Virus record (IMG/VR): IMGVR_UViG_3300044994_000219
Span: 1-58,655 of that record
DNA length: 58,655 nucleotides
DNA from: a virus
Strand: one strand, 5' to 3'
In this document: piece by piece, positions 1-58,655 of the stretch
Layout: every line of letters begins with the position of its first letter
How positions within the stretch are numbered: the stretch's first letter is position 1
Program-made: the position numbers and the translations under genes
Notes under the pieces: model-generated
What the model was told of the DNA's origin: nothing
The model's database searches: none
Seen by the model: the letters and a program-made list of their open reading frames with translations, nothing else

Positions 1-127
1 CCCCTGGTTCCCCGAGGCGCGGGTACAGCACTGCGCTGTTAGACTCTATTATACACGCATTGCGTGCAAAGTCAAGGGGTCCCGTTAGAGAGATGAATGC
101 GGATCGCGTCCAGAGAATTCCCCCCCC
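1..127. repeat. Terminal 127-bp exact duplicate of 58529..58655 (circular-assembly overlap or short terminal redundancy)
   Basis: Read directly: cccctggttccccgaggcg...gagaattcccccccc is identical at both ends of the window. Confidence 0.9.
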
Positions 128-156
128 TGCACCGTTCAAAAACTCAGTCGCTCTCC

Positions 157-270
157 TCAAGCCATTTCTCGCCGCTTCTCGTCGATCTCGGGCAGTGCCT
201 CATAGAAGGTCTTGCCACAGTTGCGGCAGCGGTAGCGGTTCCAGCGGTAAGCGTCGTGCGGAAGATTCAT
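157..270 (-). CDS. Small 37-aa CxxC protein, paralog fragment of the 56019..56249 zinc-ribbon gene
   Basis: ATG overlaps the TGA of the upstream gene (ATGA). Sequence MNLPHDAYRWNRYRCRNCGKTF... The 3' end shares a 30-bp repeat with 56016..56045. Too short for the ORF track. Confidence 0.4.
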   Translation of the reverse strand: MNLPHDAYRWNRYRCRNCGKTFYEALPEIDEKRREMA

Positions 271-686
271 GAGCCTGTCCGATCTTCCGCCGTGCCGTGG
301 TCGATCTCATGGCAGTAGTCAGGCGGTGGCGACTGGTCGGAGGGATCGATCCAGCTTGGCTGGCCGCAATACTTGCATGTGAACGGTGCTTCCTGTTTTC
401 CCACGCTCTTGTATTCACGCCCGGTGTCCATATGCACAATGGCGTCACGCTCCGGATCGTAGGCCAGCCCGTTCTGCTGGACAAATGCTCCACGCCAAGC
501 GCAAAGCTCCTTGTACATTTCTTCCATCTGGCGTTCTTGCTCGCGCATCATGGCGCGAACACGGTCTAAAGCGATCCGAGTTGCCGACAGTTCAGAGCCG
601 TCCCACATTTCAGCCGACACGCTCTTGATCAGTAGGTATTGCCCAAACTGCTTTGCCTCGTCCCACTCTTCTTCGCTCAAGTCCAT
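267..686 (-). CDS. Hypothetical protein with C-terminal Cys/His cluster
   Basis: Internal Met of ORF 267..785 (MDLSEEEWDEAKQF...). Protein-like composition, with CKYCGQ...YCHEIDH at the C-terminus. Confidence 0.7.
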   Translation of the reverse strand: MDLSEEEWDEAKQFGQYLLIKSVSAEMWDGSELSATRIALDRVRAMMREQERQMEEMYKELCAWRGAFVQQNGLAYDPERDAIVHMDTGREYKSVGKQEAPFTCKYCGQPSWIDPSDQSPPPDYCHEIDHGTAEDRTGS

Positions 687-781
687 GTTTCTCTCCAAAT
701 CTACGCATAACACGTCATTCCAGCGGACGGGCAAAAACAGCCCGCCGCTGAATTCAAGCGTTAGGCACCTTGAAGCTCGCC

Positions 782-1039
782 TCAACTACGCTCAACCTCG
801 TTCGCCACAAACCTCACTGGGCGCACGCGCTGTCCCGGCACCTGCCGAATGTTCCCGCGCTTGAGCAACCTGTGAAGCAACACGCTAACGAGCGCGCGGT
901 CCATGTCCAGATGCTTGGACAATTTCAAGCTGTCCCACACCTCTCCGTCACTCATGGCGTTGAGGATCTCAGCGGTCGGGTTTCGCTTGGGTTTTGGCAC
1001 AGGCGAGAAGCCAGCGAGTTGTTCAACGATACTCAGCAT
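782..1039 (-). CDS. Winged-helix DNA-binding protein (start uncertain; alternative ATG at 1162)
   Basis: MLSIVEQLAGF...ALVSVLLHRLLKRGNIRQV. The ATG overlaps the stop of a small upstream reading frame. The longer 1162 start has a strong SD but a poor-looking N-terminus. Confidence 0.55.
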   Translation of the reverse strand: MLSIVEQLAGFSPVPKPKRNPTAEILNAMSDGEVWDSLKLSKHLDMDRALVSVLLHRLLKRGNIRQVPGQRVRPVRFVANEVERS

Positions 1040-1158
1040 GTTCGTTCCTTGATACGGTAGAGCTTCTTTCCACGAGGGGTTTCGTGATCCACCCCTACGT
1101 GGCTGATCATGTTCCGCTGCACGAGGCGGCGCAGTGCTCCGTTCACCGTGCTGCGGTT

Positions 1159-1377
1159 TCATTTCCTACCTCCAAACGTCAGGTCATTCCTGCGCTGCCG
1201 AAGCGGCGGCAGGGTTTTCAGTTCTAGGCGCTGGAGCGCCTTGCGGGTGTTCTCCGCAGCCTCTTCCAGCTGGGTGATGCGCCGGTTCAGTCGCCAGAGC
1301 TCGATGGCCCGCGCGAGCCGGCGGAGCTCGACGCGGGCCGACAAGGCGATGCCCTTCATCTTCAGTGCCAGGCTCAT
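1159..1377 (-). CDS. Coiled-coil hypothetical protein
   Basis: MSLALKMKGIALSARVELRRLARAIELW... The ATG overlaps the stop of the upstream HTH gene (ATGA). Third codon positions are G+C-rich. Confidence 0.6.
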   Translation of the reverse strand: MSLALKMKGIALSARVELRRLARAIELWRLNRRITQLEEAAENTRKALQRLELKTLPPLRQRRNDLTFGGRK

Positions 1378-1791
1378 GGTTGCGGCTCCTCGATTGGGCT
1401 CACCCCGCTGTAGTCCCTGAATCCCACCGACAAAGCGGCGCACGCCAGGGCGATGGTCTGGGGCAGGGGCGCGGTGCTGTTTTCGTAGTTCGTGATGGTC
1501 CTGGGCGAGACGCCCAGCCACTGAGCGACCTGGGTCTTGCTCACGCCGGTGTGGGCGCGCCACCGGGCAAAGTCGGTTCCTGTCATAGGCACGGTTGTGC
1601 TCCTTGTGTTCGATGTCGACGATGTGCAGCTGGACAATGCGGTAGCCCTTGGCCAGCGCTCGGCTCCAGGGGTGGTTGGCCTGGCGCAGGTAGGTGGCGC
1701 GGGCGCTGTGGCCAGTAGCGGCCGTCGTCCAGGTCAGGGGCTCGCCGTCCGGGTCCGGGACGAGGTAGAGGCCGCGGGTGTGGAGGTCCAT
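1159..1791 (-). CDS. Uncertain ORF: the first ~68 codons (about 1588..1791) look coding, the rest overlaps two better genes
   Basis: MDLHTRGLYLVPDPDGEPLTWTTAATGHSARATYLRQANHPW... looks protein-like. This frame has no stop until 1159 and runs across the HTH gene in another frame. Confidence 0.3.
   Translation of the reverse strand: MDLHTRGLYLVPDPDGEPLTWTTAATGHSARATYLRQANHPWSRALAKGYRIVQLHIVDIEHKEHNRAYDRNRLCPVARPHRREQDPGRSVAGRLAQDHHELRKQHRAPAPDHRPGVRRFVGGIQGLQRGEPNRGAATMSLALKMKGIALSARVELRRLARAIELWRLNRRITQLEEAAENTRKALQRLELKTLPPLRQRRNDLTFGGRK
1374..1586 (-). CDS. XRE-family helix-turn-helix protein
   Basis: MTGTDFARWRAHTGVSKTQVAQWLGVSPRTITNYEN is a classic HTH_XRE pattern. AAGGAG lies 13 nt upstream of the ATG. 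Confidence 0.8.
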   Translation of the reverse strand: MTGTDFARWRAHTGVSKTQVAQWLGVSPRTITNYENSTAPLPQTIALACAALSVGFRDYSGVSPIEEPQP

Positions 1792-1794
1792 CGG

Positions 1795-2331
1795 TCAGCA
1801 CTCCTTCAGGTTGTTGAGGCGGCAGAACTCGGCCACGTAGGCGTGGGTCAGCCAGGCGCTGGAGACGAGGGTCTCGCAGGTGTCCGGGTCGATCGTCTCG
1901 GAGAAGCCCGGCTTCGTGCGCGCCTTCTCGACCTGGGCGGCGATCCAGCTTTTCGCCGGGAAGTTGCGCCGGGCCGGCGCACCGGCTTCGCGCTTGCGGC
2001 GCCGCATGAGCGCCAGGGTGGCGGCGCCTGCGTCCTCGGGCAGGAGCGCCTGAATCGGCCGGCGCGCGGCGACCACTTCGGCGTGCTGGCGCAAGGCCAG
2101 AGGCGTGGCGCGGTAGATCCGGTACGTGTATTTCGGCACCGGGTCGGGCACCTCCTCGAATGTGGCCAAGTCGGCGATGCGCAAGGACTCGAGCGCCTTC
2201 ACTTTGTGGTTGTCCCAGGACCAGTAGGGGCGGGTGCGGACTTCGGCGCCCAGCACGAGCTGGCGCAGGTAGTAGATGGCGAGGTAGTCCCGGCGGTCGG
2301 CGCCGGAGGGCAGGGTGCGGGTGGTGATCAT
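1795..2331 (-). CDS. Hypothetical protein
   Basis: Internal Met of ORF 1795..2373 (MITTRTLPSGADRRDYLAIYYLRQL...). The hairpin at 2350..2370 and an RBS lie upstream. Confidence 0.7.
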   Translation of the reverse strand: MITTRTLPSGADRRDYLAIYYLRQLVLGAEVRTRPYWSWDNHKVKALESLRIADLATFEEVPDPVPKYTYRIYRATPLALRQHAEVVAARRPIQALLPEDAGAATLALMRRRKREAGAPARRNFPAKSWIAAQVEKARTKPGFSETIDPDTCETLVSSAWLTHAYVAEFCRLNNLKEC

Positions 2332-2378
2332 GGTGCGTACTCCAGAAGGAAGGGGAGCGGGGATCCCCTTCACGGCGA

Positions 2379-3278
2379 TCAGGCGGCCAGTTCCAGCGCG
2401 CGGCGCTCGGCGCCGGTGAGCTCGTCACTGCCCAGCCAGGCTTCGGACAGGCGCGCCTTGGCCAGGTGGTCGGTCAGGGTCCAGAGCGCGCGGTTCAGCT
2501 TGACGTCCTGGTCCACCCCGGTGACCGCCCGGGTGCTGGTGCGCCGGCCGTTGCCGGAGCGCCCGCGCAGGCCGCCCTTGATCAGGTTCTCCTGGATCCG
2601 GTTGAAGGTGTTCCAGAGAGTGGGCTGACGGTCTTCAAAGCGGCGCGCCTGCAGCAGCTGGTCGGCGATGACCGGTGCCTTGGCCGGGTCGTCGTACTTC
2701 AGCGCGAGGGCGGCGCTGGCCAGGGCCCGTTGGTGGCTCTCGGTGAGCAGGATGCTTTGGTAGGCCTGGATGCGCTCGGCCGCGGTCTCGACGTTGTCCA
2801 GCACGGTGATGCAGCCGTCGATCACGTCATCGACCAGGTTGCTGCGGCCGCGGTGGGTGATCCGGATGTCGTCGCACACGTCGCCGGCGATCAGGCCGTT
2901 GTCGCACACGAAGCGGAAGAAGCCCGAGAGCAGCTGGTACGAGCTCGAGCCGTCGTGGCTGTTGAGCAGGATGATCTCGGGGGCGACCTCGCGGTTCGCG
3001 GGGGCGTCCGGGTGGCGCAGGCGCAGCAGGTGGCGGGTGTGTTCGCGCTTGCTGGTGTCGCGGACCTTGGTCTGGCGGGCCTCGAAGGGCTCGAAGCCGG
3101 CGCGGCGCAGGCCGGTCAGCACGTCGATGGTGGGGATGAAGCCGTAGCGCTCGCCGCGGCTCTCATGCGCCTCCTGGGCGAAGACAGACGGCGCGGCGCG
3201 GCGGATCTCCTCGTCGGTCAGGGGACGATCGCGGCGGATGGCGTTGGCAGAGGCACGGCTGGATGCGTAGCGGTACAT
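2379..3278 (-). CDS. DUF932-like (phage/plasmid-like) protein
   Basis: MYRYASSRASANAIRRDRPLTDEEIRRAAPSVFA...ILLNSHDGSSSYQL...FRFVCDNGL matches my memory of the DUF932 family. A conserved leader and the SD GAGGAGA lie upstream. Confidence 0.85.
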   Translation of the reverse strand: MYRYASSRASANAIRRDRPLTDEEIRRAAPSVFAQEAHESRGERYGFIPTIDVLTGLRRAGFEPFEARQTKVRDTSKREHTRHLLRLRHPDAPANREVAPEIILLNSHDGSSSYQLLSGFFRFVCDNGLIAGDVCDDIRITHRGRSNLVDDVIDGCITVLDNVETAAERIQAYQSILLTESHQRALASAALALKYDDPAKAPVIADQLLQARRFEDRQPTLWNTFNRIQENLIKGGLRGRSGNGRRTSTRAVTGVDQDVKLNRALWTLTDHLAKARLSEAWLGSDELTGAERRALELAA

Positions 3279-3360
3279 GGTGAATCTCCTCGTTTTTGCC
3301 CGTAAAGGGGCGGGTGGTTGATCCACGGAAGCGCCCGGGCGGGCCAGGCGCTTCGATTGA

Positions 3361-3711
3361 TCAGCCTGTGACGGCGTCCTTCGGCGGCAGCACCGGGGCG
3401 GCTTCCAGCACCGCGCGCACCTTGGCCGGGTCGCGCTCGGCGAGGAACTTGGTCCAGGTGCGCTTGGCGGCTTGCACGCGGTCGCCGCGGCAGGCGTGCA
3501 ACGTCAGGGGGCTAACCGTCGTGACGCGTTTGCCACTGCGCAGGTCGGAGACGACCAGCTGGTTGATCCGGTCGTGGGCCTCATGGACGAAGAACCAGAA
3601 CTCGGCACCAGCGACGGTGACCTTGAACTTGCGGCTCTCGACCTCGAGGGTCGCCGGCTTGTTGCGGTGGCGCGGCGCGCTGTTGTCGTACCTGATGCGA
3701 TAGGTGGGCAT
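3361..3711 (-). CDS. Hypothetical protein
   Basis: Clean 116-aa ORF (MPTYRIRYDNSAPRHRNKPATLEVESRKFKV...) with the SD GAGGAGA upstream. Confidence 0.8.
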   Translation of the reverse strand: MPTYRIRYDNSAPRHRNKPATLEVESRKFKVTVAGAEFWFFVHEAHDRINQLVVSDLRSGKRVTTVSPLTLHACRGDRVQAAKRTWTKFLAERDPAKVRAVLEAAPVLPPKDAVTG

Positions 3712-3759
3712 GTTGCTCTCCTCGGTAGTGGCGGGGAGCGGCGCTCCCCTTCCGGACGA

Positions 3760-4053
3760 TCAGGCCGCGACCTTCAGGCTCGGGGCCTGGCGCTCGCGGA
3801 TCTTGATGGTGGTGCGGGTGCTGGCGCGGCTGCAGGCGGTGATCTGCGCCGGGGTCAGCAGGCCCTTCACCTTCTTGCTGTCCAGCGTGACCGTGTCCGT
3901 GGTGGCCACCTCGATCTCGGCCAGGCGGCCGGTGTAGGTGCCGTCTCCTTCGGCCTTGAGCAGGGCCTTGATGGCGTCGAGCTCGGCGGCGAGCGGGGCG
4001 ATGGCGTTCTGGAGTTCCAGGGCGCGGTCCAGCAGCTTTTTCGTGATCTTCAT
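3760..4053 (-). CDS. Hypothetical protein (first gene of the leftward early operon)
   Basis: Internal Met of ORF 3760..4137 (MKITKKLLDRALELQNAIAPL...), preceded by the conserved leader and GAGGAGA. Confidence 0.8.
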   Translation of the reverse strand: MKITKKLLDRALELQNAIAPLAAELDAIKALLKAEGDGTYTGRLAEIEVATTDTVTLDSKKVKGLLTPAQITACSRASTRTTIKIRERQAPSLKVAA

Positions 4054-4310
4054 CGTGCTTCTCCTCGTTTTTGCCCGTAGAGGGGCGGGTTGTGGTTCAG
4101 AGCAGCACCCTCGGTGGAAGGCACTTGTCTCAACCAAGGGGAGTGCCGCTCCCCTTTGGTGCGAGGCCGGTATCGCCTCGGTGCCTCTGTCGCCTCGCCC
4201 GCTGCATCTTCACGGGGTCTTGGGGTCCGACGGATTGCAGCTCCGTCTCGGCATTCCCTTCTTACGGTCCGGGCTTCCGGTAGCAGGCGTTTCGTCCTGC
4301 TACGGTTCCC

Positions 4311-4339
4311 ACGATGGTGAGCATCGCTCACCTTGTCAA
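4311..4339 (-). promoter_or_regulatory. Putative leftward early promoter with an embedded operator palindrome
   Basis: The minus strand has TTGACA (4339..4334), a 17-nt spacer and CATCGT (4316..4311). The palindrome GGTGAGC-ATC-GCTCACC (4316..4332) fills the spacer and matches operators near the repressor/cro genes. Confidence 0.45.
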
Positions 4340-4384
4340 GCACTTTTTTCCAAGAAGGTGAAAAAAAGCGCAGGGTGCCGCGAG

Positions 4385-4488
4385 AAGGACACCCCTGTTC
4401 GAGGAGGTGCAGTACGCTCGTGCTTGCCTTGGGTTGGCTAAGCAGTACGAGGGGCGCGCGTTGCAGGACGTGCGCCCCTTTCCTTTTT
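4385..4488 (+). ncRNA. Candidate short non-coding transcript (AGGACACCCC motif to intrinsic terminator)
   Basis: A motif copy at 4385..4402 is followed about 50 nt later by the terminator at 4450..4488. No credible ORF lies between them. Confidence 0.3.
4450..4488 (+). terminator. Rho-independent terminator
   Basis: Stem AGGGGCGC...GCGCCCCT followed by TTTCCTTTTT. Confidence 0.65.
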
Positions 4489-4508
4489 GACGGGCGACGC
4501 AGAGCGTG

Positions 4509-4536
4509 AAAAAGCCGGCGCGGTGGCCGGCTATTT
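4509..4536. terminator. Bidirectional terminator hairpin
   Basis: AAAAAGCCGGC-gcggtg-GCCGGCTATTT. On the minus strand it follows the stop of gene 4563..5099 and ends in TTTTT. Confidence 0.65.
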
Positions 4537-4562
4537 GGTGGGGAGCAGGGTGAGCAGGGGGG

Positions 4563-5099
4563 TCAGCCTGTCCAGACCTCGCGAGGGTTAACGGCGGCCT
4601 GCAGCTTCGGCCTCAGTACCAAGACCGCAGTGTGAGCCTCCTCCGGCGTCTTGAATCTGCCGAGCGATAGTGGGGCCTTCCTGCCTGGCACGGACACCAG
4701 TCCTTCCCACCCGGACGCATGCACCTGTGTCGTGTATGGCAAGCCTGCTCTGTTGCGAGGCAGATGGGGGGAGTGGCGATGCAGCACCAGGTCTGCCACC
4801 CCGAGGCTGGGACCGTTCGTCATCTCGACGTACCCGGCCGGCCACGACCCGTGATGTAGGAGCCAGGCAATCTCAGCAGGGCGGAACGGCTGTCTGTTGA
4901 TGAGCCGCTTTTGCCTCCAAGGCCACCCCCTGGGTTTTTTCTGCTGGCGAATGAAACCCTTCTCCGCCTTGGCGGCGAGTGCCGTGACGACGTTCCACCA
5001 GTGATTTTTGTGCGCCAGAACGATAGCCGGGTCAGGTCTCGTGCACAAACAGTACGGCCCGGAAAAATCACAAACCGGGCAAGGAAGGAGTTCCGACAT
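4563..5099 (-). CDS. Free-standing HNH/AP2-like homing-endonuclease-like protein
   Basis: Internal Met of ORF 4563..5129 (MSELLPCPVCDFSG...). The C-terminal WEGLVSVPGRKAPLSLGRFKTPEEAHTA resembles an AP2-type DNA-binding domain. GGAGG SD upstream, own terminator, locally lower G+C. Confidence 0.7.
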   Translation of the reverse strand: MSELLPCPVCDFSGPYCLCTRPDPAIVLAHKNHWWNVVTALAAKAEKGFIRQQKKPRGWPWRQKRLINRQPFRPAEIAWLLHHGSWPAGYVEMTNGPSLGVADLVLHRHSPHLPRNRAGLPYTTQVHASGWEGLVSVPGRKAPLSLGRFKTPEEAHTAVLVLRPKLQAAVNPREVWTG

Positions 5100-5310
5100 G
5101 TCGCTAAACCTCCAAAAAGTAAGCAGCACTCACAGTGTACCAGCAAACAATTGTCGCCTAGCGCCTTATTTCACTGGTAGGAAACTAAAGAGGATACCAC
5201 TCAACCCCGCGCCGTTATTAGGGTTGCGGGTAGGGTATCCCTTTCTTCTCCATCTGTCGCTATCGGCTACCATTACAACGCGTAACGTGTGTGCGCCATG
5301 CGCCATGCCT

Positions 5311-5390
5311 TATGTTTACTTTCTATTTTTATTTTTATTTTATTTTTATAACTATAGATATAGAGATAAAAGGGATATTAGGGAAAGGGA
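5311..5390. other. AT-rich island with T-tract and GATA/TAGA-type short repeats
   Basis: ttatgtttactttctatttttatttttattttatttttataactatagatatagagataaaagggatattaggg sits in an otherwise G+C-rich genome, between divergent genes. Confidence 0.8.
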
Positions 5391-5616
5391 CCAAGCAACG
5401 GTGCGGGTTTCAGCCGGGTTTCCCTTCTTTTGCCCCTAAGTACCCAAGGAGGGGCAGGCCTGTCGGCCAGGTAGCTGAGCGGTGCGCATCGCCCGGCCAG
5501 GCTTGGCGGCGTGGCACAGTCGAAAGCATGGCCCGAGTCGGAAGTGAGCAAATCTCCTCTTGACGGCGCAGATGTGGTACTGTATGGCCCCATCGACGAA
5601 CCGGTACCCAATCGAC

Positions 5617-6003
5617 ATGACGACTGTTGCGCGAACGCGCTCGCGGGCCTTGCCGATGCAGAAAGTGCAGGACCGGCTGGCGCTGTGGGCAATCCAAGGC
5701 GTGCGCTGCTGGCTGCCCGCCATCGAGGTCACCGAGATCCTCAAGTGGCGCCTGGCGACCCAGTACGGCGTCCAGTATTCGTGGAGCTGGCGGCCTGTGT
5801 CCTTCGCACTGCGGCGCCTGGCGCGCCAGGGCCTGGTCGAGGAGCGCGTGGTCACGTACCGCGGCACGTCGAGAACGAAGGAGGAGCGGCGCGAGTACCG
5901 CTTCGCCAAGGACGAGGAAGACGACGTGATCAAGACCCTGTTCCCCTTACCGAAACCCGCATCGGCGCACGTACCGCGCCGCGTGCATCGAATGAAGGGT
6001 TGA
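5617..6003 (+). CDS. Winged-helix protein upstream of the terminase genes
   Basis: Internal Met of ORF 5560..6003 (MTTVARTRSRALPMQKVQDRLAL...FALRRLARQGLVEERVVTYRG). A possible TTGACG promoter lies about 55 nt upstream. Confidence 0.65.
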   Translation: MTTVARTRSRALPMQKVQDRLALWAIQGVRCWLPAIEVTEILKWRLATQYGVQYSWSWRPVSFALRRLARQGLVEERVVTYRGTSRTKEERREYRFAKDEEDDVIKTLFPLPKPASAHVPRRVHRMKG

Positions 6004-6004
6004 A

Positions 6005-6562
6005 ATGGACAGCAAGACGACGAAGACGGGCTGCGCAAGGGCCAGCGCTGCGGAACGGCGCCGCCTTTTCGTGGAGGCGTACCTCGCGAACGGAGAGAAC
6101 GGCACCGCCGCGGCAATTGCGGCAGGTCTCAGCAAAAAGTCGGCGCACGCACAGGCGCACGCGTTGTTGAAACATCCTGAAGTCGTCGCGCTGATCGCCG
6201 AGCGCCGTGCAGCCGTGACGAAAAAGTACGAGCTCAACACCGAACTGGTGGTGCGCACGATCGTGCAGGAGCTGCAGTTCGACCCGGCCAAGCTGTACGA
6301 CGAAGACGGCCAACTCAAGCCGCTGGATCAGCTCGACGAGGACACCCGGATGGCGCTGACCTCGGTCGAGTTCGCGCAGGTCGGCAGCACCGATGCGCCG
6401 ATCTTCGTGCGCAAGGTCCGCTGGGGCCAGCGCAGTGCGGCCCGCGAGCAGGCGATGAAGTTCCTCGGCATGTTCGAGAAGGACAACAAGCAAAAGGGTG
6501 ACGCGGTCGCCGAGTTCCTGGCGGGCCTGACCCAGTCCGCGCTGCCTGTCGTGAAGGAATGA
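6005..6562 (+). CDS. terS: Terminase small subunit
   Basis: AERRRLFVEAYLANGENGTAAAIAAGLSKKSAHAQAHALLKHPEV is a typical Terminase_2-type N-terminus. It sits directly upstream of terL and overlaps it. Confidence 0.9.
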   Translation: MDSKTTKTGCARASAAERRRLFVEAYLANGENGTAAAIAAGLSKKSAHAQAHALLKHPEVVALIAERRAAVTKKYELNTELVVRTIVQELQFDPAKLYDEDGQLKPLDQLDEDTRMALTSVEFAQVGSTDAPIFVRKVRWGQRSAAREQAMKFLGMFEKDNKQKGDAVAEFLAGLTQSALPVVKE

Positions 6563-8136
6563 GTATCCCGTTTGACTACGTGCCGACGGATCAGGACGAC
6601 CTGATCCGGTGCTTGGCCGATCCGATGTGGCGCGTGTGCTCCGGCCAGCTCTACAGGATCATGGTCAAGAGCGACGAGGGCGAAGGTTCGGTCATCCCGT
6701 TTCGGCCGAACCGCGCGCAGCGTCGTCTGATCAGCCGGCTGTGGCACCGCAACATCATCCTCAAGGCGCGGCAGTTGGGCTTCACTACCCTGATCGCGAT
6801 CCTGTGGCTCGACCACGCCCTGTTCAACGCGAACCAGCGCTGCGGCATCATTGCCCAGGATCGCGAGGCCGCCGAGGCGATTTTCCGCGACAAGGTGAAG
6901 CTGGCCTACGACAGGCTGCCCGCGTTCCTGAAGGAGCACATGCCACTGGTGACGGACAGCAAAACCGAGCTCCTCTTCGGCCACAACAACAGTTCGGTCC
7001 GGGTGGCCACGTCGATGCGCTCCGGGACGATCCACCGGCTCCACGTCTCGGAGTTCGGCAAGATCGGTGCGAAGTACCCGGCCAAGGCGGCTGAGGTCGT
7101 CACAGGCTCGCTGCCGGCCGTGCCGCTCGACGGCATCGTGGTGATCGAATCGACCGCGGAAGGCCAGAGCGGCGAGTTCTACGAGATGACGAAGAAGTCC
7201 CGCGCCGTGGCCGAAAAAGGAGCAACGCTCTCGCCGCGCGACTACCGGTTCCACTTCTTCCCCTGGTGGCAAGAGCCGAATTACCGGCTGCCGCATCTGG
7301 GCGCCGCGGTGCTGTCCGAGAAGGACATCGAATACTTCGACGAGCTCGAGGCCGAGATCGGCGTGAAGATTGACCAGGAGCAGCGCTACTGGTACGTGGC
7401 CACTCGCGACTCGGACTTCTCGGGCGACCCGCAGAAGATGTGGCAGGAGTACCCGAGCACGCCCGACGAGGCCTTCAAGGTCTCGACCGAGGGCTGCTAC
7501 TACTCGGTCCAGCTCTCGGCCGCCAGGACGGCCGGGCGCATCGGCTGCGTGCCGTACCTGGACGGCTTGCCGGTCAATACCTTCTGGGACATCGGCAACA
7601 GCGACGGCACTGCGATCTGGTTCCACCAGCAGCAGGGCCTGACGCACCGGTTCTTCAAGTTCATCGAGGGCTGGGGCGAGCCATATGCGTACTTCATAAA
7701 GCAGATGCAGGAGATGGGCTGCGTCTGGGGCAAGCACTACCTGCCGCACGACGCCGCGCACAAGCGGCAGCAGGGATCCGCGGTGCAGTCGGCCGAGGAC
7801 GAGTTGCGCAAGTTCGCCATCGGCGGTGAGTGGGTGATCGTGCCGCGCATCGACGACATCACCGTCGGCATCCAGATGGTCCGTGACGCCTTCGGCCAAT
7901 ACTGGTTCGACGAGGCCGGCTGCAAGGAAGGCCTGGCGCACCTGGCGCTGTACCGCAAGGAGTGGAACACGCGACTGGGCACTTGGGGCCGCACACCGCT
8001 GCACGACATCCACTCCGAGGCGGCCGACGCACTGCGCCAGCACGCCCAGGGTTACCGGACGGTCGGCGGCACGGCCACGGCGCACCGGGCGGCCCGCGTC
8101 GAGCGGCGCACCCGCCGACCGATGGGCGTGCTCTGA
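6559..8136 (+). CDS. terL: Terminase large subunit
   Basis: 525 aa. NRAQRRLISRLWHRNIILKARQLGFTT is a Walker-A-like region, and the C-terminal half is nuclease-like. Position follows terS. Confidence 0.93.
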   Translation: MSIPFDYVPTDQDDLIRCLADPMWRVCSGQLYRIMVKSDEGEGSVIPFRPNRAQRRLISRLWHRNIILKARQLGFTTLIAILWLDHALFNANQRCGIIAQDREAAEAIFRDKVKLAYDRLPAFLKEHMPLVTDSKTELLFGHNNSSVRVATSMRSGTIHRLHVSEFGKIGAKYPAKAAEVVTGSLPAVPLDGIVVIESTAEGQSGEFYEMTKKSRAVAEKGATLSPRDYRFHFFPWWQEPNYRLPHLGAAVLSEKDIEYFDELEAEIGVKIDQEQRYWYVATRDSDFSGDPQKMWQEYPSTPDEAFKVSTEGCYYSVQLSAARTAGRIGCVPYLDGLPVNTFWDIGNSDGTAIWFHQQQGLTHRFFKFIEGWGEPYAYFIKQMQEMGCVWGKHYLPHDAAHKRQQGSAVQSAEDELRKFAIGGEWVIVPRIDDITVGIQMVRDAFGQYWFDEAGCKEGLAHLALYRKEWNTRLGTWGRTPLHDIHSEAADALRQHAQGYRTVGGTATAHRAARVERRTRRPMGVL

Positions 8137-8153
8137 GGACACCCCTATTCGCG
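8135..8153 (+). promoter_or_regulatory. AGGACACCCC motif copy (candidate phage middle/late promoter)
   Basis: gAGGACACCCCtattcgcg lies 46 nt upstream of the portal ATG. Confidence 0.5.
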
Positions 8154-8198
8154 CGTCTGTGCAAGAGTCGGCGCCAACTACCGGACGAGTCGGCAACG

Positions 8199-10304
8199 AT
8201 GCAACCTGAGAAAGACGAACGCAACCCTGATGTGAGCGGCCTGACGCCTCTGCAGTACCAGCAGATCGTCGAGGACATCCGCCGGCAGCCGCACTGGCGC
8301 ATCGAGGCCGACCGGGCCGCTGCGTTCTACGACGGCAATCAGCTCACCGTCGAGGAGCGCGAGGAGTATGCGCGCCGCGGCATCGAGCCGGTGGTGATCA
8401 ACCAGATCAAGCCGCTGGTCAATTCGCTGCTGGGCCTGGAGGCGAAGACACGCACCGACTGGCGTGTGCAGGCCGACTCGGACGAACAGCGGGATCTGTG
8501 CGAGGCGATGAGCGCGAAGCTCTTCGAGGCCGAGCGCGAGACCGAAGCCGACATGGCCTGCTCGGAGGCTTTCGCCGCCCAGATCAAGTGCGGCCTGGGC
8601 TGGGTGGCGGTCACCCGCAACGCGGATCCGTTCGGCTACCCGTACCGCGTCGAGGACGTCGATCGCGGCGAGATTTTCTGGGACTGGCACGCGCGCCGGC
8701 GCGACCTGTCGGATGCCCGCTACCTGGTGCGAGAGAAGTGGTACCCGACCGACACGGTGGCCTCCTACTTCCCGGAGCACAGCCGGGTGATCTACGCGGC
8801 CGCATCCGGCTGGTCGCCCGAGTTCCTCGAGCTGCGCCACCTGGACGAGGTGCTGGCCCGCGCCTACGAGGCGGAGAGCACCTCGGGCTGGTACGACCAG
8901 GACTGGCGGCGCACCGACGACCGGATGGTGTGCCTGCGCGAGGTCTGGTACCGCGTGCCGGTCAAGGGCCGTGTCATCACCCTGCCGGACGGGCGCACGG
9001 TCGAATACGACCGCAAGAACCCGGTGCATGTGCTGGCGGCCAAGGAAGGCTTCGCGACGGTCAAGCACGCGGTCTTCACGAAGCTGCGCGTGTCGCTGTG
9101 GGTCGGGCCGCACAAGCTGCAGGACGAGGACTACGGCAGCAACCACCTGCCCTACGTGCCGTTCTGGGGCTACCGCGAGGACCGCACCCGGGTGCCCTAC
9201 GGCATCGTGCGCGACCTGATCCCGCTGCAGAAAGAGGTCAATGCCCGCCGCTCGAAGCTGCAGTGGCTGCTGGCCACCAAGCGGGTGACGGTCGATTCGG
9301 ACGCACTCGACACCGAGTACAACGATTTTTCGGACCTGACCGACGAGGTCGCCCGCCCGGACGCCGTGGTTGTGCTCAACCCGAACCGGCGCAACGCCAA
9401 TGGGATCCGCATCGACAACGATCTGGGCCTGACCGCGCAGCAGTTCCAGGTGATGCACGACGCCGGCGAGCAGATGCAGAAGGTGGCCGGCCTCTACAAC
9501 TCGATGCTCGGTGCGACCGACGGCGCGAAGTCGGGCACGGCCATCCAGTCCCTGGTTGATCAGGGCAACGGGATGCAGGCCGACATCTTCGACAACTACC
9601 GATTCGCGCGCCGGCAGGTCGGGCAGCGCCTGCTGGAGCTGGTCACGCAGGATCTGGTCGGCATCGAGATGACGATCCTGGTCGGCGAGGAAGGCCGGCA
9701 GCGCGCCGTGGAGATCAACCGCCCGGTCCTGGATGCGGTGACCGGCATGGAGTACCGCGAGAACGATGTCACCAAGGTGCTCTTCAAGGTGGCCCTGGCC
9801 GACGTACCGAGCACGCCGGCGTACCGCGCCCAGGCGATGACCATGCTGGCCGAGGTGATGAAGTCCCTGCCGCCCCAGCTGCAGGCCGCGCTGGTGCCGT
9901 ACTTCCTCGAGTCGTCGGAGATTCCGAAGCGGCGCGAGATGGCCGACCTGGCGCGCAAGGTGCTGGGGCTGGGCGAAGGGGGCGCGCCGCCGGATCCGGA
10001 GAAAGAGCAGATGGCCGCGATGCTGCAGCAGCTCCAGGAGCAACTGCAGGCTGCGATGGCCGCAGCCGAGGACAAGGCCGCTGACCGCGCGCTCAAGGCG
10101 CAGGCCCTCGAGGTGCAGGCGCGCAAAGACGCCGCGACGCTGGCGCTCAAGGCCGCCGAGCTGCAGCAGAAGGCACCGAAGACGGCCGCCGAGACGCAGC
10201 ACATCCAGGCCGAGACGCAGCAGACCCGGGCCGAGACCGCCGGCAAGGCGCTTGACCTGGTGCGCCCGCCCAAACCGACTGAACCCTCTCCTGAACCCGT
10301 CTAG
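8199..10304 (+). CDS. Portal protein
   Basis: Internal Met of ORF 7962..10304 (MQPEKDERNPDVSGLTPLQYQQIVEDIRRQPHWR...). 701 aa, located after terL, with an acidic/coiled C-terminus. Confidence 0.88.
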   Translation: MQPEKDERNPDVSGLTPLQYQQIVEDIRRQPHWRIEADRAAAFYDGNQLTVEEREEYARRGIEPVVINQIKPLVNSLLGLEAKTRTDWRVQADSDEQRDLCEAMSAKLFEAERETEADMACSEAFAAQIKCGLGWVAVTRNADPFGYPYRVEDVDRGEIFWDWHARRRDLSDARYLVREKWYPTDTVASYFPEHSRVIYAAASGWSPEFLELRHLDEVLARAYEAESTSGWYDQDWRRTDDRMVCLREVWYRVPVKGRVITLPDGRTVEYDRKNPVHVLAAKEGFATVKHAVFTKLRVSLWVGPHKLQDEDYGSNHLPYVPFWGYREDRTRVPYGIVRDLIPLQKEVNARRSKLQWLLATKRVTVDSDALDTEYNDFSDLTDEVARPDAVVVLNPNRRNANGIRIDNDLGLTAQQFQVMHDAGEQMQKVAGLYNSMLGATDGAKSGTAIQSLVDQGNGMQADIFDNYRFARRQVGQRLLELVTQDLVGIEMTILVGEEGRQRAVEINRPVLDAVTGMEYRENDVTKVLFKVALADVPSTPAYRAQAMTMLAEVMKSLPPQLQAALVPYFLESSEIPKRREMADLARKVLGLGEGGAPPDPEKEQMAAMLQQLQEQLQAAMAAAEDKAADRALKAQALEVQARKDAATLALKAAELQQKAPKTAAETQHIQAETQQTRAETAGKALDLVRPPKPTEPSPEPV

Positions 10305-10328
10305 TCCTCACACTCCTGGACGGCCTTG

Positions 10329-10354
10329 AGCCCGCCTCGTGCGGGCTTCTTTTT
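10329..10354 (+). terminator. Rho-independent terminator after the portal gene
   Basis: AGCCCGC-ctcgt-GCGGGCT followed by TCTTTTT. Confidence 0.7.
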
Positions 10355-10371
10355 GTCCAGCCAGTGTGCCA

Positions 10372-10392
10372 AAAGGACACCCCTGTTTTCGA
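10372..10392 (+). promoter_or_regulatory. AGGACACCCC motif copy
   Basis: aaAGGACACCCCtgttttcga lies upstream of the scaffold gene, just after the portal terminator. Confidence 0.5.
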
Positions 10393-10487
10393 TTGTTCGA
10401 TATACCGCACCTGTGACGAGGCGCAACGCAGCCCAGCGTGACGGGCGTGCCGAGTCGATGACGGACTCCGACCGATAGAGGAAAGCG

Positions 10488-11441
10488 ATGACGAATGCAC
10501 CGAAAGACCTGGACTACTACGCCGCCAACCCGGACGAAATGCCCACCGATCCCGACAAGCTCGCGGAACTGATGGCGCAAATGGAAGGCGGTCCCGCTCC
10601 CGAACAGGCTGAAAGCGACGCGGCAGCCGGCGTGGAAGAAGAGCAGGCCGAAGAGGCACAAGGCGAAGAGCAAAACCAGGGCGAGGCGCAGCAGCAGGAA
10701 CAGCAAGAGGTGGAAGCGCCGATTGCCAGCAAGGACGGCAAGCACACGATCCCGTACGACGTGCTGCGAACCGAGCGCGAGAAACGTCGCGCGGCCGAGC
10801 AGGCGATGCAGGAGCTCCAGGCGCGCATCGAGGCGATGCAGCAAAGCGGCAAGCCGCAGGACCAGGCCGAAGGCGAGACGTCCGACGACGATCTGGCTCA
10901 GATGGCTGAGGACTTTCCGGCCATCGCCAAGCTCCTGGCCCATACGCGCAAGCTCGAACAGCAGTTGCAGTCCGTCGCGAAGCGGATCGAAGACGAAGAC
11001 CGCCAGCGGCAGGAGGCAGCCCAGGCCGAAGTCCGGGCCGCCGTTGATGCCAACCCGACGCTTTTGCACTGGGAGCACAACGACCCGGAACGGTGGGCCG
11101 CTGCGATCGAGGCTGATTCCAAGCTGATGGCGTCACCGGCGCATCGAGGGCTGACGCTGGAGCAGCGACTGGCGAAGGCCGTGGAGATCGTGGATGCCTT
11201 CTATGGCCCCGACACCACGGCGCCGCGCGTAGCACCGGCACAGCCCCAGGAAAAGCCCGCCAAGCCGACGGCAGCGGTGGCGAGTGCCAGGCCGCGGACG
11301 CTTTCGGACATTCCGGGAGGGGTCGTGCCTGCCGCGGATCCGATGGAGGAGTTCGCCCAGATGAGTGTCGACAAGCTCGGCGCGAAGATGGCCGACATGT
11401 CTCCGGACCAGATCAACGCCCTGCTGTCACGCCTTGGCTAG
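10488..11441 (+). CDS. Scaffolding protein
   Basis: Acidic, Ala/Glu/Gln-rich, coiled-coil-like 317 aa, located between portal and capsid. SD is GAGGAAA. Confidence 0.8.
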   Translation: MTNAPKDLDYYAANPDEMPTDPDKLAELMAQMEGGPAPEQAESDAAAGVEEEQAEEAQGEEQNQGEAQQQEQQEVEAPIASKDGKHTIPYDVLRTEREKRRAAEQAMQELQARIEAMQQSGKPQDQAEGETSDDDLAQMAEDFPAIAKLLAHTRKLEQQLQSVAKRIEDEDRQRQEAAQAEVRAAVDANPTLLHWEHNDPERWAAAIEADSKLMASPAHRGLTLEQRLAKAVEIVDAFYGPDTTAPRVAPAQPQEKPAKPTAAVASARPRTLSDIPGGVVPAADPMEEFAQMSVDKLGAKMADMSPDQINALLSRLG

Positions 11442-11471
11442 ACCAACGTGAAAATGCAGGAGTAATACAAC

Positions 11472-12764
11472 ATGGCTTCGACCGGCAGCTTCAACACTTC
11501 GGTGCCGTCCAGCTCGGCGCTGGCCCGCAAACTCTTTTCGGTCGCGCTCTTCGCGCAGACCCAAAAACAGCCCGGCTTCACGCGTACCCTGACCGGCCCG
11601 GCGCCCTCCACCGGCGACGCGATCAACAAGCTCAAGGCCCAGACCAGCAAGGACATGCCCGTCGTCCGCATCACCGACCTGTCGAAGACGGCCGGCGACA
11701 AGGTCAGCGTGGATGTGTTCGGCACCATCGGCGGCAAGCCGATCGTGGGTGACGCGGACGCCGAAGGCACGGGCGTGGCGCTGACCAACGCCTCGATGGA
11801 CATCCGCATCGACCTGCTCACCAAGGTCGTGGATGCCGGCGGCAAGATGAGCCAGAAGCGTACCGTGCATGACCTGCGCAACATCGCGATGGCCAACCTG
11901 ACCAGCTACTTCGCCCGCCTGGACGATCAGACCACTCTGGTGCATCTGGCCGGCGCCCGCGGTACCGAGATGAACGAGGACTGGGTCGTGCCGCTGGCCT
12001 CTGACGGGGACTTCGGCGCGATCATGGTCAACGATGTGGTCGCGCCGTCCTACGGCAACCACTTCCTGATCGACAACGGTGGCGCCTCGCTGGCCGAGCC
12101 GAGTGTGGCCAACATCGGCGCGATTGCCAGCACCGACGTGCTGACGCTGGAATCCATCGACAACATGCGCACCATGCTGGACGAGATGGCCTTCCCGCTG
12201 CAGCCGGTGAAGATCGCCGACGACCCGGCTGCGGCCGACGAGCCGATGTGGGTGCTCTATGTCACTCCGCGCCAGTACAGCCACCTGCTGAAGGCCACCA
12301 GCAACGACATCCGCTCCTTCCAGCAGAACGCCTGGAACCGCGCGTCCTATGGCTCCAAGCACCCGCTGTTCAAGGGCGAGGTCGGCATGTGGAACGGCAT
12401 CTTGGTGAAGAAGCTCAACCGCGCGATCCGCTTCGGCACCGGCAGCTCGATGAACCACGTCGTCGCGGCCAACAAGGCCACTGCGGCCGAGACCACCACC
12501 GCGCTGCCGGCGACCATCGACGCGACGCACGCGCTCGACCGGGCCATCCTGCTGGGCGCCCAGGCCCTGGGTAACTGCTACGGCAAGAACAAAGGCTCGG
12601 ACTACCACTTCGACTGGCTCGAGAACCCGTACAACTTCGGCCGCGCGCTGGAAGTCGGCGGTGACTGCATGGGTGGCAAGGCGAAGCTGCGCTTCAACCT
12701 GGGCGGCACCCACGTCAAGGACCACGGCGTGATGTGCTTCGACTCGGTCGTGTCGCTGACCTAA
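11472..12764 (+). CDS. Major capsid protein
   Basis: 430 aa, located after the scaffold gene, AGGAG SD, followed by a strong hairpin. The N-terminus ARKLFSVALFAQTQKQPGF resembles the capsid families of N4-like and related podophages. Confidence 0.85.
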   Translation: MASTGSFNTSVPSSSALARKLFSVALFAQTQKQPGFTRTLTGPAPSTGDAINKLKAQTSKDMPVVRITDLSKTAGDKVSVDVFGTIGGKPIVGDADAEGTGVALTNASMDIRIDLLTKVVDAGGKMSQKRTVHDLRNIAMANLTSYFARLDDQTTLVHLAGARGTEMNEDWVVPLASDGDFGAIMVNDVVAPSYGNHFLIDNGGASLAEPSVANIGAIASTDVLTLESIDNMRTMLDEMAFPLQPVKIADDPAAADEPMWVLYVTPRQYSHLLKATSNDIRSFQQNAWNRASYGSKHPLFKGEVGMWNGILVKKLNRAIRFGTGSSMNHVVAANKATAAETTTALPATIDATHALDRAILLGAQALGNCYGKNKGSDYHFDWLENPYNFGRALEVGGDCMGGKAKLRFNLGGTHVKDHGVMCFDSVVSLT

Positions 12765-12772
12765 TCGTGACT

Positions 12773-12797
12773 GAGAGGGGAGGCATACTCCCCTCTC
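12773..12797 (+). terminator. Strong hairpin after the capsid gene
   Basis: GAGAGGGGAG-gcata-CTCCCCTCTC followed by gctttcc. Confidence 0.6.
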
Positions 12798-12824
12798 GCT
12801 TTCCCTGACGACAAGGAGACGGAC

Positions 12825-13184
12825 GTGCCGATCTCGATCACCTACCGGGGCAAGAAGCCCTATACCGACCACCTGTACGGCTCGAAGCTGCACTGGGAGG
12901 TCGGCGACACGCGCGACGACGTGCCCGAAGCCGTTGCGGTGAAGCTGCTCAAGCACCCGGAATTTCATGACGCGCGCAAGAACAAGGCCGAGATCAAGGT
13001 CGATCAGCCGCCGCGCGAGCAGGAAGAAGACGTGCAGCCGCCCCTGGTCAATCTGGACGCCATGACCAAGGACCAGCTGATCGAGTACGCACATCGCAAC
13101 TTCGGCGTGAAGCTCGACGCCAGCACCAAGAAGGCCGAGCTGATTGACACCGTGCGCCTGCAGATGGGCAAGCGGGTGCGCTGA
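12825..13184 (+). CDS. Hypothetical virion-module protein with a SAP/HeH-like C-terminus
   Basis: GTG start with an AAGGAGA SD. MTKDQLIEYAHRNFGVKLDASTKKAELIDTV resembles a Rho-N/HeH motif. Confidence 0.75.
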   Translation: MPISITYRGKKPYTDHLYGSKLHWEVGDTRDDVPEAVAVKLLKHPEFHDARKNKAEIKVDQPPREQEEDVQPPLVNLDAMTKDQLIEYAHRNFGVKLDASTKKAELIDTVRLQMGKRVR

Positions 13185-13780
13185 TGGCTCTGCTGGCCGC
13201 GCTCTATCCGTACATCCTGCCGTACCACCCGAACGTGCCGGAGCCGGCCATCGACCGGGCGATTATCGACGGGGCGATCCAGTTCTGCCGGGATACCCTG
13301 GTGTGGCAGGAGACCTCGCCTGTGCCGATCGCGGTGCAGCCGGGCGTGCGGGAGTACGAGATCGAGCCGGACGCCCGCGCCGAGCCGATGCGCGTGCTGG
13401 CCGCGGTGCTTGCCGACGAGAAGCTGGACCGGGCCACCCTGGCAGGTAGTGACGTGCGGCGGCTGGGCACCTCGGTGGCCTTCACGCAGCCGACGCCGCG
13501 CGTGCTGCACCTCGTCGATACGCCGCGGCGCGCCGGGTCGCTGGTGCTGCGCCTCGCCCTCGAGCCGATGGTCAACACCACGACGCTGGAAGACGAGCTG
13601 GTGCGGTACTGGCGGGAGCCCCTGGCCGCGGCCGCCCGACACCGCCTGTGTCTGCAGGCCGGCGACGTGAAGGGTGCGCAGATCGCCGAGCAGCTCTACC
13701 AGCGCGACATGGCGCGCGCCAAGGCGCGAGGCCAGGTCGGGGCGGGCCGCGGGCGCCTTCGCACGCGGCCGGTTTGGTAA
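13184..13780 (+). CDS. Head-completion/adaptor-like structural protein
   Basis: ATG overlaps the upstream TGA. 198 aa in the structural block. Confidence 0.7.
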   Translation: MALLAALYPYILPYHPNVPEPAIDRAIIDGAIQFCRDTLVWQETSPVPIAVQPGVREYEIEPDARAEPMRVLAAVLADEKLDRATLAGSDVRRLGTSVAFTQPTPRVLHLVDTPRRAGSLVLRLALEPMVNTTTLEDELVRYWREPLAAAARHRLCLQAGDVKGAQIAEQLYQRDMARAKARGQVGAGRGRLRTRPVW

Positions 13781-13798
13781 AGGACACCCCCATTCGCC
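13779..13798 (+). promoter_or_regulatory. AGGACACCCC motif copy
   Basis: aaAGGACACCCCcattcgcc lies 48 nt upstream of the GTG at 13846. Confidence 0.5.
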
Positions 13799-13845
13799 AA
13801 TAGTCGATAGCCTCCGGGGTTGAGAGAGCTCTGAGGTGTTCTACT

Positions 13846-14511
13846 GTGGCCAACGTCCAAGTCGATGACGTACTGATCCGGCTCCGCGACCTACTATTGG
13901 ACGCGGACGACGTGCGCTGGCCCCTCGAGGAGAAGCTGCGCTACATCGCCGACGGTGTGCGCGAAGTGGCGTTCTTCAAGCCGGACGCCTGCGCGAAAAC
14001 CGCGGTGGTGCAGCTGGTCGCAGGTGTGCGCCAGACGCTGCCGGACGATGCGTCTTCGCTCCTCGATGTGGTGCGCAACATGGGCACGAACCGATCCACT
14101 CCCGGCCTGGCGCCGCGTAGCGTCGATCGGTCGGCCCTCGATGCGCACGTCCCGGGGTGGCACAAGTCGCCGCCCAGCCAGGAAGTGCGTCACTTCATGT
14201 TCGACCCGCAGGACCAGAAGGTTTTCCTGGTCTGGCCACCCCAGCCGGATACCAACCCCGGCTCGCTGGAGTTGGTCTATGCGGCCGTTCCGGCTGCAGC
14301 CTCAGTGGGGGCATCGCTCCCCCTCGATTCGGTCTGGCTGCCGGCTCTCCTGAACTACGTGATGTACCGCTGCTGGAGCAAGGACGCTGAGCACGCCGCG
14401 AATGCCCAGCTCGCAGTGGCGTACTACCAGGCCTTCGGCGCCGCCTTGCAAGGACGCACGGCGGCCGAAGGGGCCACCGACGTGAATCTCAACCGCGCAC
14501 CTCGCGCATAG
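13846..14511 (+). CDS. Structural protein (adaptor-like)
   Basis: 221-aa ORF with a GAGG SD. Position is in the head-tail joining region. Confidence 0.7.
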   Translation: MANVQVDDVLIRLRDLLLDADDVRWPLEEKLRYIADGVREVAFFKPDACAKTAVVQLVAGVRQTLPDDASSLLDVVRNMGTNRSTPGLAPRSVDRSALDAHVPGWHKSPPSQEVRHFMFDPQDQKVFLVWPPQPDTNPGSLELVYAAVPAAASVGASLPLDSVWLPALLNYVMYRCWSKDAEHAANAQLAVAYYQAFGAALQGRTAAEGATDVNLNRAPRA

Positions 14512-14536
14512 CACGACCACCCCGTAGGAGACACCC

Positions 14537-14968
14537 ATGTCCGCTGCATCTGACTACCTCGAGCAAGCCCTGTGCGAGCACTTCCGCGGCACGCAACTGC
14601 CGCTGCCGTCCAACTTCTTCATCGCGCTGCACACCTCGGATCCGACCGATGCGGCCAGCGCTGGCACCGAAGTGACCGTCGCCGCCTGGCCGGCCTATGC
14701 CCGCCAGTCCGTCGGCACCCCGCTGTCGTCCGCCTGGACCGCCTCGGCCAACGAAGGCGGTGGCGGCAAGCAGATCACCAACGCCAACACCATCAACTTC
14801 CCGGCCAACAACGGCGCGGCCAGCGTCGTGGTGACCCACTTCAGCGTGTGGGATGCGGCCTCGGGCGGCAACATGTGGGCGCACGCGCCGCTGACCGCAC
14901 CGAAGACCATCGACCCGACCGACATCTTCTCGGCCATCCCCGGCGCGCTGCGGCTGATCGTGCGATAA
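14537..14968 (+). CDS. Structural protein
   Basis: 143-aa ORF with an AGGAG SD, in the structural block. Confidence 0.7.
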   Translation: MSAASDYLEQALCEHFRGTQLPLPSNFFIALHTSDPTDAASAGTEVTVAAWPAYARQSVGTPLSSAWTASANEGGGGKQITNANTINFPANNGAASVVVTHFSVWDAASGGNMWAHAPLTAPKTIDPTDIFSAIPGALRLIVR

Positions 14969-14991
14969 CCAGGCGCCGGTAGGAGCGGATC

Positions 14992-16137
14992 GTGCGGCTG
15001 AACGGCGCCTCGCTGAACGGGTCCAGCGCCCGTCGCCTGCCCGTGGCCCTGGACGGGGCTGCGGTGCTGGCTGTCGCGTCGGAGTTGGCGCCCATCCGCC
15101 GTGTACGCATGAGCGGGGCCGCACCGATCGCACTGGCCGGCGAGTTTCAGGCGACAGCACGGCGTTACCTCGTCGGCGAGGCGCCGGTCACCTTCGATAC
15201 GGCACTGGCGCAGACGGTGAGCCGAGGGGCGTCCGGTACGGCGGTGATCTGCCTGGCCGCGAGCCTCTACTACGTCAAGCAGATCCACGGCTACGGCACC
15301 GCGGTGTTGTCTATCGACGCGCGCGGAGACGTCGGCGTGGTCTTCATCGACGGCCAGGCGGTGCTCACGCCGCTGCAGGTCGAGATGGATGGCCGACGGG
15401 CGCACCACGGCACAGGCACTGCTGTGGTGGCAGTCGTAGGCGACTTCACGGCATCAGCGATCCGAAGGCCCCAGCCCGCTGGCGCTACGCTGCTGGCCTC
15501 AATGACTGCCGTGCTCGAGCCCAGCCACATTGACGGCGGTGGCGTGCGCCACATCGGCATGTTCGGCGATGCACCGGTGAGCCTGCAGGTCGAGGACGCA
15601 GGGATGCTGCGGCAGGCCCTGATCGGCTCCTTGGATATGCGGATGCTGGCGGCCACCGGCACGCTGACGGTACGCCGCCCAACTTTGGCCAGCGCAGCGG
15701 TCAAGAGCATCACCGCGACAGGGGCCTTCCGGGCTGATCGTCGCGGAGACGGCGCGGCGGTGAAGACGGTCGTCGCCCAGTGTGACGGCGAGATTCTGGT
15801 GCGAGGAGAAGGGGCGGCGACCCTGCGCATCGTGGCCACCGGCACGGGGTACGCATACCGCAAGAGCTTGGCCGGCGCCGCAGAGATGGCGGTGCGCCTT
15901 GAAGGGGACTGGGCGTGGAGCAAGGTGGGAGGAGGCACCGCGGTGATCGAGATCGGCGCGGCGCTGGACGGCGCGCGCCGGCAGTTCTTCAGCGGTCCGA
16001 TGGTGATCCAGGCGCTGGACTTCGGGTCCGGCGTGATCAACCCCTACCGCGAAGACAACGATCGCCAGAAATACACCAGGCCCGGGCTCCCACGCGAGCT
16101 CCGGCGCTCGGCATACCAGAGGGAATACCGCAGATGA
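14992..16137 (+). CDS. Ala/Gly/Val-rich tail-associated protein
   Basis: 381-aa ORF with a GTG start and AGGAG SD. Its stop overlaps the next ATG (ATGA). Confidence 0.6.
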   Translation: MRLNGASLNGSSARRLPVALDGAAVLAVASELAPIRRVRMSGAAPIALAGEFQATARRYLVGEAPVTFDTALAQTVSRGASGTAVICLAASLYYVKQIHGYGTAVLSIDARGDVGVVFIDGQAVLTPLQVEMDGRRAHHGTGTAVVAVVGDFTASAIRRPQPAGATLLASMTAVLEPSHIDGGGVRHIGMFGDAPVSLQVEDAGMLRQALIGSLDMRMLAATGTLTVRRPTLASAAVKSITATGAFRADRRGDGAAVKTVVAQCDGEILVRGEGAATLRIVATGTGYAYRKSLAGAAEMAVRLEGDWAWSKVGGGTAVIEIGAALDGARRQFFSGPMVIQALDFGSGVINPYREDNDRQKYTRPGLPRELRRSAYQREYRR

Positions 16138-16412
16138 AGCTGGGCACTTTGCCGAAAACCGCCGCCGAGCGCATCAGCGTCTCGGTGCTCTACGACGAGG
16201 CGCTGGATGTAGGCGACGAGGTCACGCTGGTCGAGTCCTGCACCGTCTCGCCCGATGGCGAGCTGACCGCGACACCGGTGCTTGCGGCGACAGACCGCGT
16301 GCGTATCTGGCTCGACGGTGGGAACGCGGGCGCGAGCTACACCGTCACGCTGATCGTCTCGACCGCAGGTGGCGAGCGCTTCGAGGACGAACTGACCTGC
16401 CGGGTGAAATGA
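16134..16412 (+). CDS. Small structural protein
   Basis: Internal Met of ORF 15915..16412 (MKLGTLPKTAAERISVSVLYDEALD...), with an ATGA overlap. Confidence 0.65.
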   Translation: MKLGTLPKTAAERISVSVLYDEALDVGDEVTLVESCTVSPDGELTATPVLAATDRVRIWLDGGNAGASYTVTLIVSTAGGERFEDELTCRVK

Positions 16413-16413
16413 C

Positions 16414-16974
16414 ATGACGCAACTGTTCGCGAACAACGTCTCCACGACCCTGAACGGCGCCATCAGCACCGTCGCCACGGTGCTGACCGTGGCAAACGGC
16501 TCGGGCATGCCGGCACCCACCGGGGGCGACTTTTTCCTGCTCACCCTGGTCGGCCTCGACGGTAACGGCAACGAGAGTGCCTGGGAGATCGTGAAAGTCA
16601 CGGCACGCACAGGCAACGACCTCACCGTTGAGCGTGCGCAAGAAGGCACTTCCGCGCGAGCGTGGCCGGACGCGACGCGGTGCGAACTTCGCCTGACCGC
16701 TGGGTCGCTGAAGGGGCTGGGCGCTGCGGGCTGGAACATCACATCCACTGCGACGAGTAAGACCCTGGCCGACCGCGAGTGGTGTTCCGTCACTGCCGCC
16801 GGCCAGACCATCACGTTGCCTGCATCGCCGACTGCAGGGATGGAGTGCCGCGTGTCGGTTGGTGCTTTTGACGACACGCTGGTCAATTACGGCGGGGCCG
16901 ATACGTGGCGGATCAATGCTGCGGGCGCGACGGTGACGTTTGCGTACAAAGGAACTGAGTGGAGGTATATCTGA
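16414..16974 (+). CDS. Tail fiber protein (conserved fiber N-terminal domain)
   Basis: TTLNGAISTVATVLTVANGSGMPAPTGGDFFLLTLVG...WEIVKVTARTGNDLTVERAQEGTSARAW matches the widespread tail-fiber N-terminal pattern. Confidence 0.75.
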   Translation: MTQLFANNVSTTLNGAISTVATVLTVANGSGMPAPTGGDFFLLTLVGLDGNGNESAWEIVKVTARTGNDLTVERAQEGTSARAWPDATRCELRLTAGSLKGLGAAGWNITSTATSKTLADREWCSVTAAGQTITLPASPTAGMECRVSVGAFDDTLVNYGGADTWRINAAGATVTFAYKGTEWRYI

Positions 16975-17453
16975 TGGCGGTGATTAATTTGTTTGGTGGC
17001 GGTGGCTGGAAGCCGCCTGTCGGGACGGCGCACTATCTGGGGTCGTCGTGGCCGACTGTGACTGTCGACGGTATGACGTTCCTGAAAGCGGGGCTTGCTG
17101 TTTCCAGTAGCGAATTACCAAGCTATCCGATATCGACCGTGGGAGGGGTCCAAGCACGTGTTTGGTCCGCCGTGACCTCTGGGTTCGGGTCGACGATCAT
17201 CAACGCCGTCGCCACAAACGGCGCTGGTGTCTGGGTTGCTGTGGGCGGCAACGGCAGGATGACTCGCTCCACGGACAACGGCGCAACGTGGTCCGCCGTG
17301 ACCTCTGGGTTCGGGTCGACGATCATCAACGCCGTCGCCACAGACGGCGCTGGTGTCTGGGTTGCTGTGGGCGGCAGCGGCATGATGACTCGCTCGCCGC
17401 TCTACATCGGCATCGAATTCACGGCCCCGAATCTTTACCTGAGGATTGCATGA
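16974..17453 (+). CDS. BNR/propeller-like repeat protein (tail accessory)
   Basis: Internal Met of ORF 16959..17453. Two 42-aa repeats (WSAVTSGFGSTIINAVAT.GAGVWVAVGG.G.MTRS; the first continues into TDNGATW), consistent with a BNR/Asp-box-like motif. Confidence 0.7.
   Translation: MAVINLFGGGGWKPPVGTAHYLGSSWPTVTVDGMTFLKAGLAVSSSELPSYPISTVGGVQARVWSAVTSGFGSTIINAVATNGAGVWVAVGGNGRMTRSTDNGATWSAVTSGFGSTIINAVATDGAGVWVAVGGSGMMTRSPLYIGIEFTAPNLYLRIA
17163..17396 (+). repeat. Two near-identical 108-bp direct repeats, period 126 bp
   Basis: 17163..17270 and 17289..17396 differ at about 3 positions. Confidence 0.85.
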
Positions 17454-17845
17454 TGAACATCATTGATCTATCCACGCTCACCCCAGCGGCGCCACAACCG
17501 CTCGTTGAAATTGTCATCACCAACGTCGCCACCGACAGCCCTGCCGCGATCATCCAGCCCGGCGACGTGACCGTCCCGGTCGGCACCGCGGTGACAGTCA
17601 CCGCTGAGCTGCGCGGCCCGGATGGCGCTGTGCTGCCGGTCGATGCTATGTTTCGCATGCCGTTCGTGGCCCGCGACGGCCGTGAGCGCATCCTGCTCGC
17701 ATCGTTCGTGCAGGGCTTGGCGACTATTGGCACGACCATGTCCGAGTCGGGCTGCTGGCAGATCAGCGAGGCGACGATCAACCGCGACCTGCCGGCCGAG
17801 CAGCACATGCGGTTCGCGGGCCTCTCGATCTACGCGGTGCAGTAG
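17450..17845 (+). CDS. Hypothetical tail-module protein
   Basis: Internal Met of ORF 17162..17845 (MMNIIDLSTLTPAAPQPLVEIVITNV...). The ATG overlaps the upstream stop. Confidence 0.7.
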   Translation: MMNIIDLSTLTPAAPQPLVEIVITNVATDSPAAIIQPGDVTVPVGTAVTVTAELRGPDGAVLPVDAMFRMPFVARDGRERILLASFVQGLATIGTTMSESGCWQISEATINRDLPAEQHMRFAGLSIYAVQ

Positions 17846-18093
17846 TGATGAAACAGATCCTGATCGCCCTCGACCAGGTGCTGAATACCGTCGTCTGGAT
17901 CAAAGGCGATGGGTTTGGCTACGCCGATGAGACGCTCTCTGCCCGTGCCTGGCGACTGCGCCACCAGTCGAACGCCTGGAAGCGAATCGACGCGCTGTTC
18001 TTTTGGGACGAGGATCACTGCTACAAGAGCTATCGGTCCGAAGTGCTGCGCAAGCACCTCCCCAATCGCTACACGGAAGCCGCAGATGACTGA
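17845..18093 (+). CDS. Hypothetical protein
   Basis: 82-aa ORF (MMKQILIALDQVLNTVVWIKGDGFGYADETL...). Confidence 0.65.
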   Translation: MMKQILIALDQVLNTVVWIKGDGFGYADETLSARAWRLRHQSNAWKRIDALFFWDEDHCYKSYRSEVLRKHLPNRYTEAADD

Positions 18094-18448
18094 TGCCTCC
18101 TGCTCCAATCCGCCAAGCTGCACGCAGCTCGGGCGCATCGCCACGCTCGAAGCACAGCACGACCATGTGCTGCATGCCATCGGGAAAATGGACGAGAAGC
18201 TCGATCGCGTCATCACCATGCTCGGTCGTGTCGAAGTGCTGGAGAGCAAGCACTTGTCCCACAACGAAGCCCTGGCTCGTGCGTTTTCTCGCATCGAGCT
18301 CGCGGAGCGTCGTCTTGATGAAACGGCGCTGAAGCTCAACGATCTGATGAGCCAGATCAAGGGCATGACCCGCGCCGCAGTGGTGCTCTGGACAGTCATG
18401 GGTGGCTCAGTCACCTATGCGCTTATCAAGCTCACGGGGCTGCAGTGA
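18086..18448 (+). CDS. Coiled-coil protein with C-terminal transmembrane helix (lysis-cassette associated)
   Basis: Internal Met of ORF 17909..18448. The C-terminus AAVVLWTVMGGSVTYALIKL is hydrophobic. Confidence 0.65.
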   Translation: MTDASCSNPPSCTQLGRIATLEAQHDHVLHAIGKMDEKLDRVITMLGRVEVLESKHLSHNEALARAFSRIELAERRLDETALKLNDLMSQIKGMTRAAVVLWTVMGGSVTYALIKLTGLQ

Positions 18449-18654
18449 TGGTACTTCTCCCCGACTGGCGCGAGGTGCTCCGCAAAGCGTGGAGCGTGCG
18501 CTTGATGCTTCTGGCTGGGGTGCTCACCGGAATGGAGGTCGTCCTTCCACTGTTTGTCCATGACATCCCACGCAACGTGTTCGCCGTACTGTCCGGGGTA
18601 ACTGTGTGTGCTGCACTCGTCGCTCGTCTGCTTGCACAGAAGGATCTGCAATGA
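18445..18654 (+). CDS. Holin/pinholin candidate
   Basis: 69 aa with two hydrophobic helices (VRLMLLAGVLTGMEVVLPLFV and VFAVLSGVTVCAALVARLL). It lies immediately upstream of the endolysin and overlaps it. Confidence 0.7.
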   Translation: MMVLLPDWREVLRKAWSVRLMLLAGVLTGMEVVLPLFVHDIPRNVFAVLSGVTVCAALVARLLAQKDLQ

Positions 18655-19112
18655 AGCACCCGCGCTCACTCGTTGCTGCTCTGTCACTCTCGGCCGCTGC
18701 GTTGGTAGGTATTGCCCTGCATGAAGGCTACCGGGGAGAAGCATATATCCCTGTGCCCGGTGACGTGCCAACGATCGGGTTCGGCACAACAGGCGGCGTG
18801 CAAATGGGTGACCGGATTACGCCTGAGCGCGCACTGCAGCGAGCCCTGACGGACATCCAGCAGTTCGAGGGGGCGCTGAAAAAGTGTGTGAAAGTACCTC
18901 TGCACCAGCACGAATACGACGCCTACATCAGCTTCTCCTACAACGTGGGGTCAGCAGCATTCTGCAATTCGACCTTGGTCAGGAAACTCAACGCGGGGGA
19001 CTACAGCGGCGCGTGCGCCGAACTGTTGCGCTGGACGAAGGCGGGTGGCCGTGAGCTACCCGGCCTGGTAAAGCGCCGGCAAGACGAGTACCGGCAGTGC
19101 ATGGGAGGTTGA
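18651..19112 (+). CDS. SAR endolysin, GH24 lysozyme family
   Basis: MKHPRSLVAALSLSAAALVGIAL is a weakly hydrophobic signal-anchor. It is followed by HEGYRGEAYIPVPGDVPTIGFGTT and LPGLVKRRQDE, typical of lambda R/P21-type lysozymes. Confidence 0.88.
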   Translation: MKHPRSLVAALSLSAAALVGIALHEGYRGEAYIPVPGDVPTIGFGTTGGVQMGDRITPERALQRALTDIQQFEGALKKCVKVPLHQHEYDAYISFSYNVGSAAFCNSTLVRKLNAGDYSGACAELLRWTKAGGRELPGLVKRRQDEYRQCMGG

Positions 19113-19115
19113 CGT

Positions 19116-19574
19116 GTGGTTACCTATCTACAAATCGCCGCTGCAGTTGTGGTTGGAGTCCTGGGCTTCTGGCTGGGGCATGGGATGGCTTCAGGGGCTT
19201 GCGCGAAACGCGAGCTGGCTGTCGCAACGGCCTACGCGGATTGGGGCAAGTCCGCTCTTGAGGGAGTCCGTGCGTCACTTGAAGCTGAACAAAAACGCGC
19301 CGTTCTCGCCGCCGAAGCGCGAGGGCGCAAAGCTGCTCTATCTCAGGGGGTGATTGCCGATGCGACTCAAGACCTGGATCGTAGCTGCGAGTGGCGTGAC
19401 CCTCACCGCCTGCGCATCGAAGCCCTCTATGCCGCCTATGGAGTGCGTGCCGGAACCGGTGGCACCGGAATGCGCGCAACGCTGCCCGGACCCACCGCCG
19501 ACAACCCTGCCACGCGAGCTGTGGGAGCTGGAAGTGCTGCAGTGGGGTTTGGGCTGCAAAGCCCTGCACGATGA
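19116..19574 (+). CDS. Rz: i-spanin (Rz-like)
   Basis: GTG start with a GGGAGG SD, an N-terminal TM helix (IAAAVVVGVLGFWLG), then a charged periplasmic region. Located after the endolysin. Confidence 0.75.
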   Translation: MVTYLQIAAAVVVGVLGFWLGHGMASGACAKRELAVATAYADWGKSALEGVRASLEAEQKRAVLAAEARGRKAALSQGVIADATQDLDRSCEWRDPHRLRIEALYAAYGVRAGTGGTGMRATLPGPTADNPATRAVGAGSAAVGFGLQSPAR

Positions 19575-19596
19575 TTGCGCGAGGTCCGACGAATGA
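19360..19596 (+). CDS. Rz1: o-spanin (Rz1-like lipoprotein), overlapped in the +1 frame
   Basis: MRLKTWIVAASGVTLTAC carries the lipobox LTAC and the mature part is Pro-rich. It starts inside Rz and ends 22 nt beyond it. Confidence 0.75.
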   Translation: MRLKTWIVAASGVTLTACASKPSMPPMECVPEPVAPECAQRCPDPPPTTLPRELWELEVLQWGLGCKALHDDCARSDE

Positions 19597-21887
19597 CGAT
19601 CCTGAAAATCGCGCAGTTTTCCGGCATGGTGCCGCGCTTACCTGCCGAGCGGTTGCCTGACAGTGCCGCGGCGTACGCTCTGAATTGCGACTTTGCGCAC
19701 GGGGAGCTGCGCAGCCTGAAGGGCCCCGGGCCCCTGCAGCCGACGACACAGGCTGTGCGCAGCCTCTTCACAGATGACGGCCTGCGCTTCTTCGCGTGGC
19801 CGACTTACACCCGTGCGTACCTGGCGCCGACTGTCGGTGACGCGCACTCGCGCGTGTATTTCAACTCGGAAGGGCAAGGCCTGCGAGTCGCCCAGATGAC
19901 TGCCGCCTATCCGGCGCTTGCCAACCCGCGCCCTCCGGCGCAGAGCTGGGCGGTCGGGGTGGCGCGGCCGGCGTCTGCGCCGGAGGTCGAGCTCAAACCG
20001 TCGAACTCCTGGGCGGGAGACGCCGGGGCGACGCTGCGAATGCGTGCGGTGTGCCTGCTGGCAGGCGTCGAGGCGAAGTCGGTGGAGGCGACGGTCGTCT
20101 CCGTCGAGAGCCCCTGGCAACAGGTGACGGTCGAGATCCCGACTGCGCCGTGCGGGGCGGTGACCCCGGAGGACGGCACGACCAGCGGCTTGCAGCCAGG
20201 GCCTGATGGGTGGATCTATCCGCCGCACAACGGCGTCGCGCACTGGGATCGCCGCGTCGTCGTCGTCCCTGCCGCCGGCGACGGAGGCGGCACTGTGTAT
20301 GAGGCCGCGACGCAACTGTTGCGCACGGGGCGCTGGCGGATCAAGAGCGGCATGAGTACCGTTGAAGCCATCACGACCGCACTGGGTGCGGAGTATTGGG
20401 CGCCTGTGAAGCATCCGGATGGTGGGCTGTTTGACCCGACGGCGTTTGACTACTTAGGGCGTATCTACGACGGGGCAGCCGCGCTCTACACCGGGCTCAC
20501 CAGCGGGGCCGGGAACGTGACGACGGGCGCAGCGCAGTTGATGACCGAAGGCACGATGGCCTTCGTCGCGGAGGTCGTCGGGTCCAGCGGTGTGACGTTG
20601 GCAACCGGCTCCGCGAGCAATTTCAGCAGAGAAGTCGGAACGAACCGGTACTCGGTGACCATCGACTGGGGCACCGCCGCTGTCGAGAGCATCGCCTATG
20701 TGACGACCTTCGAGAACACATGGGGGGAGGAGAGCGCCCCGTCCGACCCGGTGACCGTCGAGGTGATGCCGTTCCAGGATGTCCTGGTCAAGCAGGCCTA
20801 TACGCCCCTGTCTGGCGGTCGGCCGGTGCGGGGTATTAACCTCTACCGGACCTATGGCCGCACCGCCGACTACATCAAGGTGAACACGATTCCGCGCACC
20901 GAGATGATCAGCGGTAAGTGGGCGGTGTGGGACGCTACCGACCGACCGGCGACGGCCGTCACCCTGCAGAGCCAGGAGTGGGATCCGCCGCCCTCGAACC
21001 TGCACAGTCTGACATATGCCGGAAACGGGTTTTTCGCCGGCGCCAGTGGCAAGGACATCCGTTTCAGCGAGCCGTACCGGCCGCACGCTTGGCCGTACTT
21101 CATGACATTGCCCTACTCGATCACAGGCATCATCGAAGTCGAAGGCGGGCTGCTGGTGACCACGACGGCGCAGCCGTATTTGGTCTACGGACCGCACCCG
21201 GAGCAGATGACCCAGCAGGCTCTCAACGCCGAACAGGCCGGCATGACGCCGCGGAGTATGGCACGCATCGAGGGGTCGGCGATCTACGTGAGCAACGACG
21301 GCCTGGTGCAGGTCTCCGGCGGGCAGGCCACAGTTGGCACCCAGGATCTGTTTACACGCAACGACTGGCGTGACTGGTATCGCTACACGTTGCGAGACAT
21401 AACCCTCGGTGCGTGGGACGGCCAGGTGCTGGGAATCATCGACGCTCCGAACGGGATGAACTTCATGCTTCGGATGGACGAGGCGCCCGGGTTCTCAACT
21501 CTTGCGCTTCCTGGTCGCGCCACCGGCATCGCCGTCTCGCACACGACCGACGAGCTGTTCCTGTGTTTCGAGGAGGGGTTTGCGGAGTTCGGGGCAGGAG
21601 AGGATCTCGCACTGATGTGGCACAGCAAGGTCTTCAAGTACCCGCGCCCGGTCAGCTTCGGCGCCGCGGTCGCACGCTACGACGGGCAATTCGTGCTGAC
21701 CGTCGTGGATGCGTCATCGGGGCGGACCGCCATCGAGATTCAGCTTCCTCCGGGTAGGCAGGACGAGTACGCCTTCCGGCTGCACCCGGTATCGCCGTCC
21801 AAGCAATGGCAGGTCGCCGTTTTCGGCACGGGAACCTTCCGGGCCATCGAACTGGGGGCCAGCTTCATGGAGTTGCGCAATGGCTAA
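19593..21887 (+). CDS. Large tail structural protein (tail tube/nozzle-like)
   Basis: Internal Met of ORF 19575..21887 (MTILKIAQFSGMVPRLPAERLPDSAAAYALNCDF...). 764 aa, ATGA overlap with Rz1. Confidence 0.75.
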   Translation: MTILKIAQFSGMVPRLPAERLPDSAAAYALNCDFAHGELRSLKGPGPLQPTTQAVRSLFTDDGLRFFAWPTYTRAYLAPTVGDAHSRVYFNSEGQGLRVAQMTAAYPALANPRPPAQSWAVGVARPASAPEVELKPSNSWAGDAGATLRMRAVCLLAGVEAKSVEATVVSVESPWQQVTVEIPTAPCGAVTPEDGTTSGLQPGPDGWIYPPHNGVAHWDRRVVVVPAAGDGGGTVYEAATQLLRTGRWRIKSGMSTVEAITTALGAEYWAPVKHPDGGLFDPTAFDYLGRIYDGAAALYTGLTSGAGNVTTGAAQLMTEGTMAFVAEVVGSSGVTLATGSASNFSREVGTNRYSVTIDWGTAAVESIAYVTTFENTWGEESAPSDPVTVEVMPFQDVLVKQAYTPLSGGRPVRGINLYRTYGRTADYIKVNTIPRTEMISGKWAVWDATDRPATAVTLQSQEWDPPPSNLHSLTYAGNGFFAGASGKDIRFSEPYRPHAWPYFMTLPYSITGIIEVEGGLLVTTTAQPYLVYGPHPEQMTQQALNAEQAGMTPRSMARIEGSAIYVSNDGLVQVSGGQATVGTQDLFTRNDWRDWYRYTLRDITLGAWDGQVLGIIDAPNGMNFMLRMDEAPGFSTLALPGRATGIAVSHTTDELFLCFEEGFAEFGAGEDLALMWHSKVFKYPRPVSFGAAVARYDGQFVLTVVDASSGRTAIEIQLPPGRQDEYAFRLHPVSPSKQWQVAVFGTGTFRAIELGASFMELRNG

Positions 21888-23271
21888 GCAGGTATCCGCG
21901 CCGGTGAGCGGTGTGGCACCGGCGACCGGCGTGCAGGATCCAGCCGCCCGCAGGGTGCTGCAGGATCTGATCACGGCGCACAACACCCGCAACGGGCAGA
22001 CAGAGCAGCGGTTTCTGACCGAGGCCGACATCAGGCACTTGTCCCAGCAGATCGTCTCGGAAGGGATGCAGCGGCTGGCGACCAGCATTTCGTCCATCGG
22101 CGGTGATCTGCCCGGCGCACCCGGGTGGGGAACCGTCGGCGACTTGGTCGAAGCGGTGGGTCAGATCGTCGAGCGCTCGCCGCTGTGGGAGGCGCTGGGT
22201 GCGCGCATCGAGTGGCTGAACCGGCAGAACAGCCTGTCGATCGGGAAGATCGCCACACTCGCGGACGGCTTCACGCAGGAGCGGGAAGAACGGCTGGACG
22301 GGCAATCGACCCTCGCCAGGGAGGTGTCCGCGGTCAAGGTGACGGCAGGCGGGAACACCGCCGCGATCCTCGAGGAGAAGGAGGTACGGGCCAACGCGGT
22401 GAGCGCGCTGGTGCAGGCGGTCAATACCGTGTTCGCCGCGGTCGGCAACAACAGTGCATTGATCCAGGACGGCGGGAACCTTTCGGTGAACTGGAACGCA
22501 TCCCAGGCGACGAAGTGGAGCCAGATGCAGACCGAGGTGTTCGGCGCCGACGGTACGCCGATTCGACAGGCACTCGCCGAAGAGGCGCAGTTGCGCGCCG
22601 ATCGCGACGGCAATCTGGCCGCGCACTACACGGTGAAGATCGACCAGAAGGGGTGGGTGTCGGGCTTCGGCCTGATGAGCCTGACCAGCCCGAACAGCAA
22701 CCCGACCAGTGCGTTCTACGTGAGGGCGGACCGGTTCGCCATCGGCAACCCGGCCCAGCCTGTACCTGCCGGCACAACGCCGCCGGCAGCAAACATCCCG
22801 TTCGTTGTGCAGACGACCGGCACCACCGATCCGGTGACCGGTGCACCAATTCCGGCGGGCGTCTACATGAAAGACACTTTCATCCGGAATGCCAGTATCG
22901 ACACGCTACACCTCGCGGGTAATGCGGTATCGGTGTCTGCGTTCGCATCCGGCGGTTCATACGTTGCCACGACGATCAATATTCCGGCCGGGCAGACATA
23001 CCGGGTCATCGGCATCGCGGAGTTTTGGGGTTGGTACACCGGGACTGGAAACCTCATTGACGGAGGCATTTCTGTCCATCAAACGTTCTCAGTCAACGGC
23101 ATCAGTTCGCCCCGTCGCGCCATTGTCGGGGCCGATGGTCACGTTACGTGGGATCACACCTTGGTGCATGGTCGATTCGTGACCGGACCAACAACATTGA
23201 CGGTGTCCGCAACCGGCCCCGCTGCAATTAGCGGAGCGTGCAACCTGACCGTGCTCGCATTCAAGAGGTGA
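21880..23271 (+). CDS. Tail fiber/host-specificity protein
   Basis: Internal Met of ORF 21709..23271. The coiled N-terminal half and the motifs AFYVRADRFAIGNP and GVYMKDTFIRNASIDTLHLAGNAV resemble host-specificity (J-like/DUF1983-type) proteins. Confidence 0.75.
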   Translation: MAKQVSAPVSGVAPATGVQDPAARRVLQDLITAHNTRNGQTEQRFLTEADIRHLSQQIVSEGMQRLATSISSIGGDLPGAPGWGTVGDLVEAVGQIVERSPLWEALGARIEWLNRQNSLSIGKIATLADGFTQEREERLDGQSTLAREVSAVKVTAGGNTAAILEEKEVRANAVSALVQAVNTVFAAVGNNSALIQDGGNLSVNWNASQATKWSQMQTEVFGADGTPIRQALAEEAQLRADRDGNLAAHYTVKIDQKGWVSGFGLMSLTSPNSNPTSAFYVRADRFAIGNPAQPVPAGTTPPAANIPFVVQTTGTTDPVTGAPIPAGVYMKDTFIRNASIDTLHLAGNAVSVSAFASGGSYVATTINIPAGQTYRVIGIAEFWGWYTGTGNLIDGGISVHQTFSVNGISSPRRAIVGADGHVTWDHTLVHGRFVTGPTTLTVSATGPAAISGACNLTVLAFKR

Positions 23272-23275
23272 CCAG

Positions 23276-23686
23276 ATGAAACCCTTCACGCTCTTCGAGC
23301 GCCGGACCGGGCGCATCATCATGAGTGGGACTACCGAGGTGCTGCCCTCCACTACAGCGGAGCAAGGCATCCTCGAATGCCTGAGCCAGCCCCACACGCA
23401 GATGGTTGTCGCAGGCAAAGTCGTCGATATGCCGAAGCGTCCGAGTGAGCACCACCGCTTCGACTGGAGCACGAAAGTGTGGGCGCTCGATGCGGAGAAG
23501 GCCTGGGCGGCAGTGCGCGCAACCCGCGACCGGCGCCTGGCTGAATCCGACTGGACAACGCTGCCGGACGTGCCCCTGACCGACGCCCAGCGTGCCGCGT
23601 GGCGGGCTTACCGGCAGGCGCTGCGTGATGTCACGCAGCAGACGGACCCGCTGAACATCTGTTGGCCGGACAGACCTCAGCCATAG
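23276..23686 (+). CDS. Tail fiber assembly chaperone
   Basis: The C-terminal RDRRLAESDWTTLPDVPLTDAQRAAWRAYRQALRDVTQQTDP...WPDRP is the typical tail-fiber-assembly motif. Located after the fiber gene. Confidence 0.8.
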   Translation: MKPFTLFERRTGRIIMSGTTEVLPSTTAEQGILECLSQPHTQMVVAGKVVDMPKRPSEHHRFDWSTKVWALDAEKAWAAVRATRDRRLAESDWTTLPDVPLTDAQRAAWRAYRQALRDVTQQTDPLNICWPDRPQP

Positions 23687-23705
23687 GACACCCCCGCTGC
23701 GAAAG
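23683..23705 (+). promoter_or_regulatory. AGGACACCCC motif copy
   Basis: atAGGACACCCCcgctgcgaaag overlaps the stop of the chaperone gene, upstream of 23716. Confidence 0.45.
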
Positions 23706-23715
23706 ATGCGGCAGG

Positions 23716-24135
23716 ATGCAGACCATGAAATTCATCGGCGTCGTCCCCAAGGATCTGGCTGTCGGCCCCCTGTGGCCTCAGATCGCCGCGCTCCTCGAGC
23801 GCGCGATGCCCTATGGCCGTGGGGAATACACACTGGATGACATCCGCGAGGGCATCGCCGGCGGGCGCATGTTTGCCATCGCAGTGGCCGACGAGTCGAT
23901 TATCGAGTTCGTGGCGACGTGCGTGCTGGTCGAGTTTCCGCGTAAGCGCGTGCTCTATGTGCAGTATGGCGCAGGTCGCGGTGCCGAGCGTGCGAGGGAG
24001 GCCTTGGTCGCAGCGGCCCGCACCCTCAAGTGCGACTGGGTCGAGACCCGGACGCGGCTGGCGGTGGCGAAGCTGTACCAGCGATCGGGGTTTGACATCG
24101 GCTATTGCGTGCCGATTCTGGAGATTGATCAATGA
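23716..24135 (+). CDS. Small GNAT-like-fold protein (tentative); start 23716 or 23725
   Basis: Internal Mets of ORF 23662..24135 (MQTMKFIGVVPKDL...VLYVQYGAGRG...AKLYQRSGF). Confidence 0.6.
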   Translation: MQTMKFIGVVPKDLAVGPLWPQIAALLERAMPYGRGEYTLDDIREGIAGGRMFAIAVADESIIEFVATCVLVEFPRKRVLYVQYGAGRGAERAREALVAAARTLKCDWVETRTRLAVAKLYQRSGFDIGYCVPILEIDQ

Positions 24136-25790
24136 CAAGCAGGCGACAACTCTACGCGGCCGGTGAGCCGCTAGGTGACAGCGTAACCCGGCACGAAGGC
24201 GGGCGGCTGATCCTCGGTGGTGGTGGGGGTGGTGGCGGTGCCGACAACTACGCCAACCTCGAGAAGCTCTACGGCGAACAGGCCGAGTCCGCGCGCCTGT
24301 TGCGGGGCCTGGCCGAGGCGAACCTGCCGGGCGTGACTGACGGCTACATGCGCTCGGTCAACGAGACGCTGGATCCGGGCTACGCCGAGAAGCAGGCCGG
24401 CCAGGCGCAAGCCGACATGGCAAGTGCCAACGCGATGGAGCGGGCCGCGATCATCCGCGACCTGACCTCGATGGGGGTCAATCCGAACGATCCGCGGTTC
24501 GCGGGTTCCCTGCGCAGGCTGGAGTCGGCCAACGCAGCACGGATGGCGGCCGGTGCGAACGCGGCACGTCACGACGCGAAGAACTACCAGCGCGCGGTCG
24601 CCCAGGACGCCATCGGCACCTTCACCGGCCAGAGCAACATGGCGGCCAACCAGATGAGCAGTGCCACGAGCGGCATGAGCACCCTGGCGCAACAACAGCA
24701 GCAGGCCCAGATGAACAAGGACGCCCAGAAGCAGAACGCCGCTTCGGCGGCCGTGGGCGGCACGATGGCGTTGATGAGCCTGAAGGATGGCGGCAAGGTG
24801 AAAACCGTGGAGCGCCACATGCTGGGCGGTACTGCCGGCGGGCAGCAGCACGGCTTCTTCCAGACTGGCCAGGTGACCGCCCCGCCGGCGCAGGCGCAGC
24901 GTCCGCAACAGAGCCCGGTGAGTAGCGCGATGGCCGGCGCCAGGCAGGGCAACCAGCTCAAGCAGTTGCTCCAGAACCCCACTGCCGGGGGTGACAAGAT
25001 GGCGAATGTCGTCGCCAAGGTGGGTGGCCAGCAGGCCGGGGCCAACGTCGGCGCCCAGTCTGCAGGCATGCGGATGAGCGCAAAACAGGCAGGTGCGGCA
25101 CGGGACGCCTACCTGTCGGCAGCGAAGGAAGCGGCAGCGGCAGGGGATCCGGCCGCGGCCCAGCAGTACATGGACCTCGCGGCAAACATCTCTGACGGGG
25201 CAGGTCTCGGCGCAGAGGTCGCCACGGAAGTCGCAGGCAGCCAGGGCCTGGCCAGTGCTGCCGGCGCAGTGCCGGGGGCCTCTTCGACGGTTACAGGGGC
25301 GCTGGGCTCGGGCGGGATGAGCACAGCCGCAGGGGCGTCGGTGCCAGGTGCGACCTCCACGATCTCGGGAGCCCTCGGTGCCGGCGGGATGAGCACCGGC
25401 GCCACCACCGCGGCCACTTCGACGCTTGCCGGTACGGCAGGGGCGGGCTCCGCGGCGATGGCTGCCGTCGGCACTGCGCTGCCTTGGGTCGGCGCGGCGA
25501 TGGCCGTCGGCTCCTTGCTCGGCGCCTGGAAGAATGGCGGCAAGGTCGAGAAGGTCGGCAACAGCGTGGATCTGAGGGACGACGGCGGCAAGGTGCCCGG
25601 CGAGTGGCGCGGCAACGATGACACCGTGCCGGCGCTGCTCACGGAAGAGGAGCACGTCGTCAATGCCGAGGCCGCGGCGATGATCGGGCACGACACGCTG
25701 GAGCGGCTGAACAAGAAGGGGCTGGCTCAGCGCAAGAAGGGCAAGACGCCGAAGGACATCAAACGGGTTGGACTGGGAGCACTGGCATGA
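24132..25790 (+). CDS. Internal virion/ejection protein (Ala/Gly/Gln-rich)
   Basis: 552 aa of low complexity, with a GGGGGGGG tract. Located before the giant virion protein, with ATGA overlaps on both sides. Confidence 0.7.
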   Translation: MTSRRQLYAAGEPLGDSVTRHEGGRLILGGGGGGGGADNYANLEKLYGEQAESARLLRGLAEANLPGVTDGYMRSVNETLDPGYAEKQAGQAQADMASANAMERAAIIRDLTSMGVNPNDPRFAGSLRRLESANAARMAAGANAARHDAKNYQRAVAQDAIGTFTGQSNMAANQMSSATSGMSTLAQQQQQAQMNKDAQKQNAASAAVGGTMALMSLKDGGKVKTVERHMLGGTAGGQQHGFFQTGQVTAPPAQAQRPQQSPVSSAMAGARQGNQLKQLLQNPTAGGDKMANVVAKVGGQQAGANVGAQSAGMRMSAKQAGAARDAYLSAAKEAAAAGDPAAAQQYMDLAANISDGAGLGAEVATEVAGSQGLASAAGAVPGASSTVTGALGSGGMSTAAGASVPGATSTISGALGAGGMSTGATTAATSTLAGTAGAGSAAMAAVGTALPWVGAAMAVGSLLGAWKNGGKVEKVGNSVDLRDDGGKVPGEWRGNDDTVPALLTEEEHVVNAEAAAMIGHDTLERLNKKGLAQRKKGKTPKDIKRVGLGALA

Positions 25791-26812
25791 GCGGACTGGC
25801 GATTCTCACGGGGCTGGGGCAAGGCGCGATGCAGGGATCCCAGTTCATGCTGAACGCACGGCAGCAAGAGGAGCAGGCGCGACGTCAGCAGGCGCAGCTC
25901 AGCATGTTGCAAGAACGGCACGCCTGGCAAAAACAGGACCGCGAACGCGAGGCGCAGGAGCAGGAGCGGGTGCAGGCCTGGCAGAACCTGTCGATGAGCG
26001 TGGATACCAACTATCGGGATCGTGACCCGCTCGACCGTAACGCGATGAAGCTGGACCTCGGAATGAAGGCCGGGATCATTCAGCCCAACGAATTCCAGGC
26101 CTTGATGGCGCAGCGCAACCAGCTCGAGCAGGAAGGCCTGCTGACCGACATCGCGATGGGGAATACCAGGGCACTCGAGCAGAAGTTTGGCGCACGCCTC
26201 GGTCAGCCGGTAACGATCAGGCAGACCCGGCGCCCGGATGGGCGGATGCTCTTTCAGGTAACCGGCGCGAACGGCCAGGTGATGAGCGAACTGGACGAGG
26301 AGCAGATCGGCATACTGCTCGGTGTCGATCGCCTCGTGCAGATGGGCGAGGTTGGGCGTGAGCGGGAGAAACACGCTGCGGATCTGCGCAAGACGGACAG
26401 CGAGATCGGGCGTAACAAGGCGTCTGCCGCCGCCAGCCACGCCAGCGCGAAGAAGTATCAGGCAGAGGCGCGTGGTCAGGAGCTGGAGAACGAGGGGCTG
26501 GCGGCATTGCCCCCTGCAGATCGAAGGGGCACCCGCCAGAAAGGGGCGGACGATTGGATGTCCACCGGCGCCAAGGAGCAGGAGATGTACCGTCGCATGT
26601 CGCCGGAGCAGCAGAAAGCGTACCGGGCACGGCGGGTGGCGGAGATGACCACCGATCTCCTGAAGACGAACAACACGTCCTATATCGGGCCCGGCGGGCG
26701 GGCCAAGGCGCGGGCCGACGCCGAGGCGGAAGTCGATACCATCCTGGGTGCGGGCCCCGCACCTGGCGCAGGGTCGGCGGAGGACGCAGACCCGCTCGGT
26801 TTGTTCAAGTGA
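25787..26812 (+). CDS. Internal virion protein (charged coiled coil)
   Basis: 341 aa, rich in Gln/Glu/Arg, translationally coupled to the upstream gene. Confidence 0.7.
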   Translation: MSGLAILTGLGQGAMQGSQFMLNARQQEEQARRQQAQLSMLQERHAWQKQDREREAQEQERVQAWQNLSMSVDTNYRDRDPLDRNAMKLDLGMKAGIIQPNEFQALMAQRNQLEQEGLLTDIAMGNTRALEQKFGARLGQPVTIRQTRRPDGRMLFQVTGANGQVMSELDEEQIGILLGVDRLVQMGEVGREREKHAADLRKTDSEIGRNKASAAASHASAKKYQAEARGQELENEGLAALPPADRRGTRQKGADDWMSTGAKEQEMYRRMSPEQQKAYRARRVAEMTTDLLKTNNTSYIGPGGRAKARADAEAEVDTILGAGPAPGAGSAEDADPLGLFK

Positions 26813-26815
26813 TGT

Positions 26816-26838
26816 AGCGCCCGCCTCGTGCGGGCGCT
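26816..26838 (+). terminator. Hairpin sharing its core with the portal terminator
   Basis: AGCGCCCGC-ctcgt-GCGGGCGCT has the same GCCCGCCTCGTGCGGGC core as 10329..10354. The T-tract is weak. Confidence 0.5.
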
Positions 26839-26845
26839 GTTGCAA

Positions 26846-26870
26846 GAGGACACCCCCGCCGCGAGAAAAC
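26846..26870 (+). promoter_or_regulatory. AGGACACCCC motif copy
   Basis: agAGGACACCCCcgccgcgagaaaac lies 45 nt upstream of the giant gene. Confidence 0.5.
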
Positions 26871-26910
26871 AGGCAAGGTACGGCATCCCCCCCCTTGTCC
26901 TGTTGACGCC

Positions 26911-29900
26911 ATGAGCAAACTTGCCGAATTCCGCGAGAAGAACCCTGCCTACAAGGATGTCCCCGACGAGAACCTGGCACCGGCCCTGCACCGGAAGTTC
27001 TACAGCCACATTCCGCAAGACGAGTTCTACCGCCAGATCGGCTTCGGTGAAAAGCAGGCGCCTGGCCTGATCAAGCAGGGCATCGCCGCCGTCGGTAGCC
27101 TGCGCCAGCGCATGCAGGCCGAGACCAACGAGAACCGGGCCACCTCGGGCGTGCCGGAAGGGCCGGACAGCCCGGACGAGCAGAACCGCGCGATCCTGGC
27201 CTATCAGAAGCGCGAACGTGAGGCCGCGGTGCGCGGCGAGCTGGCACTGCGCCAGTCGGAAGTGCCGGCCGACGGCTACTTCCCGGACAACCAGAGCCGC
27301 GCGCCCGGCGCTGTCGATCGTCCGGTGGCCGAGCGCAGGATCCGCGAGCGCAACCTCGCCGCGGGGCGCACCACAGGTGAAGTCGTCAGCGATGCGGCCG
27401 GTGCGGTGGGTGCTGGCATGCAGCAGATCCTGGCTTCCTTCGTGGGCCTCTTCGCGCCCGACTCGGAGACGGCCGAGCGCATGCAGCGCGCCGCACAGGC
27501 GGCCGACGGCAACCTGAGCCCGTTCCTCCAGGCCCGCCTCGAGGAAGCCCGCGAGCGGATCCAGGCCGCGGCGCAGGACGGGCTGTGGGACGAGGTCAAG
27601 GTTGCGGCCGACGAGTACCTGACCGACCCGACGCTCTTCTCCTACTTCGCGCTGCGCACCATGCCCTCCATGCTGGGCGTGCTGGGGCCGGCCAAGCTCG
27701 CCCAGGCCGCGGCCGCGATGCGGGGCGCCTCGGCCGCGCAGATCGCGAAGGTGACCGCCGGCGCGGCCGGTGCGGCCAACGCCGGTATGACCGGCGGCGA
27801 CGCGCGCCAGCAGGCGTATGACACGATCTACCAGGCGCTGCGCGAACAGGGTGTGCCGGACGAGGAGGCGCGCGCCCGGGCGCTGGAGGAGTCGCGCTTG
27901 TCGGCCGGTGTCGGCGCGGTCCTCGGCTGGCTCGGCGGCAAGTACGGCGCGGAAGCAGGCATGCTGGGTCTGGGTGCCGGGCGCACCGCCGCGGGCCGGG
28001 CCGCCGGCGTCATTGCCGGTGAGACGGGCACCGAGCTGGCCGAGGAGCTCGCCCCGCAGCTGCTGACCAACTCGCTGGCCTCCCGCATCGACGGGCGCAA
28101 CCCGCTCGAAGGCCTGGGCGAGACGGCGGCCCAGACGGTGGCCGGCATCGGACCGATGGCGACGGCGGGTGCCGTGGGTGCGGCGCGGCAGCCGGCTACG
28201 GAGGCAGATGCCGCCGGGCGCGATCTGGCCGATCTGGTCGAGGGGGCTCAGTTCGTCCAGCCGGCGGACCAGGCCGCTCGGCAATTGCTCGATCCCGAAA
28301 ACGCACAACTGACGGAGGTTCCCGATGCTGCTGCCTCGCTAGATGCAACAGGCGATCAAGGACAAGGTGCTAACCCGCGCGGAGGCGCAGGACTGGCACG
28401 AGACGGTGGAGAAGGCGCTGCAGGAGGAAGTGGTGCTGCCGGAGAGGCTGCACCCGGCGGCGGAGCGGGTATGGCTCTGGGAGACCCCGCCGGCCAATCA
28501 ACTGCCGGCGTAGTCGATCCGCTCGATCAGCTGCTCCTCGAGCGGGAGGCCGCCGCCATTGAGACCGGCGACCCTATTGAGGTGCTGGTGGCCCAGGCCG
28601 AAGGGGCCGCACTGCGCGCCGCAGCAGGACCGCGGGAGGCGGCAGGGGCGGCCTTGCTCGGCTTCCCACAGAGCCCACAGGTCGAAAGCGCGAAGGAGGT
28701 ACCAGCTCTGCCCCGCAGCGAGATTCGCGCCGATGGGACGCTGTACGTGGCCGCCCCCGTCGAGGCGGTGCAGAACCTGACCCAGGCGCTTGGTGTCACG
28801 GGCCTCGCCGGCAAGCTGTTGCGCACGCGCAACAATGAGACGGTGGTCAGTGCGAAGACGGCAGGACAAGTGAATGCCGCCCTGCGGTATGCGCTGGAGC
28901 CGTTCCAGTATTCCGCACAGGACCAGGCCGATGTCGAACTCCTCGCACGAGCCCAAGGTGCCAGACCTGGCGCCATCCAGCTCGTCACCCCAGACGCCCT
29001 CCCTGCTACGGTGCAGGGTGCGTCTGACGCACGCCTCTCTGCCGCCGATGCAATCTTCCTCGGAAGAGTCCTGGGAGCGAATGCTCGCTCGTTGGTCCTC
29101 TTTCGAGCTGACCCAAAGGAAGTGGGGCTGGGAGGCGCCATCATTCGTGGTCGAACCGGTAAAGTCTTCCTCAATGTGGCAGGGGCCATCAATCCCGTTG
29201 CCGAAGCTGTCCATGAAGTAGGGCACTCGATCCGTCGAGAAAACGAAGGGGCGTATCAGGCTTACCTGTCCGCGCTGGCCAGCACCCAGGCGCTGGATAT
29301 GTCAGATGGCGCCCTGATCAGCTGGGCGCAAGCCAACTTCGATGGTGGTGTCACGTCGCTCGACGGGGCGCTCAAGGCCGCAGGCGTCGCCAACCGGGAC
29401 GCCCTCCTCGAAGAGTTCGTGATGGACGCCACCGGGCGGGCCAGCGTGCGGCCCGGTTTCTGGGATACCGTCTTCGACGAGCTCAGCAAGACCAACCCGT
29501 CTGCACTGCAGGCGTTCATCCAGGGCATGAAGGCTCTCGCCGCCCGGCTGCGTCAGGAGCTCTTCCAGCGGGGCGCCCGTTTCGCAGGCATCGAAAAGCA
29601 CATTCGCGACCTTGAAAAGCTGACCGAGCTGGCCGGCCGCTACTACGCGCAAGGGGCCAAGGCTGCCGGCCAAAAGGTGAGCGACGCTCACGCTGAGGCG
29701 GGAACTGTGGTAGCATCCAAGCAGCGCATCGGGCCCTTCGCGAAGGCGGAATCGGCGCGTGCGACGCAAGAGTGGCACGCCCGTCAAGGTGTGCAGTACG
29801 AGATCGAACAGACGCCCGAGGGGGTCTTCCTTGCCCGGGTGGGAGATACGAATGGACAAGCCTCAAGTGCCCAAGGTACCGGCGCCGGATTGGCGCGACG

Positions 29901-32900
29901 CGAAGGCGTACGGGGAGTACAACCGCAAGATCCTGGACAACATCAACGCGCGGATGGGCGACCCGAACGCGGCACTGCCGTGGCCGGACCATCCGGAGAG
30001 CGGGGTGGATATAACCGCGGCGATTCTCGCCCAACGTACGGACGGCCTGGAAAACCCGGATCAGTAACGGTTGTCGGGACGCACTTCTCCCGGCAGCAGC
30101 GTGCGACGCTCGCGGGGGCCCTCTTCGGTACCGGGCATGCTGCGGAGGAAGCCCGTCGCCTGGAAGGTGCAGATCCTGCGATTCGCAGTCGGATCTACTT
30201 CTACGTCGACGAAGGGAACGGTATTAACGCTGAGGCGGGTACCGGCGGCCACGCCCACGAAGTCGAACTGTCGAACCTCTACGACTGGGACACGGACAGT
30301 GAGGGGGTCGTCTCCCGTAACTACCGAGCGGGAGACCACCAGTCCGCGAACGTGGTGGAAAAGGCTCTGGTCGATGCCGGCTACGACGGCTACTACAAGG
30401 CCGCTGCATTCGGTGCGGCAGGCAAGACTCAAGGGGTTGCGGTGCTGCTCGGCAAGCGGCACCTTGGCGTACCGGTGGCCTACCTCGGTCAGGGTGACGG
30501 CAAGATCCCGGCGCGGCCCGGCGCCAAGCCGGTCAAGACGGACACCGTCAGCCCGGTCACCCAGGCCAAGGAACTGGCCGCCCGCGCCCGGGCGTTGAAG
30601 GGGCTGCCGGCCGGGGAGTTGCCGGCCAGCCGCTGGCGCGACATGCTGGCGGGCGCAGACGAGGAGGTCTTCCAGGCCTTCGACAAGGCGGGCCTCCTCG
30701 ACGGCGAGGAGCGGGTGTATCTGTCGGAGCTGGCCGGGCGCTACGTGCGGCAGGCAGCGGCAGGGGAGGTGGTGCGCAGCCCGACGCGCACCCTGGAGAA
30801 GGAGAATCAGGTCTCCATCACGGTAGGGGGCAAGCCGGGCGAGTTCGGCTGGTCGCCGGCGGCGAAACTTGCGGCCGCGCAGCAGGAGCCGGCGATGGAT
30901 CCGGCGAAGCTGGAAGGTAAGGAAGTGCCGCCCTTCGTAGGGCCGACGCAACAGCGTCCGAGCCTTGAAGCAATCGGGGAAGCGGTGCGCAAGGTGCTGG
31001 CTGCGAAGTCGGCGCGTGACACGATCGAGGCACTGACCGGGGCTCGGATCACCGGGGTGGCCCAGATCGCAGGGTCGTGGGAAGGCAAGCCGGAGCCCAG
31101 CTTCGTGCTGACCGGGGAGATGTCCTTCGAGCAGGCCAACGAGGCGTCGAAGGTGCTGGGCTTCTTGATGGCCCAGGACGCAACGGTGGCCGCGCAGCCG
31201 TGGTTTGAAGAGGCGGACGGTCAGATCCCGGCGATCCTGATCAGCCAGAACAAGGTGATGACGGCCGAGCAGGTTCAGCGCCTGGCCGATGCGGCGCGGG
31301 CCGCCGGGCTTGACTATAGTACAAGTGTGGATGGCCGCGGTGCCAAGTTCCTGCACTTCGGCGATCAGGACGGCTATCTCGCGCTGCGCGCAGCAGTCGA
31401 TGAAATTCGCAAGGCGGCGGGCTTGAAGGAGCTCACCGACTTCTATGTCAGGAGCAACCTGAATGACGCAGAAACGTATCTCGAAGGCGGAGTGGGAAGC
31501 CTTCTTCGCGAAGAACGGGATCAAGCCGGCACCGGCGGACCATCCGATCTATTCCGAAGGGCCGTCGATTCAATTCTTGTCCCGTACGCAAAAGCCGTCG
31601 GAGCAGAAGGCTATCGTTTCTCCCCAGAGCGATATGGCCGACGATTCGGCCTGACCGACGCAGAGGTCGAGTACATCCGCGCGGCGCTGCGCCCGAAGTC
31701 GGGCAAGGCGCTGAGCACGGTGCCGATTGTCACCGGTGCCGAGAAACTCGAGCCGCCGCGCAACAACACGCGCACCAAGCCTTCGAGCGTCTCGAAGAAC
31801 GACCTGTTGTGGGCCTTGCAGAACCGCGCGGCCCGGGTGGGCTTCATCGAGCCGGGCGACTACTCGCCGGAGGCACGCAAGGTTATCGCCGAAGGTCTGG
31901 CCGACGAGGTGATCTACAACCTGGGCAAGGAGTCTGGCAAGAACGCGGTGGGCTGGTACGACGCCGCGATCAAGAAGGCCAAGGCCCAGTACGAGGAGGT
32001 CTTCCCGGAGCTGCGCCAGGACGCGGACAGGGAGATGCTCTTCGATGCGATCCTCGGCATTGCCAGCCAGGGCAACGACGTACATTCCAACGCGGTCTTC
32101 GCCGGCCGGGTCTATTTCTTGATGACCCGGGAGGGCATGACCCTGGGCGAGGCGGTGAAGACCTTGTCCGGCACCTTCGGCAAGCAGACCGTCGCCATCG
32201 AGAAGAACTATGCCAAGCTCCAGCATCTGCTCGATGCGAACGGCTACGACCGGGCGCGAGCCTTCTTCAACACGAAGGCAACCGTCGGCGAGCTCAACGC
32301 TATCCTGCGCAAGGACACCAAGCTCTACGGGCCCGACGGCAAGCCATTGAAGATCGAGGGGGCCGCCGAACAGACGGTCACCGGCTGGATGGTATTCGGG
32401 CCGAAGATCGGATCCTTCATCAACAACCTGCACGGTGACTACTCGATCCTGACCGCGGATCTGTGGTTCTCCCGGACGTGGAACCGCATGCTGGGCTTCG
32501 TTTTCAACCACAAGGCGGACAAGGAAAACGACCAGTACGTGAAGCTGTACCGGGCGATGGTCGAAGAGGCGCGCACCGGCAAAGGGCGCGACCTGGTCGG
32601 CACGTCCCTGGAGGAGATCGACGCCTGGGCGGCCGACCCCGAGTCGATGCTGACTTTCGCGCGCCAGGTGCATCTCAAGCGGGAAGCTGAGTACAAGGCG
32701 ATCCGCGACGAGGCGGTGACCCCGCTGCGCCAGGCGGCGAAGAATCTGCTCGAGAACCGCGAAGAGGCGACCGAGATTCCGCGTACCGATCAGGAGCGGC
32801 ACTTCCAGCAGACCACCGTCGAGGCGGCGCAGAAGATCATCCGTCGCAAGACCGGCGTGAACATTTCGATTGTCGACATCCAGGCCGTGCTCTGGTACCA

Positions 32901-35900
32901 CGAGAAGGATCTCTACAAGTCCTTCGGGGTGGGCGACTCCAAGGCGGAAGCCGCGGACTATGCGGACGCGGCGCGCCGCTTCGTCGAGCGGTTCCAGGAG
33001 GGGGATCTCTTCTACGTCGAGAAGCCGAAGCCGCGCTACGTGTGGGGCGAGAAGGGCAGCTATCTGAAGGACCAGGCGGCGGGCGACCGGCCGGCCATCC
33101 TGCGCAGCCCGCGCCGGTTACTGACCGCGGCCTGGTCCAAGCTGGCCGAGAGCCCGGACGTGTTCCAGTATCCGAAGTCGGACGCGGACACGATGCAGGG
33201 GGTGTTCAAGGATCTCGGTGTCGGATTCACCGTGTCGGAGCGCTTCGTCCTCTCCGACAAGGAAACTCGCCGCGGCGTAGTGAAGAAGTGGATCGTGAAG
33301 GGGCCCGACGGCCGGGAGGCGGAAGTCTTCCGCAACAAGAAGGACGAGATCTGGGTCAATGCCTCTGCGCTGAAGGTCGGTGTGAGCCGTGGCGCCGCGC
33401 TCTACGCGGGCCTGCTCAACTACGCCTACAACAGCCTGGGCAAGCTGATCGGTGACCCGCTGGGGGTCTCCGACATGGCGATCTTCCGCCGCACCGAGAA
33501 CATGCTCTCCTCGGCCCTGAAGTTCGGCACCACTGAGCACATGGCACCGGCCAAGGAGCAGCAGAACCCCGCGTTGTTCGCCGGCACGATGGGCCACACC
33601 TCCGGCGTGACCGAACAGTTCAAGCCTCTGGCCTGGTCGGATGACCACCAGGAAAACCTCGCCAACCTGCTGGAAGTGAGTTATGCTCACGTTACAAGGT
33701 TCGTGCCCGAGGTGAAAGATGCCTACTACGACTTCAACACCGGCGAGTTCCGCTGGTCCGCTACTGATCGACCTCTTACGCGAGGAGATTTTGAACGGCT
33801 TGCCCGTGCGCTTCGTCGCGGGCTGGGTGATCCAACCGTCGGAGTGGGAGGAGCTGAGCCTGCAGGATCGGATTCGGTACCGGCTCTCCGCCCTGGCGCA
33901 GTACGGGGAGGCGCAACGCTGCAAAGAGCAATCCTCACACATACCCTTCTACGCGCAGCGAGCAGCGAGGACGGGGGACGATCTAGTCTGGCTGCGATTG
34001 GCGGGGAGCTACGAGGGGGACTGGGACGGGAGGGACAGGCACCTGCTGGATCTGGCGCCGACCTTTCCGGAATCCTCTACTCCAAAACCCGACTATCGGT
34101 ATCCGACAACGGAAGAGGGGCTGTTCACGCCACCTCTGAAGACCTCGCCCGAGCAGGCTCAGTACCAGGTGCCGTCTTCGCCACCGACGCAGGACCGCGA
34201 GTAACAGAGCGCCTGGCGATTGGCGTCGATCGCGTCACCACCGCAGAGGAAGCGGCGCACGTCCTCGCAGCCATGCGCCGCAACGCGGAAGAGAAATTCC
34301 AGGTGCTGGTGCTCGATGCTGAGCAAAAGCCGATTGCCGTCCTGAACCTGTTCGCCGGTGCGACGAGTCAGACCTCGGTGTTCCCCGGGGTGGTCGCCAA
34401 GGCGGTCTATGAGACGCCAGGGGCTGCGACGGTCTGGTACGCCCACAATCACCCTTCGGGTAGTCCGGTACCCAGCGACGCGGACTTGCGAATGACCCGG
34501 GCCCTCTCCACGTCCTTCGGACCGGGTACCAGTATCGAGGTGGGCGGGCATGTCATTCTGGCAGGTACCCGGTACGGCGCCCTCGAAGGGGAGACGGGTA
34601 ACCCCTTGCCGGGTGGTGCTATCAAACCCCGCGCACGGAACAAGTCCGTGCCGGTGACGGTGCGCCGCATCAAGAAGGCCGGCACTTTGGCGGATGCCAT
34701 CACCAGCCCGGACGAGGCGCCGCAGGTGATCGAGAGGGTCGCCCAGGGCAAAACCGGTATCGTGTTTGCCAATGCGGCCAACGCCCCGGTGGCCTTCCTA
34801 CCGATGTCCGCCGAGCAGATGCAGGCCTTGCGCGACGGTAGCAGTGCCCGCACCCTCTTCGGTGCCGCAGCCAAGGCCAATGCCAGTGTGGCCTTTTTGT
34901 ACTTCGACCGGTCCGTGGGCAGTGCGAAAGCTGATCGCGCCCAGCGCAACCTGGCTCATGCCCTGAACGCGCGGGATGTCCGGATGCTGGACGCCTTCTT
35001 CTACAACCGGGACGGCGACCTGACCAGCATGGCCGCTCGGGGGATCCTGGAAAGTGGCGACGGGGACGGCATCTTCCGGAGCGCCGCCCGTATCCAGACC
35101 GCGGCCTTCCCGGCGCCCGCGCTGCCCGACTCCCGCAGCAAGCGCGTGCTGGACAAAGTGATCTACAACCTGCAGGACCGCCTCGTCGATCTGAAGGAGA
35201 TCCAGAAGTCGATCGAAGCAGCCGGCCGCACGATCCGCGACGAGTTCAACCCGTACATGGCCGAGACCCTGATGCACGGCAAAGCGGCCTACCGGGTGCA
35301 GCACTTCCTGGAGCAGGAGATCGAGCCGGTGCTGGCCCTGATGCGCGGGGCGGGCATCTCGGTGGAGGAGTTGAACCGCTACCTGCACGCGCGCCACGCG
35401 GCCGAGCGCAACGCCGCGATGGCCAAGCGCAACCCGAACCAGGACGAGCTCGACCAGCTCATCCAGGACGCAGGCGAAGAGCTGCTGGATGCAGAGCTGG
35501 CTGCGTCGGCCGACCCGACGGACGGGGCCGCGCAGCGCCGGGTGATCCGCGCGCAGACCCGCCTCGATGCGCTGCGTGCGGCCAAGCCCTGGAGCGGTAC
35601 CGAGGAGGAGCGCCAGCGCCTGTCCGGGATGAGCAACGACGAGGCCAAGGCGATCCTGGACGCAGCGCACGGCGGACCAAAGGCTGCGGTCTATCGCAAG
35701 CTGGGCCAGAAGATCGACGCCATTACCGGCCAGACCCGCAGCGAGATGGCCGCCTACGGACTGGAGTCACTCGAGATGGTCGGCGCGATGGACCAGGCCT
35801 ACGACCACTATGTGCCCCTGCACCGGGACATGGACGAGTCGGACCTGCTCGACACGATGGGTGGCACCGGACGGGGCTTCTCCATCCGAGGCTCCCAGGT

Positions 35901-37911
35901 CAAGCGGGCGACCGGCTCGCTGCGCGCCGTCGAGAACATCCTGGCCAACGTGGTCGCCCAGCGCGAAGCCACGATCGTACGTGGCGAGAAGAACCGCGTG
36001 GCCAAGGCGCTCTATGGGCTCGTGATGGAGCATCCGAACGCTGACCTCTACACCGTCGTGCGGCCGGGCATGCCCGAGAAGCAACTGCGCACCGAGCTCC
36101 AGTCGATGGGTCTCGATCCGGCCACTGTCGATACTATGGTGAAGGCGCCGATGGTCTCCGTGATCAACGAGCGCACGGGCCTGGCCGAGCGTCGGGTCAA
36201 TCCGATGTACTCGCGCCTGGACAATGCGGTCGTCCTGCGGATCAACGGCGAGGATCGCGTGATCCTCTTCAACAAGAAGAGCGACCGCGCGGTGCGCCTC
36301 GTGCGGGCGCTGCGCAACGACGACGCGGAAAGCGGTGGCAGCCGCTTCATCATGGACCACATCGGGCCGATCACCCGCTACCTGGCAGCCATCAACACCC
36401 AGTACAACCCGATCTTCGGCCTGACCAACTTCGTCCGGGACTTGCAAAGTGCGGCCCTGAACCTGGAGACCACCCCGATTGCGGACCACAAGGCGCAGCT
36501 GGTCGGCAACATCCCGGCGGCAATCCGCGGCATCTGGAACTGGGAGCGTGGCGACCGGCAGCACTCGTGGGCCAAGCTCTACGAGGAGTTCCTGGCTGAC
36601 GGCGGGGCCACCGGGTACCGGGACGCTTACGGCTCTCTGGCGGACCGGGCCGCGGCCATCGAGCGCGACCTCGGCAAGACGGGTCTGCGCAACGCGGCCG
36701 GCATTCGCCAGGTGCTGACCCTCCTGTCCGACTACAACACCGCGGTGGAAAACGCCACCCGCCTGGCGGCCTACAAGGCGGCCCGCGACGCCGGCATCAG
36801 CCGGGCCAAGGCGGCGGACCTGGCCAAGGACATCACGGTCAACTTCAACCGCAAGGGCGCCCGCTCCGGGTTCTGGGCGAGCCTCTACGCCTTCTTCAAC
36901 TCAGCCGTGCAAGGTACGGAGCGCACTGTCCGCGTGCTGCGCGGGCCGACCGGGAAGAAGATCCTCGGCGCCGGCGTCGCGCTGGGGGCGATGAACGCGG
37001 CCCTCGGCATGCTGCTACTCGGAGATGACTGGGACGAGATCCCGGAGTTCGAGCGCGCCAAGCACCTGATCCTGCCGCTGCCCTGGACCGAGCAGAAGTA
37101 CGTCAAGATCCCCTATCCGCTGGGCTACAACGCGATCCCGAATGCCGGCCGCTCTGTCGTGGAGATGGCGGTGTATCGTGACCGCCTTGGCGAACGGGGC
37201 CTGGCACTGCTCGGAGAGACGCTGGACGCCTTCAATCCGATCTCGGCCAGCACGATGGTCGGGATGGTGATGCCGTCCGTGCTGGACCCGGCGGTCGAGC
37301 TGGCCTCCAACCAGGACGCCTTCGGCCGCCCGATCAGCAAGGAGGATCTCTCGCCGCTGGACCCGACGCCGGGTTTCACCCGTGCGCGGGAGGGCACTGC
37401 CGGGCCGTTCAAGGCACTGGCACAGGGCATCAACGCGGCCACCGGCGGGGACGACTACGCGCCGGGTCTGTGGAGCCCGACGGCCGAGCAGATCTCCTAC
37501 GTATTCGGGGTGGCCACCGGCGGCCTCGGGCGGGAGGTCGAGAAGTTCGTCGCGACCGGCGAGGCGACGGTCAAGGGCGACCCCCTGCCTCCGTACAAGA
37601 TCCCGGTGGTGGGGCGCTTCTACGGGGAGGCCGGCGGCGACAACGTGATCCGCAAGCAATATTTCGATGCGATCCGCGAGGTGAATATCGCCGAGAACCA
37701 GCTCAAGGGCCGGGCCCGGGATGGCAAGGACATCGACGGCTTCGAGCTTGGCGCCCTGGCGCAGACCAGCCGGCGGTTCCAATCCGTAATCGGCGCCCTG
37801 CAGAAGGAAGCCCTGCGGACCCGGGACCGGGAAGAGCGCAAGCGCATCAACCGGGAGATCGTGAATCTGCAGCGCCAATTCGTGGATCTGGTCGCGCAGA
37901 GCAGGCCGTGA
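26911..37911 (+). CDS. Giant 3666-aa multidomain (polyvalent-type) virion protein
   Basis: One uninterrupted 11-kb ORF. HEVGH zincin motif at aa 768-772 (29212..29226). RadC-like JAB motif AHNHPSGSPVPSDADLRMT at aa 2511-2529 (about 34441..34497). PVVGRFYG (PLxRFG-like) at aa 3565 onward (37603..). It sits at the end of the structural block. Confidence 0.9.
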   Translation: MSKLAEFREKNPAYKDVPDENLAPALHRKFYSHIPQDEFYRQIGFGEKQAPGLIKQGIAAVGSLRQRMQAETNENRATSGVPEGPDSPDEQNRAILAYQKREREAAVRGELALRQSEVPADGYFPDNQSRAPGAVDRPVAERRIRERNLAAGRTTGEVVSDAAGAVGAGMQQILASFVGLFAPDSETAERMQRAAQAADGNLSPFLQARLEEARERIQAAAQDGLWDEVKVAADEYLTDPTLFSYFALRTMPSMLGVLGPAKLAQAAAAMRGASAAQIAKVTAGAAGAANAGMTGGDARQQAYDTIYQALREQGVPDEEARARALEESRLSAGVGAVLGWLGGKYGAEAGMLGLGAGRTAAGRAAGVIAGETGTELAEELAPQLLTNSLASRIDGRNPLEGLGETAAQTVAGIGPMATAGAVGAARQPATEADAAGRDLADLVEGAQFVQPADQAARQLLDPENAQLTEVPDAAASLDATGDQGQGANPRGGAGLARDGGEGAAGGSGAAGEAAPGGGAGMALGDPAGQSTAGVVDPLDQLLLEREAAAIETGDPIEVLVAQAEGAALRAAAGPREAAGAALLGFPQSPQVESAKEVPALPRSEIRADGTLYVAAPVEAVQNLTQALGVTGLAGKLLRTRNNETVVSAKTAGQVNAALRYALEPFQYSAQDQADVELLARAQGARPGAIQLVTPDALPATVQGASDARLSAADAIFLGRVLGANARSLVLFRADPKEVGLGGAIIRGRTGKVFLNVAGAINPVAEAVHEVGHSIRRENEGAYQAYLSALASTQALDMSDGALISWAQANFDGGVTSLDGALKAAGVANRDALLEEFVMDATGRASVRPGFWDTVFDELSKTNPSALQAFIQGMKALAARLRQELFQRGARFAGIEKHIRDLEKLTELAGRYYAQGAKAAGQKVSDAHAEAGTVVASKQRIGPFAKAESARATQEWHARQGVQYEIEQTPEGVFLARVGDTNGQASSAQGTGAGLARREGVRGVQPQDPGQHQRADGRPERGTAVAGPSGERGGYNRGDSRPTYGRPGKPGSVTVVGTHFSRQQRATLAGALFGTGHAAEEARRLEGADPAIRSRIYFYVDEGNGINAEAGTGGHAHEVELSNLYDWDTDSEGVVSRNYRAGDHQSANVVEKALVDAGYDGYYKAAAFGAAGKTQGVAVLLGKRHLGVPVAYLGQGDGKIPARPGAKPVKTDTVSPVTQAKELAARARALKGLPAGELPASRWRDMLAGADEEVFQAFDKAGLLDGEERVYLSELAGRYVRQAAAGEVVRSPTRTLEKENQVSITVGGKPGEFGWSPAAKLAAAQQEPAMDPAKLEGKEVPPFVGPTQQRPSLEAIGEAVRKVLAAKSARDTIEALTGARITGVAQIAGSWEGKPEPSFVLTGEMSFEQANEASKVLGFLMAQDATVAAQPWFEEADGQIPAILISQNKVMTAEQVQRLADAARAAGLDYSTSVDGRGAKFLHFGDQDGYLALRAAVDEIRKAAGLKELTDFYVRSNLNDAETYLEGGVGSLLREERDQAGTGGPSDLFRRAVDSILVPYAKAVGAEGYRFSPERYGRRFGLTDAEVEYIRAALRPKSGKALSTVPIVTGAEKLEPPRNNTRTKPSSVSKNDLLWALQNRAARVGFIEPGDYSPEARKVIAEGLADEVIYNLGKESGKNAVGWYDAAIKKAKAQYEEVFPELRQDADREMLFDAILGIASQGNDVHSNAVFAGRVYFLMTREGMTLGEAVKTLSGTFGKQTVAIEKNYAKLQHLLDANGYDRARAFFNTKATVGELNAILRKDTKLYGPDGKPLKIEGAAEQTVTGWMVFGPKIGSFINNLHGDYSILTADLWFSRTWNRMLGFVFNHKADKENDQYVKLYRAMVEEARTGKGRDLVGTSLEEIDAWAADPESMLTFARQVHLKREAEYKAIRDEAVTPLRQAAKNLLENREEATEIPRTDQERHFQQTTVEAAQKIIRRKTGVNISIVDIQAVLWYHEKDLYKSFGVGDSKAEAADYADAARRFVERFQEGDLFYVEKPKPRYVWGEKGSYLKDQAAGDRPAILRSPRRLLTAAWSKLAESPDVFQYPKSDADTMQGVFKDLGVGFTVSERFVLSDKETRRGVVKKWIVKGPDGREAEVFRNKKDEIWVNASALKVGVSRGAALYAGLLNYAYNSLGKLIGDPLGVSDMAIFRRTENMLSSALKFGTTEHMAPAKEQQNPALFAGTMGHTSGVTEQFKPLAWSDDHQENLANLLEVSYAHVTRFVPEVKDAYYDFNTGEFRWSATDRPLTRGDFERLARALRRGLGDPTVGVGGAEPAGSDSVPALRPGAVRGGATLQRAILTHTLLRAASSEDGGRSSLAAIGGELRGGLGREGQAPAGSGADLSGILYSKTRLSVSDNGRGAVHATSEDLARAGSVPGAVFATDAGPRVTERLAIGVDRVTTAEEAAHVLAAMRRNAEEKFQVLVLDAEQKPIAVLNLFAGATSQTSVFPGVVAKAVYETPGAATVWYAHNHPSGSPVPSDADLRMTRALSTSFGPGTSIEVGGHVILAGTRYGALEGETGNPLPGGAIKPRARNKSVPVTVRRIKKAGTLADAITSPDEAPQVIERVAQGKTGIVFANAANAPVAFLPMSAEQMQALRDGSSARTLFGAAAKANASVAFLYFDRSVGSAKADRAQRNLAHALNARDVRMLDAFFYNRDGDLTSMAARGILESGDGDGIFRSAARIQTAAFPAPALPDSRSKRVLDKVIYNLQDRLVDLKEIQKSIEAAGRTIRDEFNPYMAETLMHGKAAYRVQHFLEQEIEPVLALMRGAGISVEELNRYLHARHAAERNAAMAKRNPNQDELDQLIQDAGEELLDAELAASADPTDGAAQRRVIRAQTRLDALRAAKPWSGTEEERQRLSGMSNDEAKAILDAAHGGPKAAVYRKLGQKIDAITGQTRSEMAAYGLESLEMVGAMDQAYDHYVPLHRDMDESDLLDTMGGTGRGFSIRGSQVKRATGSLRAVENILANVVAQREATIVRGEKNRVAKALYGLVMEHPNADLYTVVRPGMPEKQLRTELQSMGLDPATVDTMVKAPMVSVINERTGLAERRVNPMYSRLDNAVVLRINGEDRVILFNKKSDRAVRLVRALRNDDAESGGSRFIMDHIGPITRYLAAINTQYNPIFGLTNFVRDLQSAALNLETTPIADHKAQLVGNIPAAIRGIWNWERGDRQHSWAKLYEEFLADGGATGYRDAYGSLADRAAAIERDLGKTGLRNAAGIRQVLTLLSDYNTAVENATRLAAYKAARDAGISRAKAADLAKDITVNFNRKGARSGFWASLYAFFNSAVQGTERTVRVLRGPTGKKILGAGVALGAMNAALGMLLLGDDWDEIPEFERAKHLILPLPWTEQKYVKIPYPLGYNAIPNAGRSVVEMAVYRDRLGERGLALLGETLDAFNPISASTMVGMVMPSVLDPAVELASNQDAFGRPISKEDLSPLDPTPGFTRAREGTAGPFKALAQGINAATGGDDYAPGLWSPTAEQISYVFGVATGGLGREVEKFVATGEATVKGDPLPPYKIPVVGRFYGEAGGDNVIRKQYFDAIREVNIAENQLKGRARDGKDIDGFELGALAQTSRRFQSVIGALQKEALRTRDREERKRINREIVNLQRQFVDLVAQSRP

Positions 37912-38301
37912 TCAGTCCCGCTGGACCGGCTCGATGCGGTCGATCTCAACCCGATACACGGTGCCGGTCCAGCGGTCCAGGAGGAAGCTGACGGCTGCGT
38001 CCTGGGGTGCTGTGATGTCGTACCGGAACAGCCAGACGCCGAGTAGCAGGGCAGCCAGGCCCCGGTAGTGATGGAGGCGCATGTCGGTTCTCCTGTTCAA
38101 GGCTGGTAGCGAATCGTACCAAAAGGCCGGAACCCCTTGCCGCACAAGGGATTCCGAGTCCGGCCGGGCGGCCAGCTTCTCGGCCACGGTGCGCGGGGCC
38201 ATGTTCAGGTACTGGGCGATGTCCTCCGCGGTCCAGAGCCGCTGCTCGTCGGGGATGGTCACCTCGGTGACGATGCGGCGGATCAGCTCTTCGATGGCCA
38301 T
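37912..38301 (-). CDS. HTH (Xis/AlpA-like) protein with C-terminal hydrophobic segment
   Basis: Internal Met of ORF 37912..38445 (MAIEELIRRIV...LWTAEDIAQYLNMAPRTVAEKL) with a GGAG SD. Its stop abuts the giant gene stop inside TGATCA. Confidence 0.6.
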   Translation of the reverse strand: MAIEELIRRIVTEVTIPDEQRLWTAEDIAQYLNMAPRTVAEKLAARPDSESLVRQGVPAFWYDSLPALNRRTDMRLHHYRGLAALLLGVWLFRYDITAPQDAAVSFLLDRWTGTVYRVEIDRIEPVQRD

Positions 38302-38723
38302 TCGACAAGCTCCAGGGTGACACCGGTGTCGCGGAAGATGGACTGGGCCTCGGTGATGTCCTCCGCCCACCGAGTCGCGAAGTCCGGGGCGGGCCGGGGG
38401 CACACCACCCGCGTGATGCCGGCCTGGGAGATCAGGGCGGCGCACTGGCTGCAGGGGTGGTGGGTGACGTAGATCGTGCAGCCAGAGAGGTCACGCTGGG
38501 CGAAGAGCACTGCGTTGCGCTCGGCGTGAATCGTGCGGCGCAGCTTGGCCTCCCGGCTGATTGTCGGGTCGTCCTGCATGCCGGCCGGTGGCCCGTTGAA
38601 GCCCTCCGACACCAGGATCTTGCCGCGTGTGATGCGGGCGCCGACCTGGGTGGAGGGATCCTTGGACCACTTCGCGACTTCGTGCGCCATGTGAAGATGG
38701 CGAGCGTCCCATTTAGTCAGCAC
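38283..38723 (-). CDS. dCMP/cytidine deaminase
   Basis: HAERNAVLFA...THHPCSQCAALI is the zinc-binding HAE...PCxxC signature. Confidence 0.9.
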   Translation of the reverse strand: MLTKWDARHLHMAHEVAKWSKDPSTQVGARITRGKILVSEGFNGPPAGMQDDPTISREAKLRRTIHAERNAVLFAQRDLSGCTIYVTHHPCSQCAALISQAGITRVVCPRPAPDFATRWAEDITEAQSIFRDTGVTLELVEWPSKS

Positions 38724-39291
38724 GGAACACCCCTATGATCGTGACGGACGGGCGTTCCCTCTCGAAGGTTCGCAGCGCGTCTCCCAGGGAAGGTGCCTGT
38801 ATCAAGAAAGTGCAGAATCCGCCGTCCGGCTCTCGCCAGTAGTTGACGCACCAGGTCGGGGTGTCAGCCGCCGGCTTTTCCCGCAGCGTGGTCTCCACGG
38901 CCGCCTGCTCCGGGGCGACATCCGGTGTGCCGGTCTGGCACCCGGCGGCTGACGTTGATCCGGCTTCCTGGGCGCGCAGGTGCAGTTCCAGCTCGGCCAG
39001 GCGGTTCCAGGCCTCGTGCGCCAGGTGCAGAAGATGGGAGTCGCGGTCGCGCGGCTCGAAGCCGCGGGCCAGGCGGTGGCGGTCGCCGGCGGCACGATAG
39101 CGTTGCTCCCCTTCCGGGACACGCTGCCAGCCGCCCGGGCTGTACTTGCGCGCGCCGAAGGTCGAGACCTCGGCGACGGCCAGCAGGGCGCGGCTAAAGC
39201 CGTCCAGGGTGAGGTCGGCGCGCAGCTTGCCGTCGTCCAGCTTGGCGCCAGGTGCGGAAGGGGCGAGGCCGTTGGGGTCGCGTTCTTGCAT
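38713..39291 (-). CDS. Putative dNTP pyrophosphohydrolase-like (DUF5664-like N-terminal domain) protein
   Basis: KLDDGKLRADLTLDGFSRALLAVAEVSTFGARKYSPGGW...RYRAAGDRHL resembles the phage dATP/dGTP diphosphohydrolase N-domain as I remember it. The C-terminal half is unknown. Confidence 0.6.
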   Translation of the reverse strand: MQERDPNGLAPSAPGAKLDDGKLRADLTLDGFSRALLAVAEVSTFGARKYSPGGWQRVPEGEQRYRAAGDRHRLARGFEPRDRDSHLLHLAHEAWNRLAELELHLRAQEAGSTSAAGCQTGTPDVAPEQAAVETTLREKPAADTPTWCVNYWREPDGGFCTFLIQAPSLGDALRTFERERPSVTIIGVFRAD

Positions 39292-42200
39292 CAATCCTCC
39301 TTCATGTAGCGGTCGTGGTGAAACCCCGCGGCGGCCAGCGGCAGGCCAGTCGCCCAGGGTGGATCGGTGGCGAGGAGCTCGACCATGCGGTCCTCGTTCA
39401 GAGAAACAGGGGCCTCGGCGACCACCTCGTCATGGACGGTCATCACGATGTCGTAGCCGGCCTGCTCGATGGCGGGCATGTTGTAGGCCAGCACGTCGCG
39501 GGCCAGGGTCTGGCACACGTTGCCGGTGAGCTTGCCGCCGTGGGTGAAGGTACGCTGCCAGATGCGCGGGCCGCCTTCTTCGGAGCTCAGCGCCCAGTAG
39601 GCCAGGCTCTTTCGCACGCGCAGCTCGTCGCGCTCTTCGTCGTACTCCTCGGCCTTGATGATGTGCGGGTGGAAGTAGCAGAGGCGGTTGCCACTGGGCA
39701 GCAGGATCTGCAGCCAGAGGTGCCCGGCGTGCTCGCGGCAGCTCAGCTTCAGGCAGGTGACTTCATGGACCGAGCCGGGAAACTCGATGGCCTTGATGGC
39801 AGCTTCCTGCAGCGCGTACCAGAAGGTCACGGTGGCCGGGTGTCGTGCGCGCCAGGCGAGCTTGCAGGCCTCGGAGGCGAGCCACTCGAGTTCGCTGATC
39901 TCGAGGTCGGCGATTTGCTTCTTCGCCCACCCCTTGGCCAGGTTCTTGCGGGCCTTGGCAATGATGGCCGGGTCGATCGACTGCTGGATCGTGTCCCAGT
40001 GATCGGCCATCCGCACACCGTAGGCATGGGCGAAGTTCTGAAAGCCTGCCACCCCTCCTTGGTAGCCGCAGTTATGGACGAGTAGCCAGCCCTTCTCCGT
40101 CAGGATCGTGAATCGGTTCCGCGGCCCTGCAAGTGCAATGTCGAAGACGGGCTTCAAGCTCGGCGATTCGAGCTTGAAGTTGCTGGACGCTACGTCGGTT
40201 GTTGATGTTGGCCTGTTTGGTGATGAAGCGAAGGTTGTTCGGTTCGTAACCTCGGTCAACGTCGATACGATCCAGCTCCAGGTCTGGGCGATTCCAGCCT
40301 TCCAGGGAGATGAGGTACGCGAGGAAAGCCCGCCGGTCGGACTCCCAAGCAGGCCAGACCCGGATGCCTCGCCCTCCGTAGTTGGGATAGGCCGCGTCGT
40401 TAGGGTTTCGGCATCGGTTGATACAGGATGCGATTCGGTTGAGCAACCGCCGTCGGTGACCGTCGTCAGGGACGAGGTCCACGTAACCCCAGTAGTGCTT
40501 TCGTGTGTCGGTGGCTTTCTGCTTTGCGCACCGGTTGCAACGCGTTGTTCGACCGTGTCGCAGATTCGCCTCCAAGACCGCCACATCGTTTCCGCATGAG
40601 CATCGGGCGAGAACCGCACGGATCCCGCCGCCGGAGCCTCTCCGAAAGCCGACCACGGTAAGCTCGCCGAAGCGGTCGCCAATGCTTGGCTCAGGGTGTT
40701 TTCGCACGTAGCGAGTACCCCGGCCGGCGTCCAGGTTCGCCCTGTTCTGATCAAATGATCCGGCGTTACTTCGATGCCTGCCACACTGACAACCTGGCGC
40801 ACACTTCGCGCGACCACTCCTTGGTGATTCACCCATTCTACACCATCCCAAACCCGGTCATCGGGTTGAACGTCAACGATTCGTTTAAGGCCTCGATCCG
40901 TCAGAACCGGGGTGTCTTCGGCAAAACAAGCGAGGTCGGGCACCTTGCCGAAGACGTTGCGGACCTTCTTCGGCACGTTCCACGGATCTACACCGATGAT
41001 CATGTTGGCGGTGATGTTGTAGAGGTCCGGGCCGGTGCCGGCGTCGTAGGCGCGGAAGGCCTCGAGCTTCCACTCTTCGCGCGCCACCCAGGCCAGCATG
41101 CGGCCTTCGATGTTGGAGAGGTCAGCGGCGACGATGTGGCGGCCGGGCGGGGCCGTGACGACGCCGCGCAGGGCGGCCGATCCGTACCACATCAGGTTGT
41201 CGAAGCAGACGGTATGGACTTCGGCCTTGACTGCGGCGATGTAGGCATCGACCAGCTTGGCCTTCGGCAAACCCCGGCTGGGCAGGTTCTGCGGCTGGAA
41301 CATGCGACCGCCCCAGCGCCGGGTGCGGCCCGCGCCGGCGAACTGCAGGCCGCCACGGAAGCGTCCGTCGGCCCCGATGGCCGGCTGGATCCGGGCGTAC
41401 TTGGAGGTGCTGGTCTTGTTGGTGGCCAGCGCAATGTCGAGGAGCTCGGCCAGATCGCTGTCGTCCGGCACGCGCTTGCGCACGGTGCGCAGCGTCTCGG
41501 CCTGGGTGTTCTCGAGTTCCAGGCCGTGGTGCTCCTTGAGGAAGGCGCGGAACTGATCGCGCTGGGTGGCTTTCGCTACGCACCCGCCGGTGAGCTCGGC
41601 GAAGCGGGTTGCCATCTGGCGCTTTTCCTCCTCGGTGGTGCGCACCGCGGCATCGACCAGTTCGCGGTCGCAGTAAAAGCCCCGATCGTTGATCTGCTGG
41701 TCGAGCAACCACAGCGCGTGTTCGCGCGGGCCGAGATTCCAGTCCGGCATCCGGCGGTCACATTCCCGCATGGCCACGATGTCCATCTCGGCGTAGCGCA
41801 CGAAGCGGGCCCACAGCTCCGGGTGCGTGGTGTGGTCGTAGCGGCGCCGTTTGTGGTTGGCCGGCGCCGGCTTGCAGAAGCGCTGAATGAGCTTCTTGCC
41901 CTCGGTAATCTTGGCCTGGTCCTCGCGCAGCCCGAGCACACGGCCCAGGGTGTCCAGGTCGCCGGGCAGGGCGTGGGCCAGGGCCTTGACCATCGTGCAG
42001 CGCCACACCGCCGGCGTGAGGAGGCGGTCGCGCTCGGCTGCGGTCAGGATGCCCATGCGGTACAGGGCGCGTGGTACGACGTTGCGATCGAAGGCGCTGT
42101 TGTGGGCCGTGATCAGGGACGGGTTACGCAGCACCGCCAGCAGGTCCGCAGGGATCGGCTCGCCCTCTGCTGGCGACCACCGGCGCACCGGCCCGTCGCC

Positions 42201-42317
42201 GATTGCGTAGGTGGCGAGAATGACCTCGGTGCTCGGGTGGTCGGCGTAGGCGTAGGCGCCCACAACCTCCAGATCGACCTCGCTGAAGGTCTCCGAGTCG
42301 AAGTAGACGCGGGTCAC
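39291..42317 (-). CDS. Family-A DNA polymerase with 3'-5' exonuclease domain, interrupted by an intein
   Basis: YFDSETFS (Exo I), HNSAFD (Exo II), and pol motifs RTRRWGG..QPQNLP, SNIEGRMLAW and TVHDEVV. GTG start overlaps the upstream stop. The intein is at aa 464-749. Confidence 0.92.
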   Translation of the reverse strand: MTRVYFDSETFSEVDLEVVGAYAYADHPSTEVILATYAIGDGPVRRWSPAEGEPIPADLLAVLRNPSLITAHNSAFDRNVVPRALYRMGILTAAERDRLLTPAVWRCTMVKALAHALPGDLDTLGRVLGLREDQAKITEGKKLIQRFCKPAPANHKRRRYDHTTHPELWARFVRYAEMDIVAMRECDRRMPDWNLGPREHALWLLDQQINDRGFYCDRELVDAAVRTTEEEKRQMATRFAELTGGCVAKATQRDQFRAFLKEHHGLELENTQAETLRTVRKRVPDDSDLAELLDIALATNKTSTSKYARIQPAIGADGRFRGGLQFAGAGRTRRWGGRMFQPQNLPSRGLPKAKLVDAYIAAVKAEVHTVCFDNLMWYGSAALRGVVTAPPGRHIVAADLSNIEGRMLAWVAREEWKLEAFRAYDAGTGPDLYNITANMIIGVDPWNVPKKVRNVFGKVPDLACFAEDTPVLTDRGLKRIVDVQPDDRVWDGVEWVNHQGVVARSVRQVVSVAGIEVTPDHLIRTGRTWTPAGVLATCENTLSQALATASASLPWSAFGEAPAAGSVRFSPDAHAETMWRSWRRICDTVEQRVATGAQSRKPPTHESTTGVTWTSSLTTVTDGGCSTESHPVSTDAETLTTRPIPTTEGEASGSGLLGSPTGGLSSRTSSPWKAGIAQTWSWIVSTLTEVTNRTTFASSPNRPTSTTDVASSNFKLESPSLKPVFDIALAGPRNRFTILTEKGWLLVHNCGYQGGVAGFQNFAHAYGVRMADHWDTIQQSIDPAIIAKARKNLAKGWAKKQIADLEISELEWLASEACKLAWRARHPATVTFWYALQEAAIKAIEFPGSVHEVTCLKLSCREHAGHLWLQILLPSGNRLCYFHPHIIKAEEYDEERDELRVRKSLAYWALSSEEGGPRIWQRTFTHGGKLTGNVCQTLARDVLAYNMPAIEQAGYDIVMTVHDEVVAEAPVSLNEDRMVELLATDPPWATGLPLAAAGFHHDRYMKED
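40071..40928 (-). mobile_element. Intein (286 codons) within the DNA polymerase
   Basis: N-terminal Cys plus FAEDTPVLT (block A), GIEVTPDHLIRT (block B), VFDIALAGPRNRF...GWLLVHN followed by Cys (blocks F/G). Confidence 0.85.
40072..40851 (-). CDS. HNH/AP2-type homing endonuclease encoded in an alternate frame inside the intein
   Basis: IGDRFGELTVVG, CSCGNDVAV, RCNRCAKQ, YPNYGGRGIRVWPAWESDRRAF and LDRIDVDRGYEPNNLRFITKQANINN are typical phage HNH endonuclease motifs. The start is uncertain (TTG 40851, ATG 40836 or GTG 40707). Confidence 0.65.
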   Translation of the reverse strand: MGWCRMGESPRSGRAKCAPGCQCGRHRSNAGSFDQNRANLDAGRGTRYVRKHPEPSIGDRFGELTVVGFRRGSGGGIRAVLARCSCGNDVAVLEANLRHGRTTRCNRCAKQKATDTRKHYWGYVDLVPDDGHRRRLLNRIASCINRCRNPNDAAYPNYGGRGIRVWPAWESDRRAFLAYLISLEGWNRPDLELDRIDVDRGYEPNNLRFITKQANINNRRSVQQLQARIAELEARLRHCTCRAAEPIHDPDGEGLATRP

Positions 42318-42658
42318 AGGCGAACCCCGATGGTGCGCGCGACCAGCCCACCGAAGCCGCGCTTGGCCGCTTCCCGGCGCAGGCGGTTGGCGCGCTGGCG
42401 CAGTCGGGGATCCGGGCGGGCCGCGTCTTCCCGGTCGTGCATCGACCAGGCCAGGATCGGGTAGGTCGGGCCTTGCTTGCCGCGACCCCAGCGGGCGACA
42501 TAGACCCCTTCGACCTTGCGCGCGAGCTTGATGTACTCACGGGCGTTGCGCACGGACAAGCCGAGGAGCCGGGCCGCTCTGTGGTGGTCGTGCTGCTCGC
42601 CGCGGCGCAGAGCGGCGAGGAGGATGCGGAGGTGTTCGCTTTCGGTTCGGAGGTACAT
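42314..42658 (-). CDS. HTH (Fis-like) hypothetical protein
   Basis: 114-aa ORF. AARLLGLSVRNAREYIKLARK is HTH-like. Its stop overlaps the polymerase start. Confidence 0.7.
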   Translation of the reverse strand: MYLRTESEHLRILLAALRRGEQHDHHRAARLLGLSVRNAREYIKLARKVEGVYVARWGRGKQGPTYPILAWSMHDREDAARPDPRLRQRANRLRREAAKRGFGGLVARTIGVRL

Positions 42659-42688
42659 GGTGTGCTTGTCGTCGTTGTCTCGGTCGAT

Positions 42689-42788
42689 TGTGGGTGGCCG
42701 GACTCGAACCGGCGCCGACTGCGCCAGGATCCCCCAGCTGCGTCACGGGCGCTCCCGCCCCAGGCTCTACCAACTGAGCTACACCCAC
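42689..42788 (-). tRNA. tRNA-like gene 1 (100 nt) with about 27 extra nt and no recognisable anticodon loop
   Basis: The minus strand reads GTGGGTG-TA-GCTC-AGTTGGTA-GAGC ...50 nt... GCCGG-TTCGAGT-CCGGC-CACCCAC-A. The acceptor, D and T arms are perfect. I could not fold the middle region into a 5-7-5 anticodon arm. Confidence 0.5.
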
Positions 42789-43039
42789 ACGGCTGCCTCC
42801 TCGCGTTGTCTGTGCCGAAGCGGTAGTCGGCGCAGGCTCCTGCCTCTCGTGGGCTCGGCCTGCTTTTGCGAGGGGGCATGCGTGTAGGTGCCGGTCTCTC
42901 CCGACTGTCACTGCTGAGTCCCCATGTCCTTGGCGTGCAATTCGCCTGTGTTAGCTCCGCATGGTAGAGGTGCTTTCGCCCGCCGCAGGCTTGGCAGTCT
43001 TCCAGAGGTCTTTCGACTTGTACGGCTTCGACAAATTGT

Positions 43040-58655: not shown

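Follow-up and report, generated by a model that had tools for sequence, protein, structure and literature searches.

A two-block candidate promoter repeated along the structural gene cluster of a temperate podophage-like element

The window, meaning the whole 58,655-nucleotide stretch of viral DNA analysed here (IMG/VR record IMGVR_UViG_3300044994_000219), contains six copies of a short intergenic box. Each copy probably forms the upstream part of a phage-specific promoter, for use by a host sigma70-type RNA polymerase together with a phage-encoded activator, for which protein g9 is proposed. In the proposed layout, the box AAGG(A/G)CACCCC would lie at about −40 to −30, followed by a 17-bp spacer and the hexamer NANNNT, with the start of transcription about 7 nt past the hexamer. 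Late promoters that depend on an activator are familiar from phages; nothing of this kind has been annotated for this group of temperate podophage-like elements. The two-block consensus lets transcription units be predicted in these prophages and would account for terminator–promoter cassettes, for a leaderless gene and for a structure masking a ribosome-binding site that an internal promoter would bypass.

The box and its downstream hexamer

The 10-mer AGGACACCCC occurs in six exact copies starting at positions 4386, 8136, 10374, 13781, 23685 and 26847, all of them on the plus strand and outside the called genes. The initial annotation had reported the same count, strand and intergenic placement, with start coordinates that were 1–2 nt too low, and had put the number expected by chance below one; the mean over dinucleotide-preserving shuffles is 0.20 copies, and six was not reached in any of 100. 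Copies with one mismatch added nothing comparable in the window. An exhaustive search of both strands with a weight matrix covering both blocks returned only the six sites, scoring 23.7–36.7 (everything else in the window scored 8 or less and the shuffle maximum was 14.4), which upholds both the count and the strand bias. The direction of the box always matches that of the downstream genes, and the end of the 10-mer is followed by the next start codon at 53 nt (portal), 104 nt (scaffold), 55 nt (gene 13846), 30 nt (gene 23725) or 54 nt (giant gene). The downstream flank YRYT-CG, described earlier as common to the copies, stands only in part: four of the six read YRTTCG, and relatives conserve only the first base after the box (Y).

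A second block, overlooked in the initial annotation, is the hexamer NANNNT, which follows the box at a distance of exactly 17 nt. All six window copies have its A, and five have its T. Information content peaks at the box and then at this A (2.5 bits) and this T (1.6 bits), 19 and 23 nt past the box; conservation of the box ends after 11–12 bp, and no other position between or around these elements is conserved. When the window and its relatives are taken together, the A stands at the 17-nt spacing in 37 of about 40 distinct intergenic sites preceded by AA, and most of these sites have the T four bases past the A. Three sites of locus L032 have the hexamer A at 16 nt instead of 17. Copies of the 9-mer elsewhere in the loci (n = 14), which are mostly intragenic and lack the upstream AA, have the A in only one case.

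In relatives, the box reads AAG[G/C][A/G]CACCCC and occupies the same intergenic positions as in the window. In those with 69–82% portal identity, AAGGGCACCCC recurs at three to five of these positions, and the non-coding sequence flanking the conserved box has diverged. CF418P1, a fully sequenced relative, has neither g9 nor the box. In locus L009, the DNA 5′ of the box is unrelated and the box with its downstream sequence is identical, which places a mosaic joint at the box. This joint, and the orientation of all copies on the plus strand, would suit a DNA element outside transcription, such as a strand-specific nick site, a recombination or module boundary, or a packaging or partition site. 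Such an element fails to predict the exclusively intergenic placement, the co-direction with genes, the −10-like hexamer and the alignment of the site 5 start codon described below, and it is an extremely improbable explanation. Orthologous conservation, co-direction and a hexamer at a fixed distance favour a phage-specific promoter, as first suggested for this motif.

Promoter class

In sequence, the box and the hexamer together have the layout of a sigma70-family promoter with a specific box in place of its −35 region (−40 to −30). The hexamer can be read as a minimal −10 element, with the invariant A corresponding to A−11 and the frequent T to T−7. As expected of an activator-dependent promoter of this family, a −10 hexamer with A2 and T6 lies 16–18 bp from the upstream element, and the sites are located in non-coding DNA, upstream of and co-directional with the genes that they would serve. 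Since the box takes the place of the −35 region and is unlike TTGACA, RNA polymerase alone should use the sites poorly, and an activator is probably needed. The hexamers match TATAAT poorly beyond A−11 and T−7; their first base is T, C or A in five window sites, without a fixed pattern. A scan with the sigma70 consensus gave no matches, and box promoters are invisible to such scans. The motif had been described as unlike a sigma70 promoter; this applies to its unorthodox −35 region, whereas the site as a whole is sigma70-like, given NANNNT 17 nt downstream.

No RNA polymerase or sigma factor was recognised in the gene set by Pfam, PHROG, NCBIfam and PDB sequence searches, as had been surmised from the open reading frames. 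The giant protein is a polyvalent protein with LPD37, LPD38 and RadC domains only, with no domain assigned within its first 2000 residues and no sign of a polymerase among those assigned; the 990-aa protein is a DNA polymerase that carries an endonuclease-like insert. A T7-like single-subunit RNA polymerase promoter was rejected: the gene set has no RNA_pol match, and in place of a contiguous block of about 20 bp running through an AT-rich −4..−1 region into the start, only two single positions are conserved after the first 11–12 bp. The string AGGGCAC is common to the box and the K11 promoter; the similarity goes no further. By inspection, no window site has a GC at the distance required for a sigma54 promoter (GG at −24, GC at −12, 10 bp between).

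An alternative sigma factor, either a host factor of ECF or other type or a divergent phage sigma, might use the box as its −35 element. The box is exactly at the −35 place with a spacer of 16–17 bp, and a 114-aa protein (42314–42658) has a weak Sigma70_r4_2 match (E = 0.007). This protein, however, was not found in the box-bearing relatives examined, and no protein in the gene set carries both sigma regions 2 and 4. A–N3–T is the signature of group 1–3 sigmas and not of ECF factors, the −10 element of which is CGT/GTC; for an ECF promoter, the AAC of the −35 element is also missing, and CG is found at −15/−14 in some sites only. The box and g9, moreover, travel together across different elements and presumably different hosts. 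An alternative sigma factor is thus unlikely.

Sites, terminators and predicted transcripts

The six sites would act as distributed internal promoters along the structural gene cluster (Table 1), serving the portal gene, the scaffold and capsid genes, the adaptor block, the 23725 block and the gene of the giant injected protein. Two of them would restart transcription just after terminators, and site 1 would drive a short terminated RNA only.

Table 1. Candidate promoter sites and associated features of the window
Feature	Position	Strand	Description
Site 1	4385..4418	+	Box AAGGACACCCC 4385–4395; 17-nt spacer; hexamer TACGCT 4413–4418; predicted start ~4425
Predicted short RNA from site 1	4425..4489	+	~60 nt; predicted to end at hairpin 4449–4480 and its T-run
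sigma70-like promoter upstream of g9	5560..5588	+	Putative; TTGACG, 17 nt, TATGGC
g9	5656..6003	+	115-aa predicted winged-helix protein; candidate activator reading the box
Site 2	8135..8168	+	Box overlaps TerL stop codon; hexamer AAGAGT 8163–8168; predicted start ~8176
Terminator hairpin after portal gene	10328..10355	+	Core GCCCGCCTCGTGCGGGC and T-run
Site 3	10373..10406	+	Box; hexamer TATACC 10401–10406; predicted start ~10414
Site 4	13780..13813	+	Box abuts TAA stop of gene 13184–13780; hexamer TAGCCT 13808–13813
Site 5	23684..23717	+	Box overlaps TAG stop of tail-fibre assembly gene; hexamer CAGGAT 23712–23717
Hairpin after gene 25787–26812	26815..26840	+	Core GCCCGCCTCGTGCGGGC; weak T-run
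Site 6	26846..26879	+	Box; hexamer CAAGGT 26874–26879; predicted start ~26887

Two features of the arrangement noted in the initial annotation are borne out. Copies of the box directly follow terminator hairpins with a shared core, which is present exactly at 10330 and 26819, just 5′ of sites 3 and 6, and both hairpins fold stably. One copy, that of site 1, precedes a plus-strand terminator (4449–4480) with no ORF between. The short RNA predicted from this site is ORF-free and antisense to the 3′ end of the minus-strand gene 4563–5099; no Rfam family matched it. Site 1 is kept in L017, a 97%-related contig, as AGGACACCTC with TACGAT.

The predicted start of site 2 lies 23 nt 5′ of the portal ATG (8199), and the site has orthologues in L003–L009, L026, L028, L032 and L034. 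From the predicted start of site 3, a conserved leader of 74 nt leads to the scaffold ATG at 10488, and that of site 6 precedes the giant-protein ATG at 26911. At site 4, transcription is predicted to start at about 13821, upstream of the GTG at 13846. RNA reading through this site would have its Shine–Dalgarno sequence and start codon buried in a fold (−25.4 kcal/mol, z = −3.6); RNA from the predicted start is without that fold, so the masking structure would be bypassed by the internal promoter. At site 5, ATG 23725 coincides with the predicted start, and the mRNA would be leaderless. This ATG stands exactly at +31 after the 10-mer and 7 nt after the hexamer in both the window and L013; in the latter, the intervening sequence is different and contains no Shine–Dalgarno sequence.

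The position of the box, which often abuts the upstream stop codon, and the Shine–Dalgarno-like character of its AGGA raise the question of whether the motif acts in RNA, as a site of processing, of ribosome standby or re-initiation, or of protein binding on a polycistronic late mRNA. It does resemble real ribosome-binding sites of the phage, AGGAGACACCCATG at 14522 and AGGAGACCCCATG on the minus strand at 44234. Yet no start codon is located 5–9 nt past the box in the window or at orthologous sites, and relatives read GGG for GGA. Nor is there a consistent predicted pairing partner, as the box falls in either arm or in loops, with a mean unpaired probability of 0.47. Two sites follow terminators, and site 1 is placed among minus-strand genes, where no upstream plus-strand transcript is expected. 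A pattern in which an invariant A and a T keep a fixed distance while the sequence between varies freely is one of DNA reading, and action in RNA is very improbable.

The candidate activator g9

The initial annotation called for a phage-encoded activator or else an unrecognised polymerase activity; g9 is the strongest candidate for an activator that recognises the box. Its gene opens the packaging/late cluster and lies immediately 5′ of terS. The protein would probably be made from a putative ordinary promoter at 5560–5588, which could start the cascade; once bound to the box, g9 would recruit or reposition the polymerase. Transcription would start at the sites with the use of sigma70, and g9 would activate rather than repress. 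The window has no box upstream of g9, terS or terL, so other means must drive some of the late cluster.

The AlphaFold2 model of g9 is of modest confidence (pLDDT 77.7) and has the order H-H-H-E-E-H, that is, three helices followed by a predicted β-hairpin wing, as in winged-helix folds. The best Foldseek matches, also of modest confidence (TM-scores 0.5–0.6, E ~1e-3), are RTP (1f4k), the winged-helix domain of Orc1 (2v1u) and PadR (5x11). Judging by the model, g9 looks like a DNA-binding regulator. Small winged-helix proteins often bind repeats as dimers, and an asymmetric 11-bp site is unusual for them. As those of the PadR/MarR type are mostly repressors, and overlap with the −35 region is a common operator position, the box might be a repressor operator that shuts off otherwise constitutive promoters. 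No TTGACA-like −35 element, however, is present under or beside the box, the weak −10 hexamers would make poor promoters without help, and the box is invariant while the rest of the promoter drifts; an operator is improbable.

The case for g9 as the activator draws in part on its distribution. No Pfam, NCBIfam or PHROG family matched g9, and no homologues were found in 50,697 GenBank phage records; the family is small, with 46 clusters at 50% identity in a set of 1.84 billion proteins. Loci L018, L023, L026, L028, L031, L032 and L034 were fetched via distant g9 homologues (31–48% identity), and all of them carry the box and the hexamer. The gene is retained where the terminase genes have been swapped, and in L026 and L028, which both carry the box, g9 is the only window protein found beyond the packaging and structural ones. 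Among the non-structural proteins, it alone accompanies the box from one otherwise unrelated element to another. L018 and L023, which are integrative elements, have g36 and a portion of the giant protein in common with the window as well, so in these two the association with the box is not peculiar to g9. Protein and box are not perfectly paired, since the recognition-helix region is nearly identical in L024, with no box in 20 kb, and in L025, with one variant copy only.

Tentatively, and with a chance a little short of even, g9 may found an undescribed family of phage late-gene activators, in which a single winged-helix domain replaces −35 recognition at an 11-bp box, internal re-initiating late promoters replace the single-promoter Q antitermination of lambdoid phages, and the same pair is used by integrase/AlpA elements with polyvalent proteins. 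If true, the shared pair might link the expression of these elements to that of phages. The box and g9 would also constitute a compact, probably orthogonal promoter/activator pair for high-GC Proteobacteria.

The closest functional parallels, by analogy, are PhoB at pho boxes and T4 MotA at MotA boxes. Regulators of the PhoB/OmpR type place a winged-helix domain over the −35 region of promoters without a −35 hexamer, as is proposed for g9; pho boxes, in contrast, consist of direct repeats in tandem, to which a two-domain response regulator binds as dimers, whereas g9 is a single 115-aa domain facing one asymmetric 11-mer. In T4 middle promoters (MotA and AsiA), a phage-specific box of about 10 bp stands in for the −35 element, the sigma70 −10 element is kept and a small phage protein reads the box, the part proposed here for g9. 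The MotA box is centred at −30, 11–13 bp from a good TAtaaT, unlike the present box at −40 to −30 (centre about −35) with its 17-bp spacer and minimal −10 element. The two box sequences are unrelated, no MotA or AsiA homologue was found in the gene set by PHROG or Pfam, and a MotA-type middle promoter was rejected.

In temperate Gram-positive phages, a small activator gene of the RinA/ArpU/LtrC type, located directly upstream of terS, turns on the packaging and morphogenesis genes (PMC3152322). The window has five or six candidate promoters within the late cluster, with none ahead of terS, whereas a single promoter, 5′ of terS, is the target of RinA. As g9 lacks any Pfam, NCBIfam or PHROG family, no similarity to RinA, ArpU or LtrC was detected; a RinA-family activator was rejected, only the gene position upstream of terS being in agreement.

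In L026 and L031, g9 follows NinG/NinB and precedes terS, which is the late-regulator (Q) slot of lambdoid phages, and the short promoter–terminator RNA predicted at site 1 resembles that of pR′–tR′. Lambda Q is an antiterminator at a single promoter, whereas the box is repeated after terminators, which suggests re-initiation and not read-through; no Q family was detected. The Ogr protein of P2 and the delta protein of P4 offer a likeness of another kind, with the same activator-dependent promoter type in phage late operons and in a second integrative element, as L018 and L023 carry both g9 and the box. Ogr and delta are zinc-finger proteins that act on a dyad at about −55, unlike g9 and its box.

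The box, its second block and their reading as promoters

The 10-mer box AGGACACCCC occurs in the 58,655-bp window in six exact copies (sites 1–6), all on the plus strand and all outside gene calls. The initial annotation had given this number and strand correctly, with the sites real and their starts placed 1–2 nt too low; its expectation of less than one chance copy agrees with dinucleotide-preserving shuffles, in which the mean is 0.20 copies and six were never reached. With the exact copies set aside, one-mismatch copies are not above expectation in the window. Five boxes precede genes of the structural module by 30–104 nt, sites 3 and 6 lie 25–30 nt past terminator hairpins that share the core GCCCGCCTCGTGCGGGC, found exactly just upstream of both, and site 1, flanked by minus-strand genes, is followed by a plus-strand terminator with no intervening ORF; the genes downstream of the five, the shared hairpin core and the terminator after the ORF-less site had been recognised at the outset. 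Forms of the box include AAGGACACCCC, AAGGGCACCCC (relatives) and AAGCGCACCCC (locus L031).

Features of the window discussed in the text (window positions)
Feature	Position	Strand	Remarks
Site 1	4386	+	hexamer TACGCT
Site 2	8136	+	hexamer AAGAGT; precedes portal gene (8199)
Site 3	10374	+	hexamer TATACC; precedes scaffold gene (10488)
Site 4	13781	+	hexamer TAGCCT; precedes gene 13846
Site 5	23685	+	hexamer CAGGAT; precedes gene 23725
Site 6	26847	+	hexamer CAAGGT; precedes gene of the 3,666-aa giant protein (26911)
Hairpin core GCCCGCCTCGTGCGGGC	10330, 26819		upstream of sites 3 and 6
Site 1 region	4362–4489		two convergent terminators
Terminator hairpin	4395–4372	−	one arm is the box complement
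Terminator	4449–4480	+	after site 1
AT-rich stretch	5300–5380		divergent gap preceding the late cluster
Candidate g9 promoter	5560–5588		TTGACG–17 nt–TATGGC
Gene call of g9	5572–6003	+	upstream of the terminase genes
Late cluster	5572–37911	+	TerS, TerL, portal, scaffold, major capsid protein, adaptor and head proteins, internal virion protein, tail fibre and assembly protein, giant polyvalent protein
GATTGTTCG copies	10360–10400		one or both sides of the site 3 box
Scaffold leader	10413–10487		conserved in relatives
Tandem duplication	17190–17400		near-exact, about 100 nt
Nucleotide-metabolism pair	38283–39291	−	dCMP deaminase; MazZ-like dATP/dGTP diphosphohydrolase (dGTP_diPhyd_N)
DNA polymerase	39291–42263	−	family A (phrog_17)
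Predicted tRNA	42689–42788	−	100 nt
phrog_93 fragment	52332–52682	+	second fragment, separate ORF
IS605/IS607-type pair	54233–55740	+	serine-resolvase-like gene and TnpB

In an alignment of the sites anchored on the box, information content is at background beyond the first base 3′ of the box, with two isolated peaks further on: an A 19 nt past it (2.5 bits) and a T 23 nt past it (1.6 bits). The hexamer that they outline, NANNNT, begins exactly 17 nt past the box; a two-block matrix of box and hexamer, run on both strands, matches the window at the six sites and nowhere else. The A stands at the 17-nt spacing in 37 of about 40 distinct intergenic sites and at 16 nt in the three sites of locus L032; many related sites, being orthologous, are not independent, but the six paralogous window sites alone give the invariant A. 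The A was confirmed, as a hypothesis fixed in advance, by the sites in loci fetched through the candidate activator g9. Of 14 further 9-mer copies in the loci, most of them within genes and lacking the upstream AA, one has it. All three L032 sites (2201, 4474 and 7917) combine the 16-nt spacer with a G directly after the box, which looks like a lineage-wide shift of the predicted promoter geometry.

Region 2 of sigma70-family factors reads two bases of the −10 element, A at position 2 and T at position 6, and the normal distance between the −35 and −10 elements is a spacer of 16–18 bp. A −10-like hexamer at the normal −35 spacing places the box at −40 to −30. The final hexamer of the box, CACCCC, takes the place of TTGACA and is unlike it, so the early statement that the motif does not resemble a sigma70 promoter is right for the box and wrong for the whole site, with its NANNNT and 17-nt spacer. 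On the evidence of sequence comparison, the sites are very probably promoters; the full statement, that they are read by sigma70 together with a phage activator, is likely, if a step less secure.

Other functions were considered for the box. A ribosome-binding site would call for a suitably spaced start codon, and none is present in the window or at orthologous sites in relatives; a CsrA/RsmA site requires GGA, and relatives have GGG. Inspection of the sequence showed that the spacings and second blocks do not fit sigma54, sigma28, sigma32 or hrp-box layouts. AGGGCAC resembles the K11 and SP6 promoters; the resemblance is not continued past these bases, and Pfam, PHROG, NCBIfam and PDB sequence searches of the window genes yielded neither an RNA polymerase nor a sigma factor, as the first reading of the genome had maintained. 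The giant protein, considered as an N4-like virion RNA polymerase, shows only LPD37, RadC-JAB and LPD38 domains, all assigned beyond its N-terminal 2000 residues, and no PDB sequence match. The 990-aa protein, considered as a hidden RNA polymerase, is the phrog_17 DNA polymerase with an endonuclease-like insert. As to a signal acting in RNA, sites 3 and 6 lie past terminators and site 1 amid minus-strand genes, so that an upstream plus-strand transcript to carry one would be lacking; no consistent predicted pairing or hairpin was found around the motif.

Single sites are consistent with the promoter reading. At site 5, in the window and in the relative L013, the downstream ATG lies at +31 after the 10-mer, 7 nt past the hexamer, which is the predicted start point. 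The sequence between box and ATG differs between the two, and L013 has no Shine–Dalgarno sequence; a leaderless mRNA would explain the position of the ATG. Read-through RNA at site 4 folds so as to bury the Shine–Dalgarno sequence and start codon (−25.4 kcal/mol, z = −3.6), and RNA from the predicted start is missing the 5′ arm of this masking structure; relatives have an equivalent hairpin, with the Shine–Dalgarno sequence in its 3′ arm.

According to the proposed model, g9 would be expressed from an ordinary promoter, recognised by reading of the sequence, and would bind the box, making the weak −10 elements usable by the sigma70 holoenzyme. The five internal late promoters would boost transcription along the structural cluster or set it going again, and the sixth, at site 1, would yield a short, terminated transcript some 60 nt long (4425–4489). 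Start points are predicted at about 4425, 8176, 10414, 13821, 23725 and 26887 for sites 1–6. The g9-containing operons of L006 and L018 are themselves preceded by a box, which would provide positive feedback.

The two terminators at site 1 enclose this predicted RNA, which would run antisense to gene 4563–5099 at its 3′ end. The region is 94% conserved in a 97%-related contig (L017), where the box reads AGGACACCTC. The scaffold leader is also conserved in L004, L005, L007, L008, L026, L028 and L032; it has an invariant ACGGACTCCGACCGAWAGAGGA just 5′ of the start codon and, further upstream, a hairpin showing a few compensatory changes, and may be cis-regulatory, for example in autoregulation of scaffold synthesis. 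Rfam gave no match for the site 1 RNA or this leader. The GATTGTTCG copies beside the site 3 box, also present in L004, L005 and L007, may be where a second protein binds, specifically at the scaffold/capsid promoter.

Occurrence of the box in related phages

Relatives fetched via the portal protein (L003–L009 and L013; 69–82% identity) keep the box at matching intergenic positions, which answers the question of conservation raised initially. AAGGGCACCCC is found directly 3′ of the TerL stop codon, between the portal terminator and the scaffold gene, and 3′ of the homologue of gene 13184–13780; in L013, a box is also present at the site 5 counterpart. The non-coding flanks have diverged among these relatives, which argues that the box itself is under selection. 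Because L006 has the box in both its GGA and its GGG form, position 4 of the 10-mer can be written as R. The box is absent from some more distant relatives and from Achromobacter phage CF418P1, the closest GenBank phage, in which no analogous motif was found; a literature search for the motif strings returned unrelated primer sequences only. L009 (3200–3240) differs from L003 and L008 in the gene preceding the box, which is unrelated, and is identical to them from the box onwards, indicating a mosaic recombination joint at the box.

g9 as a candidate reader of the box

In every relative that bears the box, tblastn with the window proteome finds the g9 gene kept ahead of the terminase genes, even beside TerS and TerL of a different type. 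Its homologues are 110–146 aa long, which makes the ATG at 5656 the probable true start and the protein 115 aa long. The family comprises 46 clusters at 50% identity in a set of 1.84 billion proteins; it matches no Pfam, NCBIfam or PHROG family, and no homologues were found in 50,697 GenBank phage records or 72,556 plasmids. The AlphaFold2 model (pLDDT 77.7) is a winged helix, with RTP, the Orc1 winged-helix domain and PadR as the best structural matches.

Loci fetched via distant g9 homologues (31–48% identity), with the motif not a criterion, contain box-plus-hexamer sites: two in L018, one in L023, four in L026, three in L028, one in L031 (with AAGCGCACCCC), three in L032 (16-nt spacer) and two in L034. 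L018 and L023 lack head genes and are elements of the integrase/AlpA kind. Two other loci, L026 (GCA_023093675.1) and L031, are prophages of lambdoid type with g9 between ninG/ninB and terS, the slot of a late regulator; in L026, none of about 24 early genes matches window proteins, and only g9 and the packaging/structural genes are common to both. No box is seen in 20 kb of L024, and L025 shows a single variant copy, 5′ of its portal gene, although the presumed recognition helix of the g9 homologue is nearly identical in each; L018 and L023 also have the g36 gene (25787–26812 in the window) and part of the giant protein in common with the window. Given these exceptions and this sharing, g9 is the leading candidate, not the demonstrated factor, and the balance tips slightly towards its being the activator that reads the box.

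Activator-dependent phage late promoters are a known general kind; here, the predicted regulator belongs to an undescribed family and the promoter set is unusually distributed. Functionally, the proposed system resembles T4 MotA-box promoters and PhoB-type activation at promoters without a −35 element, but belongs to neither family by sequence or site geometry. In gene position, g9 resembles lambda Q, and also RinA-type late activators (PMC3152322), but belongs to neither by sequence or geometry.

In L018 (7536–12690) and L023 (2863–4126), g9, a box, a g36 homologue and a large protein sharing a segment with the giant protein are found; these could be satellites or related integrative elements using the same putative promoter system.

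Genome context

The window is a phage or prophage genome of 65.5% GC. Its TerL DNA is about 74–79% identical to that of Bcep22-like Burkholderia, Ralstonia and Pseudomonas phages, and the closest capsid protein is that of CF418P1 (52% identity). Outside the late cluster, the genome encodes replication proteins (the DNA polymerase, RdgC, an Enc34-type SSB, DUF2800, a helicase, a primase-polymerase and an SNF2 protein) and small regulators (Cro-like, CII-like and a DksA/TraR zinc finger). Searches for relatives with gene 24132–25790 and the giant-protein N-terminus found nothing.

The adjoining deaminase and diphosphohydrolase genes hint at nucleotide-pool manipulation or modified DNA; their homologues in L006 adjoin a box. 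The endonuclease-like insert of the DNA polymerase (about 290 aa, phrog_93, residues 465–752) could be an intein or homing endonuclease. The predicted tRNA, called by Rfam (46 bits) and not reported by ARAGORN, could bear an insertion or have an unusual arm. The TnpB of the IS605/IS607-type pair is an OrfB_IS605 protein with a Cas12f-like TNB domain. The stretch at 5300–5380, sharply AT-rich and containing T-run repeats (tttttattttt...), may serve as an origin, mark a genome end or belong to an early regulatory region. The tandem duplication lies within ORF 16959–17453.

Follow-up and report, generated by a model that had tools for sequence, protein, structure and literature searches.

Inteins are usually pictured as a single polypeptide that joins a splicing domain to an endonuclease domain. 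In actinobacteriophages, inteins have been reported whose endonucleases are encoded in another frame or on the opposite strand, including an endonuclease VII-like ORF "in frame 3" and antisense LAGLIDADG- and VSR-like ORFs (Gosselin, Arsenault & Gogarten, bioRxiv 10.1101/2025.01.02.630785), and a cyanobacterial dnaX intein carries a LAGLIDADG ORF in the +2 frame (Phillips, DeSimone & Gogarten, bioRxiv 10.64898/2026.09.14.751524). Both credit Gorbalenya 1998 with the idea. A hidden out-of-frame HNH insertion, of the ShiLan type, has been described in a mycobacteriophage DNA methylase (Arsenault et al. 2025, PMC11855218), and in fractured genes, split inteins flank a free-standing endonuclease gene (Dassa et al. 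2009, PMC2677866).

Here we analyze a phage DNA polymerase intein in a window of 58,655 nucleotides, the stretch of IMG/VR virus record IMGVR_UViG_3300044994_000219 under study. The original prediction had placed the endonuclease module of this intein in a different frame from its splicing domains and knew of no described case, a statement that the two preprints make out of date. Out-of-frame intein endonucleases have already been reported, and the present element is a new and very widespread example of them.

RESULTS

A candidate class 1 intein in a phage family-A DNA polymerase

The polymerase precursor is encoded on the minus strand at 39291..42317, as a single uninterrupted frame of 1008 codons that crosses the intein. 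A PHROG search matched it to phrog_17 DNA polymerase (E=6e-89), and its match to Pfam DNA_pol_A (E=7e-7) fell below the cut-off. The translated N-extein (40929..42317, minus strand) ends in ...RNVFGKVPDLA, and intein-less relatives are uninterrupted at the equivalent junction, which we take to lie in the motif B/O-helix region of the polymerase (R..GK....L...YGG). The intein itself (40071..40928, minus strand) comprises 286 codons from Cys1 to Asn286, corresponding to polymerase residues 464-749. It begins with CFAEDTPVLT, in which Cys464 is the nucleophilic block A residue at the insertion boundary, and its block B region contains GIEVTPDHLIRT, with the T-x-x-H motif present as TPDH; these blocks, together with a following W..A motif, form the N-terminal splicing region (40713..40928, minus strand). 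Blocks F and G form the C-terminal splicing region (40071..40163, minus strand), which runs from PVFDIALAGPRNRF to LLVHN. The end of the intein, VFDIAL...GWLLVHN, supplies the block G His-Asn and is followed at +1 by Cys750 (40068..40070, minus strand), the first residue of a C-extein (39291..40070, minus strand, stop codon included) that starts CGYQGGVAGF. Between the two splicing regions, the polymerase frame reads through a Ser/Thr/Ala/Gly/Arg-rich linker of about 183 codons (40164..40712, minus strand).

Across 22 aligned intein homologues, C1, T55, H58, D263, H285, and N286 are invariant, and the residue at +1 is Cys or Ser in all loci. The intein differs from its exteins in composition (GC, 59.4% vs 67.1%; GC3, 0.52-0.76 vs about 0.9). 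Curated intein models gave matches below their cut-offs (TIGR01445, E=0.035; Pfam Vint, E=0.041), and a profile of the 22 homologues matched the Neq Pol split intein, RecA mini-inteins, and a DnaX mini-intein weakly (E=0.003-0.06). By its block A Cys, its T-x-x-H, its His-Asn followed by Cys, and its presence in some relatives and absence from others, the insert would be assigned to the class 1 HINT-type inteins. The host gene is not divided into two ORFs in the manner of a split intein or a fractured gene; the window holds the one long ORF, and a single polymerase ORF spans the intein in 66/66 relatives, with one contig, L094, as a possible exception. The polymerase ORF, the 286-codon intein, its splicing blocks, and the second-frame ORF described below were all recovered where the original prediction had located them.

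A candidate nested gene begins and ends within the splicing regions

The nested gene (40072..40836, minus strand) lies in the +2 (= -1) frame relative to the polymerase and has 254 codons plus a TAA stop when read from a conserved ATG; the mechanically defined ORF (40072..40851, minus strand) opens at TTG 40851. It encodes IGDRFGELTVVG, NYGGRGIRVWPAW, and LDRIDVDRGYEPNNLRFITKQANINN, and its TAA stop is built from the His-Asn codons of the intein (CAT AAC). The earlier description of the two frames as abutting rather than overlapping holds for the domains, but not for the ends of the nested gene: its start and first 45-50 codons are overprinted on the N-terminal splicing region and its last 25-30 codons on the C-terminal one.

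The proposed start codon (40834..40836, minus strand) is composed of the last base of Glu31 (GAA) and the TG of the invariant Trp32 (TGG), and the homologues of the nested protein (n=236, about 250 aa) all have an MG start at this same ATG. Among 66 unique inteins, the start position is ATG in 50, GTG in 14, TTG in 1, and CTG in 1, compared with 18.9 ATGs expected from synonymous codon usage. The codon before Trp32 varies in meaning (E, S, A, Q, K, or R) yet ends in A, with Ser always encoded as TCA and Ala always as GCA. A Shine-Dalgarno-like GGGATGGTG (40841..40849, minus strand), formed by the W-D-G codons of the intein, is located 5-13 nt upstream of the nested ATG. Its duplex with the 16S 3' end reaches -10.2 kcal/mol in the window; over the 66 inteins, the median anti-Shine-Dalgarno duplex is -6.9 vs -2.5 for the extein background, of which 7% of windows are equally strong, and a role for this sequence as the ribosome-binding signal of the nested gene is suggestive only. 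Both the Shine-Dalgarno-like sequence and the Trp are also accounted for by intein structure alone, and the Nanoarchaeum split intein has a similar DG..WV motif. A promoter and terminator scan of 39900..41500, limited on the promoter side to sigma-70-type sites, found neither, and ARAGORN found no tRNA.

Streptococcus, Gardnerella, and Caulobacter phages, and second inteins as well, carry homologous ORFs in the +1 frame; the +1-frame relatives lose the Trp32-associated ATG and have their own ATG at the start of the domain. Nested ORFs of this family occupy at least two polymerase inteins, and those in the second start with GTG or ATG, preceded by GGAAGG/GGGAGG-type motifs. The best 150 representatives from a library of 1.84 billion proteins included no in-frame full-length version except P0170/L094, a metagenomic contig in which IntN and the HNH part share one frame and a single shift breaks the polymerase gene. 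An Rfam search around three free-standing relatives found no group I intron, and we therefore make no intron claim for these relatives.

Selection acts on different frames in different parts of the intein

We measured codon-position entropy and dN/dS across the 66 unique homologous inteins. By entropy, the constrained frame switches at intein codons of about 60-75 and about 255, and entropy and dN/dS together place the switch points at about 40748-40703 and about 40163, in line with the predicted switches near 40705 and 40150. In the N-terminal splicing region, where the third polymerase codon position is the most variable, median dN/dS is 0.23 in the polymerase frame vs 1.8 in the nested frame; the corresponding values are 1.34 vs 0.08 in the center and 0.19 vs 1.8 in the C-terminal splicing region. 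The window paired with L005, a relative from another metagenome, gives by itself the same pattern as the whole set. In the center of the window's intein, GC1/2/3 values of 0.64/0.49/0.68 are coding-like for the nested frame, and the polymerase frame has no such pattern. Purifying selection thus acts strongly on the nested frame in the center, and it acts on the polymerase frame in the splicing regions.

The polymerase frame contains no stop codon in any of the 66 unique inteins, vs 2-10 expected. When the nested protein was held fixed, its codons were resampled synonymously, and stops in the polymerase frame were counted, that frame remained free of stops in 3% of the window's trials and, for most relatives, in at most 1%. 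The predicted single open frame of polymerase and mini-intein is present in 66/66 cases, each with a chance of about 0.03 or less. The linker is without amino-acid constraint and is kept only stop-free. The nested ORF is intact in 63/66 unique inteins; of the other three, L031 has an internal stop that damages the ORF, and L025 and L084 have lost the upstream start.

The two-frame layout is widespread among phages

The 7,027 nt that span the whole polymerase gene and its flanks recur with 100% identity in the Logan assembly of SRR30649430, a run that may share the window's source; the matching Logan contig is listed for 2 samples. Independent evidence against a sequencing error comes from L005, whose nested protein is 85% identical and which keeps the two-frame layout, as do EBPR siphovirus 2, Pseudomonas phage MR14, Vibrio phage 97.13, and Salmonella Jerseyviruses. 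The comparison with polymerase inteins of related phages that had been proposed at the outset likewise finds the endonuclease ORF out of frame, in 80/80 IMG/VR loci examined out of 406 stretches matched overall. The layout is kept among inteins just 30-45% identical in the polymerase frame, in Proteobacteria phages and many metagenomes.

A megablast search with the polymerase gene returned no match among 50,697 phage records, and relatives had to be sought at the protein level. A spliced-junction query aligned without gaps in about 524 phage records, but in about 170 close relatives it fell into two separate alignments; these relatives are isolate phages that infect Proteobacteria, Firmicutes, and Actinobacteria. 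The intein is sporadic among near-identical polymerases, and at the same site Ruminococcus phage NatCom_29429 has a mini-intein homologue that lacks the nested ORF. Together with the much lower GC and GC3 of the intein, this distribution speaks for mobility. Annotation pipelines miss or mishandle such genes: some records list only the polymerase and others only the nested ORF, and one labels the entire polymerase "endonuclease".

The nested protein resembles phage HNH/AP2 proteins

The nested protein matched phrog_374, a PHROG family annotated as HNH endonuclease (E=3e-39). Pfam and NCBIfam HNH and AP2 models matched neither the window protein, nor 16 homologues, nor 10 distant multi-domain relatives. 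The original description of a clean HNH/AP2-type enzyme therefore goes too far: only PHROG families labeled HNH endonuclease match, with no curated HNH or AP2 model behind them, and the catalytic His is replaced by Arg. The linker in the polymerase frame matched no family of its own.

Residues 50-235 of the nested protein (40132..40689, minus strand) form a conserved core, which is delimited by the invariant columns of alignment A1 and was modeled by AlphaFold2 with pLDDT of 73-96. In BFVD, 98 structures matched at E<=1e-3; they belong to free-standing phage proteins that go by the name of HNH endonuclease or AP2-domain protein. The core includes a CxC...CxxC zinc-ribbon-like motif, CSCGNDVAVLEANLRHGRTTRCNRC (40528..40602, minus strand), with four invariant Cys; its resemblance to Cox5B-type zinc ribbons is non-significant. 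Repeated zinc-ribbon modules are carried by relatives of the nested protein. Farther along lies an HNH-like beta-beta-alpha motif, LELDRIDVDRGYEPNNLRFITKQANINN (40198..40281, minus strand), in which Asp189, Asn201, and Asn210 are invariant, and AlphaFold2 predicts a strand, a strand, and a helix over LELDRID...LRFIT...QANINN with pLDDT >90 (91.5 for the motif). Foldseek with a domain-only model ranked HNH nucleases first in the PDB (4h9d, ScoMcrA, PacI, ColE9, McrA, and Cas9 HNH), all at E>=1.3; the full nested model returned only noise, and profiles from alignments A1 and A3 retrieved nothing significant from the PDB sequences, only zinc-ribbon or coiled-coil noise.

Arg190 occupies the place that the catalytic His takes in canonical HNH enzymes, an equivalence drawn from motif comparison, with no significant alignment; in I-HmuI, the catalytic residues are D74, H75, and N96 (PMC12724721). 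The Arg of this D-R-I-D motif is invariant in 28 homologues and is kept in free-standing relatives too, so that nuclease activity of the nested protein is an assumption. The superfamily to which it belongs comprises 106,217 representative proteins at E<=1e-3.

Alternative explanations

The original prediction allowed for a free-standing endonuclease gene overprinted in a mini-intein, for paired compensating frameshifts that had just uncoupled the endonuclease from the intein, and for programmed frameshifting. The conserved internal ATG/GTG and the lack of a conserved slippery site favor the first of these, a separately translated, overprinted endonuclease-like gene. In programmed ribosomal frameshifting, which we consider very unlikely, a -1 slip after block B would produce N-extein-IntN-HNH, or a canonical intein after a second shift back. 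The nested frame is indeed the -1 frame of the polymerase, making a single -1 slip geometrically possible, and the transition zone (40703-40748) is short; yet the X_XXY_YYZ heptamer is absent from the window and occurs in 16/66 relatives scattered over at least 7 positions, an Rfam scan of 38000..44000 found no frameshift element or intron, the internal start is conserved above codon-usage expectation, a whole intein would need two efficient shifts, and the homologous +1-frame ORFs would require a different shift. Even less probable, in our view, is a decaying element, once an in-frame HNH intein, in which two compensating frameshifts have left the endonuclease frame a fossil. Either state could turn into the other through one or two single-base indels, IntN and the HNH part share a frame in L094, and 3/66 relatives have a damaged nested ORF or have lost the upstream start. 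A fossil would not, however, be expected to show a nested-frame dN/dS of 0.08 or to be intact in 63/66 inteins of such low identity, and the in-frame form is missing from the best 150 of 1.84 billion proteins, bar the broken L094. The recent double frameshift specifically, in which the uncoupling had only just taken place, was rejected on the conservation of the layout and the purifying selection on the nested frame. An assembly or sequencing artefact, amounting to two single-base indel errors, has a negligible probability: no evidence for it was found, the locus is identical in another assembly listed for two samples, and the same frames recur in the roughly 170 isolate phage genomes from many laboratories and in 80/80 viral contigs. 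Sequencing error was rejected on this conservation in isolates and viral contigs.

Another alternative accepts the overprinted gene and differs over its product, which might not be an active nuclease but a DNA-binding protein with an inactivated HNH-like fold, kept for a regulatory or replication-associated role, for recruiting another nuclease, or for some other advantage to the element. We judge this unlikely, while giving it real weight. The Arg that replaces the general-base His in D-R-I-D is invariant throughout the family, no curated HNH model matches, the fold matches to HNH nucleases are non-significant, and most of the invariant residues of the nested protein are Arg, Asn, and Cys, which is typical of DNA binding. 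Against this, the putative metal-site residues Asp189 and Asn201/Asn210 are invariant, and the ORF sits exactly where intein endonuclease domains usually do. Its position, the sporadic distribution of the intein, the huge and largely free-standing phage superfamily, and the presence of homologues in at least two polymerase inteins together form the pattern of a self-propagating homing gene.

DISCUSSION

We propose that the locus is probably a mobile intein in a phage family-A polymerase whose endonuclease has a gene of its own, overprinted between blocks B and F in the +2 (= -1) frame. Ribosomes translating the polymerase would read the center as an unstructured linker, and the precursor would splice as a mini-intein to yield active polymerase and a 31-kDa excised intein. 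The nested 254-aa protein may be made independently from the same mRNA by internal initiation at the ATG contributed by the codon before Trp32, possibly aided by the weak Shine-Dalgarno-like GGGAUGG of the W-D-G codons. Its product would be a zinc-ribbon plus HNH-like beta-beta-alpha protein of the very large free-standing phage "HNH/AP2" gene family, which could recognize and cut or nick intein-less polymerase alleles in co-infecting phages, and repair would then copy intein and nested gene together, as a unit (homing). The element most likely arose when a free-standing homing-endonuclease gene colonized a mini-intein; an ancient frameshift origin of the layout is conceivable and bears on its history, not its present function.

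A broader reading, which we offer tentatively and rate at somewhat below an even chance, is that out-of-frame nesting is no accident, and that a single, very large phage "D-R-I-D" HNH-like gene family has repeatedly evolved it as a stable strategy. Such genes would specialize in the endonuclease loop of mini-inteins, where they would be overprinted and separately initiated, with starts and ribosome-binding sequences borrowed from intein codons that are themselves conserved (xxA-TGG at Trp32, GGN-TGG-GTG at the second site). Selection would disfavor in-frame fusion, for instance because nesting decouples nuclease dose and timing from polymerase synthesis, and some family-A polymerases (e.g., that of L040) would carry two composite elements in two different frames.

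The overprinted intein gene offers a very large and easily cultured example, in Salmonella Jerseyviruses and their relatives, of splicing and endonuclease functions encoded as separate genes on shared DNA. It makes testable the entry of endonucleases into pre-existing mini-inteins ("splicing first"), the expression of a gene nested in an actively translated essential gene, and the reason why the endonuclease stays out of frame. With about 10^5 representative sequences, no Pfam HNH assignment, and Arg in place of the catalytic His, the nested family also poses a biochemical question worth asking.

Like the endonuclease domain of canonical in-frame HNH phage inteins, the nested ORF lies between blocks B and F, and its LDRID...NLRF...N..N resembles the HN(H/N) motif of I-HmuI (PMC12724721); unlike canonical HNH inteins or I-HmuI, it is not part of the intein polypeptide, has no Pfam HNH match, and has Arg in place of His. 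As in fractured genes, the endonuclease is a separate gene tied to intein halves and not an intein domain, which supports the model in which splicing comes first and the endonuclease invades later; in fractured genes, however, the host is split into two ORFs and joined by trans-splicing, whereas here the host ORF is contiguous and the endonuclease is overprinted instead of intercalated. The ShiLan-type insertion shares with our locus a host gene that stays open through the insertion and an HNH-type endonuclease in an alternative frame, but it lacks splicing domains and remains in the host protein, whereas here intein blocks bracket the insert, which is presumably removed.

The two preprints describe the closest parallels. 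The dnaX intein also has a same-strand out-of-frame endonuclease with low dN/dS in the endonuclease frame and inflated host-frame dN/dS over the overlap, and there too mini-intein relatives exist and secondary invasion is proposed. That element is cellular, in a cyanobacterial chromosome, and encodes a LAGLIDADG enzyme, whereas ours lies in a phage polymerase and encodes an HNH-like protein with Arg for the catalytic His. In the actinophage inteins, as here, the splicing blocks are in the host frame with the endonuclease ORF between them in another frame, the host frame is open with an in-frame stretch lacking recognizable structure, and the proposed origin is a free-standing phage endonuclease gene invading an intein. 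Their hosts are terminase, minor capsid, thymidylate synthase, and DNA polymerase III alpha rather than a family-A polymerase, and their endonuclease is endonuclease VII-like (matched to PDB 1E7D) where ours belongs to another family. The actinophage set comprises a few dozen inteins, compared with at least 406 viral contigs and about 170 isolate phages here, and the present system goes beyond it: selection explicitly switches between frames, a conserved start lies over the coding sequence of the splicing domain, and homologous ORFs use either of two frames and occur at two insertion sites.

The family-A polymerase gene carries a putative intein with an HNH-like ORF in a second frame

The family-A DNA polymerase ORF (39291..42317, minus strand, 1008 codons) matches the phage DNA polymerase family phrog_17 at E=6e-89 and Pfam DNA_pol_A at E=7e-7, under the model cut-off. 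It contains an insertion (40928..40071, minus strand, residues 464-749) that begins CFAEDTPVLT, includes GIEVTPDHLIRT and closes with ...GWLLVHN, followed by Cys750. Within this insertion, on the same strand at an offset of +2 nt (= -1), a nested ORF (40072..40851) encodes IGDRFGELTVVG, a CxC...CxxC motif, NYGGRGIRVWPAW and LDRIDVDRGYEPNNLRFITKQANINN, and has PHROG matches labelled HNH endonuclease (phrog_374, E=3e-39; phrog_3377; phrog_2081). The ORF list, translations and PHROG matches bear out the original prediction's description and coordinates of all three features.

Cys1, T55-x-x-H58, D263 and H285-N286 are invariant in 22 aligned homologues of the insertion, and the +1 residue is Cys or Ser. 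A query spanning the spliced junction of a Jerseyvirus polymerase aligned without a break in 524 phage records and was split in about 170 close relatives with exteins >90% identical; presence or absence of the element is thus precise, and its distribution among near-identical polymerases is sporadic. Matches to curated intein models fell short of the thresholds (TIGR01445, E=0.035; Pfam Vint, E=0.041), and a profile of the homologues weakly matched solved inteins (the Nanoarchaeum Pol split intein and the RecA and DnaX mini-inteins, E=0.003-0.06). We accept the insertion as a putative intein on its motifs and its presence/absence pattern. By our reading of the sequence, it lies within the R..GK...L...YGG region of the polymerase, which is motif B (O-helix) of family-A polymerases. 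With GC content (59.4%, 40071..40928) and GC3 (0.52-0.76) below the extein values (67.1% and 0.88-0.90; 39291..40070 and 40929..42317), the intein is compositionally foreign, which points to acquisition from a lower-GC source and amelioration that is still incomplete.

The neighbouring genes form a phage replication module that includes a dCMP deaminase, a dGTP-diphosphohydrolase-like protein, and RdgC-like and Cas4-like exonucleases. Converging on this module is a giant 3666-codon ORF of the kind that encodes phage giant proteins (26911..37911, plus strand, phrog_14770); Pfam LPD37, RadC and LPD38 are present in its matching Logan gene call. Just upstream of the polymerase operon, Rfam tRNA models match 42689..42788 (46 bits) and 43040..43116 (35 bits), both on the minus strand, and ARAGORN reports neither. 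The element at 42689..42788 is interrupted or degenerate, because 46 nt occupy the anticodon-arm position where about 18 are expected.

Selection acts on different frames in different parts of the intein

We analysed stops, entropy and dN/dS on a codon alignment of 66 unique inteins. None of the 66 has a polymerase-frame stop, and in 63 the nested frame runs open from its conserved start and terminates at the intein end or slightly ahead of it; the exceptions are locus L031, with an internal stop, and loci L025 and L084, with a stop shortly past the usual start. The most variable position is the polymerase-frame third position over intein codons 0-60 and 255-286, and the nested-frame third position over codons 75-255. 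These transitions, at ~40748-40703 and ~40163 in the window, fall close to the frame switches that had been predicted near 40705 and 40150. Median Nei-Gojobori dN/dS values over 62 pairs were 0.23 for the polymerase frame and 1.8 for the nested frame in the N-terminal splicing region, 1.34 and 0.08 in the centre, and 0.19 and 1.8 in the C-terminal splicing region, and comparison of the window with its closest relative (L005, 85% nested-protein identity) gave the same pattern.

We also randomised the synonymous codons of each nested protein according to local extein codon usage while keeping its amino-acid sequence; these simulations gave 2-10 expected polymerase-frame stops across the 180 central codons, but none was observed in 66/66 inteins, with a probability of no stop of 0.03 for the window and <=0.01 for most others. 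Together, the stop-free polymerase frame, dN/dS and entropy indicate that selection across the centre acts on the polymerase frame only to keep it free of stops, and on the nested frame to preserve its protein. At the centre of the window's intein, codon-position GC is coding-like in the nested frame (GC1/2/3 = 0.64/0.49/0.68) but not in the polymerase frame.

A conserved start suggests independent initiation of the nested gene

All gene-called homologues of the nested protein start with MG at one shared position, where the start codon is made of the last base of the polymerase codon preceding an invariant intein Trp (Trp32) and the TG of TGG. Among the 66 inteins this start is ATG in 50, GTG in 14, and TTG and CTG in one each, compared with only 18.9 ATG expected from synonymous usage in the flanking exteins. 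The residue preceding Trp32 is variable (Glu, Ser, Ala, Gln, Lys or Arg), yet its codon ends in A, with Ser encoded by TCA in 11/11 cases and Ala by GCA in 6/6. The 15 nt upstream of the start contain GGGAYGG, made by W-D-G codons, and their pairing with the 16S 3' end is stronger than that of 93% of background windows (-10.2 kcal/mol in the window). No sigma-70-type promoter was seen inside the polymerase gene.

With moderate confidence, we infer that the nested gene initiates independently, through ribosomes starting internally on the polymerase mRNA. In its product, the N-terminal 45-50 residues would then be a by-product of the N-terminal splicing domain, and the last 25-30 (RLRHCTC...) a by-product of block F; AlphaFold2 pLDDT is <55 for residues 1-30, and the nested TAA stop is formed by the His-Asn codons CAT AAC.

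The nested protein belongs to a large HNH-like superfamily

AlphaFold2 predicts a confident core for the nested protein (pLDDT 77 overall, 91.5 for residues 120-240), with a zinc-ribbon-like N-terminal part, helices, a strand-strand-helix element over LELDRID...LRFIT...QANINN, and a coiled-coil helix. In BFVD, 98 matches at E<=1e-3 are free-standing phage proteins named HNH endonuclease, AP2/ERF-domain or DNA-binding protein, led by the nested ORF of Salmonella phage LPSE1; the superfamily comprises 106,217 representative members at E<=1e-3. Pfam and NCBIfam gave no HNH or AP2 model match, and sequence and fold searches of the PDB returned no significant match, with HNH nucleases topping the domain-only list. 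I-HmuI has an HN(H/N) motif with catalytic residues D74, H75 and N96 (PMC12724721). The nested protein has a similar motif, but its His position is an invariant Arg, as it is in free-standing relatives. Its putative nuclease activity is thus suggested by context, with moderate to low confidence.

Other members of the superfamily vary in architecture. Two free-standing proteins, P0121 (604 aa) and P0122 (402 aa), have five and three tandem copies, respectively, of the N-terminal IGDRFG...CxCG...CxxC module, followed by a single C-terminal HNH-like domain. In P0169 (451 aa), an SNF2-type helicase runs in frame from its LTGTPL motif into the HNH-like domain without an intein N-terminal domain, possibly as an intron-ORF fusion or a ShiLan-type insertion.

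The two-frame layout is widespread and recurs in another frame and at a second site

The exact 1008-aa polymerase and its surrounding 7,027 nt are 100% identical in the Logan assembly of run SRR30649430, a contig that is listed for two samples and may share the window's own source. EBPR siphovirus 2, Pseudomonas phage MR14, Vibrio phage 97.13 and the Jerseyvirus Salmonella phage vB-SeS-01, whose polymerase is annotated 'intein-containing DNA polymerase precursor', all have an uninterrupted polymerase CDS and an HNH-like ORF of ~250 codons at offset +2 within the intein. SETP3 and LPSE1 are further Jerseyviruses that bear the intein. An IMG/VR scan found 406 matching stretches, and in 80/80 fetched loci an ORF of 460-1280 codons, in the frame 1 nt downstream of the HNH-like one, covers the HNH-like ORF entirely. 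A collection of 5.8 billion proteins holds 236 homologues of about 250 aa, most called on ~1-kb contigs. The recurrence in named phages and in all 80 loci excludes sequencing error, and our confidence in the two-frame architecture is high. Public annotation is inconsistent: the LPSE1 record (L085, KY379853) has just the nested ORF, called hypothetical, and omits the polymerase; VT223 (L093, PP280813) labels the entire polymerase 'endonuclease'; and most records list the polymerase alone, with none of those viewed (including L004 and L086) listing both genes.

Homologous inteins at the same polymerase site (site 1) in Streptococcus prophage-like phages of the Javan255 group (L090, Javan255, polymerase 1179-4061) and in Gardnerella phage vB_Gva_AB1 (L092, polymerase 862-3765) carry the homologous HNH-like ORF in the +1 frame and give it a separate ATG (MVGEQYGW...) where the domain begins; there the codon preceding Trp32 ends in C or T, so these inteins lack the ATG seen in the +2 group. 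Ruminococcus phage NatCom_29429 (L096, polymerase CDS 1124-3514) has a ~140-aa mini-intein at site 1 without a nested ORF, representing either an uncolonised or a post-loss state. A second intein, at ...YGGKL|C...LIVHN|CEN... (site 2), lies near the polymerase C-terminus in L032, L040, L046 and L058 and also occurs in Caulobacter phage GB2A (L097, polymerase CDS 1207-4158). Site-2 inteins hold a +1-frame ORF of ~190-230 codons from the same YGGRGI / L(D/E)R.DN superfamily; a GGAAGG/GGGAGG-type motif precedes its GTG or ATG start. In the L040 polymerase both sites are occupied, and each of the two inteins has an HNH-like ORF out of frame; site 2 of the window's polymerase (GGKLTGNVCQ) is unoccupied.

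Among the best 150 of 1.84 billion representative proteins, no full-length polymerase has the HNH-like part in frame. The sole in-frame case there, P0170 (L094; ENA ERZ25039473 contig_91067, 411-4165), comes from a polymerase gene in pieces, broken by a single shift: the N-extein, IntN and HNH-like part share one frame that ends at a stop, and IntC and the C-extein lie in another, with an ATG about 30 codons ahead of block F. Assembly error, a pseudogene state or a naturally occurring split intein could each explain this locus, in which a 121-aa Cys-rich ORF also breaks the polymerase upstream.

The original prediction thus stands as an observation, and one of the three explanations it offered is supported. 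Programmed frameshifting would join the two frames in one product, and an X_XXY_YYZ slippery heptamer does occur in 16/66 relatives, but at scattered, unconserved positions; the window has none, and Rfam gave no match within the polymerase gene. A recent pair of compensating frameshifts would have uncoupled a formerly in-frame endonuclease; among those best 150 proteins the in-frame form is seen only in the broken P0170 locus, and the nested-frame dN/dS of 0.08 also disfavours this account. The +1-frame relatives, the mini-intein, the site-2 inteins and the rarity of the in-frame case argue against both frameshifting and recent decay. Frame-specific selection, the conserved start, and the relatives in the +1 frame and at site 2 instead support a separate endonuclease-like gene overprinted in a mini-intein, and we favour a history in which free-standing genes colonised mini-inteins more than once, or hopped frames while remaining separate.

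Comparison with known systems

Free-standing endonuclease genes flanked by split inteins were reportedly described by Dassa et al. in 2009. Gosselin, Arsenault and Gogarten found actinobacteriophage inteins with an endonuclease VII-like ORF 'in frame 3' and further inteins with antisense LAGLIDADG or VSR-like ORFs, and proposed that free-standing endonuclease genes invaded inteins (bioRxiv 10.1101/2025.01.02.630785). Phillips et al. reported a cyanobacterial dnaX intein with a +2-frame LAGLIDADG ORF, and they trace the idea to Gorbalenya 1998 (bioRxiv 10.64898/2026.09.14.751524); that intein and the window's show the same dN/dS contrast between frames. A hidden out-of-frame HNH in a methylase without an intein is also known (Arsenault et al. 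2025, PMC11855218). The original prediction's statement that no such case had been described is therefore outdated. Our full-text literature search, including Jerseyviruses and SETP3, found no account of the intein in this family-A polymerase or of the gene nested in it. Because the kind has been reported and this intein is absent from the literature searched, we rate out-of-frame intein endonucleases as a known, recently recognised kind and the family-A polymerase case as a new and very widespread example, distinguished by three features unreported for known cases: a start codon overprinted on the splicing domain, the use of both alternative frames, and two insertion sites within one gene.
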